Below are positions 1 to 32,000 of a stretch of DNA of 32,000 nt, in pieces. The notes beneath the pieces are model-generated. The model did no database searches, was not told the origin of the DNA, and saw only the letters and a program-made list of their open reading frames with translations. Location of the stretch: NCBI RefSeq assembly GCF_000284115.1, contig NC_017080.1, positions 1,050,001 through 1,082,000 of the forward strand. The letters run 5' to 3'. Within the stretch, counting starts at the first letter, position 1. The number at the start of each line of letters is the position of its first letter. A program made the position numbers and the translations under genes. The stretch comes from Phycisphaera mikurensis NBRC 102666. GTDB lineage: Bacteria; Planctomycetota; Phycisphaerae; Phycisphaerales; Phycisphaeraceae.

Positions 1-947
1 TGGTGCTCGTGCAGCCACGGGCCCAGGAAGGCGAGCACGGTGCGGGTGCCCCCGGCCAGGTCGTAGCGCACGAGCGGGACGCCGTACGCGCGGCCGGTCC
101 AGGTGGAGTCGACGACGTCGTGGAGCCAGCGGCCGGTCGGGTCCAGCGGCAGGTCGGTGATCCAGGCCCCGTCGTTCCAGGCGGGGCCGACCTCGCGGAG
201 CCGAAGCGGCTCGAACCCGAGCGCGTAGAGCGTCCCGCGGCGGGTGACCAGGATCAGCTCGCCGTCGGCGCTGAGCCCCCGCGTCGCGGCGCGGACCGGG
301 CCATCGAGGGTGAGCCCGGTGTCTCGGAGCCGGTCCGCGGGCGTTGCGTCCGCGGCGGTGTTCACCTCCAACAGCCGCGACGGGCTCGGCGGCGTGCTGG
401 TGAAGAAGCGTCCGCTTCGAGGCTCGAGCACGAGGCTCCGCCGCTCGGGCCGCAGCGGGCCGGGGGGCAGCCCCGCGCGCAGCGCGCGGCGGGCGTCGCT
501 GTCGTACACGAGGAGGCTGCCGAAGCTGTGCTGGTCGTCGTCGCCGTCCCAGGCGGCGCCAGAGGGCACCCCGTCGGCGGGGAGCGCCGGGTTCTCGTAG
601 AGCCCGCACTCCCCGATGGCCACGAGCACGCCGCGCTCCGCGTCCCACCGCTGCATCGGCCAGCTGTCGCCGGCGAAGGGGATCCCGAGGTGCTCGCTCT
701 TGCCGGTGAGCACGTTGTTGCGGAAGAGCCGCCCGCCCCGGTCCCGCTTCGCCGGGTGGTCGCCGTAGAACGACAGGAGGAAGGTTTCGCCGCCGGCGGC
801 GACGTCGATGCCAGTGTGCTGCTTCCCGCCGCCGTCGCCGGCCAGCGCCGGTGCGGCACCGTGAGCGAGCAGGAGCGGGAGACTGGACAGGGAACCAGGC
901 AAGGAAAGAGCGAACCGAGGGAGAAGAGCGACTTGACGGTTCCGCAT
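1..947 (-). CDS. Secreted hypothetical repeat (beta-propeller-like) protein, 3' end cut by the window edge; shorter paralog of the 28590..30035 product
   Basis: Absent from the ORF track because no stop codon lies inside the window. Manual reverse translation from the ATG at 947..945 stays open to position 3. It reads MRNRQVALLPRFALSLPGSLSSLPLLLAHGAAPALAGDGGGKQHTGIDV..SFYGDHPAKRDRGGRLFRNNVLTGKSEHLGIPFAGDSWPMQRWD..RRSLVLEPRSGRFFTSTPPSPS..VPLVRYDLAGGTRTVLAFLGPWLHEH. It is collinear with the 28590..30035 product (SFYGDYPRKRDW..GRLFKHNLFTGDSESLGVPLATDSWPMQRWD..RRSLVLDPGSGRFFSSTPPSPS..VPLVRYDLQDHTRTVLAFLAPHLFEH). It has a hydrophobic signal-like N-terminus and high GC3. Confidence 0.8.
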   Translation of the reverse strand, partial: MRNRQVALLPRFALSLPGSLSSLPLLLAHGAAPALAGDGGGKQHTGIDVAAGGETFLLSFYGDHPAKRDRGGRLFRNNVLTGKSEHLGIPFAGDSWPMQRWDAERGVLVAIGECGLYENPALPADGVPSGAAWDGDDDQHSFGSLLVYDSDARRALRAGLPPGPLRPERRSLVLEPRSGRFFTSTPPSPSRLLEVNTAADATPADRLRDTGLTLDGPVRAATRGLSADGELILVTRRGTLYALGFEPLRLREVGPAWNDGAWITDLPLDPTGRWLHDVVDSTWTGRAYGVPLVRYDLAGGTRTVLAFLGPWLHEH

Positions 948-970
948 GACTGTACCTAAAGTTTCACCCT

Positions 971-1774
971 ATGGAAGTCGACGCGCTGGCCCATCTGACT
1001 CGGAGTGACGCCGAGGGCCCGCTCGCTCGCCGGATCGCGCTGGTGACCGGCGGCGGGTCGGGCATCGGCCTGGCGGTGGCGCGGCGGCTGCACGCGGCGG
1101 GTGCGGCCGTGCTGGTGGCCGATCGCGACGCGGAGGCGGGCGCGGCGGCCGCCGCGTCTCTTGGGAGCCGTGCGGCCTCCAGGAGCCTCGACGTCTCGGA
1201 TCCGGAGGCGGTCTTCGCGCTCGCCGCGGAGCTCGACGCGGCGGGCGTCGCCGTCGGCGTGCTCGTGAACAACGCGGGGATCGGCCGCGTCGGCACGCTC
1301 GACGAGGCGACCGCGGACGACCTCGACGCGATGCACGCGGTGAACGTCCGCGGCGTCTTCAACGGGTGCAAGGCCTTCGTCCCGGCGATGCGGGAGCGGG
1401 GCGGCGGGGCGGTGGTCAACCTCGCGTCGGTCGGCGGAGTCGTGGGCATCCGCGACCGGCTGGCGTACTGCGCCAGCAAGTTCGCCGTGGTGGGGATGAC
1501 CAAGGCGATGGCGCTCGACGAGGCCGACTCGGGCGTCCGCGTCAACTGCGTCTGCCCCGGCCGCGTCGCGACGCCCTTCGTCGAGCGTCGCCTCGCCGAG
1601 TACGACGACCCCGAAGCGGCCCGGGCGGAGATGTCCGCGACGCAGGCGGTGCTGCGGATGGGCCAACCCGAGGAGATCGCCGAGGCGGTGCTCTGGCTCG
1701 CCTCCGACGCCTCGTCCTTTGTCACCGGCTCGGCGCTGATGATCGACGGGGGTTGGAGCGCCGGCCGCTCCTGA
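971..1774 (+). CDS. Short-chain dehydrogenase/reductase (classical SDR)
   Basis: 267 aa ORF with the TGGGSGIG cofactor motif, NNAG, the S..YCASK catalytic Tyr/Lys motif and a C-terminal SFVTGSALMIDGG typical of SDRs. Confidence 0.93.
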   Translation: MEVDALAHLTRSDAEGPLARRIALVTGGGSGIGLAVARRLHAAGAAVLVADRDAEAGAAAAASLGSRAASRSLDVSDPEAVFALAAELDAAGVAVGVLVNNAGIGRVGTLDEATADDLDAMHAVNVRGVFNGCKAFVPAMRERGGGAVVNLASVGGVVGIRDRLAYCASKFAVVGMTKAMALDEADSGVRVNCVCPGRVATPFVERRLAEYDDPEAARAEMSATQAVLRMGQPEEIAEAVLWLASDASSFVTGSALMIDGGWSAGRS

Positions 1775-1776
1775 AT

Positions 1777-1822
1777 CCGCGGACCGCGGGCCCGGACGCC
1801 GCAAACGCTCGACGGTCCGCGG
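1777..1822. repeat. 46-nt inverted-repeat element, copy 1 (CCGCGGACCG-N26-CGGTCCGCGG), 2 nt after the SDR stop codon
   Basis: Perfect 10-bp arms at 1777..1786 and 1813..1822 with a 26-nt spacer cgggcccggacgccgcaaacgctcga. The same arms and spacer length recur at 3983..4028 and 26211..26256. Confidence 0.55.
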
Positions 1823-1855
1823 CGTCGGCCCCGGGCCGCTGCTACCTTCCGGATC

Positions 1856-2590
1856 ATGGAATCCACGGTCCTCGTCAAAGCCTTCGGCATCCTGGAGACG
1901 CTCGCCCACGAGCAGAAGGCGATGTCGCTGGCGGAGCTGACCGAGGTGCTCTCGCTCAACAAGCCGACGATCCACCGGATCCTGCAGGACCTCATCGGCC
2001 TGGGCTACGTGGAGCGGGTGGGCGGTGGGGTGTACGTGCTCACGCACAAGCTGCGTCGGCTCTCGCAGGACGAGGGCACGGCGCGGCTGATCGAGGTGGG
2101 CGAGCCGCTGCTGGCGGGGCTGCACGAGGCGACCGAGGAGACGACCAACCTGGGGGTTTTGCGTCAGGACAAGGTGGCGTACCTGATGGTGCTGGAGAGC
2201 CCCCAGCCGCTGCGTCGGGTGGAGGGCCCCGGCTCGCTGGACCCGTTCCACTCCACGGCGTTGGGGCGTGCGATCGTGAGCCACCTGCCCGAGGAGCGTT
2301 GGCCGCGGCTGATGAAGGGGGTGCGTCTGCGGAAGCAGACGGCCAACACGATCACGGACAAGGACGCTCTGGTGGAGACGCTGCGGACGGCGAAGGCGCA
2401 GGGCTACGCCGACGAGTGGGAGGAGAACGACGTGGGGGTGATGTGCGTGGCGGTGCCGGTGCTGGTGGACGGCGAGCCGCTGGCGGCGGTGAGCCTGACG
2501 GTGCCGCTGCCGCGGATCGACCGCGCCCGCGAGCGGGAGCTGGTGACGCGGCTCCGCGAGACGGCGGCGGCGTTCGGCGGAGCGCTCTGA
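1856..2590 (+). CDS. IclR-family transcriptional regulator
   Basis: 244 aa. N-terminal winged HTH (VKAFGILETLA..MSLAELTEVLSLNKPTIHRILQDLIGLGYVE). C-terminal IclR effector domain pattern (TTNLGVL..VAYL..PFHSTALGRAI..TITD...L...L...GYA.D.EE...GV.CVAVPV). Confidence 0.93.
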   Translation: MESTVLVKAFGILETLAHEQKAMSLAELTEVLSLNKPTIHRILQDLIGLGYVERVGGGVYVLTHKLRRLSQDEGTARLIEVGEPLLAGLHEATEETTNLGVLRQDKVAYLMVLESPQPLRRVEGPGSLDPFHSTALGRAIVSHLPEERWPRLMKGVRLRKQTANTITDKDALVETLRTAKAQGYADEWEENDVGVMCVAVPVLVDGEPLAAVSLTVPLPRIDRARERELVTRLRETAAAFGGAL

Positions 2591-2665
2591 GGCCCGCTTC
2601 GCGGCGGCTCTTCCCGGACCCGGAGCCCGCCCGCGGGAGCTCGACGCCGCAGCGGCACATGCCAC

Positions 2666-2680
2666 GGAATGAGAAATTCC
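2666..2680. promoter_or_regulatory. Candidate operator, 15-bp palindrome GGAAT-gagaa-ATTCC in an AT-rich patch 64 nt upstream of the 2744 start
   Basis: Perfect 5-N5-5 inverted repeat inside the locally AT-rich stretch ggaatgagaaattccatcatctgatatcg, between the iclR gene and the next gene. The shape resembles the 15-bp palindromic boxes of IclR-type regulators. Related sites lie at 5513..5527 and 23946..23960. Confidence 0.35.
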
Positions 2681-2743
2681 ATCATCTGATATCGTCCCCG
2701 CGCCTCCCGCCCCGGATCTCCCGCTCTCCCCCCCGAATCGTCT

Positions 2744-3880
2744 ATGCATCACGTCCTCCTCCTCGGTGCCGGAAAGATCGGCTCGGCCATCGCCCGCCTG
2801 CTCGGCGAGACCGGCGACTATGACGTGCTGGTGGCCGACGCGGACGCGGCGTCGCTGGAGCGGCTGGAGGGCTTCGCGAACGTGGCGACGCGGACGCTGG
2901 ACTGCGGCGACGCCGATGCCCTGGCCGCGGCGATGGAGGGCCGGCACTCGGTCATCTCGGCGCTGTCCTTCCGCTTCAACCCGGCGATCGCCCGCTGCGC
3001 GAGAGAGAACGGCCTGAGCTACTTCGACCTCACCGAGGACGTCGAGACCACCCGCGCCGTGCGGGAGCAAGCCGAGGGCGCCGCCGGGGGCACGGTCTTC
3101 CTGCCGCAGTGCGGCCTGGCCCCGGGCTTCGTGAGCATCGCGGCGCACGAGCTGACGAAGTCGTTCGACGCGCTCGACACCGTCCGCCTCCGCGTCGGGG
3201 CGCTGCCGATCTTTCCCAGCAACCAGCTGCGGTACAACCTCACCTGGAGCACCGACGGGCTGATCAACGAGTACGGCAACCCTTGCGAGGCGGTGGCCGG
3301 CGGCAAGCGGATCGACGTCCTCCCGCTGGAAGGCCTCGAGCACTTCTCGCTGGACGGGGTGATGTACGAGGCATTCAACACCAGCGGCGGCGTGGGCACG
3401 CTGGGCGAGACACTCGCGGGCCAAGTCCGCGACCTGGACTACAAGACGATCCGCTACCGCGGCCACCGCGACCTGATCGCGTTCCTCATGAACGACCTGC
3501 GGCTCAACGAGCGCCGCGAGATCTTGAAGGACATCCTCGAGCACGCGGTGCCGATGACCCCGCAGGACGTCGTGCTGATCTTCTGCACCGCGACCGGGCA
3601 GCGCGACGGCCACCTGGTGCAGGTCACCGATGCGCGGAAGGTCTACCACGGACCCTTCCGCGGGCTGGACCTCTCGGCGATCCAGCTGACCACGGCGGCG
3701 TCGATCTGCGCGGTGCTGGACCTGCACGCCACCGGCAAGCTGCCCGCGGGCGGCGGCTTCGTCCGCCAGGAGCAGGTCCCGCTCGCGGACTTCCTCGCCA
3801 ACCGCTTCGGCTGCTGCTACGCGACCGGCCGCGAGAACGTCGAGGAGATCGCCGAGCCCTACGTCCCGCAGGCAAGCTGA
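2744..3880 (+). CDS. Saccharopine dehydrogenase-family NAD(P) oxidoreductase; possibly L-lysine 6-dehydrogenase
   Basis: 378 aa. N-terminal Rossmann motif VLLLGAGKIGSAIA. Central QCGLAPGF and W.TDGLINEY..P motifs typical of the saccharopine dehydrogenase family. It lies directly upstream of an ALDH7-type dehydrogenase. The specific substrate is inferred from that pairing only. Confidence 0.85.
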   Translation: MHHVLLLGAGKIGSAIARLLGETGDYDVLVADADAASLERLEGFANVATRTLDCGDADALAAAMEGRHSVISALSFRFNPAIARCARENGLSYFDLTEDVETTRAVREQAEGAAGGTVFLPQCGLAPGFVSIAAHELTKSFDALDTVRLRVGALPIFPSNQLRYNLTWSTDGLINEYGNPCEAVAGGKRIDVLPLEGLEHFSLDGVMYEAFNTSGGVGTLGETLAGQVRDLDYKTIRYRGHRDLIAFLMNDLRLNERREILKDILEHAVPMTPQDVVLIFCTATGQRDGHLVQVTDARKVYHGPFRGLDLSAIQLTTAASICAVLDLHATGKLPAGGGFVRQEQVPLADFLANRFGCCYATGRENVEEIAEPYVPQAS

Positions 3881-3921
3881 AGCCTCGCCCCCGACGCCGC
3901 TCCCTCACCGCCACCTGGATC

Positions 3922-5463
3922 ATGGACGCAGACACCACCCTCCGCCGCCTCGGCCTCGCCGATCCGCACGCCGTCGCCCTCGCCGCGGACCGCCGGTCCG
4001 GCAGCGGTCAAACGCTCGCGGTCCGCGGCTGCATCGACGGCGCGACGCTCGCGGCGTTCCCGCAGGCGGTCGCCGCCGACGTGGACGAGGCGGTGCGGGT
4101 GGCGCAGGAGGCGTTCGAGACGCTCCGCTGCGTGCCCGCACCCCGCCGCGGCGAGCTGGTCCGCCGGCTGGGCAACAAGCTCCGCGAACGCAAGAGCGAC
4201 TTGGGCGCCGTCGTCACGCTCGAGGCCGGCAAGAGCGTGCAGGAAGCCGAGGGCGAGGTGCAGGAGATGATCGACGTGTGCGACTTCGCCGTTGGGCTCT
4301 CGCGGCAGCTCTACGGCCTGACCATCGCCACCGAGCGGCCGCACCACCGGATGATGGAGCAGTGGCACCCGCTCGGGCCGGTGGCGGTCATCACGGCCTT
4401 CAACTTCCCCGTGGCGGTGTGGGCGTGGAACGCGGCGCTGGCCCTGGTCTGCGGCGATCCCGTCGTCTGGAAGCCCAGCGAGAAGACGCCGCTGACGGCG
4501 CTGGCCTGCCACGGGATCCTCCAGGAGGTCATCGGCGAGAGCGGCGACCTGGGCGTGCCCGCCGGCGTCTCCGGCGTGCTCGTCGGCGGCCGGGAGGTGG
4601 GCGAGGCGATGGCGGATCACCACGGCTTCCCCCTGGTGAGCGCCACCGGCAGCGTCCGCATGGGCCGGGCCGTGGGCGCGGCGGTCGGCGCCCGCCTCGG
4701 ACGCTCGCTGCTGGAGCTCGGCGGCAACAACGCGATGATCGTGGCGCCCTCGGCCGACCCGGACCTCGCGCTGCGGGCGATCACCTTCTCGGCCTTCGGC
4801 ACGGCGGGCCAGCGCTGCACGACGATGCGCCGCCTGATCGTGCACGAGGAGGCGGCCGACGGGCTGCTGCCGAGGCTCAAGAAGGTTGCCTCGACGCTGC
4901 AGATCGGCGACCCGCGGGACGCGGGCGTGCTGCTGGGTCCGCTGATCGACGAGGCCGCACACCAAGCGATGCAGAGAGCCCTCGAGTGCGCCCGCGACGC
5001 CGGCGCCACCGTCACCGGCGGCGAGCGGGTGACCGAGGGCGTGCCCGGCGGCGTGTACGTGCGTCCCGCGATCGTGGAGGGGCTGGAAGCGGGCTCGCCG
5101 CTCATCGCCGAGGAGACCTTCGCCCCGATCCTGTACGTGCTGCCGTACCGAGAGCTCGACGAGGCGATCCGGATCCACAACGACGTCCCGCAGGGCCTGG
5201 CCTCGGCGATCTTCACCGCCGACGTGCGCGAAGCCGAACGCTTCCTCTCGGCTTCGGGCAGCGACTGCGGGATCGCCAACGTCAACATCGGCACCAGCGG
5301 CGCGGAGATCGGCGGGGCCTTCGGCGGCGAGAAGGACACCGGCGGCGGCCGCGAGTCCGGCTCGGACGCCTGGAAGAACTACATGCGGCGGGCGACCAAC
5401 ACGATCAACTTCGGCCACGACCTGCCGCTGGCGCAGGGCGTCAACTTCGAGGCGGCGCTGTAG
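3922..5463 (+). CDS. ALDH7-type aldehyde dehydrogenase (piperideine-6-carboxylate / alpha-aminoadipate semialdehyde dehydrogenase-like)
   Basis: Start chosen at ATG 3922 (MDADTTLRRLGL...), in frame within ORF 3109..5463. The upstream part of that ORF overlaps the previous gene in another frame. Motifs: EGEVQEMIDVCDFAVGLSRQLYG (an ALDH7 hallmark), FNFPVAVWAWN, WKPSEKTP, ELGGNNA, GTAGQRCTT (catalytic Cys), EETFAPIL. Confidence 0.9.
   Translation: MDADTTLRRLGLADPHAVALAADRRSGSGQTLAVRGCIDGATLAAFPQAVAADVDEAVRVAQEAFETLRCVPAPRRGELVRRLGNKLRERKSDLGAVVTLEAGKSVQEAEGEVQEMIDVCDFAVGLSRQLYGLTIATERPHHRMMEQWHPLGPVAVITAFNFPVAVWAWNAALALVCGDPVVWKPSEKTPLTALACHGILQEVIGESGDLGVPAGVSGVLVGGREVGEAMADHHGFPLVSATGSVRMGRAVGAAVGARLGRSLLELGGNNAMIVAPSADPDLALRAITFSAFGTAGQRCTTMRRLIVHEEAADGLLPRLKKVASTLQIGDPRDAGVLLGPLIDEAAHQAMQRALECARDAGATVTGGERVTEGVPGGVYVRPAIVEGLEAGSPLIAEETFAPILYVLPYRELDEAIRIHNDVPQGLASAIFTADVREAERFLSASGSDCGIANVNIGTSGAEIGGAFGGEKDTGGGRESGSDAWKNYMRRATNTINFGHDLPLAQGVNFEAAL
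3983..4028. repeat. 46-nt inverted-repeat element, copy 2, inside the ALDH coding region (codons ~21-36)
   Basis: Arms CCGCGGACCG (3983..3992) and CGGTCCGCGG (4019..4028), 26-nt spacer ccggtccggcagcggtcaaacgctcg. The spacer shares aaacgctcg next to the second arm with copy 1. Confidence 0.5.
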
Positions 5464-5512
5464 CGCGCGGCCGCGCCGCCCCTCGCGCAGGGTGGCACAG
5501 GATTCGCCATTC

Positions 5513-5527
5513 GGAACAAGACGTTCC
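5513..5527. promoter_or_regulatory. Candidate operator, 15-bp palindrome GGAAC-aagac-GTTCC about 69 nt upstream of the 5596 start
   Basis: Perfect 5-N5-5 inverted repeat in an AT-richer stretch (cattcggaacaagacgttccgttgtatgatg). Same architecture as 2666..2680. Confidence 0.3.
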
Positions 5528-5595
5528 GTTGTATGATGAAGCCGGATCCCCGCTCCTGCCCCGGAGGATCCTCTCACGCGATCCGCTTCAGGAGA

Positions 5596-6480
5596 ATGGC
5601 GATGCATCTCACCGGACTCAAGACCGGGTCGCGCGTCGTGGTGACCGGCGCGATGGGGTGGGTGGGCTCCCGGACCCTCGGCCGGCTCGCAACCGAGCAC
5701 GAGGTGAAGGGGCTGGACCTGGAGCCCGGCGCAGCGGGCGGCTGCGTGGTCGATGAGATCGACCTGATCGAGTACGAGGCGGTCCGGGAGGCGCTGGAGG
5801 GGGCGGAGGGCGTCGTGCACCTGGCGATCGCCTCGCGGCGGGCGCTCACGCACCTCGACGAGCACGACTACGCCGCGGTGGAGATCCAGTCCAACGTGCT
5901 CGGCACGCGGAACGTCTTCGAAGCCGCCGCGGAAGCCGGGGTGAAGCGGATGGTTTACTTCAGCTCGCTGACGATCCAGCTCGGCGAGCCCCAGCGTCGC
6001 TGGATCGGGCCGGGAGCGCCGCTGCGGCCGAGCAACCCGTACGCGGTGACCAAGCTGTACGGCGAGCAGCTGGCGTGGCTGTACGCCAACCAGGGCCGGC
6101 TCTCCACCGTCGCGTGGCGGCTCGGGCAGCCTTACCCGGTGGAGCACTTCTCGCTGGAGCACATGCGCGACCCCGAGGAGCGGGCCTGCGGCATCACCGC
6201 GGGCGACATCGCGCGGGGCATGCTCGCCGGCCTCTCCGCCGACCTCTCGGTGTTCGAGGCGCCCGAGCGGGAGGCCGGACCCGCGGAGGAGCTGCCCTGC
6301 GGCGGGCGGCCGGGCTTCACGCCGGGCTTCGCGGTGGCGAACCTGGTGTCCGCCTCGGACACCGGCGACGGGCACGGCTATGACCTGTCGGTGGCGCGGC
6401 GTCTGGGCTACGAGCCCGCCGAGTGCTTCACGGCGGAGGGCCCGGTCCCGGTGCAGAGCCTGCGGAAGGCGATTCGCTGA
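5596..6480 (+). CDS. NAD-dependent epimerase/dehydratase-family protein (extended SDR)
   Basis: VVVTGAMGWVGS glycine-rich motif and YAVTK catalytic Tyr/Lys. I prefer the start at ATG 5596 (MAMHLTG, preceded by aggaga) or 5602 over the ORF-track start 5533. The start is uncertain. Confidence 0.85.
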   Translation: MAMHLTGLKTGSRVVVTGAMGWVGSRTLGRLATEHEVKGLDLEPGAAGGCVVDEIDLIEYEAVREALEGAEGVVHLAIASRRALTHLDEHDYAAVEIQSNVLGTRNVFEAAAEAGVKRMVYFSSLTIQLGEPQRRWIGPGAPLRPSNPYAVTKLYGEQLAWLYANQGRLSTVAWRLGQPYPVEHFSLEHMRDPEERACGITAGDIARGMLAGLSADLSVFEAPEREAGPAEELPCGGRPGFTPGFAVANLVSASDTGDGHGYDLSVARRLGYEPAECFTAEGPVPVQSLRKAIR

Positions 6481-6676
6481 TGCGTCGTGGGGTCGTCCGC
6501 ATCCTTGGCCGGAGAAGCGGGGGTTTCCTTGTTCCAGGGTGGACCTGCCGATCGGTCGCGTGCGGCCCCCGGGCCGCGGCCGCGCGGATCCGGCCGGGGC
6601 CCGCGGTTGGCGGCGCTCCCGCGTCGGACCCTCTGCCGGCACGCGGCGGTCCCGCCGGCTCTGGCCTCGCTGCCGC

Positions 6677-6702
6677 CCCGCCCCGGCCGGGCGGGCCTTT
6701 CT
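6677..6702 (+). terminator. Possible terminator-like hairpin (CCCGCCC-cggcc-GGGCGGG followed by ccTTTCT)
   Basis: 7-bp GC stem (6677..6683 / 6689..6695), 5-nt loop and a short T-rich tail. It lies in the 242-bp gap between the epimerase-like gene and the lipoprotein gene. Confidence 0.25.
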
Positions 6703-6722
6703 GATCCCCGCTCCGCTCCGCC

Positions 6723-9023
6723 ATGATCGACTACTCCCGATGGACCGCCGCGCTTCTCGTGCCGCTTTCGCTTCTTGTCGGCTGCTCCGCCGCGGAGGCG
6801 CAGCCGGTCCCGCTGCCCGGCTTCGACCTCTCCAAGCCGGACGCCGCGTGGCACTACCACTTCCCGCAGGACGCGATGGCGTTCCGCGAGAGCGGCGGCC
6901 CGGGTGGCGGCGGCTACTACACGGCCACCGAGGGGGGAAACCTCTTCGAGGGCCCGCCGATGGAGCTCCGGAAGAACCGGCGCTACCGCGTATCGGCGAT
7001 GATCCGCTGCGACTTCGACCGCGCCGGCGGCGAGGTCAGCTTCTTCCTCAACGAGTGGACCTCGCCGGGGGAGCACGCCTTCGAGAGCGGCGACCACACG
7101 GTGCAGGTCCTGTACCAGCGGCCGGTGGGGCTGCCCGCCAGGACCCAGGGGTGGGTGCCCTTCGAAGCCGAGTTCGTGACAACGGGGTTCGCGGACACGA
7201 GAGCGTGGCGCTTCGGGATGAACCTCTACGGCACCGTGGGCGAGGGAGACAACCGCTTCGACCTCACCGACCTGCGCGTGGAGCTGCTTCCCGAGGACCC
7301 CGTCGACCCCTTCGGCCGGGGCGAGGGCGTCACCTTCGCCGGCGGCCCGGGGGAGCTGGGGATGCGGATCACCGGGGTGACCCGGGGGGACGATCGGATC
7401 GAGGTCGAGTCGACCGCCGGGCGCTACACGCTCGACCTGGCCGCCGGAACGCTCACGCTCCGGCAGCTCTTGGTCGAGGAGCGCGACGTGGCGGAGGTGG
7501 CGTTCGACGCGAGCCTTGCGGGCATGGAGGTGCTGCGGGAGGACGAGCATGTGGTGGTCCTGGCGAACGAGGACATGACCCTCGGCGTGCAGTGCGACGG
7601 GCTGGTGGCGATGACCGCGCAGCGGGCCGGCGGGGTCGGCGTGACGGTGACCAGCCGCGTCGGCAGCCCGGAGCGCGGCCAGTGGAACCGCATCCGCGAC
7701 GGGCACCTGATTGTCAAGGACCACCTCGGCGGCTTCAGCGTCCACCCGTGGGTCGTGCCCGGCAGCGGCGTCCTGCCGGCCGCCGAGCTGCTCGGCGAGG
7801 TCGATTTCGCAGCGTTTCGCACCGCCTACGGCGGGTCCGGGTCGGACATCTGGCAGATGCGCAGCGACGACCGGCTCAGCCACGAGCGGGCGGGTTGGCG
7901 AGCCCGGTGGCGCGTGAACGCCGGCGAGCGGCTCGGCCTCTGCGTCATGCCCACGCGGCCCTTCGACTGGCCTTCTTCCTTCGAGGACCACTACGAGCTG
8001 ATCGGCCACTGGAACGACACCCCCGAGACGATCCGCGAGAGCCCCGCGTCGATCTTCCTGCTCTGGGAGGACACGCCCCGCGCGTACGCCCTGAGCTGGG
8101 GGCGGATCCGGGCGGGCGACCCCGCCAAGACCCGGCGTCACGTCCGCGAGATCCAAGCGGCGGGCAAGAAGGTCACCAACTACATGAGCGCGTACTTCTA
8201 CGGGACGCGCGACGAAGCCTTCATCGAGGACGTCCGGCACTGGAAGGAGCGGTACGGGATCGACGGCGTCTACTCCGACGGCCTCCCCATCGACTGGGTC
8301 CTCGCGTACGAGCAGGTCCGCCAGATGCGCGAGATCTTCCCCGACGGGATCATCCACCTGCACGTGACCGGCATCTGGGCCAACGGCGGCCCGCCGCTGG
8401 CGACCTCGGACATCTTCTGCCCCTTCGTCGACACCTACGCCGACTCCATCGTGTCGGCCGAGAACCTGCAGGCCGGGCCGACCGCGGCGGACACGGACCC
8501 GAAGGCCTGGGTGTACCCGCGGCTGGTCGGCAGCCGCTTCCGCAGCAGCAACGTGCCGGTGGGGATCGTGAAGGCCAACACGCTGATCGACGTGAGCTTC
8601 TCGGAGATCACGAAGCTGAATCTGCTCGCCGGCGGCCGGGAGTGGGTCGACCAGATCCGGCCTGCGGAGTACGAAGCCGACTACCTGCCGATGCTCGCGG
8701 AGATCCGGCGGGCTTGGGAGGCCGACGGCGAGGACCCGCATTTCTTCGACCGCCACTACCTGCCGCTCGTGCAGCGGCTCACCGGCCTCCGCCACGGCCC
8801 GGCGGCGATGCCGCACGCCGACGAGAAGGATGGCCGCATCCACCTCCGCAGCGTCGATCCCGACGCCAGCGTTCACTACACGCTCGACGGCTCCGAGCCC
8901 ACGGCAGACTCGCCGCACGACCGCCAGCCGATCCGGCTCGGCACCGGCCAGGTGCTGCGGGCCGTCGCCATCGCCCCGGGCCTGGACCCGAGCCGGGTGC
9001 TGACGGTGCCGGCGGACCGGTAG
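6723..9023 (+). CDS. Secreted lipoprotein, uncharacterised glycosidase-like multi-domain protein (paralog A of a 3-member family)
   Basis: 766 aa. Signal peptide with lipobox LLVGC. N-terminal jelly-roll/CBM-like segment (LRKNRRYRVSAMIRCDF). Central VTFAGGPGELGM..LGVQCDGLVAM. TIM-barrel-like segment (LLWEDTP..YGIDGVYSDGLPIDW). LTGLRHGPAAMP. C-terminal CHB_HEX_C-like VHYTLDGSEPTADSP. Collinear with the 19225..21570 and 21615..23888 products. Confidence 0.85.
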   Translation: MIDYSRWTAALLVPLSLLVGCSAAEAQPVPLPGFDLSKPDAAWHYHFPQDAMAFRESGGPGGGGYYTATEGGNLFEGPPMELRKNRRYRVSAMIRCDFDRAGGEVSFFLNEWTSPGEHAFESGDHTVQVLYQRPVGLPARTQGWVPFEAEFVTTGFADTRAWRFGMNLYGTVGEGDNRFDLTDLRVELLPEDPVDPFGRGEGVTFAGGPGELGMRITGVTRGDDRIEVESTAGRYTLDLAAGTLTLRQLLVEERDVAEVAFDASLAGMEVLREDEHVVVLANEDMTLGVQCDGLVAMTAQRAGGVGVTVTSRVGSPERGQWNRIRDGHLIVKDHLGGFSVHPWVVPGSGVLPAAELLGEVDFAAFRTAYGGSGSDIWQMRSDDRLSHERAGWRARWRVNAGERLGLCVMPTRPFDWPSSFEDHYELIGHWNDTPETIRESPASIFLLWEDTPRAYALSWGRIRAGDPAKTRRHVREIQAAGKKVTNYMSAYFYGTRDEAFIEDVRHWKERYGIDGVYSDGLPIDWVLAYEQVRQMREIFPDGIIHLHVTGIWANGGPPLATSDIFCPFVDTYADSIVSAENLQAGPTAADTDPKAWVYPRLVGSRFRSSNVPVGIVKANTLIDVSFSEITKLNLLAGGREWVDQIRPAEYEADYLPMLAEIRRAWEADGEDPHFFDRHYLPLVQRLTGLRHGPAAMPHADEKDGRIHLRSVDPDASVHYTLDGSEPTADSPHDRQPIRLGTGQVLRAVAIAPGLDPSRVLTVPADR

Positions 9024-9049
9024 ACGCGGGCTCGGCCGTGCGGCGGGGC

Positions 9050-9084
9050 CGGCGGCTTCCCGGGCAGGGCCGCCGAAGCGGCCC
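9050..9084. terminator. GC-rich alternative stem-loops in a convergent intergenic gap
   Basis: CGGCGGC-ttcccgggcagg-GCCGCCG (9050..9075) or GGGCCGC-cgaa-GCGGCCC (9067..9084). They lie between the stop at 9023 (+) and the stop at 9122 (-). There is no U-tract. Confidence 0.25.
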
Positions 9085-9121
9085 GACCCGGTCGATGCCG
9101 GCTCGAAGCCCTGAGCGGGTT

Positions 9122-11068
9122 TCAGAATCCGAGCCGACCGGCTGATCGGTCCGGTGTCGCCGCTTCGACGTCGAAGCGTGCGGTCCAGGTGCCGCCGGCC
9201 CACATGGGGAAGTTGGTGCCCCAGAGGTTGTTGTGGACGTTGAACCAGAGGCCCGGCGCCGGTCCGGGAGGCCCGGGCGCCAGGTCCAGCAGCAGGCGCG
9301 GATCCGTCGTGAGTAGGGGCGTGTCCAGCGGGTGCACGCGGAGCGTGCGATCCGGCCAGGCGGCGTCGACCCAAGCGCCAACCGGGTGGAGGCGGCCGCC
9401 GTGCCGCACGACGCCGGCGAGGTCGACGGGCTCGCCGAGGATGTCAACGGTCACCCGCGGCGCCTTCTCGTCGGCCGCGACCAGGCCGATCCACGTCGCC
9501 TCGGGCCAGCGGTTCTCCGGCTTTTCGCGCAGTGTCACGGTGAGCCGGCCGCCGTCGACCGCGAGCTCCACCGCGGCCGGCGGTCGGGCCGCGGGGTGGT
9601 CGCCGCAGCCGAACGCGGCTTCCCCCGCCCGATCGAAGCGGACCTCCCACGCCCGCGCCGGCGCGTCGGCGTCGACGAGCTCCAGGCCCGGCTTGCTGAA
9701 GTCGGCGACGACCCAGGCCTGGTGCCAGTTCCGGTTGTACGCGGCGTTGAAGCGGGCGATGCTCTGGCTGTCGAAGACCTCGTACCGCACCACCACCGCC
9801 AGGCCGAGCGCCTGAAGGTCGATCGCGCCGCCACCCGGTGCCGGCCCATCGTTCAGCCCCTCGGGCAGCAGGGCGGCGGCGGCGTGCAGGTACGCCCGCT
9901 GCTCCTCCCAAGACGCCTCGAAGGAGGAGAAGCGGCGGCTGGGCGCGGGGCCGATCTCCGCGTTCATCGCGGCCAGCTCCGCGGGGACCGCCTCGTCGGG
10001 CACGGCGTCCGCCGCCCGGGCGGCGTCGAAGTCGGCGGGGCGGTAGCTGCGGTAGTCGGCCAGGTGGATCTTCTCGTCCATCCCGCGGGTGTGCTCGGCG
10101 GCGAGCAGCAGCAGCTCGTCGAAAGCCTGTCGGTGGACCGGCGGCACGCGGTCACGCCGCCGCAGCAGACCGCGGTGGCGGGCCAGGTGCGGCGGATCGG
10201 TGGCGACGCCGTGCGACCAGGAATCGCCGATCTCGGCGGTGACCACCGGCAGCGTGCTCCGCTCGCCGCGGAGCATCGCGGCGAGGTCGTCGAGGCCGCC
10301 GGCCGCCAGCTGGGCGTTCGGGAACCGCCGCTGCAGCGCCGCGGCCGCCGCGGCCACGCCGGCGGCGTCGGGGGCGGGCTGGTTGTCGCCCGCGTGGACC
10401 AGCACGAAGGCCTCGCTTCCATCCGCCGAGACCACCTCGCGGGCGTAGTCGTCGGCGTAGACCACGGTGAGCTCCCGGCTTCGGCTGTCTCGCCAGCGGA
10501 AGCGTGCCGGCACCTCGGGCAGCGGCGTGCCGGGGTTGACGCCCAGGTGCAGCAGCTCGATGCCGAACCCGGCGAGCGGGCCCACGAGGCCGCGCGGGTG
10601 GCCGGGGACGTCGGTCATCTTCGCGGCGATCGTGCGGCGGCCGAAGCGCGCGTCCAGCCGGCGGGAGACACCAACGGCGGCCTCCAGCAGCGGGACGTCG
10701 AGCAGGGCGGTGTGGGTGGTGAAGGGCAACGCGTGCCAGACGATGCCGCCGGCGGCGATGGCTTCCTCGAGGCGGCGTCGGTTCGGGTTCGCCATCCCGC
10801 GGGACGGATCGAGCGCCCGCTCGATGAGCCAGGATCCGGTGGTCCAGCACATGGGCAGCACGCCGTCCCGCGTCCGCTCCACGGTGTCCAGCACCGAGGG
10901 AACGAGCCGCTGGAGGTAGTGGTCGACGACGCGGTGTGCGTGGTCGGTGAAGCCGATGTCGAGGTGGGTCTTGAAGCCGACCACGAGGCGCCGGACCGCC
11001 GGGAAGGTGCGGCGGTCGTCCGCGGCGCGCTCGGCCTCGGTGACGAACTGAGCGGTGGAGGCGGTCAT
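9122..11068 (-). CDS. Cytoplasmic GH38-like / DUF5054-like glycoside hydrolase candidate
   Basis: 648 aa with no signal peptide. The N-terminal VVGFKTHLDIGFTD, the later MTDVPGH and the C-terminal NNLWGTNFPMW resemble my recollection of the DUF5054 family (GH38 N-terminal fold). The family call is from memory, not a search. Confidence 0.6.
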   Translation of the reverse strand: MTASTAQFVTEAERAADDRRTFPAVRRLVVGFKTHLDIGFTDHAHRVVDHYLQRLVPSVLDTVERTRDGVLPMCWTTGSWLIERALDPSRGMANPNRRRLEEAIAAGGIVWHALPFTTHTALLDVPLLEAAVGVSRRLDARFGRRTIAAKMTDVPGHPRGLVGPLAGFGIELLHLGVNPGTPLPEVPARFRWRDSRSRELTVVYADDYAREVVSADGSEAFVLVHAGDNQPAPDAAGVAAAAAALQRRFPNAQLAAGGLDDLAAMLRGERSTLPVVTAEIGDSWSHGVATDPPHLARHRGLLRRRDRVPPVHRQAFDELLLLAAEHTRGMDEKIHLADYRSYRPADFDAARAADAVPDEAVPAELAAMNAEIGPAPSRRFSSFEASWEEQRAYLHAAAALLPEGLNDGPAPGGGAIDLQALGLAVVVRYEVFDSQSIARFNAAYNRNWHQAWVVADFSKPGLELVDADAPARAWEVRFDRAGEAAFGCGDHPAARPPAAVELAVDGGRLTVTLREKPENRWPEATWIGLVAADEKAPRVTVDILGEPVDLAGVVRHGGRLHPVGAWVDAAWPDRTLRVHPLDTPLLTTDPRLLLDLAPGPPGPAPGLWFNVHNNLWGTNFPMWAGGTWTARFDVEAATPDRSAGRLGF

Positions 11069-11114
11069 GAGACGGGATCGCGGCGGGAGCCGCCGGGGGA
11101 CATCGCTTAAACGA

Positions 11115-12062
11115 TCAGGCTTCGAGGAGCACCCCGACGTGGGCGGCCACGCCGCCGGCGAGGCCTTCGAGGTCGTAGCCGCCTTCGAGGATCGACACCA
11201 CCTTCCCGCCGCAGAGCCGATCGGCGGCGTCGAGCAGCAGGCGCGTCATCTGCCGGAAGCCGTCGTCGGTCACGCGCATCGGCGCCAGCGGGTCGCGGAC
11301 CGACGCGTCGAAGCCGGCGGCCAGCACCAGCGCCTCGGGCCGGAAGGCTTCCAGCGCGGGGATCACCCGCTCGCGGAACGCGTGGAGGTAGTCGGCGTCG
11401 CCGGCGCCCGGCGGCATGCACACGTTGACGGTCGCGCCCTCTCCGGAACCCTCACCGGTCTCGTGCTCGAAGCCGGTGCCGGGGTACAGGACCGCGGGGT
11501 TGCCGTGGATGCTCAGCGCCAGCACGTCGCCACGCCCGGCCATCAGGTGCTGGGTGCCGTTTCCGTGGTGCACGTCGAAGTCGACCACGGCGACGCGGTC
11601 CAGGCCCAGGTCGGTGGTCAGCAGGTCGGCGGCGAAGGCGGCGTTGGCGTAGAGGCAGTAGCCCATGGATCGGTCGGCCTCGGCGTGGTGGCCCGGCGGG
11701 CGGGTGGCGCAGAAGGCGTTGTTCAGCTCGCCCCGCCCGACCGCCTCGGTCACGCGGAGGATCCCGCCGAGCGCGAGGCGGGCGACGTCGGCGCTGACCC
11801 GGCCGATGCACGAATCGATGTCGTCGATGATCGGCTCGCCTCCGGCGCAGGCGGCGTCGAGCCGGTCGAGGTAGGCCGGCGTGTGCAGCCGCCCGAGCCG
11901 GTGCCGCCCGGCGGTCGCGAAGTACAGCGACTCCGTGCGCTGGGCGAGTCCGTCCGCGCGGAGGCGGTCCATGACCGCCCGCAGTCGGTCAGGCCGCTCC
12001 GGATGCGTCGGGCCGGTGTCGTGCAGGAGCAAGCGGTCGTCGTAGATCAGGCCGGTGCTCAC
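11115..12062 (-). CDS. Histone deacetylase-family (arginase/deacetylase fold) amidohydrolase, AcuC/acetylpolyamine-amidohydrolase-like
   Basis: GTG start at 12062 ((V/M)STGLIYDDRLLLHDTG..HPERPDR). Motifs RPPGHHA, VVDFDVHHGNGTQ, AAGFDA and EGGY. The GTG overlaps the upstream gene's TGA (GTGA at 12059..12062). Confidence 0.9.
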   Translation of the reverse strand: MSTGLIYDDRLLLHDTGPTHPERPDRLRAVMDRLRADGLAQRTESLYFATAGRHRLGRLHTPAYLDRLDAACAGGEPIIDDIDSCIGRVSADVARLALGGILRVTEAVGRGELNNAFCATRPPGHHAEADRSMGYCLYANAAFAADLLTTDLGLDRVAVVDFDVHHGNGTQHLMAGRGDVLALSIHGNPAVLYPGTGFEHETGEGSGEGATVNVCMPPGAGDADYLHAFRERVIPALEAFRPEALVLAAGFDASVRDPLAPMRVTDDGFRQMTRLLLDAADRLCGGKVVSILEGGYDLEGLAGGVAAHVGVLLEA

Positions 12063-13930
12063 CGCGACGCCGTCCGCCGCGGAGCTTCGGCCTCCCAGAG
12101 CCGCGCGGGCCCGTCGGTGAAGTCCCAGGCCTGGGCGTCGTCGAACCAGACCCGCGAGCCCGGCTCGCCGGTCGCCGACAGCAGCAGCACGGCGGAGCTC
12201 ACCTGCTCGGGCGCGGTCACGACGGCGAAGGCGCGCCGCCAGCCCTCGGCGTCGGCCTCCGCCTCGGCCTCGAAGGCGACGCCGACGTCCTCGCCGCCCA
12301 TCTCGAAGGCCTCGCCGGGGTGCCGCCAGCGGATGGTCATCTGCGGGACGGTGTCGCCTTCGGTCTTCACGAAGGCGCGGACCAGCAGCGTGCGCTGCGG
12401 CGTGATCGGCAGGTTCATGCCGAAGCAGCCGCCCCGGGCGATGCCGTCCATCCGCAGCGACGCGTTGTCGCCGCGGCCCACGGCGCGGTCGTGATGGAAG
12501 CTGCCGGGGTCGTCGTCGTACTTCCACGACCACCAGCCGCCGGGCAGGCCGCCGCTGTCCCAGCCCTCGCCGTCGACGGCGGCGGCGCTCTCCGCCGGCT
12601 GCATGTCGTGCGCGCCGATCATCGCTTCGTCGGCGAAGGCACCCTCGATCGCGGGCAGGTGTTCGGCCAGGCGTGCGTGGGGGCTCCTCGCCCAATCCAG
12701 CGCGGCGTCGAAGTGCCGGAACCTCTCGTCCCACCGCGGTTGCGTGATCCGATCTCCGGCGTAGCCCACCGGCCGGTCCGCCTCCGGGCCCGTGGACGCG
12801 CGGTCGAAGAAAACCCCGTCTTCCGCCCAGATCCACACCACGCCGTCGCTGGTGGAGAGGGCGGTCAGCAGGTTGCGGTAGAGCAGGTCGGACGCCGACT
12901 TCCCGAACTTCGAGATGCCGTACTGCGTCCCCTCCTCGTTCAGGTACGCGTCGAGGTATACGCCGTGCGACCCGCGGACGTGCGCGTAGAAGCGCCGTCG
13001 AAGGTCGGGCGTCAGCGCCGCCGCGAGGTTGGCGCGCACCCGGACGGCGTTGCGTGGGAACGACCCCGGCGAGCCGAACATGTAGGCGTGCTCGTTGCCT
13101 TCCCAGACGGTCGTCCGCTCGTGCATGCCGGCGAGCATGCCCTCGAAGAACGCGAGGAACAGGCCGGTGTTGTCGCCGGCGCGGACGGGATCCTCGGCGG
13201 CACCCAGCCCAGGCTTGCAGTAGTCGCTGATCCAGAACATGAAGATCTCGGCGTCCGGCCAGGCTTCGCCCAGCGTGCGGGCCCAGCTCTCGCCGCGCTC
13301 GCGGACCTCCGCCGCGGTGGTGGCGAAGTCCTCGTCGGTGTCGAGCGTGCTGTGCTGCCAGAGGTGCGGGCCGTACTGCTCCGCGTCGAAGTTGATGCCG
13401 CTGGTGTTGCCCGTCGCCCGGCCGAACTCCGCGAGCAGCCGGGTGTTGTGCAGCACGGTGGCCCAGGCGTCGTCATCGAACCAGTCGAAGTTCGCGGGCG
13501 TCACCCACGCCATGAGCTGGTTGTCGGTGAGGTTTCGGAACTCCGCCGACCGCATCGCGGCCAGCGGCTCCTCGAACCACGCCGGGTCCCAGCGGGTCCG
13601 CCCGTCGAAGAGCCGCATGCTGGTGCGGTACTCGCTGCTGAGGTTCTCCCGCTCGTCATCGGGGTCGGGGAACTTGACGTAGTACCCCGTGCCGTCGAGC
13701 CCGCTGCGGTCCATGGCCTCCCAGTGGCGGCCGATGTACCGGGCGTGCGGCGCGTTGTAGCCCAGCTGGACGATGCGCCGATCGGCGCCGCGGACCGCGG
13801 GATAGATCGGGCCCAGCGCGGCCATCTGCGCGTTGCTGACCGGGGCGGGCTCGGCCGGAGCTTGGGCTCCGGCCTGGAGCGGGACGACGCCGAGCATGGC
13901 GTAGAGAAGAAGCTTCAGGCGGTCAGGCAT
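12059..13930 (-). CDS. Secreted uncharacterised protein with a C-terminal jelly-roll/CBM-like domain (family 2, member 1)
   Basis: 623 aa with signal peptide MPDRLKLLLYAMLGVVPLQAGAQA. The N-terminal ~400 aa are collinear with the 24022..25935 product (WVTPANFDWFDDDAWATVLHNTRLLAEF vs WCTAEAGWDWFDDDHWEAALANMRQLAEL; FFEGMLAGMHERTTVWEGNEHAY vs FLAGMLSEAHEGLEVFDGNEPAY). The C-terminal ~170 aa look like a galactose-binding-like beta-sandwich. Confidence 0.85.
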   Translation of the reverse strand: MPDRLKLLLYAMLGVVPLQAGAQAPAEPAPVSNAQMAALGPIYPAVRGADRRIVQLGYNAPHARYIGRHWEAMDRSGLDGTGYYVKFPDPDDERENLSSEYRTSMRLFDGRTRWDPAWFEEPLAAMRSAEFRNLTDNQLMAWVTPANFDWFDDDAWATVLHNTRLLAEFGRATGNTSGINFDAEQYGPHLWQHSTLDTDEDFATTAAEVRERGESWARTLGEAWPDAEIFMFWISDYCKPGLGAAEDPVRAGDNTGLFLAFFEGMLAGMHERTTVWEGNEHAYMFGSPGSFPRNAVRVRANLAAALTPDLRRRFYAHVRGSHGVYLDAYLNEEGTQYGISKFGKSASDLLYRNLLTALSTSDGVVWIWAEDGVFFDRASTGPEADRPVGYAGDRITQPRWDERFRHFDAALDWARSPHARLAEHLPAIEGAFADEAMIGAHDMQPAESAAAVDGEGWDSGGLPGGWWSWKYDDDPGSFHHDRAVGRGDNASLRMDGIARGGCFGMNLPITPQRTLLVRAFVKTEGDTVPQMTIRWRHPGEAFEMGGEDVGVAFEAEAEADAEGWRRAFAVVTAPEQVSSAVLLLSATGEPGSRVWFDDAQAWDFTDGPARLWEAEAPRRTASR

Positions 13931-14059
13931 CGGATGGGTTCCGCTGGATGGGCGTGGGGTGACGGAAGGATCGGTGGTCGGAGCAGGCGCCGCCGCGGCC
14001 GCGTCTTCGGATTTCCGGGGAAGGCTCCGAGGCTCGCGGGCGAGAGGCGGGGCGGCGGG

Positions 14060-15124
14060 TCATGGGCGGGCTTCGCGGCGAGCGAGCGTGACCCTTGATC
14101 CGGTGCGGATGCTCTCCGCCTCCGCCTCCACGAGTCGGACGGAGGCGGCGGCGTCGCGGAGCGTGACGCGGTCGGCGGGCCTCCCGCGGCGGATGCAGTC
14201 CAAGAAGTAGCGAAGCTGCGGGCCGTAGCCCGTTCCGCCATCGACCGCCGGGATCGGTGCGGCGCTCGCACCATCCCGGGTGATGCACCGGAAGGCGGGA
14301 TCACGCCCCAGGTCGAAGTCGAGGGTCGCGTGCTCCAGGTTGACGCAGTAGCGCATCTCAAAGCCGAAGCCCGACGCCATGGACCAGCACCCCTCGGCGA
14401 TCACCACCGGCCCGCCCGCGTAGTGGTATCGGGTCGTGACGTGATCGATCTCGTCGGTGTCGCGGGCGTAGCCGACGCTCTCCACCGCGTCCGGCTCGCC
14501 GAAGGTCCACCGGACGAAGTCGGCGTCGTGCACGTGGAGATCGAGCAGCGCCCCGCCGTTCGCGGATCCGTCGGCGTAGAAGGGGCCTTGGGGGTGTGAG
14601 GTGACCCGCCGGAAGGTGGCGGCCAGGACGCGGCCATACCGGCCGTCCCGCACCGCCTGCCGCAGCTCGACCCATCCGGGCCAGAAGCGCATGCACATGC
14701 CGGCCATGGACCGCGTCGGCGACCGATCCGCGGCGTCGGCCATGCGGTCGGCGGCCGCGGCGTCGCGGGCGAGCGGCTTCTCGATCAGCACGTGCCGCCC
14801 GGCGGCCATTGCCGCAAGCCCGAAGCGCTCGTGCAGCGGCGTGGGGAGGCAGATGTCGGTGACGTCGAGGTCCGCCTCCGAGATCAGCTCGTCGGCGTCT
14901 ACGTACCGCGCGGCGTCGGCCGGGACGACGCCGCCGCCCTGACCCTCGATGTTGCCGCCACCCCCTCCGCCCCCACCATCTCCGGCACGGCAGGACAGCC
15001 GCCGCGGGTCCCGGTCGGCCACCGCGGCCACGACGGCATCCGGGTACGCGCTGTAGGCCTGCAGGTGGGTCAGACCCATCGAGCCGAGGCCGACGACGCC
15101 GATCCGCAGGGGGCGATCGCTCAT
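14060..15124 (-). CDS. Gfo/Idh/MocA-family NAD(P)-dependent oxidoreductase
   Basis: Start at ATG 15124 (MSDRPLRIGVVGLGSMG), overlapping the upstream TGA (ATGA at 15121..15124). It has the EKPLA motif and a C-terminal alpha/beta domain. It also has an unusual Gly-rich insert, AGDGGGGGGGGNIEGQGGG. Confidence 0.9.
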   Translation of the reverse strand: MSDRPLRIGVVGLGSMGLTHLQAYSAYPDAVVAAVADRDPRRLSCRAGDGGGGGGGGNIEGQGGGVVPADAARYVDADELISEADLDVTDICLPTPLHERFGLAAMAAGRHVLIEKPLARDAAAADRMADAADRSPTRSMAGMCMRFWPGWVELRQAVRDGRYGRVLAATFRRVTSHPQGPFYADGSANGGALLDLHVHDADFVRWTFGEPDAVESVGYARDTDEIDHVTTRYHYAGGPVVIAEGCWSMASGFGFEMRYCVNLEHATLDFDLGRDPAFRCITRDGASAAPIPAVDGGTGYGPQLRYFLDCIRRGRPADRVTLRDAAASVRLVEAEAESIRTGSRVTLARREARP

Positions 15125-16041
15125 CGCGCACCCGCCATCCGCTGCGGGGTCGTCGCGTCCGGGCCCTGGGCCTCCGGATGGATCAGGTCCCGCAGCGATG
15201 CCGCCGTGTCGGCGAGCAGGCCCGGTCGCCACGGCATGATCTCCGCGGTCACGGTCCGGTCGTACCCGATGCTCCGGAGCGCGGCGACGCTTTCCACCAA
15301 CGGGACGTCGCCCCGGGTCAGCTCACGGAAGGCGTACTGGCCCTCGCCGAACGACTCGGCGTAATCCTTCACGTGGACGCGTCGGATGCGGTGGTCCAGG
15401 ATCTCGATCCAGTGCGGCGGGTGCTGGTGGAGGCCCGGGAGGTTTCCGACGTCGAGGTACACGCCCAGCCGCTCGCTGCCGAAGCCGTCGACGAACGCCG
15501 CGAGCTCCAGCGGCGAGTAGAAGAGCCCGTTCCAGACGTTCTCGAGGCAGAGATCGATCCCGAGACGCTCGGCGGTGTCCAGCAGCCGGGCGACGTTCTC
15601 GCGCACCCGCCTCCAGGCATGGTCGTACCGGACCCGTTCGCCCGGGCTGATCGGGCTGGTCGTGACGCCCGGGACGTAGAGCAGCGCCTCGGCCCCGAGG
15701 TCGGCGGCACGCCGCAACGCCTCCTCGTGCTCCGCCAGGGAGGCCGCGCGCACGTCGGCGTCTTCGGACACCGGATTGGACGTCCAGCTCATGCCCGACG
15801 CCGCGGTCTCGCAGACGAGCCCGGCGTCGTCGATCGCCTGCCGGATCGCGGCGCACCGCCGGGCATCGTCGTCGGTGCTGAACACGCCGCGCTCTCCGGG
15901 CCGTCCGATGCACATCTCGATCCCGTCGAAGCCGGCCTCCGCAACCGCGGCCAGGGTGGTCTCGAGCGGATCCGCATCGGCCGGGGCGTCCGGCGGAGAG
16001 ATTCCGTGTCGGGTCGACCAGAAGGAGATGCAGCTGAGCAT
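15121..16041 (-). CDS. Sugar phosphate isomerase/epimerase, xylose isomerase-like TIM barrel
   Basis: 306 aa with GFDGIEM, LCLEN, LDVGN and RVHVKD motif spacing typical of the AP-endonuclease-2/xylose-isomerase-like TIM-barrel family. Confidence 0.9.
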   Translation of the reverse strand: MLSCISFWSTRHGISPPDAPADADPLETTLAAVAEAGFDGIEMCIGRPGERGVFSTDDDARRCAAIRQAIDDAGLVCETAASGMSWTSNPVSEDADVRAASLAEHEEALRRAADLGAEALLYVPGVTTSPISPGERVRYDHAWRRVRENVARLLDTAERLGIDLCLENVWNGLFYSPLELAAFVDGFGSERLGVYLDVGNLPGLHQHPPHWIEILDHRIRRVHVKDYAESFGEGQYAFRELTRGDVPLVESVAALRSIGYDRTVTAEIMPWRPGLLADTAASLRDLIHPEAQGPDATTPQRMAGAR

Positions 16042-16092
16042 GGAGGGTCTTTGAAGGAGGTTCCGGTCGGGGCCGGTCGGGGTGATCGCGAG

Positions 16093-19000
16093 CTACCGCC
16101 CGGCAACGCGGCGGAACCATCGGGTCTCGCCGACGGGCAGATCGAAGGTGAAATCGGTTGCGTCCTCGGCCACGACGGCGTCGGTGGTGAGGTCGACGAG
16201 GTCGGCGGGTTCGTCCCAGCGAAGGGTTTTCGGCTGGTCGTTCATGCTGTGCACGACGACCATGCGGTTCCCGGCGTAGGTGGCGTCGTTCTCGGGGCCG
16301 ACGGGGGTGACGCCGGCCTCGGCGGCGAGGTTGCGGAGCAGGCGGGGCGAGAGGCCGCCGGGCGCGGCGAGGTAGACGCCGGTCCAGTCGGCGTGCCGCC
16401 GGACCGCGGCGGCGACGCGGCCGTCCTCGTAGCGGGCCAGCGCGACGCCGCCGGCCTCCGCGAGTGCGTCCTCCGGGAGGTGGATCATCGGCCCGCGGGT
16501 CGGGGTGTTGATGCGGTCGACGTGCTCGGCGAGCGGGTCGCTCCCGGTCGCGGCGTATCGGTGCCACGTCTCGGTTCCCGGCTCGAGCTCGACGGTGAGG
16601 CCGGTCATGCGGCGGACGGTCTCGGTCAGCCCGAGCGGCCCCGAGACGCCGGCGGCGTTGACGACGACGACCACGCGGCCGCCGCGCTGCAGCTCCTCCA
16701 CCGCGGCCACCTGCGCCTCGTCGATCGTGTTCGCGCTGAGGAACACGAGCAGCGGGTACTCCGGCAGGTCCGCGTGGGCGACGTCCGGCAGGAGGTACGG
16801 GTCGTAGCCCAGCCCCGACATCGCCAGCGGGATCCGCGGGAAGTTGTGGCTGTGCTGGAAGTGGTACAGGCCGAAGTACCGCTCCTGGGTCATGTGGTCG
16901 ATCGACCGCTCGTCGGCGAAGGTGGCGACGGCGGGGCGATCGGCGTCGACGGCCGGGTCTTCGGCAATCCGCTGCGCCACCCGCTGAGCCTCGGCCATGA
17001 AGTCGACGTACAGCGGGTCGGACCAGGCGGTGCCGGAGAGGGCGTAGTACCACGCGCCGCCGCCGAGCGCGAGGGCCTGGCCCCACTCGCGGCGCACCTG
17101 ATGGGGCGGGTCCTCGGGGTCCTTGAAGGCGGAGACGTATTCGCGGGAGTCCACGGCGTCGGGGCTGAGCCACGAAAGCGGCGTGCGGTGGTCGGCCTCG
17201 GCGATGAACAGCTTGTCGCGGAGGCGGAAGCTGCCGGCGGCGGAGCTGATCGCGCCGGTGAAGCCGGGGTCGCGCCAGAAGCCGTAGTCGCCGATGCTGA
17301 CCAGCCCGTCGATGTGCGGCGAGTCGAGCAGGGTCCGGGTCGCCCAGTGGTCGAGGTTGTGGGCGTGGGTGACGTCCGACCAGTAGGTGGTGGTGATCGA
17401 CTCGCGGCCGAAGCCGGCGTCGAAGGCCGCGGCGAGGTGGATGGCGGTCTCGGCCTTCCGCTCCGATTGGAAGCGGTTGCTGTCGATGATGCGGCGGTGG
17501 CGTCCATCGGCGGGGTCGAGGAACCAGTTCGCCGGCGTCGGCGGCTGGATGTCCGAGCGGCCGAGCTGGTCTGCGGTGGCGAGCGAGGCGTCGGGGTCGC
17601 CCCAGGCTTCCTGCAGCCCGGCGTCGTCGCCGTACTCGCGGCCGAGCCAATCGCGGAAGGCGGCCAGGTGGCCGGGCGAGCGGTCGCGCTCGTCCTGGGC
17701 GTCGAGCGTGGGCAGCGACTGCCCGTCGGCCCCGATGGCGAGGTGGATGCCGATCACCCGCTTGCCCAGGTCGGACCCGGCGAGGTGCTCGCCCAGCCGC
17801 CGGAGCACCTCGCCGCACGCCTCGCGGTAGGCCGCGGCGGCGTAGCTGAACGCGAAGACCTCGTCGTCGGCCTTGTCGGCGACGCCCTTGCCGCTGTGGC
17901 TCCAGCCGACCACCCGGTCGCCGTCGGGCGACGTGTAGACCGCGTCGGGGTGGTCGTGGTCGAAGTCGTAGTAGGTGTCGGCCCCGATGTTCAGCCGGAG
18001 CAGCGCGTCGGGGCTGTGGCGGAGCTGGACGAGGATGCGGCGGTCGAGCTCGGCGAAGTCGATGTCGCCGTCGCCCCGCCAGACCGGCACGCCGACACCG
18101 TCCCGCCCGCCGGTGTCCTTCGCGTCGCCCAGCGATAGCGTGATCTGCTGGAGCCGCATCCCGGCCTCGCGGGCGAGGCGGGCGCCGAGCTGCGGGTACC
18201 CCGCGTCCCAGAAGTAGAAGTTGGGGTTGTAGAAGAGGGCGCCCGCCGGTTCGCCGTCGATCAGGATCACCGGCTGACCGCCGCGTCGCTCGATCGCCAC
18301 CGCCGCCGGCTCCTCGGCCGCGAGCATCTCGCGGACCTGTGCCTCCGACATCACCGGTGGCTCGTCGGCCGGGCCCAGATCGGCCGGGAGCTGCGCCAGC
18401 GGCTCCGGGGCCTCGCGCAGAGACAGCTCCTTCCACCGCAGGTCGATCGGGGCGCCGGCGGCGCCGAGGCGGACGACGGCCGCTTCGGCGTTCGGGCCGG
18501 TGGTGAAGCGGACGGGCGTGTAGGCCCAACCGCCGCTGCCGGTGTGCTGCACCTGCATGAAGTGCTCGGGCGTGTGGAAGTCGCTGGGTGCGTCGCCGTT
18601 CTGCACCTCGATGTCCAAAGAGGCCGAAGCCCCGAACTCGAAGCCGCGGACCTGGTAGCGGGCGCGGAAGAGGTAGTCGGTGTCGGGCTGGAGCGGGATC
18701 GGCTCGGCGGACGCGGCGGTGGCGTCGCCGCCGTGGGCGAGCACCCGCGTCGACATGATTTCGGGTCCGACGCGACGGACGCGGGCATCGAACTCGGACT
18801 CGGGGCTGAGACCAAAGGGCAGCGGCGTGGTGCCCGCATCCGGCAGGAGCTCCGCCGCGGCGGGCTCGATGCGGAGCTGGGTATTGCGGGCCCAGGGCAG
18901 CCGCAGCGGGTCGTTCGGCGTGCCGGTGCCGGGGGGCAGGATGCGTGGCGGGTGGGAGGTGGAGACGAGCCACCGCTCGGCGGTGGCGTCGTGCCGGGGC

Positions 19001-19167
19001 GGGGTGACGACGACCGGATCACCCGGAGCCGCGCCCGCGACGGGGTCCCCCGCCGCGGTGAAGCTGACCGATCCGGACGCGGCCGCATCCTCGGCGGCCA
19101 CGGGCGCGGCCGCGACGAGCGCAGCGAGCAGGAGGGATCGGCGAGAGGGGCAAGAGCGGGTCGGCAT
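16093..19167 (-). CDS. Secreted large glycoside-hydrolase-like protein (N-terminal jelly-roll module plus GH42-like barrel and trimerisation-like domain)
   Basis: 1024 aa. The N-terminus MPTRSCPSRRSLLLAALVAAAPVAA is Tat-like. A CBM-like segment follows (PLQPDTDYLFRARYQV). The central segment, including AFRDWLGREYGDDAGLQEAWGDPDASL, resembles the GH42 beta-galactosidase pattern. The later EYPLLVFLSANTIDEAQVAAVEELQRGGRVVVVV resembles the GH42 trimerisation (GATase1-like) domain. I did not recognise a canonical NE acid/base motif. Confidence 0.6.
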   Translation of the reverse strand: MPTRSCPSRRSLLLAALVAAAPVAAEDAAASGSVSFTAAGDPVAGAAPGDPVVVTPPRHDATAERWLVSTSHPPRILPPGTGTPNDPLRLPWARNTQLRIEPAAAELLPDAGTTPLPFGLSPESEFDARVRRVGPEIMSTRVLAHGGDATAASAEPIPLQPDTDYLFRARYQVRGFEFGASASLDIEVQNGDAPSDFHTPEHFMQVQHTGSGGWAYTPVRFTTGPNAEAAVVRLGAAGAPIDLRWKELSLREAPEPLAQLPADLGPADEPPVMSEAQVREMLAAEEPAAVAIERRGGQPVILIDGEPAGALFYNPNFYFWDAGYPQLGARLAREAGMRLQQITLSLGDAKDTGGRDGVGVPVWRGDGDIDFAELDRRILVQLRHSPDALLRLNIGADTYYDFDHDHPDAVYTSPDGDRVVGWSHSGKGVADKADDEVFAFSYAAAAYREACGEVLRRLGEHLAGSDLGKRVIGIHLAIGADGQSLPTLDAQDERDRSPGHLAAFRDWLGREYGDDAGLQEAWGDPDASLATADQLGRSDIQPPTPANWFLDPADGRHRRIIDSNRFQSERKAETAIHLAAAFDAGFGRESITTTYWSDVTHAHNLDHWATRTLLDSPHIDGLVSIGDYGFWRDPGFTGAISSAAGSFRLRDKLFIAEADHRTPLSWLSPDAVDSREYVSAFKDPEDPPHQVRREWGQALALGGGAWYYALSGTAWSDPLYVDFMAEAQRVAQRIAEDPAVDADRPAVATFADERSIDHMTQERYFGLYHFQHSHNFPRIPLAMSGLGYDPYLLPDVAHADLPEYPLLVFLSANTIDEAQVAAVEELQRGGRVVVVVNAAGVSGPLGLTETVRRMTGLTVELEPGTETWHRYAATGSDPLAEHVDRINTPTRGPMIHLPEDALAEAGGVALARYEDGRVAAAVRRHADWTGVYLAAPGGLSPRLLRNLAAEAGVTPVGPENDATYAGNRMVVVHSMNDQPKTLRWDEPADLVDLTTDAVVAEDATDFTFDLPVGETRWFRRVAGR

Positions 19168-19203
19168 CGTGGTGGGGGCGGCGGGCTGGGGGGCCTGGAA
19201 GCG

Positions 19204-19222
19204 GCTCCGCCCGGGGCGGAGC
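19204..19222 (-). other. Intercistronic GC stem-loop 2 nt after the stop of the 19225..21570 gene
   Basis: GCTCCGCC-cgg-GGCGGAGC, a 7-8 bp perfect stem in the 57-nt spacer before the next gene of the array. There is no U-tract. It could be an RNA processing or stability element, or a weak terminator. Confidence 0.3.
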
Positions 19223-19224
19223 GC

Positions 19225-21570
19225 TCAGGGCTGGAGCACGCGGGCGGGAACGGCGGGGTCGGTGGTGGCGATGAGGCTCGGCTCCAGGCCTTCGGCGAAC
19301 GCCACGACGCGCAGCTCGGCGCCGGCGGGCAGGTCGACGGGGCCGTCAACCACCGGTGATCCGGCGGTCGGATCGGTGCCGTCGGTGGTGAAGCGGAGCG
19401 TGGCGTCCGGCTCCTCGGTCGAGGCGGACCAGCGGGGCGTGCCTCCGCTGCCGGCGGCCGCGGGGGTGAGCGTGGGCATGGCCGCGGGGCCGTGGCGGAA
19501 GCCGGTGAGTTCGCGCGCGGCGGGCAGCCACACGCGGTCGTAGAAGAAGGGCTCGTCGCCGCGTTCCTCCCACAGCCCGCGCAGCGCGTTCTCCTGCGGC
19601 ACGTACTCGGTGAAGTACGCGGCGTTCTCCGGGTCGTCGAGGCTGGAGCCGCGGGCGTTCCACAGCAGCGACGCGCGGTGCTTGTCGGTGGTGTCGTCGA
19701 ACTCGGCCGCGTTCCACTCGTCGGCCTTGACGCTCCCGACGGCGTTGGCCACGCGGTGCGACTTGAGCACGTACCGCACCCACGCCCAGTCGGGCCCGGC
19801 CTCGCCGCTGTCGAGGTGCTCGGCCATGTACGTGACCGAGGCGTAGGTGTAGATCCACGGCGCGAGCGTGGCGACGTGCCGGCCCGATTGCGGCACCGAG
19901 TCGTGGATCAGCAGGTGGCCGTCGGGCATCGCGGCGCGGAGCAGCCGCATGGTTTCGTAGCCCCGGATCCAGTCGACCGACGGCAGCCCGTCGCTGTAGG
20001 TGCCGTCGAAGCCGTGGCGGTCGACGGCCTCGAGGATCGCGTCGGCGAACACCTCGGGGTCGCGCGTGCGGTGGAACCAGGCGGAGGCGTAGGCGATGGA
20101 CTTCATCCCCGCGGCGTCGGCCGCCTCGACGTGCCGGTCGATCCACGCCGGGTCGAAGGGGATGAAGCGGTCGCTGAAGGTCATGCCCCACTCCCGCCAG
20201 TGGAAGTCCCAGAGCAGCGCAACGTCGGCGACCCCGGCCGCCTCCTCCAGCACGCGTGCGGGGTCCCAGCTCTTCCAGGTCAGCAGCCACTTCTGGTCGA
20301 AGCTGTCGGCCCAGGGGAACGCGCGGGGCGGGAACGCCGAGAGGAACATCCGGTCGCCGGGCTCGACGCCGGACCATCCGACCCGCCAGCCTGCGGGCTC
20401 CCGGCTGAGCGTGTCGGTGTCCTTCCAGTGCAGGCCGGCGAAGTCGGGCGTGGGGCCGACGGGCTCGGCGCGGGCGATCTTGCCGGTGTCTCGCTGCGGG
20501 TACATCGCCGCGGTGAAGCCACCGTAGCCGTCGCTGGCGAAGACCGCGCCGTCGCCCAAGCGGGCGAAGGGCGCGGCGAACGCGCTTTTCGCCTCGAAGG
20601 AGGCGGCGCCGGCGAGTGGCGCGACCGCGAGCATGCCGTCGCACTGGAAGCCCAGCAGCACCGCGTCGTTGCCGAGCACGAGGACCGTGTCGTCCGATCG
20701 CCGCACCGTGAGGCCGCCGAGGTCGGCGTCGGTGGTGAAGGTGACCAACGGCCGCGGCACCCCGATGCGTTGGTGCGCGGTCAGCGTGCCGGCCCGCGGA
20801 TCGACCACCCACCGCACGCCCGTGACGTCGACGGTGTGGACGCCCGACGCCGCGTTGGACCCGTGACGCTCGACCGACATCGGCAGCGCTCCGGGGCCGC
20901 CGGGGAAGGTGACCAGCGACATCGGATCGCCGCGGATGCCCTGTCTCGCCGGTGGCAGCTCCACGACCGCGATGTCCGCGAGCCTCACCTCGATCGGCCG
21001 GTGCACCGTCTCGCCGACGTAGATCGTCGCGTGCGGCGCCATCGTCCGCAGCCGGTCCGCGGCCGGGAAGGTGTAGGGCTGGTCCCAGCGGCTCCAGCCG
21101 CCGGGGCCGAAGGTCTTCGACGGCAGCGCCATGTCCTTGCTGCCGCTGACGTACGTGCCTTCCCCGTCGAAGGTCATGCATCCGCCGTTGACCTCGGACC
21201 ACTGCTGGTCGAAGTCGGTCTTGACCTTCATCGAGAGCACGTACGGCGTGTTGGGCTTGATCGGTAGGCGGTTCCGGCTCCACCGGGTGCCGTTGGCCCA
21301 GCCCTCGGCGGCGTGGTGCATCCTCCAATGCGCGGGCTGATCTCCCTCGGCGGGCACAAACTGCATCCGCCAGTCCTCGTTCTGCTCGTCATTGAATTCC
21401 GCGTCCGGCGACGACAGGTCGAACCCGTCGATGCGGTGGACCGTTCCCCCGGGGTACCGCTCGAGCAACGCCGCGTCCAGCTCGGCGTGCGTCTCGGCGG
21501 AGCCGGTGGAGAGGCCGGGCATCGTCAGGAGCGTCAGCGCGGCGAGAGCGGCAGGCAGGCAGTTCTTCAT
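19225..21570 (-). CDS. Secreted uncharacterised glycosidase-like multi-domain protein (paralog B)
   Basis: Start at ATG 21570 (MKNCLPAALAALTLLTMPGLSTGSA, a signal peptide). The remainder of ORF 19225..22614 is an R/G/A-rich read-in from the neighbouring gene. Motifs: IKPNTPYVLSMKVKTDF, VTFPGGPGALPM, LGFQCDGMLAVAP, LLWDFHWREWGM, HGFDGTYSDGLP, LTGFRHGPAAMP, and a C-terminal LRFTTDGTDPTAGSP. Confidence 0.85.
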   Translation of the reverse strand: MKNCLPAALAALTLLTMPGLSTGSAETHAELDAALLERYPGGTVHRIDGFDLSSPDAEFNDEQNEDWRMQFVPAEGDQPAHWRMHHAAEGWANGTRWSRNRLPIKPNTPYVLSMKVKTDFDQQWSEVNGGCMTFDGEGTYVSGSKDMALPSKTFGPGGWSRWDQPYTFPAADRLRTMAPHATIYVGETVHRPIEVRLADIAVVELPPARQGIRGDPMSLVTFPGGPGALPMSVERHGSNAASGVHTVDVTGVRWVVDPRAGTLTAHQRIGVPRPLVTFTTDADLGGLTVRRSDDTVLVLGNDAVLLGFQCDGMLAVAPLAGAASFEAKSAFAAPFARLGDGAVFASDGYGGFTAAMYPQRDTGKIARAEPVGPTPDFAGLHWKDTDTLSREPAGWRVGWSGVEPGDRMFLSAFPPRAFPWADSFDQKWLLTWKSWDPARVLEEAAGVADVALLWDFHWREWGMTFSDRFIPFDPAWIDRHVEAADAAGMKSIAYASAWFHRTRDPEVFADAILEAVDRHGFDGTYSDGLPSVDWIRGYETMRLLRAAMPDGHLLIHDSVPQSGRHVATLAPWIYTYASVTYMAEHLDSGEAGPDWAWVRYVLKSHRVANAVGSVKADEWNAAEFDDTTDKHRASLLWNARGSSLDDPENAAYFTEYVPQENALRGLWEERGDEPFFYDRVWLPAARELTGFRHGPAAMPTLTPAAAGSGGTPRWSASTEEPDATLRFTTDGTDPTAGSPVVDGPVDLPAGAELRVVAFAEGLEPSLIATTDPAVPARVLQP

Positions 21571-21614
21571 CGTGAGTCTGATGAGGACGAGGTGGCGGCG
21601 GCGGCGGCGGTGGC

Positions 21615-23888
21615 TCAGGGCGCGGGCGTGGGCGGGCTGGGCTCGAGCCCCTCCGCCACGGCGATCGCCCGGACGCCGGTGGCTGTTTCGAGCGGGCCGT
21701 CGTAGATGGGGCTGTCGCCGGTGGGTTCGCTGCCGTCGAGCGTGTAGTGAATCGTCGCGCCCTCCGTCCGCGAGCGGAGCGTCGTCTTGCCGTTCGCCAT
21801 CTCGATGATCGGCATCGCGGCGGGCCCGACGCGGAAGCCGGTCAATACGCGGGCCTTCTCCACCAAATACCGGTCGTAGAAGTACGGGTCCTCGCCGTGC
21901 TCCTCCCAGAGCGCCCGCAGCTCCCGCTGCACCGGCACGTACTCCTGGTTGATGCCCTCGCCGCTGTGCTCGCCGCGGCGGGCGTTCCAAATCAGCCCGG
22001 CGAGGAACGGGTCCATCGGCTTCTCGAAGCCCGGGCCGGTCCAGGCGTCGCCCTTGACGGTGCCCACCGCGTTGGAGACCCGGTGTTGACCGATTACGTA
22101 GCGGACCCAGGGCCAAGTCGGCCCGGCGTCGGTGGCCAGGTGCTCCGCCATGTAGGTGGCGGTGGTGTAGGTGTAGAGGAACGGCGAGAGCGCCGCGGGG
22201 TGGCGGCCGGACTGCGGGACGGAGTCGTGCACGACGATCAGCTTGTCGCCGAGGCGCTCGCGGAGCAGCCGCAGCTCCTCGTAGCCCACCAGCCACTCCA
22301 CCGCCGGCAGCCCGTCGCTGTAGAAGCCGTCGAAGCCGTACTCCTCGACCTCGTCCGTCACCGCATCGGCCCAGAGCTCCGCGTCGCGGCTGCCGAAGAA
22401 CCAGGCGCTGGTGTAGAAGATCGCCCGCTTGCCGGCGTCCTGCGCGAACCCCACGTGCTCGCGGATCTCCGCCGGATCGATCGCGAGGTACCGGTCGCCG
22501 AAGCTCATGCCCCACTCGCGGGCGTGGAAGTCCCAGAGCAGGAACGTGTCCACCGGCTCCACCCAGTCGCTGGTGTAGTCCCCCGCCGGATCGCCGCGGT
22601 AGGTGAGGTGCCACATCAGGTCGAAGCTGGCCTCCCAGTCGTACGCCCGCGGCGGGAAGGCGGAGAGGAACAGCCGCTCGCCGGCGTCGAGCCGCCAGCG
22701 GATCTGCCAGCCGGCGGGGGCCTCGCTCAGCGACTCCAGGTCGGTGCGGTCGAAGCCGGCGAAGTCAAGGTCGGGCGTCACGGGCTCGGTGTCGGGCAGC
22801 TTGCCGCTGCCCAGCGGCGGGTGGGGGTTCACCGAGAAGCCTCCGAGGCCGTCGCTCGCCAGCAGGTGCCCGTCGCCGTAGCGGACGAACGGGGCCGCCA
22901 GCTCGGAGGTGACCACGATCTCCGCCGCACGCGTCGGGTACAGCGCCAGCATCCCGTCGCACTGGAAGCCCAGCGCCACGTGTTCGTTCTGGAGCACCGC
23001 CACGGTCTCGTCCTCGCGAGCGACCTCCAGCCCGCCGAGCGGCAGGTCGACCGACCACGTCGCCAGCGGCCGGGGGAAGTCGATGCGCTGGTGCGCTGCG
23101 ATGGTGCCCGCGGCCGGGTCGACGACCCAGCGGACGCCGGTGACGTTGACCTCCATCGTGCCGTCGTCCCGGGTCTGCACCGGCTCCACCGCCATCGGCA
23201 GCGTCCCGGGGCCGCCGGCGAAGGTGACCTCCGCCACCGGGTCGTGCGCGGGGACCAGCGGCGTTTGGGGCAGCTCCACGACCGTGAGGTCGGCGATGGC
23301 GAAGTCCACCTCCACAGGCCGCTCGTACTCAGCGCCGAGGTAGAGGTAGAAGGTCGGCCGCCCGAGCTTGATCCCGCCGTTTGGCGGCGTGGTGATGACC
23401 GTCTCGAACCGCTCCCAGCCGCGCGGGCCCTCGGTTTTTGCCGGGAAGCCGATCTCGCGCCGGCCCGGGAACGGGTTCGCCGCGTCGTCCATGCACGCGA
23501 GACCGAGGTTGAGTTCAAGGAATCGGCGGTCGAAGTCGGCGCGGATCAGCGTGGACAGCAGGTACCGGCGGTTGGGCTTCAGGCGGATGTTCCGCTCGCT
23601 CCACGTGCCCCGGGCCAACCAATCCGGCTCACCGCCCTCGTCGAAGGGCTCCACCACGGGGAACCAATGAGCTGGGTTCTCGCCGTCGGCCTCGCGGAAG
23701 TCCCAGTAGAGGTTGGGCTGGTTCTGCCAACCGGCGGACGCGGTGGAGAGGTCGAAGGAGGGCACCTCCAGCACCTCCCCGCCGCGGAGTTCGACCTCGA
23801 GCAGCGACGCCGGCAGGGCGGATTCCGCGACCGCCGCCAGGGCGGGGGCGAGGACCGCGACGACGACGGCGAGCAACGGGACACGCAT
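21615..23888 (-). CDS. Secreted uncharacterised glycosidase-like multi-domain protein (paralog C, tandem to B)
   Basis: Start at ATG 23888 (MRVPLLAVVVAVLAPALAAVAES, a signal peptide). Motifs: LKPNRRYLLSTLIRADF, VTFAGGPGTLPM, LGFQCDGMLALYP, LLWDFHAREWGM, YGFDGFYSDGLP, LTGFRVGPAAMP, IHYTLDGSEPTGDSP. Confidence 0.85.
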   Translation of the reverse strand: MRVPLLAVVVAVLAPALAAVAESALPASLLEVELRGGEVLEVPSFDLSTASAGWQNQPNLYWDFREADGENPAHWFPVVEPFDEGGEPDWLARGTWSERNIRLKPNRRYLLSTLIRADFDRRFLELNLGLACMDDAANPFPGRREIGFPAKTEGPRGWERFETVITTPPNGGIKLGRPTFYLYLGAEYERPVEVDFAIADLTVVELPQTPLVPAHDPVAEVTFAGGPGTLPMAVEPVQTRDDGTMEVNVTGVRWVVDPAAGTIAAHQRIDFPRPLATWSVDLPLGGLEVAREDETVAVLQNEHVALGFQCDGMLALYPTRAAEIVVTSELAAPFVRYGDGHLLASDGLGGFSVNPHPPLGSGKLPDTEPVTPDLDFAGFDRTDLESLSEAPAGWQIRWRLDAGERLFLSAFPPRAYDWEASFDLMWHLTYRGDPAGDYTSDWVEPVDTFLLWDFHAREWGMSFGDRYLAIDPAEIREHVGFAQDAGKRAIFYTSAWFFGSRDAELWADAVTDEVEEYGFDGFYSDGLPAVEWLVGYEELRLLRERLGDKLIVVHDSVPQSGRHPAALSPFLYTYTTATYMAEHLATDAGPTWPWVRYVIGQHRVSNAVGTVKGDAWTGPGFEKPMDPFLAGLIWNARRGEHSGEGINQEYVPVQRELRALWEEHGEDPYFYDRYLVEKARVLTGFRVGPAAMPIIEMANGKTTLRSRTEGATIHYTLDGSEPTGDSPIYDGPLETATGVRAIAVAEGLEPSPPTPAP

Positions 23889-23945
23889 GCGGATGCCTTG
23901 GAGGAGAGGATGGCCGCACCGGGCGGGGCGGCGGTTCCACCATAA

Positions 23946-23960
23946 CGAACCAATGGTTCC
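23946..23960. promoter_or_regulatory. Candidate operator in a divergent promoter region: CGAAC-caatg-GTTCC (core GAACCA-a-TGGTTC)
   Basis: The 133-bp divergent gap between starts 23888 (-) and 24022 (+) holds the only AT-rich patch, ggttccaccataacgaaccaatggttccgttaccatgg. It matches GGAAY-N5-RTTCC at 9 of 10 arm positions and has a flanking GGTTCC direct repeat. Confidence 0.3.
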
Positions 23961-24021
23961 GTTACCATGGGAGCGTGTCGCGGCTTGCCCCGAGCGTGTG
24001 GACCGACCCCGGAACCTCGCC

Positions 24022-25935
24022 ATGACCTCTCCCCGCCGATCCTTTCTCACCGCCGTCTTCTCTGTTTCGCTGTTCGCAGCGATTCCGCTCTGGCCCGCCG
24101 CGACCGCCTCCGCCGAGCGATCCGCCGACGCACCGGACCGGCCCGAGCCGCTGCTGGTGAAGGTCGGCTGGGACGGCGGCGGCCCGCAGAAGCTGCTCGA
24201 CAACCTCGACCGCGTGCGTGACCTGCCCTTCGACGGCCACACCTTCAAGCTGGGCTTCCGCCTGCAGAACGCGTTCTGGAAGGAGGCCATCCCCGCGGAG
24301 GAGTTCGAGCCGCACCGCGCCGCGATGCGGGAGCTGATGGAGCGGGACCTCGGCAACGCGCGGCACAACCTCGTGATGATCTGGTGCACCGCCGAGGCCG
24401 GTTGGGACTGGTTCGACGACGACCACTGGGAGGCGGCGCTCGCGAACATGCGGCAGCTCGCGGAGCTCGCCGCGATCGGCGGCTGCGACCTGTTCTGGGA
24501 TCCGGAGAGCTACCCGGCGCTCGAAGCTCACTTCGGGCAAGACGCCTTCTGGCCCTTCATCTACCAGGACAACCCCGGCCACGAGGAACACAGCTACGAG
24601 GCGTACAAGGAGCGGATCTTCGCCTGCGGAGCGGGCTTCGCCCGCATGCTCCAGGAGGTGGACCCCGAGATCGACGTCCTCTCGATGTACGGCTTCGGCG
24701 TCTTCATGGACCTGCTCGACGAGCCGGATCTGTCGCGGATGAACCAGAAGATCAAGGAGCGGAACTACTACAACCTGCTGCCCGCCTTTCTGGCGGGGAT
24801 GCTGAGCGAGGCCCACGAGGGGCTGGAGGTCTTCGACGGCAACGAGCCCGCGTACTACTACCGCAAAGCCGGGGACTTCTACGAGGACCGCCACCAGCTG
24901 CTCACGCGCGGCCGCCGGCTGCTGCCCGAGACGCTCCGCGGGGAGTTCCCGGAGCACTACCGCTTCTCGAACGCGATCTACGCCTCGGACCTCTACGCGG
25001 CCGATCCCGAGGCGACCGACCAGTACCGCGCCTTCTTCGTGCAGGAGATGACGCGCGAGCAGCAGGCGGAGTTCCTCGCCCACAACGTCTTCTACGCCCT
25101 GCACAGCTCCGATCGCTACGCCTGGTTCTACACCGAGAACGACATCGACGTCTACACCGGCGAGGTGCCCGACGGCATGATCGAGGCGATCGAGGACGCG
25201 AAGCAGCACCTGCGGGAGGGCCGGAAGTACCCCAAGCGGATCTCGGAGGTCGTGGCCGCGGCGAGCGACGCGTACGAGGAGCGGGCCCGGGGCTTGATCG
25301 CCCGCGGCGAGGCGGTGTCCGTGCTGGCCGGCGATGACCTGAAAGTCGATGGCGTCGCGGACGAGGAGCACTGGGCCCGAGCCGAGGCGCACGCGTTCCG
25401 CCTCCCGCTCCCCAAGGAGCAAGGGGGCTACGAAGTGCCCATGGGCACCACGCTGAAGGTCGCGCACGACGGCGAGCACCTGCACCTGCTGGTGCGGACC
25501 GAGGTCGGCGAACGCTCGGAGCTCAAGGCACCCGCCGGGGCGCGGGACGGCGACGTCTGGAGCGGCGACGACGTCGAGTTCGCGATCCAAGACCCCACCG
25601 ATCCGGACCGCTTCGTGCTGCTGATGGTGGACCCCGAGGGCGTCCGCTACGACGCGGCGGTGCGGCCGGCGCAGGGGGAGGAGGACCCGGAGATCAGCAA
25701 CGGCTACGACCCTCAGTGGAGCTTCGCCATGAGCTTCCCCGACGGAGCCTGGCAGGTGGAGGCGGCCATCCCCTGGGAGGCGATCGGCGGCCGGCCCCGC
25801 AACGACCAAGACCTCCGCCTGAACGCCTGCCGCAGCTTCACGATGCAGCCGGGCCTGAACTTCGCCTCGTTCTCGCAGGTCACCACCGGCTTCCTGGACC
25901 CCGAAGAGTTCGGCACCGTGAAGCTGGGACGCTGA
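24022..25935 (+). CDS. Secreted (Tat-type signal) uncharacterised protein with a C-terminal CBM9-like domain (family 2, member 2)
   Basis: Start at ATG 24022. MTSPRRSFLTAVFSVSLFAAIPLWPAATASA fits the twin-arginine S-R-R-x-F-L pattern. The N-terminal ~400 aa are paralogous to the 12059..13930 product. The C-terminus (LKVDGVADEEHWARAEAHAF..LKVAHDGEHLHLLVRTE..WSGDDVEFAIQDP..WQVEAAIPWEAIG) looks like a CBM9/DOMON-type module. Confidence 0.85.
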   Translation: MTSPRRSFLTAVFSVSLFAAIPLWPAATASAERSADAPDRPEPLLVKVGWDGGGPQKLLDNLDRVRDLPFDGHTFKLGFRLQNAFWKEAIPAEEFEPHRAAMRELMERDLGNARHNLVMIWCTAEAGWDWFDDDHWEAALANMRQLAELAAIGGCDLFWDPESYPALEAHFGQDAFWPFIYQDNPGHEEHSYEAYKERIFACGAGFARMLQEVDPEIDVLSMYGFGVFMDLLDEPDLSRMNQKIKERNYYNLLPAFLAGMLSEAHEGLEVFDGNEPAYYYRKAGDFYEDRHQLLTRGRRLLPETLRGEFPEHYRFSNAIYASDLYAADPEATDQYRAFFVQEMTREQQAEFLAHNVFYALHSSDRYAWFYTENDIDVYTGEVPDGMIEAIEDAKQHLREGRKYPKRISEVVAAASDAYEERARGLIARGEAVSVLAGDDLKVDGVADEEHWARAEAHAFRLPLPKEQGGYEVPMGTTLKVAHDGEHLHLLVRTEVGERSELKAPAGARDGDVWSGDDVEFAIQDPTDPDRFVLLMVDPEGVRYDAAVRPAQGEEDPEISNGYDPQWSFAMSFPDGAWQVEAAIPWEAIGGRPRNDQDLRLNACRSFTMQPGLNFASFSQVTTGFLDPEEFGTVKLGR

Positions 25936-26077
25936 GGCAAGGTGCGGAAGGAACGACGCCGGGCTGGCACGCGCGGAGGCGGCCCGGCCAGCCTGTCTCC
26001 GGCAGTGAGGGTGCCACCGCAACATGGGCTCGACCTCCTCCGGAACCGCAGGAAGACCCGGACTTCTTGGTCCGGTC

Positions 26078-26183
26078 GGTGCCACGCCGCTCGCGGGGTG
26101 GCGGTCGCCGGAGGCGACGCCAGCGGATACACGGAACGGCCGCGTGTCCTGCGGACACCCCACCCCGCAAGCGGCGTGGCACC
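26078..26183. other. Long-range 14-bp perfect inverted repeat enclosing nested hairpins (structured RNA or bidirectional terminator candidate)
   Basis: GGTGCCACGCCGCT (26078..26091) pairs with AGCGGCGTGGCACC (26170..26183). Inside lies TGGC(G)GTCGCC-gga-GGCGACGCCA. A further hairpin, CCGGAC-ttcttg-GTCCGG, lies just upstream (26059..26076). All of this sits in the 333-bp gap between convergent genes. Confidence 0.35.
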
Positions 26184-26210
26184 CGGGCATCCGCCGGAGC
26201 TCCGCTCCCG

Positions 26211-26256
26211 CCGCGGACCGCGGTCGGTTTCGCCGCGTTTCGGCGACGGTCCGCGG
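26211..26256. repeat. 46-nt inverted-repeat element, copy 3, 12 nt downstream of the minus-strand stop at 26269
   Basis: Arms CCGCGGACCG (26211..26220) and CGGTCCGCGG (26247..26256), 26-nt spacer cggtcggtttcgccgcgtttcggcga containing GTTTCG twice. Confidence 0.55.
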
Positions 26257-26268
26257 ATCCTCACCGGA

Positions 26269-26880
26269 TCAATGGTCGGCGGCCGGCACGGTGTGGAGGA
26301 GCCCGACGCGGCCGGTGCGGAAGCTGCGGTGCGGGCTCTCCAGGCGGACCGTGGCCTCTCCCGCACCGGGCCGGTTGTAGACGGCGAGGCCGCCGGTGAA
26401 GAGGCGGCGGACGCCGCCGTCGGGGTGCTCCCGCCCGGGCCCGAGCGCCCGGCCCAGCGGCTGGTCCCACAGCGGGTACCAGTCGTGGAGGTGGTCGGGC
26501 GTGGGCAGCGGGTTGGGGTCGCTGAAGAGCACGAAGCCGTCGGAGCGGGTAAGGGCGAGCGTGGTGACCGCCCGCACGCGGGCGGGCTCGTTGCGGCTCT
26601 GCTCGAACCAAGCGGAGATCGCGTTGATCCGCGGCTCTCGTGCGTGCCGCTCGTTGTGGACGAGCGACGCCTCCATCTCCGCCCAGGCCGACCAATTGGC
26701 GCTGCGGTCGGCCTCCATGAACGAGCCGTTGACCAGGTCGGCCGTCTCGACGAGCGGGTTTGCGTTGGCGTTGACCAGGACGAGGGTTCCGGGCGGGACC
26801 TGCGCTCGAACCGCCTCCATCGGCGCGCGGCGGTCGGGCCGCGCATCCCACCACCAGTCGAAGAAGATGCCTGTCTCCAT
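26269..26880 (-). CDS. Short GHL-type (glycoside-hydrolase-like TIM barrel) protein, apparently only the C-terminal part of the fold; possible gene remnant
   Basis: 203 aa from ATG 26880 (METGIFFDWWWD..LVLVNANANP..VNGSFMEAD..RLFTGGLAVYNRPGAGEATVRL) with high GC3. The pattern resembles the central-to-C-terminal part of GHL/GH114-like barrels as I recall them. The in-frame upstream extension to 27012 is P/R/A-rich and looks non-coding. Confidence 0.55.
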   Translation of the reverse strand: METGIFFDWWWDARPDRRAPMEAVRAQVPPGTLVLVNANANPLVETADLVNGSFMEADRSANWSAWAEMEASLVHNERHAREPRINAISAWFEQSRNEPARVRAVTTLALTRSDGFVLFSDPNPLPTPDHLHDWYPLWDQPLGRALGPGREHPDGGVRRLFTGGLAVYNRPGAGEATVRLESPHRSFRTGRVGLLHTVPAADH

Positions 26881-27059
26881 GAGCCCACCGCATCTCCTCC
26901 AGGCCGAACGGGGGTTGGATTGCGCCGGAGCCGTCTCGACCGGACAACCCGGAGCGGCGTTCGGAGCAAGCCGACAAGCCTGCCACGGACGCGGGACCGG
27001 CGGCCGCGGCATCGCCGTGGGGGGAGGAGGCGCATGCTGGTGTCAGATGACGGGAAGCT

Positions 27060-27431
27060 TCACCCGGGATCGGGAACGGCGTGAGGCCCCTCCTCGATCA
27101 TCCGCTGGATGTCCGCCATGTGCGCCTTGGCGGCCTCCTGATCTTCAGCGTTCAGCAACTCCCGCGCCACGCCGAAGCCGGTCATGAACATCCCCGCCTC
27201 GCGGCTGCTGTCGTTGACGGCAACCTCGTCGGTGTCGGCCGCGAGCCCGGCTTGGTAGCCGGTGATGTAGGGGTCGGCCAACCCGCTCGACAGGATGCTC
27301 TTGGTCCGGAGGACGGTCCTCTGGTAGAGCACGCTTCCGAGCGTCGTGTCGACCTTGCTGTCGCAGCCCGCGAGCGACCAGGCGAAGCCGACGACCAGCA
27401 GGCACAGGAACATTCGATTCCGCATCTTCAA
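27060..27431 (-). CDS. Small hypothetical lipoprotein
   Basis: 123 aa. MKMRNRMFLCLLVVGFAWSLAGC is a signal peptide with lipobox LAGC. GC content is locally lower. The start could instead be M3 or M7. Confidence 0.75.
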   Translation of the reverse strand: MKMRNRMFLCLLVVGFAWSLAGCDSKVDTTLGSVLYQRTVLRTKSILSSGLADPYITGYQAGLAADTDEVAVNDSSREAGMFMTGFGVARELLNAEDQEAAKAHMADIQRMIEEGPHAVPDPG

Positions 27432-27526
27432 CAGCCCTGCTTACGCTTCTGCTTCGTGTAGACGCCGAGAGGAAGCGGCGTGCGATCGACCGGCGAGGCG
27501 GAGTCACCTCCGCGAGCCATTGCCCG

Positions 27527-28408
27527 CTAGTACTTAGGCGACCGTCCACCCGCGTACGTGGAGGTGGTGTTGTCCGGGAGCGTCTGGAGGCCGCCCATCC
27601 AGAAGTCGCTTCCGAGGTCGGTGTCGTAGTAGGGGTTGTCGAGCGCAAACGTCACATTGGCGGCGCGACCATCCATGAAAGCCGCGTTGACGTTGCCCTG
27701 CGAGGCGTTCGGATCGTTGGAAGCATCGCCGCCGTGCCAATCGGCGTACTTGAGGTTGTTCTCGGGGGTGCCGGCGATGTTGGGGACGAACCAATCGTTG
27801 TAGGCGACGAGATAAGGCGTGCCCGCGATCGGCCAGTTGACGCGAGGGATCTCCACCCAATCCACCATGAGCATCATCTCGGATGCGGAAGTGATGCTGT
27901 CGTAGTTGATGGTCTCCCTCGGGGAACCGCCGTACCAGCTCGGGTCGACTCCCATCGCTTGGTTCATCCCGTAGCTCACGTTCGCTTCCCAGAACGGATT
28001 CGTGTAACGATCGGCGACGCTCTCATCGAGCGGGCAGACGAGGAAACCCGCTTCGTTCGAAGCCTCCTGGTAGGTGTCGTTGCCCGCAAAGCTGCTGTCG
28101 TTCGTGACCCCGGGAATCCGCGACATGAACTCGTTGGACTCGTACCAGTGGCTGGTGCCGCCGTCCGCATCGGCCCACTGCGCGGGCGCGAGGATCCCGT
28201 TCCGGTCGTTCATGTAGCTGAATTGCGCGATCCCGAACTGCTTGATCTGCGACAGGCACTGCATCGACTTCGCGGCGGTGCGGGCGGCACCGAGTGCCGG
28301 CAGAAGGATGCCCACCAGCAGGGCGATGATCGAGATCACCACCAGCAGCTCGATGAGCGTGAAGCCGGGGCGGGAGGGTCTGCCTTGGAGGGAGAGCGGC
28401 GGGAGCAT
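27527..28408 (-). CDS. Prepilin-type N-terminal cleavage/methylation domain protein, DUF1559 (H-X9-DG) family pseudopilin-like
   Basis: Start at ATG 28408 ([57 protein letters not shown]). It has the class-III signal [10 protein letters not shown] motif and a C-terminal WHGG...NAAFMDGRA motif typical of planctomycetal DUF1559 proteins. Confidence 0.9.
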
Positions 28409-28589
28409 GGCGAACCTTTCAAGGGGGAGCGGGAGACTCGGTGGGGGAGGTGCAGGCGAAGGGAGCGGGCGAGGCGGTGGGCCGCGGGCTCCGGGTGGCT
28501 TCCGGGATGTTCTGATTGACGGAAGGACTTCTACAGGATAACCGAACACTCACGCGGCCCAAAGCCCAGTGCGAGAAAGGCGTCGCGCC

Positions 28590-30035
28590 TCATCGCGGAT
28601 CGCGGGGACCCGACGCCGCCGGATCCGGGAGCCGGATGTCCAGCAGCACCGGCTGCTCGTACCGCGCGTCGCCCGGATCGTCCGAGAAGCCGCCGTTCAC
28701 CTGACTGAAAATCCGAGTTCCGTCTGCGCTCCGCACGTTCGTGTAAGTCCCGACGGGGACGTAGCCGTGGTGCTCGAAGAGGTGGGGCGCGAGGAAGGCG
28801 AGCACGGTGCGGGTGTGGTCCTGGAGGTCGTAGCGGACGAGCGGAACCCCGGAGGCGCGTCCGGACCAGGTGGAGTCCACGACGTAGTAGAGGCTCCGGC
28901 CGTCGAGCCCGAGCGTGAGGTCGGTCAGCCAGGTCCCCGGGTTCCAGGCCGGTCCGATCTCCCGGATCGAGGGCACCTCGCCCCGCAGGGCATACAGGGT
29001 GCCGAGCTGGCTGACGACGACGAGTTCGCCGTCGGGGGTGAGGCGGCGGGTGGAGCCGCGGATCGGGCTGTCGGTGCGGAGGCCCGTGCGACGCAGCCAG
29101 CCGGAGGTGTCGCCGCCGGCGGCCGCGGCGGCGTCGATCAGCACGACCTCGGACGGGCTCGGGGGCGTGCTGCTGAAGAAGCGGCCGGAGCCGGGGTCGA
29201 GCACGAGGCTCCGGCGCTCGAGCTTGGGCCGCTGCGGGTCGTCCTCGACGGGCAGGCCGGCGTAGAGGACCTCGCCCGCCGCGGTGTCGTACACCAGGAG
29301 GCTGCCGTGGCTGTGCCCGTTCTCCGGCCCGTCCCAGACCGTGCCCGACGGCGCCTCGCCGGGCCCGAGGTCCGGGTGGAGGTAGAGCCCGCGTTCGCCA
29401 ACGGCAACGAGCCGGTGGCGTTGGGTGTCCCAGCGTTGCATGGGCCAGCTGTCCGTCGCCAGCGGCACGCCGAGGGACTCGCTGTCGCCGGTGAAGAGGT
29501 TGTGCTTGAAGAGCCGTCCGCCGGGGTAGCCGTTGCCCCAATCCCGCTTCCGGGGGTAGTCGCCGTAGAAGGAGAGGGCGTAGGCGGTGCCGTCCGGAGC
29601 GACGTCGAGCGCGGTGTGCAGCTTGCCGTCGCCGAGCTCGCCGGGTCGCCGGTCCCAGCCGGCGGTGTCGCGCGTCGACATCACCCGCTGCATCCGGGCC
29701 GTCTCCGGGTCGTAGGTGATCAGCCACGCGTCCGCACCGGGAGCGGTCAAATGGTTGCCGATCGCAAAGAGGAAGCGGCCTTCGGGCGTGAGCGTTCCCT
29801 GGCCCCAGCCGCCGTAGACGCCCGGCTCGGGCATCACCTCCGGGTCGAGCGGGACCACGTGGAAGCCGATCTCCGGCGCGGTCTTGGCGATCGAGAAAGG
29901 CGGGGTGTCCGGGGGCATCTCCGCCGGGGCGCTGCGCCAGGCGTCGCGGTCGTTGGGCCCGGTGGGCTCGGCGGTGGAGGAGCCGGCGGCGAGGAGGGCC
30001 ATGAGCAGGAGTCCGGGGTTGGGGGGCAGACGCAT
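28590..30035 (-). CDS. Secreted hypothetical repeat (beta-propeller-like) protein; full-length paralog of 1..947
   Basis: 481 aa with signal peptide MRLPPNPGLLLMALLAAGSSTA. The periodic Gly/Asp/aromatic-rich repeats suggest a propeller, but no family was recognised. Long nucleotide-level matches to positions 1..947 (for example gaaggcgagcacggtgcgggtg). Confidence 0.85.
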   Translation of the reverse strand: MRLPPNPGLLLMALLAAGSSTAEPTGPNDRDAWRSAPAEMPPDTPPFSIAKTAPEIGFHVVPLDPEVMPEPGVYGGWGQGTLTPEGRFLFAIGNHLTAPGADAWLITYDPETARMQRVMSTRDTAGWDRRPGELGDGKLHTALDVAPDGTAYALSFYGDYPRKRDWGNGYPGGRLFKHNLFTGDSESLGVPLATDSWPMQRWDTQRHRLVAVGERGLYLHPDLGPGEAPSGTVWDGPENGHSHGSLLVYDTAAGEVLYAGLPVEDDPQRPKLERRSLVLDPGSGRFFSSTPPSPSEVVLIDAAAAAGGDTSGWLRRTGLRTDSPIRGSTRRLTPDGELVVVSQLGTLYALRGEVPSIREIGPAWNPGTWLTDLTLGLDGRSLYYVVDSTWSGRASGVPLVRYDLQDHTRTVLAFLAPHLFEHHGYVPVGTYTNVRSADGTRIFSQVNGGFSDDPGDARYEQPVLLDIRLPDPAASGPRDPR

Positions 30036-30108
30036 GGGAGGCGGCTCGGTGGTGGCTTGCGCAATCGACGTGCCCGGAGATCCGCCGGGCGGGCTGGGGC
30101 GGAGAGCG

Positions 30109-32000
30109 TCAGGTCGCGAGGGCCGCGGCGCGCTCGCGGTAGAGCGACGGATCGATGGCCGCGGTCATGGCGTCGGCGGCTTCGGGCCGGCCGAGGAAGG
30201 CGGCGACGGCTTCCAGCGTCGCGGGGTCCCGCTCGACCAACGCTCGGTGCGGGACCCGGATCCAGCGGGTGTCGGCCCGCCGGGCGAGGGCGTTCTGGGC
30301 GCGGCGGGTGCCGGCCTCGTAGGCGAGTCGGAGCGCGGTCGGGTCGCCCGCACGCCGGCCCTGCCGGCGGAGCATCGTCCGCTGGGAGGCGATCACCTCG
30401 TCGAGGTCCCGCTCCATCCAGAGCACGCGGTACGCGTGGCCGACCGGGAGGCGGTCGACCAGCGCGTGGATCACCTTGATGGCCCTGCCGGCCGCGTCGG
30501 CGACCACGCCCGCGTCCTCGGCCAGCCGGGTGACCGCCTCGTGCTCGAAGTAGCCGCGGCGGTTGCTCTCGTCGGCTTGGCGGCGGCCATCGGTGAGCGG
30601 CGGGACGCCCGCCGCCGCCAGCATCTGCATCGCGAGGCTGGTGCCCGCACGCGGCAGCCCGCTCACCACCCAGACGGTGCCGGCGTCCGGCGGCGGGAGG
30701 TCGTCGGGATCGTCGCTGCGGGCCTCGGCGGGAGCCGTCGGGTCCGGGCGATCCGCGGGAGCCGGTTGCCCGATGCCCCGGAGCGCGAGGCGGTGACGCA
30801 CGGCCTCGTCCTGGCGGCCGTTGCGGGCGTGCAGACATTCCAGCAGGCGGTGGGCTCGCGCGAAGCCGGGGTGCTGGTGGAGGGCGACGTTCAGCGCCGC
30901 GATGGCCTCGTCGTCGCGCCCGAGGTTCGCCAGCGCCATCCCCAGGTGCAGGTGGGCCCGCGGCAGGAAGAAGGCGCATCCGATCGCGTCCAGCGCTGCC
31001 TCGGCGGCGGCCTCCCAATCCCGACGGTGCAGGTGGACCTGAGCGAGGCCGTCGTGAGCCGCGGGGTCGGCGTCGTCGATCGCGAGGACCGCGCGGAAGG
31101 CGGATTCGGCGGCACCGGCATCGGTGCGGCGGAGCGCGAGCTGCGCCCGCAGGCGGTGGACCTCCGCCGCCTGCGCCGGGTCCGCGGGCAGCTCGGCGGC
31201 CCGCCGCTCCATCTCCCGCTCGTCACCTTCTGCGAAGGCCACCTGCGCCCGCAGCGCCTCCACCTGCTCGGCGACCTCCGCTTCCTCGGTCGCGATCCCG
31301 TCGAGCACGCGCACCGCCGCGTCCGCATCGCCTCGCTTCAGGTGGCAGGCCGCGACCGAGAGCCAGCTCCGCGGCTCGTCGGGGAACTCGGCCGCCATCG
31401 CCTCCGCCACGCGCATCGCGTCGTCGAAGCGCTCCGCGTCGAAGTAGGAGGTCATCTCGCGGTGCGTGTTCGCGATGCGCGTGTCGCGGATCGCCTCCGC
31501 GGCGTCCTCGCCCGGATCGGCGATGTAGCCCAACTCGACCAGCTGCCGCAACGCCTGCCGCTCCTGCTCGGGGTCGCCGCGGTGATCCGCGGGGTGCATC
31601 CCGCTGCCCTCGACGGCGGTCGCCTCCCAGTCCACCGGCAGCACCGGCGGCGTGCCCTCCGGCAGCGTGTCCAGCAGCGGCCGGCCGTCGAAGCCCAGCC
31701 CCGGCGGCAGGCCCAGCAGCGCCAGCACGGTGGGCGCGACGTCCAGCAGCGAAGCGCCGTAGACGCCGCGGCCGGGCCGCACCCCGGGGCCGCTCATCGC
31801 GAGGATCCCCAGCGGACGGTGCCAGCTGACCGGGTTGCTTCTCTCCGCGGGCCCCGGCGGGCGCAGGTCACCGTCCTGGTACCCGTGATCGGAGCACAGG
31901 ACGATGGTGGTCTCCTCGCCCACCGTCTGCATCAAGGCGTGCAGCATCATGTCGAAGAAGCGGTACACGCCGGTCATCACGCCGCTGTACATCTCGAAGA
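30109..32000 (-). CDS. Fusion protein: alkaline-phosphatase-superfamily (type I phosphodiesterase/nucleotide pyrophosphatase-like) domain, TPR repeats and a C-terminal sulfotransferase-like domain; 5' end outside the window
   Basis: The frame stays open upstream of the M at 31992 (..FEMYSG), so the gene is N-terminally truncated here. TIVLCSDHGY..LLDVAPTVLALLGLP matches the C-terminal part of AlkP-like phosphodiesterases. The middle is TPR-like (HLHLGMALANLGRDDEAIAALNVALHQHPGFARAH). The C-terminal VWVVSGLPRAGTSLAMQML is a PAPS-binding P-loop-like motif of sulfotransferases. Confidence 0.85.
   Translation of the reverse strand, partial: FEMYSGVMTGVYRFFDMMLHALMQTVGEETTIVLCSDHGYQDGDLRPPGPAERSNPVSWHRPLGILAMSGPGVRPGRGVYGASLLDVAPTVLALLGLPPGLGFDGRPLLDTLPEGTPPVLPVDWEATAVEGSGMHPADHRGDPEQERQALRQLVELGYIADPGEDAAEAIRDTRIANTHREMTSYFDAERFDDAMRVAEAMAAEFPDEPRSWLSVAACHLKRGDADAAVRVLDGIATEEAEVAEQVEALRAQVAFAEGDEREMERRAAELPADPAQAAEVHRLRAQLALRRTDAGAAESAFRAVLAIDDADPAAHDGLAQVHLHRRDWEAAAEAALDAIGCAFFLPRAHLHLGMALANLGRDDEAIAALNVALHQHPGFARAHRLLECLHARNGRQDEAVRHRLALRGIGQPAPADRPDPTAPAEARSDDPDDLPPPDAGTVWVVSGLPRAGTSLAMQMLAAAGVPPLTDGRRQADESNRRGYFEHEAVTRLAEDAGVVADAAGRAIKVIHALVDRLPVGHAYRVLWMERDLDEVIASQRTMLRRQGRRAGDPTALRLAYEAGTRRAQNALARRADTRWIRVPHRALVERDPATLEAVAAFLGRPEAADAMTAAIDPSLYRERAAALAT

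Follow-up and report, generated by a model that had tools for sequence, protein, structure and literature searches.

A candidate lineage-specific mosaic of exported glycosidase-like proteins and sugar-processing enzymes in Phycisphaera mikurensis

Introduction

Among the closest described counterparts of the locus studied here are Bacteroidota PULs and PUL-like CAZyme clusters, with which it shares the co-location and co-orientation of exported glycosidase-like proteins and presumably cytoplasmic sugar-processing enzymes. Unlike a Bacteroidota PUL, the island encodes neither a SusC/SusD pair nor a TonB-dependent receptor, and it has no transporter and no dedicated sensor or regulator; Pfam searches bear out an earlier claim that transporter, SusC/D pair and regulator are lacking. 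Its gene content also varies between relatives. A missing SusC/D pair is usual for Planctomycetota. Phycisphaera mikurensis is alga-associated by isolation source, and planctomycetal uptake has been hypothesized to take a different route, in which pilin-like fibres lead into a periplasm that is enlarged (PMC12078418).

We analyzed a 32-kb stretch of the P. mikurensis NBRC 102666 genome (32,000 nucleotides; hereafter the window), in which a ten-gene island had been predicted to form an undescribed polysaccharide degradation system. We lean towards reading this island as a lineage-specific mosaic CAZyme cluster of P. mikurensis, combining exported depolymerization with the processing of imported sugars. 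The cluster is put together from smaller modules found separately in other genomes.

Results and Discussion

To map the island, we used codon-position GC and ORF coordinates, which gave exactly ten genes between positions 6723 and 25935 (GC3 0.91–0.95), with contiguous RefSeq protein numbers (window proteins BAM03063–BAM03073). Eight of these, G9 to G2, are co-directional and separated by 44, 57, 51, -4, 129, -4 and 46 nt, the negative gaps being 4-nt overlaps between G6 and G5 and between the G4 stop and the G3 start. Gene number, eight-gene array and gaps reproduce the original prediction exactly.

5533–6480, plus strand: F6, NAD-dependent epimerase/dehydratase-like protein without signal peptide (Pfam Epimerase, E = 6e-23), beyond the island as first delimited
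6723–9023, plus strand: G1, lipoprotein-type exported paralog of G8/G9 (BAM03063)
9024–9121: intergenic region between the converging genes G1 and G2, forming stable hairpins rich in GC
9122–11068, minus strand: G2, DUF5054 protein without signal peptide (Pfam DUF5054, 102 bits)
11115–12062, minus strand: G3, HDAC-type (class II-like) zinc amidohydrolase without signal peptide (Pfam Hist_deacetyl, 288 bits, full length)
12059–13930, minus strand: G4, TIM barrel from a family without a database model, exported by Sec, with a CBM6/16-like jelly-roll at its C terminus
14060–15124, minus strand: G5, Gfo/Idh/MocA oxidoreductase without signal peptide (Pfam GFO_IDH_MocA)
15121–16041, minus strand: G6, TIM barrel resembling xylose isomerase, from the sugar isomerase/epimerase family, without signal peptide (Pfam AP_endonuc_2, 138 bits)
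16093–19167, minus strand: G7, Tat-signal protein of 1024 aa with a marginal, partial GH42 match (Pfam GH42)
19225–21570, minus strand: G8, Sec-exported paralog of the G9 family
21615–23888, minus strand: G9, Sec-exported, the family member modelled (AlphaFold)
23889–24021: divergent G9/G10 intergenic region with GGTTCC-N8-GAACC at 23933–23951
24022–25935, plus strand: G10, Tat-signal G4 paralog, TIM barrel with a C-terminal CBM9

The two genes flanking the array are, as had been proposed, paralogs of array members: G1 is 37% identical to G9 (E = 2e-114), and G10 is 26% identical to G4 over 281 aligned positions (E = 6e-22). The export signals claimed for six products are likewise visible by eye in the translations, with Sec signals in G4, G8 and G9, Tat-like RR signals in G7 (SRRSLL) and G10 (RRSFL) and a lipobox (LVGC) in G1.

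We then examined the exported proteins. The G1/G8/G9 family is rare (413 cluster representatives among 1.84 billion), and searches of Pfam, NCBIfam and PDB sequences, family profiles included, find nothing that matches its core. The AlphaFold model of G9 (pLDDT 76.6, pTM 0.78) comprises a CBM16-like module (residues ~30–205), a beta-sandwich (~240–411), a (beta/alpha)8 barrel (~426–690) and a CHB_HEX_C domain (700–752), and G1 has the same domain order. Six residues (D311, P412, D525, R543, H554 and E582) are invariant across 47 diverse family members, and D555 of the G8 and G9 paralogs is missing in G1. The N-terminal module, of the CBM16/CBM4_9/CBM22 kind, resembles CBM16 structures (profile match to 2zew, E = 6.6e-8) in an alignment that covers the L-K-P-N-x-x-Y motif, although G9 itself falls below every Pfam CBM threshold. 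The N-terminal motif singled out in the original prediction is thus one that strands of CBM16/CBM4_9-type modules ordinarily carry; the module is common to the three paralogs, as predicted, while the resemblance of G7, which had been counted as the fourth bearer, is not significant by BLAST (E = 2.5) and weak in profile–profile comparison (probability 14%). Accessory domains elsewhere in the family include CBM_4_9 (7 of the 47 members), a sialidase-like CBM, F5/8 type C, Laminin_G_3 and a T9SS tail. These are carbohydrate-binding or export modules.

When the G9 model was searched with Foldseek, its top PDB matches were GH31 and GH101 enzymes (E = 9e-8 to 1e-5, as whole-chain matches of low TM, about 0.23–0.31), among them Escherichia coli YicI alpha-xylosidase (1we5), an E. 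rectale sulfoquinovosidase (6pnr) and an S. pneumoniae endo-alpha-GalNAc-ase (3ecq/5a55). With both families the model shares accessory beta-domains and a (beta/alpha)8 barrel preceded by an N-terminal beta-sandwich, and with GH31 it shares invariant acids ending predicted strands 4 (D525) and 6 (E582), positions that we take to be those of the usual GH31 catalytic pair. In contrast to GH31, the second acid is Glu, not Asp; furthermore, the Pfam GH31 and GH101 models miss the G9 family, family profiles find no such PDB chain, and the CBM16-like head and CHB_HEX_C tail are additions.

The fold neighbours, which include GH101 endo-alpha-N-acetylgalactosaminidases as well as GH31, would also suit a G9 family acting on glycopeptides or glycoproteins, within a cluster that processes glycoconjugates rather than a pure polysaccharide. 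Alpha-linked HexNAc-Ser/Thr, which certain GH31 and GH101 enzymes attack, would be one such target. Consistent with this, an M81/MlrC-type metallopeptidase gene begins where the G9-family gene stops in two loci (L013 and L014) and another lies in a conserved block described below (L002), amidohydrolase G3 sits inside the window cluster, and GH123_N and BNR_2 (sialidase-like) neighbours occur elsewhere. However, the window contains no M81 or other peptidase gene, the fold likeness is generic for glycosidases with a beta-sandwich and a TIM barrel (the alpha-xylosidase and sulfoquinovosidase rank equally), and GH3, GH30, GH5 and sulfatase genes in other contexts are typical of polysaccharide use. 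We therefore consider glycoconjugate processing improbable and retain the mosaic CAZyme cluster as the preferred reading.

For the cores of G4 and G10, too, searches of Pfam, NCBIfam and PDB sequences came back empty, family profiles included, and G4 as a whole has no match either. In 18 family members D160-x-E162-x-Y164 and N274-E275 are invariant, and the family's invariant motifs comprise D-x-E-x-Y, G-N-E-x-A-Y and an NEP-type motif. The C-terminal tails are of CBM6/16 or CBM9 type: that of G10 resembles the CBM9 structure 1i82 by family profile (E = 1.4e-8), and CBM9_1 is found in 7 of the 18 members, but G10 on its own scores 18.8 bits against CBM9_1, short of the 23.4-bit cut-off. The G4 model is of low confidence (pLDDT 61, from four sequences; pTM 0.68), and its top Foldseek matches, in the same low TM range, were GH5-CBM6, GH101, GH85 and GH13. 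In both the G9 and G4 models a TIM barrel is joined to CBM-type modules, and Foldseek finds glycosidases and CBMs only, in line with the glycan-active type proposed for the exported proteins. Set against Pfam, NCBIfam and PDB, G1/G8/G9 and G4/G10 are two candidate new glycoside hydrolase families, which may already be classified in CAZy.

The earlier statement that none of the six secreted products can be assigned by motif holds for the cores of G1, G4, G8, G9 and G10, which have no Pfam match, but not wholly for G7, which is marginally GH42-like. G7, named beta-galactosidase by NCBI and given a GH42-type name in UniProt, passes the Pfam Glyco_hydro_42 gathering score (22.8 bits vs. 21) in a partial, marginal match of residues 442–616 to model positions 103–256. 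Unlike GH42 beta-galactosidases, it lacks detected GH42 middle or C-terminal domains and has ~440 residues ahead of the matched stretch together with a Tat-type signal; the GH42 structure 1kwg was hit by the G7 family profile at E = 0.56. We propose that G7 is a very divergent and only marginally GH42-like protein. Read by eye, without an alignment, the G7 sequence shows no clear N-E motif for an acid/base where it matches GH42. Protein searches found no G7 homologs; tblastn of the loci compared below found two (40% identity; L013 and L014), at most 10 kb from G9-family genes.

The four enzymes claimed as cytoplasmic match Pfam families DUF5054, Hist_deacetyl, GFO_IDH_MocA and AP_endonuc_2, and all lack signal peptides, which suggests a cytoplasmic location. 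G2, labelled in UniProt as containing a GH38 N-terminal domain, has no PDB sequence relative. G5 carries a poly-Gly insert and matches NCBIfam inositol 2-DH, UDP-GlcNAc 3-DH and levoglucosan DH models far below their cut-offs, and G6 has weak NCBIfam epimerase matches only. Both families are very abundant in Planctomycetota. G5 and G6 never recur next to other island members, either in G9-family loci or in G4/G10-family metagenome loci, so what ties them to the rest is their spacing. The best PDB relatives of G3, over its full length (E = 1e-60 to 1e-100), are HDAC6 and bacterial HDAH; like HDAC6 and the HDAC-like amidohydrolases HDAH FB188 (1zz0) and PA3774-type (5g0x), it is a full-length Hist_deacetyl protein, yet it is translationally coupled to an exported GH-like gene and adjoins DUF5054, a setting that its relatives' names would not suggest. 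Dimethoate and propanil hydrolases are also among its nearest solved relatives. The possibly N-acetylated substrate of the original prediction now looks doubtful, given that it was based on this HDAC-type amidohydrolase only and that none of the solved relatives is annotated for carbohydrate.

We also compared gene neighbourhoods. In a close relative, with IclR and SDR proteins 92% and 85% identical, the G9/G8 pair is kept (G9 ortholog 70% identical), but G2 to G7 are absent within 10 kb of it. Likewise, none of 58 G4/G10-family metagenome loci has a G9-family, DUF5054 or HDAC gene nearby, and the ten-gene unit is absent from ~11 independent G9-family contexts. What recurs, once, is a G8-G4-DUF5054-HDAC block (L002), headed by a G8 ortholog (59%), in which a DUF5054 homolog (48%) lies beside G4 and HDAC (65%) homologs. 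Tandem G9-family pairs occur in L001, L019 and L020. Co-conservation, whose failure had been named beforehand as a ground for refutation, is thus largely lacking for the ten-gene unit, only sub-modules of which recur, and an undescribed conserved degradation system gives way to a lineage-specific assembly of modules. F6 homologs (40–57% identity) adjoin G9-family genes in L008/L010, L009, L011 and L014, which makes F6 a probable associate of that family and the left edge of the island probably too tight. Other G9-family neighbours are GH3, GH30, GH5, sulfatases, GH123_N, GH4, BNR_2, CBM6/35 proteins, DUF4838+CBM9 proteins and a solute symporter. Most are glycan-related.

These neighbourhoods bear on the original model, in which all ten genes form one dedicated, co-evolved system that degrades a single polysaccharide, N-acetylated in nature: exported hydrolases would release acetylated oligosaccharides, to be deacetylated by the HDAC-type enzyme. 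The tight spacing with its two overlaps, the L002 block, the GH85 and GH101 fold matches and a GH123_N protein adjoining a G9 homolog (L008) speak for it, as does the G4/G10 family's invariant D-x-E, placed where predicted strand 4 ends, which presumably resembles that of substrate-assisted GH18-type enzymes. We nevertheless judge this model unlikely: the unit is missing from the close relative and the other loci just described, Pfam matches to CE-family deacetylases, GH18 and GH20 are all absent, and the solved relatives of G3 are named protein-, polyamine- or small-amide-deacetylases, with no glycan deacetylase among them.

Still less probable, in our estimation, is that the cluster serves not external feeding but the remodelling of an exopolysaccharide or envelope glycan made by the cell itself, with the pairing of hydrolase and deacetylase seen in the systems for Pel, PNAG and galactosaminogalactan (PelA, PgaB and Ega3). 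Exported GH-like proteins do adjoin a deacetylase-type enzyme here, and the island has no transporter or catabolic regulator. However, the 32-kb window holds no glycosyltransferase, polymerase or export gene, the deacetylase-type G3 has no signal peptide whereas biofilm polysaccharide deacetylases work outside the cytoplasm, and both the CBM9- and CBM16-type modules and the catabolic genes adjoining family members in other genomes indicate foraging for substrate.

For the favoured mosaic cluster, we propose that the six exported proteins would first depolymerize an extracellular glycan, probably algal or other, outside the cytoplasm. G1, G8 and G9, predicted glycosidases of an architecture nearest GH31/GH101, would use Asp525 as nucleophile and Glu582 as acid/base, and would thus be retaining enzymes; G4 and G10, with the D-x-E and N-E-P-type motifs as candidate catalytic residues, may be targeted by their CBM6/16 or CBM9 modules. 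Released oligosaccharides and sugars would then enter via a transporter encoded elsewhere, to be processed by the DUF5054 (GH38-N-like) protein, the HDAC-type amidohydrolase, the Gfo/Idh/MocA oxidoreductase and the sugar isomerase/epimerase-type TIM barrel.

The eight array genes may be co-transcribed; no terminator-like site was found inside the array. The promoters of G9 and G10 presumably lie within the divergent region (23889–24021), where no sigma-70 consensus was found. A terminator-like hairpin lies between F6 and G1 (6677–6695), and the convergent region 9024–9121, with a folding energy of -70.2 kcal/mol (z-score -2.8 vs. shuffles), is probably the transcript end for both the G1 and G2 sides.

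Gene Content and Composition of the Island

The best-supported reading of the island, the ten genes G1 to G10, is that of a mosaic CAZyme cluster, i.e., a glycan-degradation gene cluster holding two candidate new hydrolase families. Because the window has a G+C content of 72% throughout, raw ORF lists were full of shadow ORFs; genes were called by choosing one frame per region by codon-position GC (GC3 0.91–0.95, GC2 about 0.5). This procedure returned exactly the ten genes originally predicted, and the intergenic distances of 44, 57, 51, -4, 129, -4, and 46 nt were reproduced from their coordinates.

Genes of the island, all called by codon-position GC (window coordinates, strand, and product)
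G1, 6723-9023, +, exported protein of the G9 family
G2, 9122-11068, -, DUF5054 protein
G3, 11115-12062, -, HDAC-type amidohydrolase
G4, 12059-13930, -, exported protein of the G4/G10 family
G5, 14060-15124, -, Gfo/Idh/MocA protein
G6, 15121-16041, -, xylose-isomerase-like protein
G7, 16093-19167, -, exported protein, marginally GH42-like
G8, 19225-21570, -, exported protein of the G9 family
G9, 21615-23888, -, exported protein of the G9 family
G10, 24022-25935, +, exported protein of the G4/G10 family

In the 3.8-Mb chromosome of P. mikurensis NBRC 102666, G1 to G10 carry accessions BAM03063 to BAM03073 (G9, PSMK_09130; G7, PSMK_09110). RefSeq protein numbers are unbroken over all ten genes, and the GenBank numbering jumps one accession between G4 (BAM03066) and G5 (BAM03068); the original annotation therefore probably had an extra ORF at 13224-13682, where an antisense ORF (+) with a GC3 of 0.97 lies inside G4. 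No compositional mark of a transferred island was seen in 2-kb windows (GC 0.66–0.75; island 0.69–0.75), and no tRNAs or Rfam families mark the region.

Six products had been predicted to be exported and to be unassignable by motif. Export signals were read by eye at the N-termini of all six translations, as Sec signals for G4, G8, and G9, twin-arginine signals for G7 and G10, and a lipobox for G1. The second part of the prediction was borne out for G1, G4, G8, G9, and G10, which have no Pfam catalytic domain, and failed for G7, which marginally passes the GH42 gathering score. Pfam detected only a C-terminal CHB_HEX_C_1/Fn3_assoc domain in G1, G8, and G9, nothing in G4, and a sub-threshold CBM9 in G10, while NCBIfam gave no match for G1 to G4 and G7 to G10 and only sub-threshold ones for G5 and G6. 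Both flanking genes are paralogs of array members, as originally proposed: G1 pairs with G9 (37% identity, E 2e-114), to which G8 is 46% identical, and G10 pairs with G4 across the barrel region (26% identity, E 6e-22). We call these two families unclassified in the sense that they are without a class in Pfam, NCBIfam, and PDB sequences only. Sequence and profile comparison of the barrels of the G9 core, G4/G10, and G7 families with PDB chains yielded nothing significant, the CBM modules alone being matched, and profile–profile comparison detected no relation of the G4/G10 family to the G9 core or to the G7 family.

A Rare Family with a GH31-Like Predicted Fold

A word-indexed search of 5.8 billion proteins returned only nine relatives, and an exhaustive HMM search with the family core profile yielded 413 cluster representatives out of 1.84 billion, with 115 reaching E<=1e-30; the G9 family (G1, G8, G9, and homologs) is therefore real but rare. 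A genome scan placed members in MAGs labeled Planctomycetota (one Tepidisphaerales), Verrucomicrobiota, and gut Clostridia/Oscillospiraceae. No Pfam model covered the core in ten distant and 47 diverse members. The accessory domains of the 47 were CHB_HEX_C (9 members), CBM_4_9 (7), and a sialidase-like CBM (4), as well as F5/8 type C, Laminin_G_3, and a T9SS tail, all of them modules for carbohydrate binding or export. An AlphaFold model of G9 (pLDDT 76.6, pTM 0.78) predicted four domains.

Domains of the G9 model (residues)
N-terminal jelly-roll, about 30-205
beta-sandwich, about 240-411
(beta/alpha)8 barrel, about 426-690
C-terminal beta-domain, after the barrel

The top Foldseek matches of this model in the PDB (E 9e-8 to 1e-5) were a GH31 sulfoquinovosidase, GH101 endo-alpha-N-acetylgalactosaminidases, a beta-glucuronidase (7kgz), the GH31 alpha-xylosidase YicI, and the beta-galactosidase BgaA, and then, matching the head, CBM22 and CBM16; TM-scores were low (0.15–0.29, with GH31 structures at 0.26–0.29) because whole chains were compared. 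Across the 47 members, which diverge to about 20% identity, only D311, P412, D525, R543, H554, and E582 are invariant. D525 lies at the end of predicted strand 521-525 (Y-S-D-G-L-P), and E582 directly follows predicted strand 577-581 (M-A-E-H). GH31-type retaining glycosidases carry their acidic pair after strands 4 and 6, and in the model D525 and E582 may form such a catalytic pair. The family shares with GH31 the N-terminal beta-sandwich and (beta/alpha)8 barrel of the G9 model, with GH31 among the top Foldseek matches (E 9e-8), but its second acidic residue is Glu where GH31 has an Asp/Asp pair. PF01055 (Glyco_hydro_31) has no match in G1/G8/G9 or in the 10 distant or 47 diverse members, and the family profiles matched no GH31 among PDB sequences. 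The likeness to GH101 (3ecq and 5a55) is at fold level only, and the Pfam GH101 models match neither G1/G8/G9 nor the 10 distant or 47 diverse members.

When compared with PDB sequences, the 47-member profile reached CBM16 structures at E 6.6e-8 and no glycosidase barrel at significance. The CBM16 segment 'IPLKPNTTYILGAWAK' aligns onto the motif [LI]-x-P-[ND]-x-x-Y, on which the prediction of a similar N-terminal module in four secreted enzymes had been based; this module is thus an ordinary CBM16/CBM4_9-type module of the three paralogs G1, G8, and G9. The weak resemblance of the fourth candidate, G7, to the module was not accepted as evidence of homology (BLAST E 2.5, not significant; hhalign probability 14%).

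A Second Barrel Family and a Divergent GH42-Like Protein

Only two relatives of G4 were returned by the word-indexed search, and a pattern scan of metagenome contigs gave 58 loci of the G4/G10 family, mostly nearer G10 and encoding either free-standing barrels (~400 aa) or longer proteins (~600 aa) that end in a CBM9 module. An 18-member alignment has as invariant positions D160-x-E162-x-Y164 ('FDPEPY'), G-N274-E275-x-A-Y ('DGNEPAYYY'), and W368. For the barrel, neither Pfam nor PDB sequences gave a relative. The tail aligns with CBM9 structure 1i82 (E 1.4e-8), and Pfam CBM9_1 is present in 7/18 members. The AlphaFold model of G4, built from four sequences and weaker than that of G9 (pLDDT 61, pTM 0.68), has an eight-stranded barrel with a C-terminal jelly-roll. 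Its Foldseek neighbors were a GH5-CBM6 arabinoxylanase (4e-10), GH101, GH85, GH13, GH29, and GH66, with CBM16/61/6 for the tail. Judged by this model, the family looks glycosidase-like, resembling generic clan-type TIM-barrel glycosidases.

Public pipelines name G7 a beta-galactosidase. Its match to Pfam PF02449 (22.8 bits, gathering score 21, E 6.9e-5) covers model positions 103-256 of 376 only, and neither Glyco_hydro_42M, the trimerization domain of GH42, nor Glyco_hydro_42C was found in it by Pfam. A protein search returned only G7 itself, and tblastn of the fetched loci gave two 40% homologs (L013 and L014), each less than 10 kb from a G9-family gene. Since the profile of these three sequences reaches the solved GH42 structure 1kwg only at E 0.56, "GH42-like" is a marginal label. 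At the GH42 acid/base position, as aligned by eye, G7 reads HLAIGADGQ, without N-E; E657 is invariant across the three homologs.

Proteins without Signal Peptides

The original family assignments of G2, G3, G5, and G6, which had been predicted to be cytoplasmic, were confirmed by Pfam, and all four proteins are without a signal peptide. G2 is a DUF5054 protein (PF16477, 102.4 bits against a cut-off of 37.6) to which UniProt attaches a GH38 N-terminal domain tag; it has no sequence relative in the PDB, and no mention of DUF5054 was found in the literature searched. G3 matches Hist_deacetyl with 288.6 bits over model positions 1-297 of 298, and its closest solved relatives are HDAC6, bacterial HDAH, and dimethoate/propanil hydrolases (HDAC6/HDAH structures at E 1e-60 to 1e-100), with no carbohydrate in the chain names. 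G5 belongs to the Gfo/Idh/MocA family and G6 is a xylose-isomerase-like TIM barrel; neither received an NCBIfam equivalog assignment, and both families are very numerous in Planctomycetota. Oxidative (3-keto-glycoside) cleavage by G5 and G6 was considered and rejected, as the glycoside/levoglucosan dehydrogenase NCBIfam scores were far under their cut-offs and the pair is not co-conserved. G5 has a poly-glycine insertion (GDGGGGGGGGNIEGQGGG) within its Rossmann domain at ~14927-14980.

Sub-Modules of the Island Recur Elsewhere

The surroundings of G9-family and G4-family genes were retrieved from other genomes, and the window proteins served as tblastn queries against all of these loci. The nearest relative found, a 1.34-Mb contig (L001), encodes an IclR protein 92% identical, an SDR protein 85% identical, and a G9 ortholog 70% identical to those of the window. 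There, the G9 ortholog has another member of its family as a neighbor and a G10-like gene (41%) at a distance of 5 kb; G2 to G7 were not found within 10 kb. Gene order relative to the IclR and SDR genes, for which window 971-2590 corresponds to L001 1-1472, is rearranged with respect to the G9 ortholog, which marks the neighborhood as a rearrangement hotspot. On a 15-kb contig (L002), a G4/G10-like gene is followed by orthologs of G8 (59%) and G4 (60%), DUF5054 (48%), an HDAC gene on the opposite strand (65%), and genes for an M81/MlrC-type peptidase, a beta-helix protein, and an esterase, in this order. The G8-G4-G2-G3 block recurred nowhere else among the loci examined.

Homologs of the NAD-dependent epimerase/dehydratase-like gene left of G1 (5533-6480, +), a gene that falls just beyond the limits first drawn for the island, stand directly beside G9-family genes in L008/L010, L009, L011, and L014, and tandem G9-family pairs occur in L001, L019, and L020. 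In the loci searched, G5 and G6 did not recur with other members; G9-family, DUF5054, and HDAC genes were near G4/G10-family genes in 0/58 metagenome loci; and further G9-family representatives, on short contigs, added no new co-occurrence. The neighbors of G9-family genes elsewhere are heterogeneous and mostly glycan-related, comprising enzymes (GH3, GH30, GH5, sulfatases, GH123_N, GH4, and BNR_2), large CBM6/35 proteins, a DUF4838+CBM9 protein, Laminin_G_3 proteins, a solute symporter, and RraA-like and SMP-30/lactonase proteins. The idea of one conserved system thus did not survive: sub-modules alone recur, G4/G10 loci show 0/58 co-occurrence, and G5 and G6 are never associated. Given this partial synteny and the heterogeneous neighbors, the island is a lineage-specific assembly of smaller modules, and no new principle of glycan use emerges from it.

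M81/MlrC-type metallopeptidase genes lie at L013 11650-13128, L014 11659-13173, and L002 9911-11392, beginning exactly at the stop of the G9-family gene in L013 and L014 and standing within the block in L002; the window has no such gene.

Proposed Function and Comparison with Polysaccharide Utilization Loci

Beyond the observed folds, domains, conserved residues, and partial synteny, we infer the catalytic roles, substrate, location, and order of steps as follows. The exported enzymes of the two unclassified TIM-barrel families, together with the divergent GH42-like protein, would attack an extracellular glycan; the products would be imported by a transporter encoded elsewhere; and the DUF5054 protein, the HDAC-type amidohydrolase, the oxidoreductase, and the isomerase/epimerase, which lack signal peptides, would process the imported material. 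The island resembles a PUL-like CAZyme cluster but, unlike Bacteroidota-type PULs, has no SusC-like TonB-dependent transporter or SusD-like lipoprotein, none being found by Pfam among 21 genes scanned across the window, in agreement with the original prediction. Neither is expected in Planctomycetota, in which uptake is hypothesized to differ from the SusC/D type (PMC12078418).

An N-acetylated substrate, as first hypothesized, is pointed to circumstantially by the HDAC neighbor, which recurs once, by the D-x-E motif of G4/G10, and by GH85, GH101, and GH123 as fold matches or neighbors. The overlap of M81 peptidase genes with G9-family genes in other genomes suggests instead a glycopeptide-directed cluster, against which the window itself holds no peptidase. 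With neither glycosyltransferase nor export genes in the window, a role in EPS remodeling is unlikely.

Within the mosaic CAZyme cluster, we regard a bolder proposal as rather improbable: that G1/G8/G9 and G4/G10 each found a GH family outside CAZy and, with DUF5054 and the HDAC-type amidohydrolase, attack a glycan or glycoconjugate linkage without a known enzyme, this being the first HDAC fold in carbohydrate catabolism. If so, G1/G8/G9 would resemble GH31/GH101 and act with retention through an Asp/Glu catalytic pair, the beta-sandwich domain supplying a conserved Asp, and G4/G10 would be a TIM barrel with D-x-E and N-E-P motifs; the block recurring in L002 includes the DUF5054 and HDAC-type partners.

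No literature on these proteins was found under DUF5054, PSMK locus tags, P. mikurensis glycoside hydrolases, or new GH31/GH101-like families. Macroalgae carry abundant Planctomycetota, which are believed to break down complex glycans of algae with enzymes that are mostly unknown (PMC12078418). The cluster offers useful enzyme-discovery targets in two families that combine glycosidase-like folds with carbohydrate-binding modules and with acidic residues that are invariant; one characterized member per family could add GH families and better annotate many "hypothetical" exported proteins.

Transcription Signals

The eight-gene array (G9 down to G2) is co-directional, with short gaps and two 4-nt overlaps, an arrangement compatible with co-transcription; there may be room for an internal promoter in the 129-nt spacer between G5 and G4. 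No sigma-70 consensus promoters were found, and no terminator-like site was detected inside the array by a scan that has little power at 72% GC. Within 6400-26300, a single intrinsic-terminator-like hairpin was found, at 6677-6695 (+), between the epimerase-like gene and G1; these two genes therefore probably have separate transcripts, although such genes are also neighbors in other genomes. The convergent G1/G2 spacer forms GC-rich hairpins that are predicted to be stable (z-score -2.8). The divergent G9/G10 intergenic region contains GGTTCC-N8-GAACC at 23933-23951, and a one-mismatch copy lies at 938-956 in the divergent intergenic region upstream of the SDR/IclR genes (five strand-wise matches vs. 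0.5 expected). This could be a putative operator, two loci being too few for a claim.

Flanking Genes

Two paralogs without a Pfam domain, at 3-947 (-) and 28590-30035 (-), are 59% identical (E 5e-100) and bracket the whole region ~28 kb apart on a common strand. Just beyond G10, an ORF at 26269-27012 (-) weakly matches (E 0.003) Pfam GHL15, a family of hypothetical glycosyl hydrolases, over the C-terminal half of the model, and codon-position GC is flat around it over 25951-26851; this stretch may be a decayed or truncated glycosidase-like gene. At 27527-28408 (-) lies a prepilin-type N-methylation and DUF1559 protein, typical of the PVC group, with homologs (35-43%) near G9-family genes in L006, L009, L013, and L014. 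This association may be due to chance, the family being very abundant in these phyla; the protein is noteworthy in light of the "fishing-rod" uptake hypothesis (PMC12078418). Finally, 30109-31992 (-) encodes a TPR-repeat protein with a C-terminal Sulfotransfer_3 domain that continues past the window end, and a 44% homolog of it shares a contig with a G9-family gene (L008/L010).

Follow-up and report, generated by a model that had tools for sequence, protein, structure and literature searches.

A conserved pair of TIM-barrel and Gfo/Idh/MocA dehydrogenase genes in Phycisphaera mikurensis as a candidate keto-sugar epimerisation module

In Phycisphaera mikurensis a gene for a xylose-isomerase-like TIM barrel runs directly into one for a Gfo/Idh/MocA dehydrogenase, which raises the question of what sugar such a pair converts and by what chemistry. 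In Planctomycetota, Verrucomicrobiota and marine Gammaproteobacteria, few sugar-metabolism genes without an assigned function are as abundant as pairs of this composition. The initial annotation of the window, the whole 32,000-nucleotide stretch of DNA analysed here (NC_017080.1, positions 1,050,001 to 1,082,000), assigned the two proteins to these families and read their pairing as oxidation followed by elimination or isomerisation; the family evidence agrees with its general point, a gene pairing that carries out an oxidation and then chemistry beside the new keto carbon. Our tentative answer, given a probability of roughly 0.45, is that the pair may oxidise an imported sugar, most likely an amino sugar or N-acetylhexosamine, and epimerise the resulting keto-sugar in the manner of the Escherichia coli enzymes YcjS and YcjR.

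The TIM-barrel gene (15121..16041, minus strand; protein P0002) begins with an ATG and encodes 306 amino acids, as given by its open reading frame and translation. The dehydrogenase gene (14060..15124, minus strand; protein P0001) encodes 354 amino acids of a putatively NAD-type enzyme. Its start codon (ATG, 15124..15122) shares bases with the stop codon of the TIM-barrel gene (TGA, 15123..15121), forming an ATGA on the minus strand at 15121..15124 that can be read directly from the junction letters gcgcgATGAgcg; the stop/start overlap described in the initial annotation is therefore borne out by coordinates and sequence alike. Both starts are backed by the N-termini of homologs, with the consensus MIKxISYWS for the TIM barrel and MIxVGVVGLG for the dehydrogenase, and by codon-position GC (GC3 0.87-0.91). 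A longer GTG start for the dehydrogenase at 15232 was dropped, as homolog N-termini give it no support. The overlap in itself is not unusual, because a four-nucleotide ATGA is a very common operon junction and the same gene array contains a second overlap of this kind, a GTGA at 12062..12059. It is also local to P. mikurensis and is not kept in related loci, where the ends of the TIM-barrel and dehydrogenase alignments are separated by a median of 70 nt (range -10 to 237). The non-random element is the adjacency of the two genes rather than their overlap.

This adjacency recurs widely. Of the 74 related loci whose sequence extends far enough past the TIM-barrel ortholog, 45 have a Gfo ortholog immediately downstream on the same strand, in Planctomycetota, Verrucomicrobiota/Kiritimatiellota, Lentisphaerota, Armatimonadota and Gammaproteobacteria, and seven more have one within 10 kb. 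A search of a large protein collection found more than 750 relatives of the TIM barrel and more than 1,300 of the dehydrogenase, none of them functionally named, and the protein atlas entries for the pair carry generic names only. The two genes form a conserved, self-contained module of two enzymes shared by several bacterial phyla, and the orthologous family to which it belongs is uncharacterised. The P. mikurensis genome contains 24 Gfo genes and about ten PF01261 genes; P0002 is single-copy at this level of similarity, being its own sole match in the genome at E<=1e-5.

P0002 belongs to the xylose isomerase-like TIM barrels by its Pfam score (PF01261, AP_endonuc_2; E 4e-40, 138 bits, cut-off 31), the fold of its AF2 model (pLDDT 90) and its metal-site residues Glu167, Asp197, His223 and Glu267, which are invariant across the homolog alignment and of which Glu167 and Glu267 are candidate bases. 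It has no signal peptide and its first beta strand begins at residue 2, consistent with a cytoplasmic protein. By sequence profile the nearest solved relatives are MJ1311, the D-psicose/D-tagatose 3-epimerases and UlaE. By structure UlaE, an L-xylulose-5-phosphate 3-epimerase, leads (Z 30, rmsd 2.4 over 270 residues), followed by ketose 3-epimerases at Z 27-28. These enzymes share the Glu-Asp-His-Glu metal site with P0002 but have only 19-26% identity to it, and the ketose 3-epimerases and UlaE need no partner dehydrogenase. Curated cut-offs are missed by a wide margin for psicose epimerase/ketose 3-epimerase (NF051856, 31.3 of 300 bits) and for UlaE/SgbU (NF009689, 37.7 of 200; NF009688, 37.4 of 317; TIGR00542, 23.8 of 272). 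The fold of the TIM barrel is thus generic and UlaE/ketose 3-epimerase-like, and it cannot settle function because the superfamily matches all fall close together at Z 26-30.

P0001 scores above the gathering thresholds of PF01408 (E 4e-17), PF22725 (E 5e-16) and PF02894 (E 4e-12) and carries the hallmarks of the Gfo/Idh/MocA superfamily: an N-terminal Rossmann domain with the GxGxxG signature, the EKP motif, and an alpha/beta domain at the C-terminus that bears the catalytic Asp...His pair. The corresponding residues, Gly12/Gly14/Gly17, Glu115-Lys116-Pro117, Asp195 and His199, are invariant in 36 homologs. The catalytic residues of both partners are intact. An acidic residue at the end of beta2 of a Rossmann fold suggests NAD rather than NADP, and Asp37, invariant in the homolog alignment, occupies this position in P0001, which suggests an NAD-dependent enzyme. 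The N-terminus runs straight into a Rossmann strand with no signal sequence, as expected of a cytoplasmic protein. The AF2 model is confident overall (pLDDT 90.7), with residues 50-55 below 50; a Gly-rich disordered insert spans approximately residues 47-66. Family placement was by curated HMM cut-offs combined with profile-versus-PDB rankings. Profile comparison ranks TM_0414 first among solved structures (E 2e-31), DgpA is a further profile match (E 5e-23), and the fold neighbours at TM of about 0.8 are LgdA, GenD2, KanD2, WlbA and AFR. LgdA is the top Foldseek match (TM 0.81, 21% identity), a likeness of shared fold and not of family membership, given its NF052479 score of 68.6 bits against a cut-off of 650 and an alignment limited to residues 76-217. 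Like its partner, the dehydrogenase has a generic fold, resembling LgdA, GenD2 and TM_0414.

Among characterised systems, the closest worked example is E. coli YcjS and YcjR, a glucoside 3-dehydrogenase and a 3-keto-glycoside 4-epimerase, annotated in NC_000913 as D-glucoside 3-dehydrogenase and 3-dehydro-D-guloside 4-epimerase. The two pairs belong to the same superfamilies (Gfo/Idh/MocA and PF01261), are both cytoplasmic and share a gene order with the epimerase gene directly upstream of the Gfo gene; YcjR also shares the metal/catalytic positions Glu42, Glu167, His223 and Glu267 of P0002. The sequences are too distant for orthology, at 27% identity between YcjS and P0001 (BLASTP E 1e-16) and 26% over 140 amino acids between YcjR and P0002 (BLASTP E 1e-4; overall range 21-26%). 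Unlike the E. coli locus, that of P. mikurensis has no YcjQ-type second dehydrogenase, phosphorylase or mutase at the pair, and where YcjS/YcjR are found among kojibiose/glucosylglycerate genes, the context here is one of amino-sugar genes. By analogy, the dehydrogenase would take up an imported sugar and, with NAD+, oxidise one of its secondary hydroxyls to a ketone, possibly at C3, where its closest structural neighbours mostly act. The TIM barrel, with a divalent metal in its Glu-Asp-His-Glu site, would then take a proton off the carbon beside the keto group and return it, leaving the keto-sugar epimerised or isomerised, and reduction of the product by the same or a neighbouring dehydrogenase would render the conversion redox-neutral. 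An amino sugar or N-acetylhexosamine would be the likeliest substrate class, converted for example from the galacto- to the gluco-configuration, with the product feeding a NagB-type deaminase. The site of oxidation, the choice of epimerisation over elimination and the substrate are what we infer here. Counted against this reading is the fact that the orthologous family of the pair has no characterised member.

The substrate class is suggested by genomic neighbours. Sugar transporters, regulators and NagA/NagB-type amino-sugar enzymes recur beside the pair, and amino-sugar catabolism is its only recurring pathway context. In two Oceanospirillaceae MAG loci (L073, L075) the gene order is nagB-nagA-TIM-Gfo, with nagB at 299 bits (cut-off 237) and nagA at 342 bits (cut-off 226), and genes for GH20, an ABC transporter and a GntR/UTRA regulator are placed divergently to it. 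NagB–PIG-L fusions with 64-67% identity occur in loci L035, L041, L053 and L089, GH20 is present in six related loci and ROK in seven. Genes of GH114, which we take to be the polygalactosaminidase family, flank the pair in its nearest relative (L031) and are also present in L048 and L079. In P. mikurensis a sister paralog of the dehydrogenase gene lies directly upstream of the only NagB gene of the genome, itself a NagB–PIG-L fusion (PRK02122, 973 bits); searches of this genome, which is 99.97% complete, found neither NagA nor AgaS. In a 'quick' IQ-TREE analysis the Gfo gene of the window appears to be a fast-evolving duplicate of the copy beside NagB. Amino-sugar genes are found in only about 15 of 80 loci, and most contexts are heterogeneous, containing further Gfo genes, another TIM barrel, esterases or regulators of the LacI/AraC types. 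The link to amino sugars should be read as a lead only: in the reverse search from NagB–PIG-L fusions a Gfo ortholog lay within 1.5 kb in just two of 21 loci, the P. mikurensis genome included. A literature search on Gfo/TIM pairing in nag or GalNAc contexts found nothing relevant.

The initial annotation had placed the pair in a glycosidase-like island, with a possible role in processing released sugars or in non-hydrolytic glycoside cleavage. Glycosidase-like features do surround the pair, although at the sequence level the island is weakly documented. Upstream, ending 51 nt ahead of the TIM-barrel start, is a gene for a 1024-residue exported protein (16093..19167, minus strand) with a Tat-like N-terminus and a faint GH42-like stretch (PF02449, E 7e-5). 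Downstream, beginning 129 nt past the dehydrogenase stop, is a gene for a 623-residue exported protein (12059..13930, minus strand) to which Pfam assigns no family. The gap contains no terminator-like site, and neither scans for promoters and terminators nor folding of these 129 nt (z = 0.81) gave a signal. The last gene of the array (9122..11068, minus strand) encodes a 648-residue DUF5054 protein (PF16477, E 6e-29) that lacks a signal peptide. CHB_HEX_C tails and faint CBM9/GHL15 similarity complete the signs of an island, and three of its proteins, when compared by sequence with PDB entries, had no match. Comparative context does not support a service to this island or a cleavage function: across 80 related loci the pair occurs without any of the island genes, the 16093..19167 gene among them, the proteins are cytoplasmic where those of the AL/BT system are periplasmic, and the recurring neighbours are transporters, regulators and NagA/NagB. 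Such a neighbourhood speaks somewhat more for the conversion of amino sugars than for the cleavage of glycosides.

Oxidative glycoside cleavage, as in the initial annotation, is a rival to the epimerisation reading. A glycoside brought into the cell would be oxidised at C3 by the dehydrogenase. The TIM barrel would serve as 3-keto-glycoside 1,2-lyase and/or glycal hydratase, and reduction of the 3-keto sugar would again fall to the dehydrogenase, giving a cytoplasmic two-protein analogue of AL/BT, LgdA/LgdB or GH4/GH109 chemistry. In the AL/BT alternative glycosidase system of BT2156-2159 (Nasseri et al. preprint 10.1101/2024.03.25.586180) and in the AtOGE/AtHYD/CGE beta-eliminases (PMC10628242), a Gfo oxidoreductase and a metal-dependent TIM-barrel 'sugar phosphate isomerase' indeed act on 3-keto sugars. 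AL1/BT1 are 3-keto-beta-glucoside lyases with a catalytic Glu in the same kind of barrel, and a Glu-Asp-His-Glu site does not separate epimerases from them. Also in keeping with cleavage are the Gram-positive cluster P2B11, where two oxidoreductases are flanked by two such isomerases with no transporter or regulator nearby, the structural closeness of the AtHYD glycal hydratase 8ro4 to the TIM-barrel model (Z 26.1, rmsd 3.2 over 271 residues), the first rank of LgdA among the Foldseek matches and an operon shared with putative glycosidases and the cytoplasmic DUF5054 protein. Against it, P0001 reaches just 14.6 and 15.6 bits with the BT_2158/BT_2159 glycoside/disaccharide 3-dehydrogenase models (NF058561 and NF058563; cut-offs 750 and 650), LgdA also falls far short of its cut-off, and the PDB matches of the TIM profile at E<=0.01 include no eliminase chain and none of LgdB, DgpB or DgpC. 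The Mn2+ site of AtOGE has the ligand His132 on the fifth strand and the catalytic His134 two residues on (PMC10628242), whereas the matching strand end of the TIM family, an equivalence read from motifs, bears an invariant Glu167-Asn168-Val169 in place of the His-x-His of AtOGE and the CGE enzymes (DgpBC, CarBC). Secretion, lipoprotein or Tat signals are present on the AL proteins (a secretion signal on AL1, twin-arginine on AL3) and on neither protein of the P. mikurensis pair; the AL/BT clusters combine DUF1080 with two Gfo genes, and the families commonly found beside the pair do not include DUF1080. The island genes never travel with the pair, and the nag operons already contain a GH20 hydrolase. 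Taken together, cleavage appears rather unlikely.

Cyclitol catabolism, with an IolG-like inositol dehydrogenase and an IolI/IolE/IolO-like inosose isomerase, dehydratase or epimerase, is suggested by IolG being the best NCBIfam match of P0001 (TIGR04380, E 3e-29) and by TM_0414, a member, like TM_0416, of the inositol operon of Thermotoga maritima; SSF symporters are also frequent near the pair. On the side of the TIM barrel, TM_0416 (E 1e-3) and IolI 1i60 (E 8e-4, 21.5 bits) match the family profile weakly. Every Iol equivalog cut-off is missed by a factor of at least three: IolG scores 101.8 bits of 355, or 90 bits in a whole-genome profile search, IolE (TIGR04379) 21.3 of 290 and IolO (NF041099) 18.8 of 300. 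The check for clustering with inositol enzymes was accordingly negative, an outcome that favours the initial annotation. With none of the 24 Gfo paralogs of the genome reaching the IolG cut-off and no IolC/IolD/IolB-type families among the top neighbour families, a cyclitol pathway is highly improbable. Profile scores would place the pair outside the known enzyme families that act on inositol, levoglucosan or C-glycosides. The enzymes might instead have a pathway in common but no keto intermediate, the TIM barrel interconverting aldose and ketose or two ketoses and the dehydrogenase acting as a keto-sugar reductase of the 1,5-anhydrofructose reductase type or as an aldose dehydrogenase at C1. 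Near neighbours of P0001 in structure and sequence include 1,5-AF reductase, aldose-aldose oxidoreductase and GFOR, and ketose 3-epimerases use free ketoses with no prior oxidation. The strict TIM-then-Gfo adjacency across phyla and the frequent second Gfo and second TIM genes fit a keto-intermediate shuttle better, and the NagB link speaks against a C1-oxidised product; such an uncoupled arrangement is unlikely.

A more specific form of the YcjS/YcjR-like reading would make the pair a nucleotide- and phosphate-independent hexosamine epimerase. GalN/GalNAc, or another non-gluco HexNAc, would be oxidised at C3, inverted at C4 (or C2) and re-reduced at C3 with the same NAD(H), and the resulting GlcN/GlcNAc would enter a NagB or NagB–PIG-L deaminase, in this scheme the sole amino-sugar route of these bacteria. 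In so detailed a form the proposal is speculative, with the odds well against it. If true, it would describe a new funnel of galactosamine-rich glycans, with polygalactosamine/Pel-like polymers and mucin-type or algal GalNAc as candidates, into central metabolism independently of the Aga pathway. Any amino-sugar epimerisation shunt would fill a gap in galactosamine-type sugar use by polysaccharide degraders that lack that pathway, and would correct annotations such as 'hexulose-6-phosphate isomerase / L-ribulose-5-phosphate 3-epimerase' and 'inositol 2-dehydrogenase-like'; one more keto-sugar epimerase pair would be ordinary.

The array also includes a gene for an HDAC-fold deacetylase (11115..12062, minus strand; PF00850, E 8.5e-86), whose first codon, GTG, shares bases with the stop codon of the gene before it. 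The protein has no signal peptide, and the presence of this cytoplasmic deacetylase in the operon of the window was counted for the amino-sugar reading.

The xylose-isomerase-like TIM barrel P0002 (306 aa, 15121..16041, minus strand, ATG start) and the Gfo/Idh/MocA dehydrogenase P0001 (354 aa, minus strand, from an ATG at 15124..15122 to an end at 14060) form an uncharacterised two-enzyme sugar module of a kind already known. Real genes were told from shadow ORFs by codon-position GC, the window having a G+C content of 72%, and the chosen starts of both proteins agree with the N-termini of their homologs. The P0002 TGA (15123..15121) overlaps the P0001 ATG at a junction that reads gcgcgATGAgcg. 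The ATGA-coupled pair described in the initial annotation is confirmed by these coordinates and by Pfam, which assigns PF01261 to P0002 (E 4e-40) and PF01408 (E 4e-17), PF22725 (E 5e-16) and PF02894 (E 4e-12) to P0001. The coupling by itself carries little weight because 4-nt overlaps are very common at operon junctions. It is also local to this locus, as the median distance between TIM and Gfo alignment ends elsewhere is 70 nt. The pair sits within an eight-gene minus-strand run extending from ~23.9 kb down to 9.1 kb, with intergenic gaps around it of 51, -4, 129, -4 and 46 nt. Given that no promoter-like or terminator-like site was found around the pair and that folding of the 129-nt gap after the Gfo gene yielded no structure of unusual stability, the array is likely transcribed as one unit. 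The second -4 junction (GTGA, 12062..12059) is formed by the GTG start of an HDAC-fold deacetylase and the stop of its preceding gene.

Neither P0001 nor P0002 has a signal peptide. The P0001 N-terminus leads directly into a Rossmann strand (RIGVVGLGSMG) and that of P0002 is the first barrel strand, unlike six neighbours with Sec, Tat or lipoprotein-like N-termini. The HDAC-fold deacetylase and a DUF5054 protein (9122-12062) likewise lack a signal peptide, so that, with the pair, the operon is predicted to encode four enzymes of the cytoplasm and six exported proteins. Alignments of 36 homologs per protein (50-59% identity) reveal that P0002 retains E42, E167, D197, H223 and E267, the usual Glu-Asp-His-Glu metal/base set of the superfamily. 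Invariant positions in P0001 include G12, G14 and G17 of the dinucleotide-binding motif, E115-K116-P117, D195, H199 and D37, whose place at the end of beta2 in general points to NAD rather than NADP in a Rossmann fold. AlphaFold models of both proteins are confident (pLDDT 90 and 90.7). The sole poorly modelled part of P0001 (residues 50-55, pLDDT < 50) falls in a Gly-rich insert of its Rossmann domain (G8 plus GQGGG, residues ~47-66, window 14930-14989) that is predicted to be disordered.

Family membership was judged on NCBIfam equivalog models by score against curated cut-off. P0001 scores far below the cut-offs for IolG (102 against 355 bits), archaeal UDP-GlcNAc 3-dehydrogenase (98 against 450), levoglucosan dehydrogenase LgdA (69 against 650), BT_2159 (16 against 650) and BT_2158 (15 against 750). 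The same is true of P0002 for UlaE-type enzymes (38 against 200), fructoselysine 3-epimerase (34 against 305), psicose 3-epimerase (31 against 300), IolE (21 against 290) and IolO (19 against 300). With these cut-offs missed, the pair is not a member of the inositol, levoglucosan or Bacteroides-type 3-keto-glycoside families. When compared with solved structures, the profile of the TIM family matches MJ1311 (E 3e-14), D-psicose and D-tagatose 3-epimerases and UlaE, with IolI and TM_0416 matched at E ~1e-3 only and no eliminase among the matches at E<=0.01. The P0002 model, whose structural neighbours were also looked up by Foldseek, gives a flat ranking: UlaE leads (Z 30.0, rmsd 2.4, 270 aligned), Art22 comes next at Z 29, ketose 3-epimerases reach Z 27-28, and both xylose isomerase and AtHYD, a glycal hydratase, stand at ~Z 26. 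The best solved match to the Gfo profile is TM_0414 (E 2e-31, full length), then 8w9s, LgdA, GFOR, an inositol dehydrogenase and DgpA. By fold, P0001 matches LgdA, GenD2, TM_0414, GFOR, 1,5-AF reductase and WlbA at ~TM 0.8 and 19-25% identity. The modelled folds therefore establish the superfamilies and leave the reaction undecided.

Relatives in a large protein collection number >750 for the TIM barrel and >1,300 for the dehydrogenase. Identity peaks at only 55-59%; the relatives carry generic names and belong mostly to Phycisphaerae, Pirellulales and Kiritimatiellae. We fetched 80 genomic loci with a TIM relative (44-57% identity), spanning Planctomycetota, Verrucomicrobiota/Kiritimatiellota, Lentisphaerota, Armatimonadota and Gammaproteobacteria; six are short of downstream DNA. 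In 45 of the remaining 74 a Gfo ortholog (38-54% identity) lies directly 3' of the TIM gene on the same strand, in seven it lies elsewhere within 10 kb, and in 22 it is absent, some of these having a non-orthologous Gfo gene after the TIM gene instead. One more TIM locus, in a Hydrogenedentota MAG, has no Gfo ortholog inside it. None of the 80 loci contains a homolog of the window's island genes (tblastn E<1e-10), and all-against-all clustering limits broad sharing to the TIM and Gfo genes. We regard the pair as a portable module that is not specific to the island around it. The initial interpretation is partly supported: the reading of a two-enzyme sugar module stands, and comparative context does not back the proposed role within the glycosidase-like island. 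The TIM gene is accessory and patchy, as a relative of at least 50% identity occurs in just 2 of 200 sampled genomes of the phylum and is absent from close relatives of P. mikurensis, where P0002 has no second copy at this level of similarity.

By Pfam tally, the 80 loci differ widely in the genes that flank the pair. Among those counted are additional Gfo genes (13 of 108 immediate neighbours), SSF symporters, a second TIM barrel, esterases, LacI/AraC/GntR regulators, ABC transporters, PIG-L deacetylases, the glucosamine-6-phosphate isomerase family, ROK and GH20. The sole coherent pathway theme among them is amino-sugar catabolism, a substrate lead that departs from the initial suggestions. 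Two Oceanospirillaceae MAG loci (L073:8012-12662 and L075) have the order nagB - nagA - TIM - Gfo (nagB 299 bits, cut-off 237; nagA 342 bits, cut-off 226), after which comes a gene for a NagD-like HAD phosphatase. Genes for a GntR/UTRA regulator, an ABC transporter and GH20 hexosaminidase diverge from this run, and the loci contain no sugar kinase. In the E. coli nagBACD operon nagC sits third, and the TIM-Gfo pair takes its place here. Loci L065 and L071 share GH20, the same binding protein and a distant NagA. Within Phycisphaeraceae, a NagB–PIG-L fusion 64-67% identical to the P. mikurensis copy adjoins the pair, with ROK and SSF genes, in L035 (order TIM - Gfo - fusion), L041, L053 and L089. 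L031, from an uncultured Phycisphaera sp. (L031:2238-10652), has the Gfo closest to both P. mikurensis copies; its pair comes right after two GH114 genes and before genes for a DUF4874/DUF4832 protein and an SSF symporter. GH114 is an endo-alpha-1,4-polygalactosaminidase family, and GH114-like genes are also present in L048 and L079. NagA, NagB, GH20 or GH114 genes occur within 10 kb in ~15 of 80 loci, a frequency judged to be several-fold over a random 20-kb stretch, as a rough estimate from related genomes that are not independent.

The P. mikurensis genome encodes a P0001 paralog (57% identical, G000:C1:1505298-1506311) directly 5' of a 642-aa NagB–PIG-L fusion (region G000:C1:1505298-1508449; L120:8302-11450), which scores 973 bits for PRK02122 (cut-off 384) and 239 bits, above cut-off, for TIGR00502. 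A GNAT acetyltransferase and a heparinase II/III-like protein flank this block. The fusion is the only NagB of the genome, and its PIG-L domain may stand in for NagA, since neither NagA (TIGR00221) nor AgaS (TIGR02815) was found in this 99.97% complete genome. In G136, a genome of the same order, Gfo adjoins the fusion and the TIM gene lies alone on a different contig. A reciprocal test tempers the association, with a Gfo ortholog within 1.5 kb in only 2 of 21 fusion loci of the phylum, P. mikurensis included. In a quick maximum-likelihood tree P0001 and its paralog are sisters (SH-aLRT 94) grouped with L031 (SH-aLRT 97). The Gly-rich insert, a branch three times that of the paralog (0.85 vs 0.26) and a composition flagged as deviant suggest that P0001 evolved faster after duplication.

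The evidence best supports a reaction in two steps, in which P0001 would oxidise a sugar to a keto-sugar that P0002 would then epimerise or isomerise. Given the amino-sugar context and the lack of an Aga pathway, the pair might convert galacto-configured, or other non-gluco, hexosamines into gluco-configured ones usable by NagB, which fits the operon's cytoplasmic HDAC-fold deacetylase and the GH114 neighbours in L031. E. coli YcjS/YcjR, whose annotations are D-glucoside 3-dehydrogenase and 3-dehydro-D-guloside 4-epimerase, provides the best precedent. The two E. coli proteins are distantly homologous to P0001 and P0002 (27% and 26% identity) with aligned catalytic positions, and the epimerase gene is again directly 5' of the Gfo gene.

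Glycoside cleavage by the pair, as initially proposed, is a possible but less likely reading. The AL1/BT1 lyases, which use a Glu base, have a TIM barrel of broadly the type seen in P0002, and thioglucuronides are cleaved by a cytoplasmic Gram-positive cluster that comprises two oxidoreductases and two 'isomerases'. Against this reading, the HMM cut-offs are missed, export signals are absent, a DUF1080 partner is not among the common neighbours and, in a comparison by motif only, the His-x-His eliminase motif of AtOGE/CGE is lacking.

The large island proteins give only faint (GH42, E 7e-5) or DUF (DUF5054, E 6e-29) Pfam matches, and those at 16096-19167, 6723-9020 and 9125-11068 match no solved structure by sequence at E<=1. 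A minus-strand gene at 27530-28549 encodes an N-terminal methylation motif and DUF1559, a pseudopilin-like family typical of Planctomycetota that also occurs near the pair in eight related loci. TIM/Gfo pairs are common in the P. mikurensis genome, which has 24 Gfo-type and ~10 PF01261 genes. An unrelated second adjacent pair (G000:C1:987839-989681; L121:7792-10006) lies ~62 kb upstream of the window, adjoining an AraC regulator and a faint GH88-like gene.

What the first reader, a model, noticed from the sequence alone, without database searches (positions are those of the whole stretch)
19225..23888. Three-member paralog family of ~760-780 aa secreted proteins (tandem pair B/C here, third copy A at 6723..9023)
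All three products are collinear. Each has a signal peptide, a CBM-like jelly-roll and a beta-rich middle with VTF(A/P)GGPG.L(P/G)M and LG(F/V)QCDG(M/L)(L/V)A. A putative (beta/alpha)8 segment follows, with AGW(R/Q)..W....G(E/D)R(L/M), LLW(D/E) and (F/I)DG.YSDGLP; the last is reminiscent of the GH13-type 'G.DG.R.D' nucleophile strand. Then come LTG(F/L)R.GPAAMP and a CHB_HEX_C-like tail ((H/R)(Y/F)T.DG(S/T)(E/D)PT..SP). B and C are adjacent and much closer to each other than to A, which suggests a recent tandem duplication on top of an older one. I do not recognise this domain combination as a described enzyme family.
Basis: seen in the sequence. Interest (0 to 1): 0.72.

Follow-up and report, generated by a model that had tools for sequence, protein, structure and literature searches.

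The report
Uncharacterised secreted glycosidase-like paralog family
Three secreted proteins of the marine bacterium Phycisphaera mikurensis belong to an unnamed, sparsely distributed protein family whose predicted structure resembles known sugar-cleaving enzymes (GH31/GH36/GH129 type). They are probably a not-yet-described glycoside hydrolase family, which is interesting to enzyme cataloguers but is not a new kind of biology.

Summary
A (6723..9023 +, 766 aa), B (19225..21570 -, 781 aa) and C (21615..23888 -, 757 aa) are collinear paralogs. B/C are 46.6% identical, A/C 37% and A/B 33%. The window is from Phycisphaera mikurensis NBRC 102666, and C is PSMK_09130.

Pfam recognises only the C-terminal CHB_HEX_C_1/Fn3_assoc tail. 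The first ~700 residues match nothing above threshold in Pfam or NCBIfam, and no PDB sequence matches them even with a family profile.

AlphaFold of C residues 208-690 (pLDDT 91, pTM 0.92) gives a beta-sandwich followed by an eight-stranded (beta/alpha)8 barrel. The best Foldseek matches are retaining alpha-glycosidases with the same two-domain core: GH36 FpGalNase, GH31 sulfoquinovosidase and YicI, GH129 and GH66. These have E 1e-9 to 1e-6, TM about 0.35-0.39 and ~10% identity.

In 40 diverse family members, the only invariant acidic residues in the barrel are D525 (tip of beta4) and E582 (just after beta6). These are the nucleophile and acid/base positions of that enzyme class. D311 in the beta-sandwich is also invariant.

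The family has at least ~60 clusters at 50% identity, from Planctomycetota, Verrucomicrobiota, Armatimonadota and gut Clostridia. None is characterised.

The B/C duplication is old, not recent. The substrate is unknown. This is a candidate new GH family within a known fold and mechanism class.

The parts
21615..23888 (-). Paralog C (757 aa; PSMK_09130). Signal peptide, CBM-like jelly roll, beta-sandwich, (beta/alpha)8 barrel, CHB_HEX_C tail.
   Evidence: GC3 0.93; translation; 100% match to P0001. GenBank starts 4 codons later at a TTG.
19225..21570 (-). Paralog B (781 aa), 44 nt downstream of C on the same strand.
   Evidence: Translation; identical to database protein P0007; 46.6% identical to C.
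6723..9023 (+). Paralog A (766 aa; BAM03063.1 / WP_014436283.1). Probable lipoprotein (LLVG|C). Belongs to a different subfamily from B and C.
   Evidence: Translation; identical to P0010; 33-37% identical to B and C; separate clade in the tree.
23274..23777 (-). C residues 38-205: N-terminal CBM-like beta-jelly-roll.
   Evidence: AF2 strands; Foldseek CBM16 2zex TMt 0.57 and CBM22 4xup TMt 0.5; profile vs PDB hits CBM16 at E 0.05; CBM_4_9 in 8 of 40 relatives.
22656..23156 (-). C residues 245-411: beta-sandwich domain. Carries the invariant G-x-Q-x-D (Q309, D311) and D-x-x-G-G-F (D346, G349, G350) motifs.
   Evidence: AF2 fragment model, pLDDT mostly >90; invariant columns.
21819..22655 (-). 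C residues 412-690: eight-stranded (beta/alpha)8 barrel, the putative catalytic domain.
   Evidence: AF2 model strands b1 426-429, b2 448-451, b3 488-493, b4 521-525, b5 550-554, b6 577-580, b7 608-611, b8 636-638. Foldseek hits to GH36, GH31, GH129 and GH66. Conserved residues are enriched at strand C-ends, p = 0.0016.
22314..22316 (-). C D525 codon (YSD-GLP), last residue of beta4: candidate catalytic nucleophile. Equivalent residues are B D527 (19990..19992) and A D519 (8277..8279).
   Evidence: Invariant in 40 of 40 family members; coordinates.
22143..22145 (-). C E582 codon (MAE-H), two residues after beta6: candidate general acid/base. Equivalent residues are B E584 (19819..19821) and A E580 (8460..8462).
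   Evidence: Invariant in 40 of 40; coordinates.
22956..22958 (-). C D311 codon (QCD-G) in the beta-sandwich: third invariant acidic residue, possibly contributed to the active site by the N-domain. Equivalent residues are B D311 (20638..20640) and A D292 (7596..7598).
   Evidence: Invariant in 40 of 40. Its spatial position was not measurable because model coordinates are not exposed.
21633..21791 (-). C residues 700-752: CHB_HEX_C_1 / Fn3_assoc beta-sandwich tail. Absent from many relatives.
   Evidence: Pfam E 4e-14, 52.6 bits against a cut-off of 22; present in 16 of 40 relatives; PDB 6q63 match.
9122..19167 (-). Same-strand genes downstream of C and B, a likely operon: 1024-aa protein with a weak GH42 match (16093..19167), xylose-isomerase-like TIM (15121..16041), GFO/IDH/MocA oxidoreductase (14060..15232), 623-aa secreted unknown (12059..13930), HDAC-family deacetylase (11115..12062), DUF5054 protein (9122..11068).
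   Evidence: GC3 gene calls; Pfam; NCBIfam. Gaps between genes are 44-129 nt or overlaps. Co-transcription is inferred, not shown.
24022..25935 (+). Divergently transcribed 637-aa secreted protein with a weak CBM9 match. It is a paralog of the 623-aa protein, and homologs lie near the C-like tandem pair in L001.

Best explanation
A, B and C are three active members of an uncharacterised family of secreted carbohydrate-active enzymes. They are most likely retaining glycoside hydrolases, and probably alpha-glycosidases.

Each protein is exported; A is probably lipid-anchored. An N-terminal CBM-like jelly roll, and in these three proteins a C-terminal CHB_HEX_C beta-sandwich, would hold the glycan. 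The catalytic unit is a beta-sandwich packed against a (beta/alpha)8 barrel, the same two-domain core as GH31, GH36, GH129 and GH66.

Inferred mechanism: double displacement. Asp525 (C numbering, tip of beta4, motif G-x-Y-S-D-G) acts as nucleophile, and Glu582 (just after beta6, motif A-E) as general acid/base. Around them is a ring of conserved residues at the other strand tips: W452, Y492/S494, Y523, H554, K612 and R637. Asp311 may be contributed by the beta-sandwich.

The three paralogs, two of them in a probable operon with other poorly characterised glycan-processing genes, probably handle different linkages or residues of one complex substrate. The substrate is unknown.

Shown: paralogy, domain order, the predicted fold, the conservation pattern, and the absence from Pfam, NCBIfam and PDB. 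Inferred: hydrolase activity, catalytic roles, retaining/alpha stereochemistry and operon function.
For: Paralogy and collinearity.

Fold: the AF2 model of C 208-690 has pLDDT 91.3 and pTM 0.92, with a beta-sandwich plus eight beta/alpha units.

Structural neighbours: the top Foldseek PDB hits are all glycosidases with an N-terminal beta-sandwich plus barrel. They are GH36 FpGalNase 8x1b/9awt (E 1e-9), GH31 6pnr (1e-8), YicI 1we5/8t7z (2e-8 to 1e-7), GH129 5opq/8rzk (2e-7) and GH66 5axg/8iua (5e-7), at probability 1.00. The full-length model gives the same families plus GH101.

Conservation: D525, E582 and D311 are the only invariant acidic residues across 40 members that are 24-69% identical to C. 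Of 26 highly conserved barrel positions, 11 lie within -2..+3 of a strand C-end, against 18% expected (p = 0.0016). All three paralogs keep every one of these residues.

Accessory modules are carbohydrate-related: CBM_4_9, Sialidase-like_CBM, CHB_HEX_C, Laminin_G_3, dockerin and the T9SS tail.

Genomic contexts are carbohydrate-related: sulfatases, GH3, GH30 and GH5 in L004; GH31 and an MGH1-like GH in L001; GH4 and a sulfatase in L005; AraC regulators and SLH proteins in Clostridia.

In FpGalNase, the nucleophile-motif Asp (K461-x-D463) and D532 are essential (PMC11762096). This is a comparable Asp-to-acid spacing.
Against: There is no biochemical evidence for any member.

Structural similarity is remote (TM 0.35-0.39 normalised to the query, rmsd 10-15 A over multi-domain alignments, ~10% identity), and TIM barrels recur in many enzyme classes.

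Profile-to-sequence comparison with GH31 YicI is not significant (hhalign probability 0.7%).

The beta6 residue is Glu, whereas GH27, GH31 and GH36 use Asp. From memory, GH66, GH101 and GH129 use Glu.

Alpha-retaining stereochemistry is inferred only from the neighbours' chemistry.

Gene neighbourhoods are not conserved across phyla, so context gives no substrate.
Confidence: 0.6

Rival explanations
1. The family is already catalogued. It may belong to a recently created or obscure CAZy GH family (or a Naumoff GHL group) that has no Pfam or NCBIfam model and no solved structure. In that case the mechanism above may hold but nothing is new.
For: CAZy and dbCAN could not be queried here. Many GH families created since 2019 lack Pfam models. 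There is a weak sub-threshold similarity to Pfam DUF6259 (E 1e-3, 18.6 bits against a cut-off of 28.7).
Against: No Pfam, NCBIfam or PDB sequence or profile match to the ~650-aa core. All database names are 'hypothetical protein' or refer only to the tail domain. No paper in the full-text library mentions the locus tags, accessions or DUF6259.
Confidence: 0.2
2. The barrel is carbohydrate-active but not a hydrolase. It could be a lyase (as the alpha-glucan lyases within GH31), a transglycosylase, or a phosphorylase-type enzyme using the same Asp.
For: From established knowledge, GH31 contains alpha-1,4-glucan lyases, and GH13, GH66 and GH31 contain transglycosylases with the same fold. A GH66 cycloisomaltooligosaccharide glucanotransferase is among the hits (3wnk).
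Against: Most structural neighbours are hydrolases. An invariant Asp/Glu pair at beta4/beta6 is the classic hydrolase or transglycosylase set-up. Secreted, CBM-bearing architectures favour depolymerisation.
Confidence: 0.12
3. The barrel uses a different catalytic layout: GH18/GH20-type substrate-assisted catalysis (D-x-x-D-x-D-x-E on beta4), or clan GH-A (acid on beta4, nucleophile on beta7).
For: GH18 chitinases and ENGases appear among barrel-only Foldseek hits (ranks 25-45, E 1e-5 to 1e-6). The beta4 motif F-D-G-x-Y-S-D-G begins like the GH18 'F-D-G-x-D' motif.
Against: The GH18 catalytic Glu position is Leu/Pro here (YSDGLP). There is no conserved Glu at beta7; the beta7 tip is K612, and D614 falls below 85% conservation. 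GH18 hits cover only the barrel, whereas GH36 and GH31 hits cover both domains with better E-values.
Confidence: 0.05
4. The proteins are non-catalytic glycan-binding or surface proteins that retain a degenerate glycosidase fold.
For: They have multiple CBM-like modules, no detectable sequence link to any active family, and SLH-protein neighbours in Clostridia.
Against: D525, E582, H554 and Y523 are strictly invariant, and a conserved crown sits at the strand tips, across phyla and across all three paralogs. This is the pattern of a preserved active site, not a decayed one.
Confidence: 0.03

Closest known systems
GH36 (e.g. Flavonifractor plautii galactosaminidase FpGalNase, PDB 8x1b/9awt) and clan GH-D in general (GH27/GH31/GH36)
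   Same: An N-terminal beta-sandwich followed by a (beta/alpha)8 barrel. Best Foldseek E-values (1e-9, probability 1.00). An invariant Asp at the tip of beta4 and an invariant acid after beta6, which are the nucleophile and acid/base positions of this clan.
   Different: ~10% identity. No Pfam Melibiase, GH36 or GH31 match. The K-x-D (GH36/27) and W-x-D-M-N-E (GH31) nucleophile motifs are replaced by Y-S-D-G. The putative acid/base is Glu, not Asp. TM is only 0.35-0.39. There is an extra CBM-like N-terminal module, and a CHB_HEX_C tail replaces the GH31/36 C-domains.
GH31 alpha-xylosidase YicI / sulfoquinovosidase (PDB 1we5, 6pnr)
   Same: The same two-domain core. Foldseek E 1e-8 to 1e-7 with both the full-length and the fragment model.
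   Different: hhalign of the family profile against E. coli YicI is not significant (probability 0.7%). The GH31 signature is absent.
GH129 / GH101 (Zobellia 3,6-anhydro-D-galactosidase 5opq/8rzk; S. pneumoniae endo-alpha-GalNAcase 3ecq/5a55)
   Same: Beta-sandwich plus barrel. An Asp nucleophile with a Glu acid/base pair (from memory of these families). Marine algal-polysaccharide context for GH129. Foldseek E 2e-7 and 1e-7.
   Different: No Pfam GH101 or GH129 match. The spacing between the two acids is different (57 residues here). No evidence for carrageenan genes in the locus.
   Same: The beta4 motif D-G-F-Y-S-D resembles GH13 region II, D-G-F-R-x-D, with the nucleophile Asp in the same place.
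   Different: GH13 regions I, III and IV were not found. The beta5 tip is His, not the GH13 Glu. GH13 structures rank lower (8dl1 at rank 22, TM 0.25). No Alpha-amylase Pfam match.
Pfam DUF6259 (PF19773), an uncharacterised domain
   Same: The only Pfam model with any signal on the core: E 1e-3 on the family consensus, covering barrel beta2-beta3.
   Different: The score is 18.6 bits against a gathering cut-off of 28.7. The match covers only about 65 of 300 profile positions. DUF6259 is itself uncharacterised, and no literature was found.

Membership tests
GH31 | Sequence match to the Glyco_hydro_31 catalytic-domain models. | tested here: not met
   No Pfam hit at E<=1 for A, B or C, in 40 relatives, or for the consensus at E<=10. 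hhalign against YicI gives probability 0.7%.
GH31 | N-terminal beta-sandwich plus a (beta/alpha)8 catalytic barrel. | tested here: met
   AF2 model. Foldseek hits 6pnr, 1we5 and 8t7z at E 1e-8 to 1e-7, probability 1.00, aligned over about 620-650 columns.
GH31 | Asp nucleophile on beta4 within [GFY]-[LIVMF]-W-x-D-M-[NSA]-E, and an Asp acid/base on beta6. | tested here: inconclusive
   An invariant Asp lies at the beta4 tip, but the motif is G-[VFIT]-Y-[ST]-D-G. The beta6 acid is Glu582, not Asp. The signature was recalled from memory.
GH36 / GH27 (clan GH-D) | Sequence match to the Melibiase/GH36 models, and the K-x-D nucleophile motif. | tested here: not met
   No Pfam hit. The motif is Y-S-D; the residue at -2 is Tyr523, which is invariant, and not Lys.
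GH36 / GH27 (clan GH-D) | Fold similarity to solved members. | tested here: met
   8x1b, 9awt and 9ayu are the top three Foldseek hits, E 1e-9 to 4e-9, query-normalised TM 0.36-0.38.
GH129 / GH101 | Sequence match to the family models. | tested here: not met
   No Pfam hit. No PDB sequence or profile hit to 5opq, 3ecq or 5a55.
GH13 | Four conserved regions, including the beta4 nucleophile Asp, the beta5 Glu and the beta7 Asp. | tested here: not met
   Only a region-II-like DGFYSD is present. The beta5 tip is His554. Asp614 at beta7 is not conserved family-wide. No Alpha-amylase Pfam hit.
GH18 | D-x-x-D-x-D-x-E motif on beta4. | tested here: not met
   Beta4 reads F-D-G-F-Y-S-D-G-L-P, with no Glu at the catalytic position.
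CHB_HEX_C_1 / Fn3_assoc accessory domain | Pfam match above the gathering threshold. | tested here: met
   A scores 44.1 bits, B 37.4 and C 52.6, against a cut-off of 22.
CBM4/9/16/22-type carbohydrate-binding module (N-terminal domain) | Beta-jelly-roll fold with a sequence match to CBM models. | tested here: inconclusive
   Fold match to CBM16 and CBM22 at target-normalised TM 0.5-0.57. The profile hits CBM16 chains at E 0.05. Pfam CBM_4_9 is found in 8 of 40 relatives but not in A, B or C themselves. Binding was not tested.
Pfam DUF6259 | Score at or above the gathering cut-off (28.7 bits). | tested here: not met
   Best score 18.6 bits on the consensus and 17.7 bits on P0049.
Any CAZy GH family | Assignment by CAZy or dbCAN family HMMs. 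| not testable with these tools
   No CAZy or dbCAN library is available. Only the indirect negatives from Pfam, NCBIfam, PDB and the literature exist.

The most novel reading that the evidence does not exclude
A, B and C, with at least ~60 relatives at the 50%-identity cluster level in Planctomycetota, Verrucomicrobiota, Armatimonadota and gut Clostridia, found a new glycoside hydrolase family that is a distant offshoot of the GH31/GH36/GH129 lineage. It would have a Y-S-D nucleophile motif and a Glu acid/base, and a specificity not yet covered by known families. For example, it might act on an algal or host glycan linkage for which no enzyme is known. The recurrent tandem paralog pairs would then reflect obligate division of labour on one substrate.
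Probability: 0.45. Interest if true: 0.6.

Novelty: new variant of a known kind. Interest (0 to 1): 0.45.

Why it matters
If confirmed, this would add a new sequence family, and possibly a new substrate specificity, to the retaining alpha-glycosidase superfamily.

It would also annotate several hundred 'hypothetical' proteins in marine Planctomycetes and Verrucomicrobia and in gut Clostridia. These groups are known for degrading complex sulfated algal and host glycans whose full enzymology is unknown.

P. mikurensis is cultivable, so it offers an entry point for biochemistry. The surrounding locus holds several further uncharacterised CAZyme-like proteins (the 1024-aa, 623/637-aa and DUF5054 proteins) that could be solved together.

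It would not change any concept. It is catalogue-level novelty.

Tried and rejected
1. Word-indexed homolog searches with C and with the full-length alignment found only 9 proteins. The repeated CHB_HEX_C tail saturates the candidate list. The exhaustive HMMER search and a tail-less alignment showed the family is larger.

3. The first full-length AF2 model was mediocre (pLDDT 76.6). I re-predicted the 208-690 core with a 19-sequence alignment (pLDDT 91.3).

4. I considered that the aldehyde dehydrogenase upstream of A might be a 3,6-anhydrogalactose dehydrogenase, linking A to red-algal galactan use by analogy with GH129. This is rejected. It is an L-piperidine-6-carboxylate dehydrogenase (768.8 bits against a cut-off of 730) next to a saccharopine dehydrogenase, which is lysine catabolism.

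5. I considered a functional pairing of the HDAC-like deacetylase with the paralogs, by analogy with FpGalNAcDeAc plus FpGalNase. It has no support beyond co-location. The fold class differs, and the pairing is not seen in the other loci.

6. hhalign against E. coli YicI was not significant.

7. Searching for a conserved gene neighbour across phyla found none. Recurring items are AraC-type regulators and a second family paralog in tandem.

8. Literature searches for locus tags, accessions and DUF6259 returned zero papers.

9. The GH18 and GH-A catalytic layouts were rejected on motif grounds.
Full report
**1. Observation**

The window is 72% G+C, so raw ORF lists are full of shadow ORFs. Codon-position GC (third position 0.93-0.95) identifies the real genes.

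The three proteins in the finding are real:
- A = 6723..9023 (+), 766 aa
- B = 19225..21570 (-), 781 aa
- C = 21615..23888 (-), 757 aa

B and C lie head to tail on the minus strand, 44 nt apart. blastp gives B/C 46.6% identity over 744 aa, A/C 37.0% over 771 aa (E 2e-114) and A/B 33.1% over 764 aa (E 6e-90), collinear over the full length.

The N-termini are signal-peptide-like. A carries a lipobox (LLVG|C). This was read from the sequence; no predictor was available.

The window is from Phycisphaera mikurensis NBRC 102666. C is PSMK_09130, where GenBank starts 4 codons downstream at a TTG. B and A are identical to database entries; A is BAM03063.1/WP_014436283.1.

**2. What the libraries say**

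Pfam recognises only the C-terminal ~55 residues, as CHB_HEX_C_1/Fn3_assoc, above threshold in all three. NCBIfam finds nothing meaningful. PDB sequence search finds only the tail, matching 6q63.

Family profiles against PDB sequences find nothing for the core. There is only a marginal CBM16 hit (E 0.05) for the N-terminal domain.

Scanning 40 diverse relatives and the family consensus against Pfam gives only accessory modules: CBM_4_9 in 8, Sialidase-like_CBM in 7 and CHB_HEX_C_1 in 16. There is also a sub-threshold signal to DUF6259 (best 18.6 bits against a cut-off of 28.7) over barrel strands beta2-beta3.

All source names are 'hypothetical protein' or refer to the tail domain. No paper in the searchable library mentions the locus tags, accessions or DUF6259.

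**3. Size and spread of the family**

The word-indexed search found only 9 proteins, because the repetitive tail domain saturates the candidate list.

The exhaustive HMMER search of 1.84 billion cluster representatives lists about 60 single-stretch, near-full-length matches among the best 150. The remaining hits are giant proteins with many CHB_HEX_C repeats.

A scan of GTDB species genomes, together with the source names, places members in:
- Planctomycetota (Phycisphaerae, Pirellulaceae, Thermoguttaceae)
- Verrucomicrobiota (including Chthoniobacteraceae)
- Armatimonadota
- gut Clostridia/Oscillospiraceae MAGs (human Hadza, water deer)
- more weakly, Bryobacteraceae and Anaerolineales

One member comes from a choanoflagellate transcriptome in EukProt. 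This could be prey contamination or horizontal transfer.

**4. Structure**

The full-length AF2 model of C from 10 sequences was moderate (pLDDT 76.6). After collecting more relatives with a tail-less alignment, residues 208-690 were modelled with pLDDT 91.3 and pTM 0.92.

The model has a beta-sandwich (C 245-411) followed by an eight-stranded (beta/alpha)8 barrel. The strands are 426-429, 448-451, 488-493, 521-525, 550-554, 577-580, 608-611 and 636-638.

Foldseek against PDB gives, in order:
- GH36 galactosaminidase FpGalNase: 8x1b, 9awt, 9ayu (E 1e-9 to 4e-9)
- GH31 sulfoquinovosidase 6pnr (1e-8)
- GH31 YicI 1we5/8t7z (2e-8 to 1e-7)
- GH129 3,6-anhydro-D-galactosidase 5opq/8rzk (2e-7)
- GH66 dextranases (5e-7 to 1e-6)

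All have probability 1.00, query-normalised TM 0.33-0.39 and ~10% identity. GH13 and GH18 barrels and generic TIM barrels come later. The full-length model gave the same families plus GH101, and CBM16/CBM22 for the N-terminal jelly roll.

All the top hits share the 'N-terminal beta-sandwich plus barrel' core. From established knowledge of these families, all are retaining enzymes acting on alpha-linked sugars, with an Asp nucleophile at the end of beta4.

**5. Conservation and the likely active site**

I aligned 40 members that are 24-69% identical to C. The invariant positions are W158, Q309, D311, G350, P412, Y523, D525, G526, Y536, R540, R543, H554 and E582.

Within the barrel, the only invariant acids are D525 (last residue of beta4, in G-x-Y-S-D-G) and E582 (two residues after beta6). 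D311, with D346 at 97%, lies in the beta-sandwich.

Highly conserved barrel residues cluster at strand C-termini: W452, Y492/S494, Y523/D525/G526, H554, E582, G609/K612 and R637. That is 11 of 26 within -2..+3 of a strand end, against 18% expected (permutation p = 0.0016). This is the signature of a TIM-barrel active site.

The beta4 Asp and beta6 acid positions are those of the nucleophile and acid/base in GH27/31/36 and GH66. For FpGalNase, the K461-x-D463 motif and D532 are essential (PMC11762096).

A, B and C all retain every one of these residues, so all three are probably active.

I could not measure distances or superpose residues, because model coordinates are not exposed. The catalytic roles are inferred.

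**6. Duplication history**

B/C identity (46.6%) is far lower than C against its counterpart in another Phycisphaerae assembly (L001 gene 1, 70%). That locus also has a tandem second copy, which is 53% identical to C and 44% to B.

In a neighbour-joining tree of the core, B branches before the C clade plus L001 gene 2. A sits in a different clade with P0020.

The B/C split is therefore old. Tandem paralog pairs have arisen or been kept repeatedly; Clostridia loci also carry 880-aa plus 913/917-aa pairs that are 32% identical. 'Recent tandem duplication' is not supported.

**7. Context**

C and B head a same-strand run with short gaps or overlaps, a probable operon (inferred):
- a 1024-aa protein with a weak GH42 match
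- a xylose-isomerase-like TIM protein
- a GFO/IDH/MocA oxidoreductase
- a 623-aa secreted unknown
- an HDAC-family deacetylase
- a DUF5054 protein

A converges on the end of this run.

Upstream of A lie an NAD-dependent epimerase-family gene and, further upstream, lysine-catabolism genes: saccharopine dehydrogenase plus L-piperidine-6-carboxylate dehydrogenase, the latter above the NCBIfam cut-off. This rules out my idea of an anhydrogalactose pathway.

Loci of relatives contain sulfatases, GH3, GH30, GH5, GH31 and GH4, AraC regulators, SLH proteins and T9SS-tailed proteins. No partner is conserved across phyla. The context says 'glycan utilisation' but not which glycan.

**8. Verdict**

- The best analogy should be shifted from GH13 to GH36/GH31/GH129.
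- The most likely explanation is an uncharacterised family of secreted retaining glycosidases with D525 as nucleophile and E582 as acid/base (confidence about 0.6 for hydrolase with this pair, lower for alpha specificity).
- Membership of GH31, GH36, GH129, GH13 or GH18 fails at the sequence and motif level. Only fold-level kinship holds.
- CAZy itself could not be checked, so prior classification remains possible (about 0.2).
- This is catalogue-level novelty, a new sequence family within a known fold and mechanism. Interest is moderate.

Noticed in passing
window 3..968 (-) and 28590..30035 (-): A further paralog pair. The partial gene at the left edge and a 481-aa secreted protein are 58.7% identical over 288 aa. 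Neither has any Pfam match.
   Followed up: partly
window 12059..13930 (-) and 24022..25935 (+); L001 3432..4868 and 7928..8629: Two secreted unknowns (623 and 637 aa) are distant paralogs (25.6% identity, E 1e-20). The 637-aa one has a weak CBM9 match. Its homologs (41-63% identity) lie within a few kb of the C-like tandem pair in another Phycisphaerae genome, which suggests a conserved association with the family. There is no PDB relative.
   Followed up: partly
window 14060..16041 (-): An adjacent GFO/IDH/MocA oxidoreductase, with sub-threshold similarity to inositol 2-dehydrogenase, UDP-GlcNAc 3-dehydrogenase and levoglucosan dehydrogenase, and a xylose-isomerase-like TIM protein. From memory, this pairing resembles the oxidative 3-keto-glycoside route of glycoside cleavage. 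Not tested.
   Followed up: no
window 11115..12062 (-): An HDAC-family (Hist_deacetyl, E 7e-86) deacetylase sits inside the glycan locus. Its GTG start overlaps the stop of the upstream 623-aa gene by 4 nt. It could be a sugar or polyamine deacetylase. Its role is unknown.
   Followed up: no
window 2744..5463 (+): Saccharopine dehydrogenase plus L-piperidine-6-carboxylate dehydrogenase (768.8 bits against a cut-off of 730). This is a lysine-catabolism pair, preceded by an IclR regulator and an SDR. IclR plus SDR also lie about 10 kb from the family's tandem pair in L001.
   Followed up: partly
window 9122..11068 (-) and 16093..19167 (-): A 648-aa DUF5054 protein and a 1024-aa secreted protein with only a marginal GH42 match (E 7e-5). 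Neither has a PDB relative. They are further candidate uncharacterised CAZymes in the same operon.
   Followed up: partly
window 27527..28549 (-): An N_methyl (type IV pilin-like prepilin motif) plus DUF1559 protein, a hallmark protein class of Planctomycetota. This is consistent with the organism identification.
   Followed up: no
window 30109..31992 (-), open at the right edge: A TPR-repeat protein with a C-terminal Sulfotransfer_3 domain. The reading frame stays open to the window's end, so the N-terminus (beginning ...SDHGYQDG) is probably truncated by the window.
   Followed up: no
P0027 (EukProt EP00039 Didymoeca costata) and P0023: A 799-aa full-length family member comes from a choanoflagellate transcriptome assembly and clusters with metagenomic P0023. 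It could be bacterial prey contamination or horizontal transfer into a eukaryote.
   Followed up: no
L002/L003/L022 (Clostridia gut MAGs), about 8900..21600 in L002: A conserved cluster: AraC regulator, family member (880 aa), second family paralog (913/917 aa, 32% identical), a 1069/1075-aa protein with a faint Golvesin_C match, an SLH protein, a 394/396-aa unknown, and another SLH protein. It looks like a cell-surface glycan-degrading module in gut Firmicutes.
   Followed up: partly
window 26269..27012 (-): A 247-aa ORF with a weak match to GHL15, a 'hypothetical glycosyl hydrolase family 15' (E 0.003, below cut-off). Coding signal in 25900..27000 is weaker and ambiguous.
   Followed up: no
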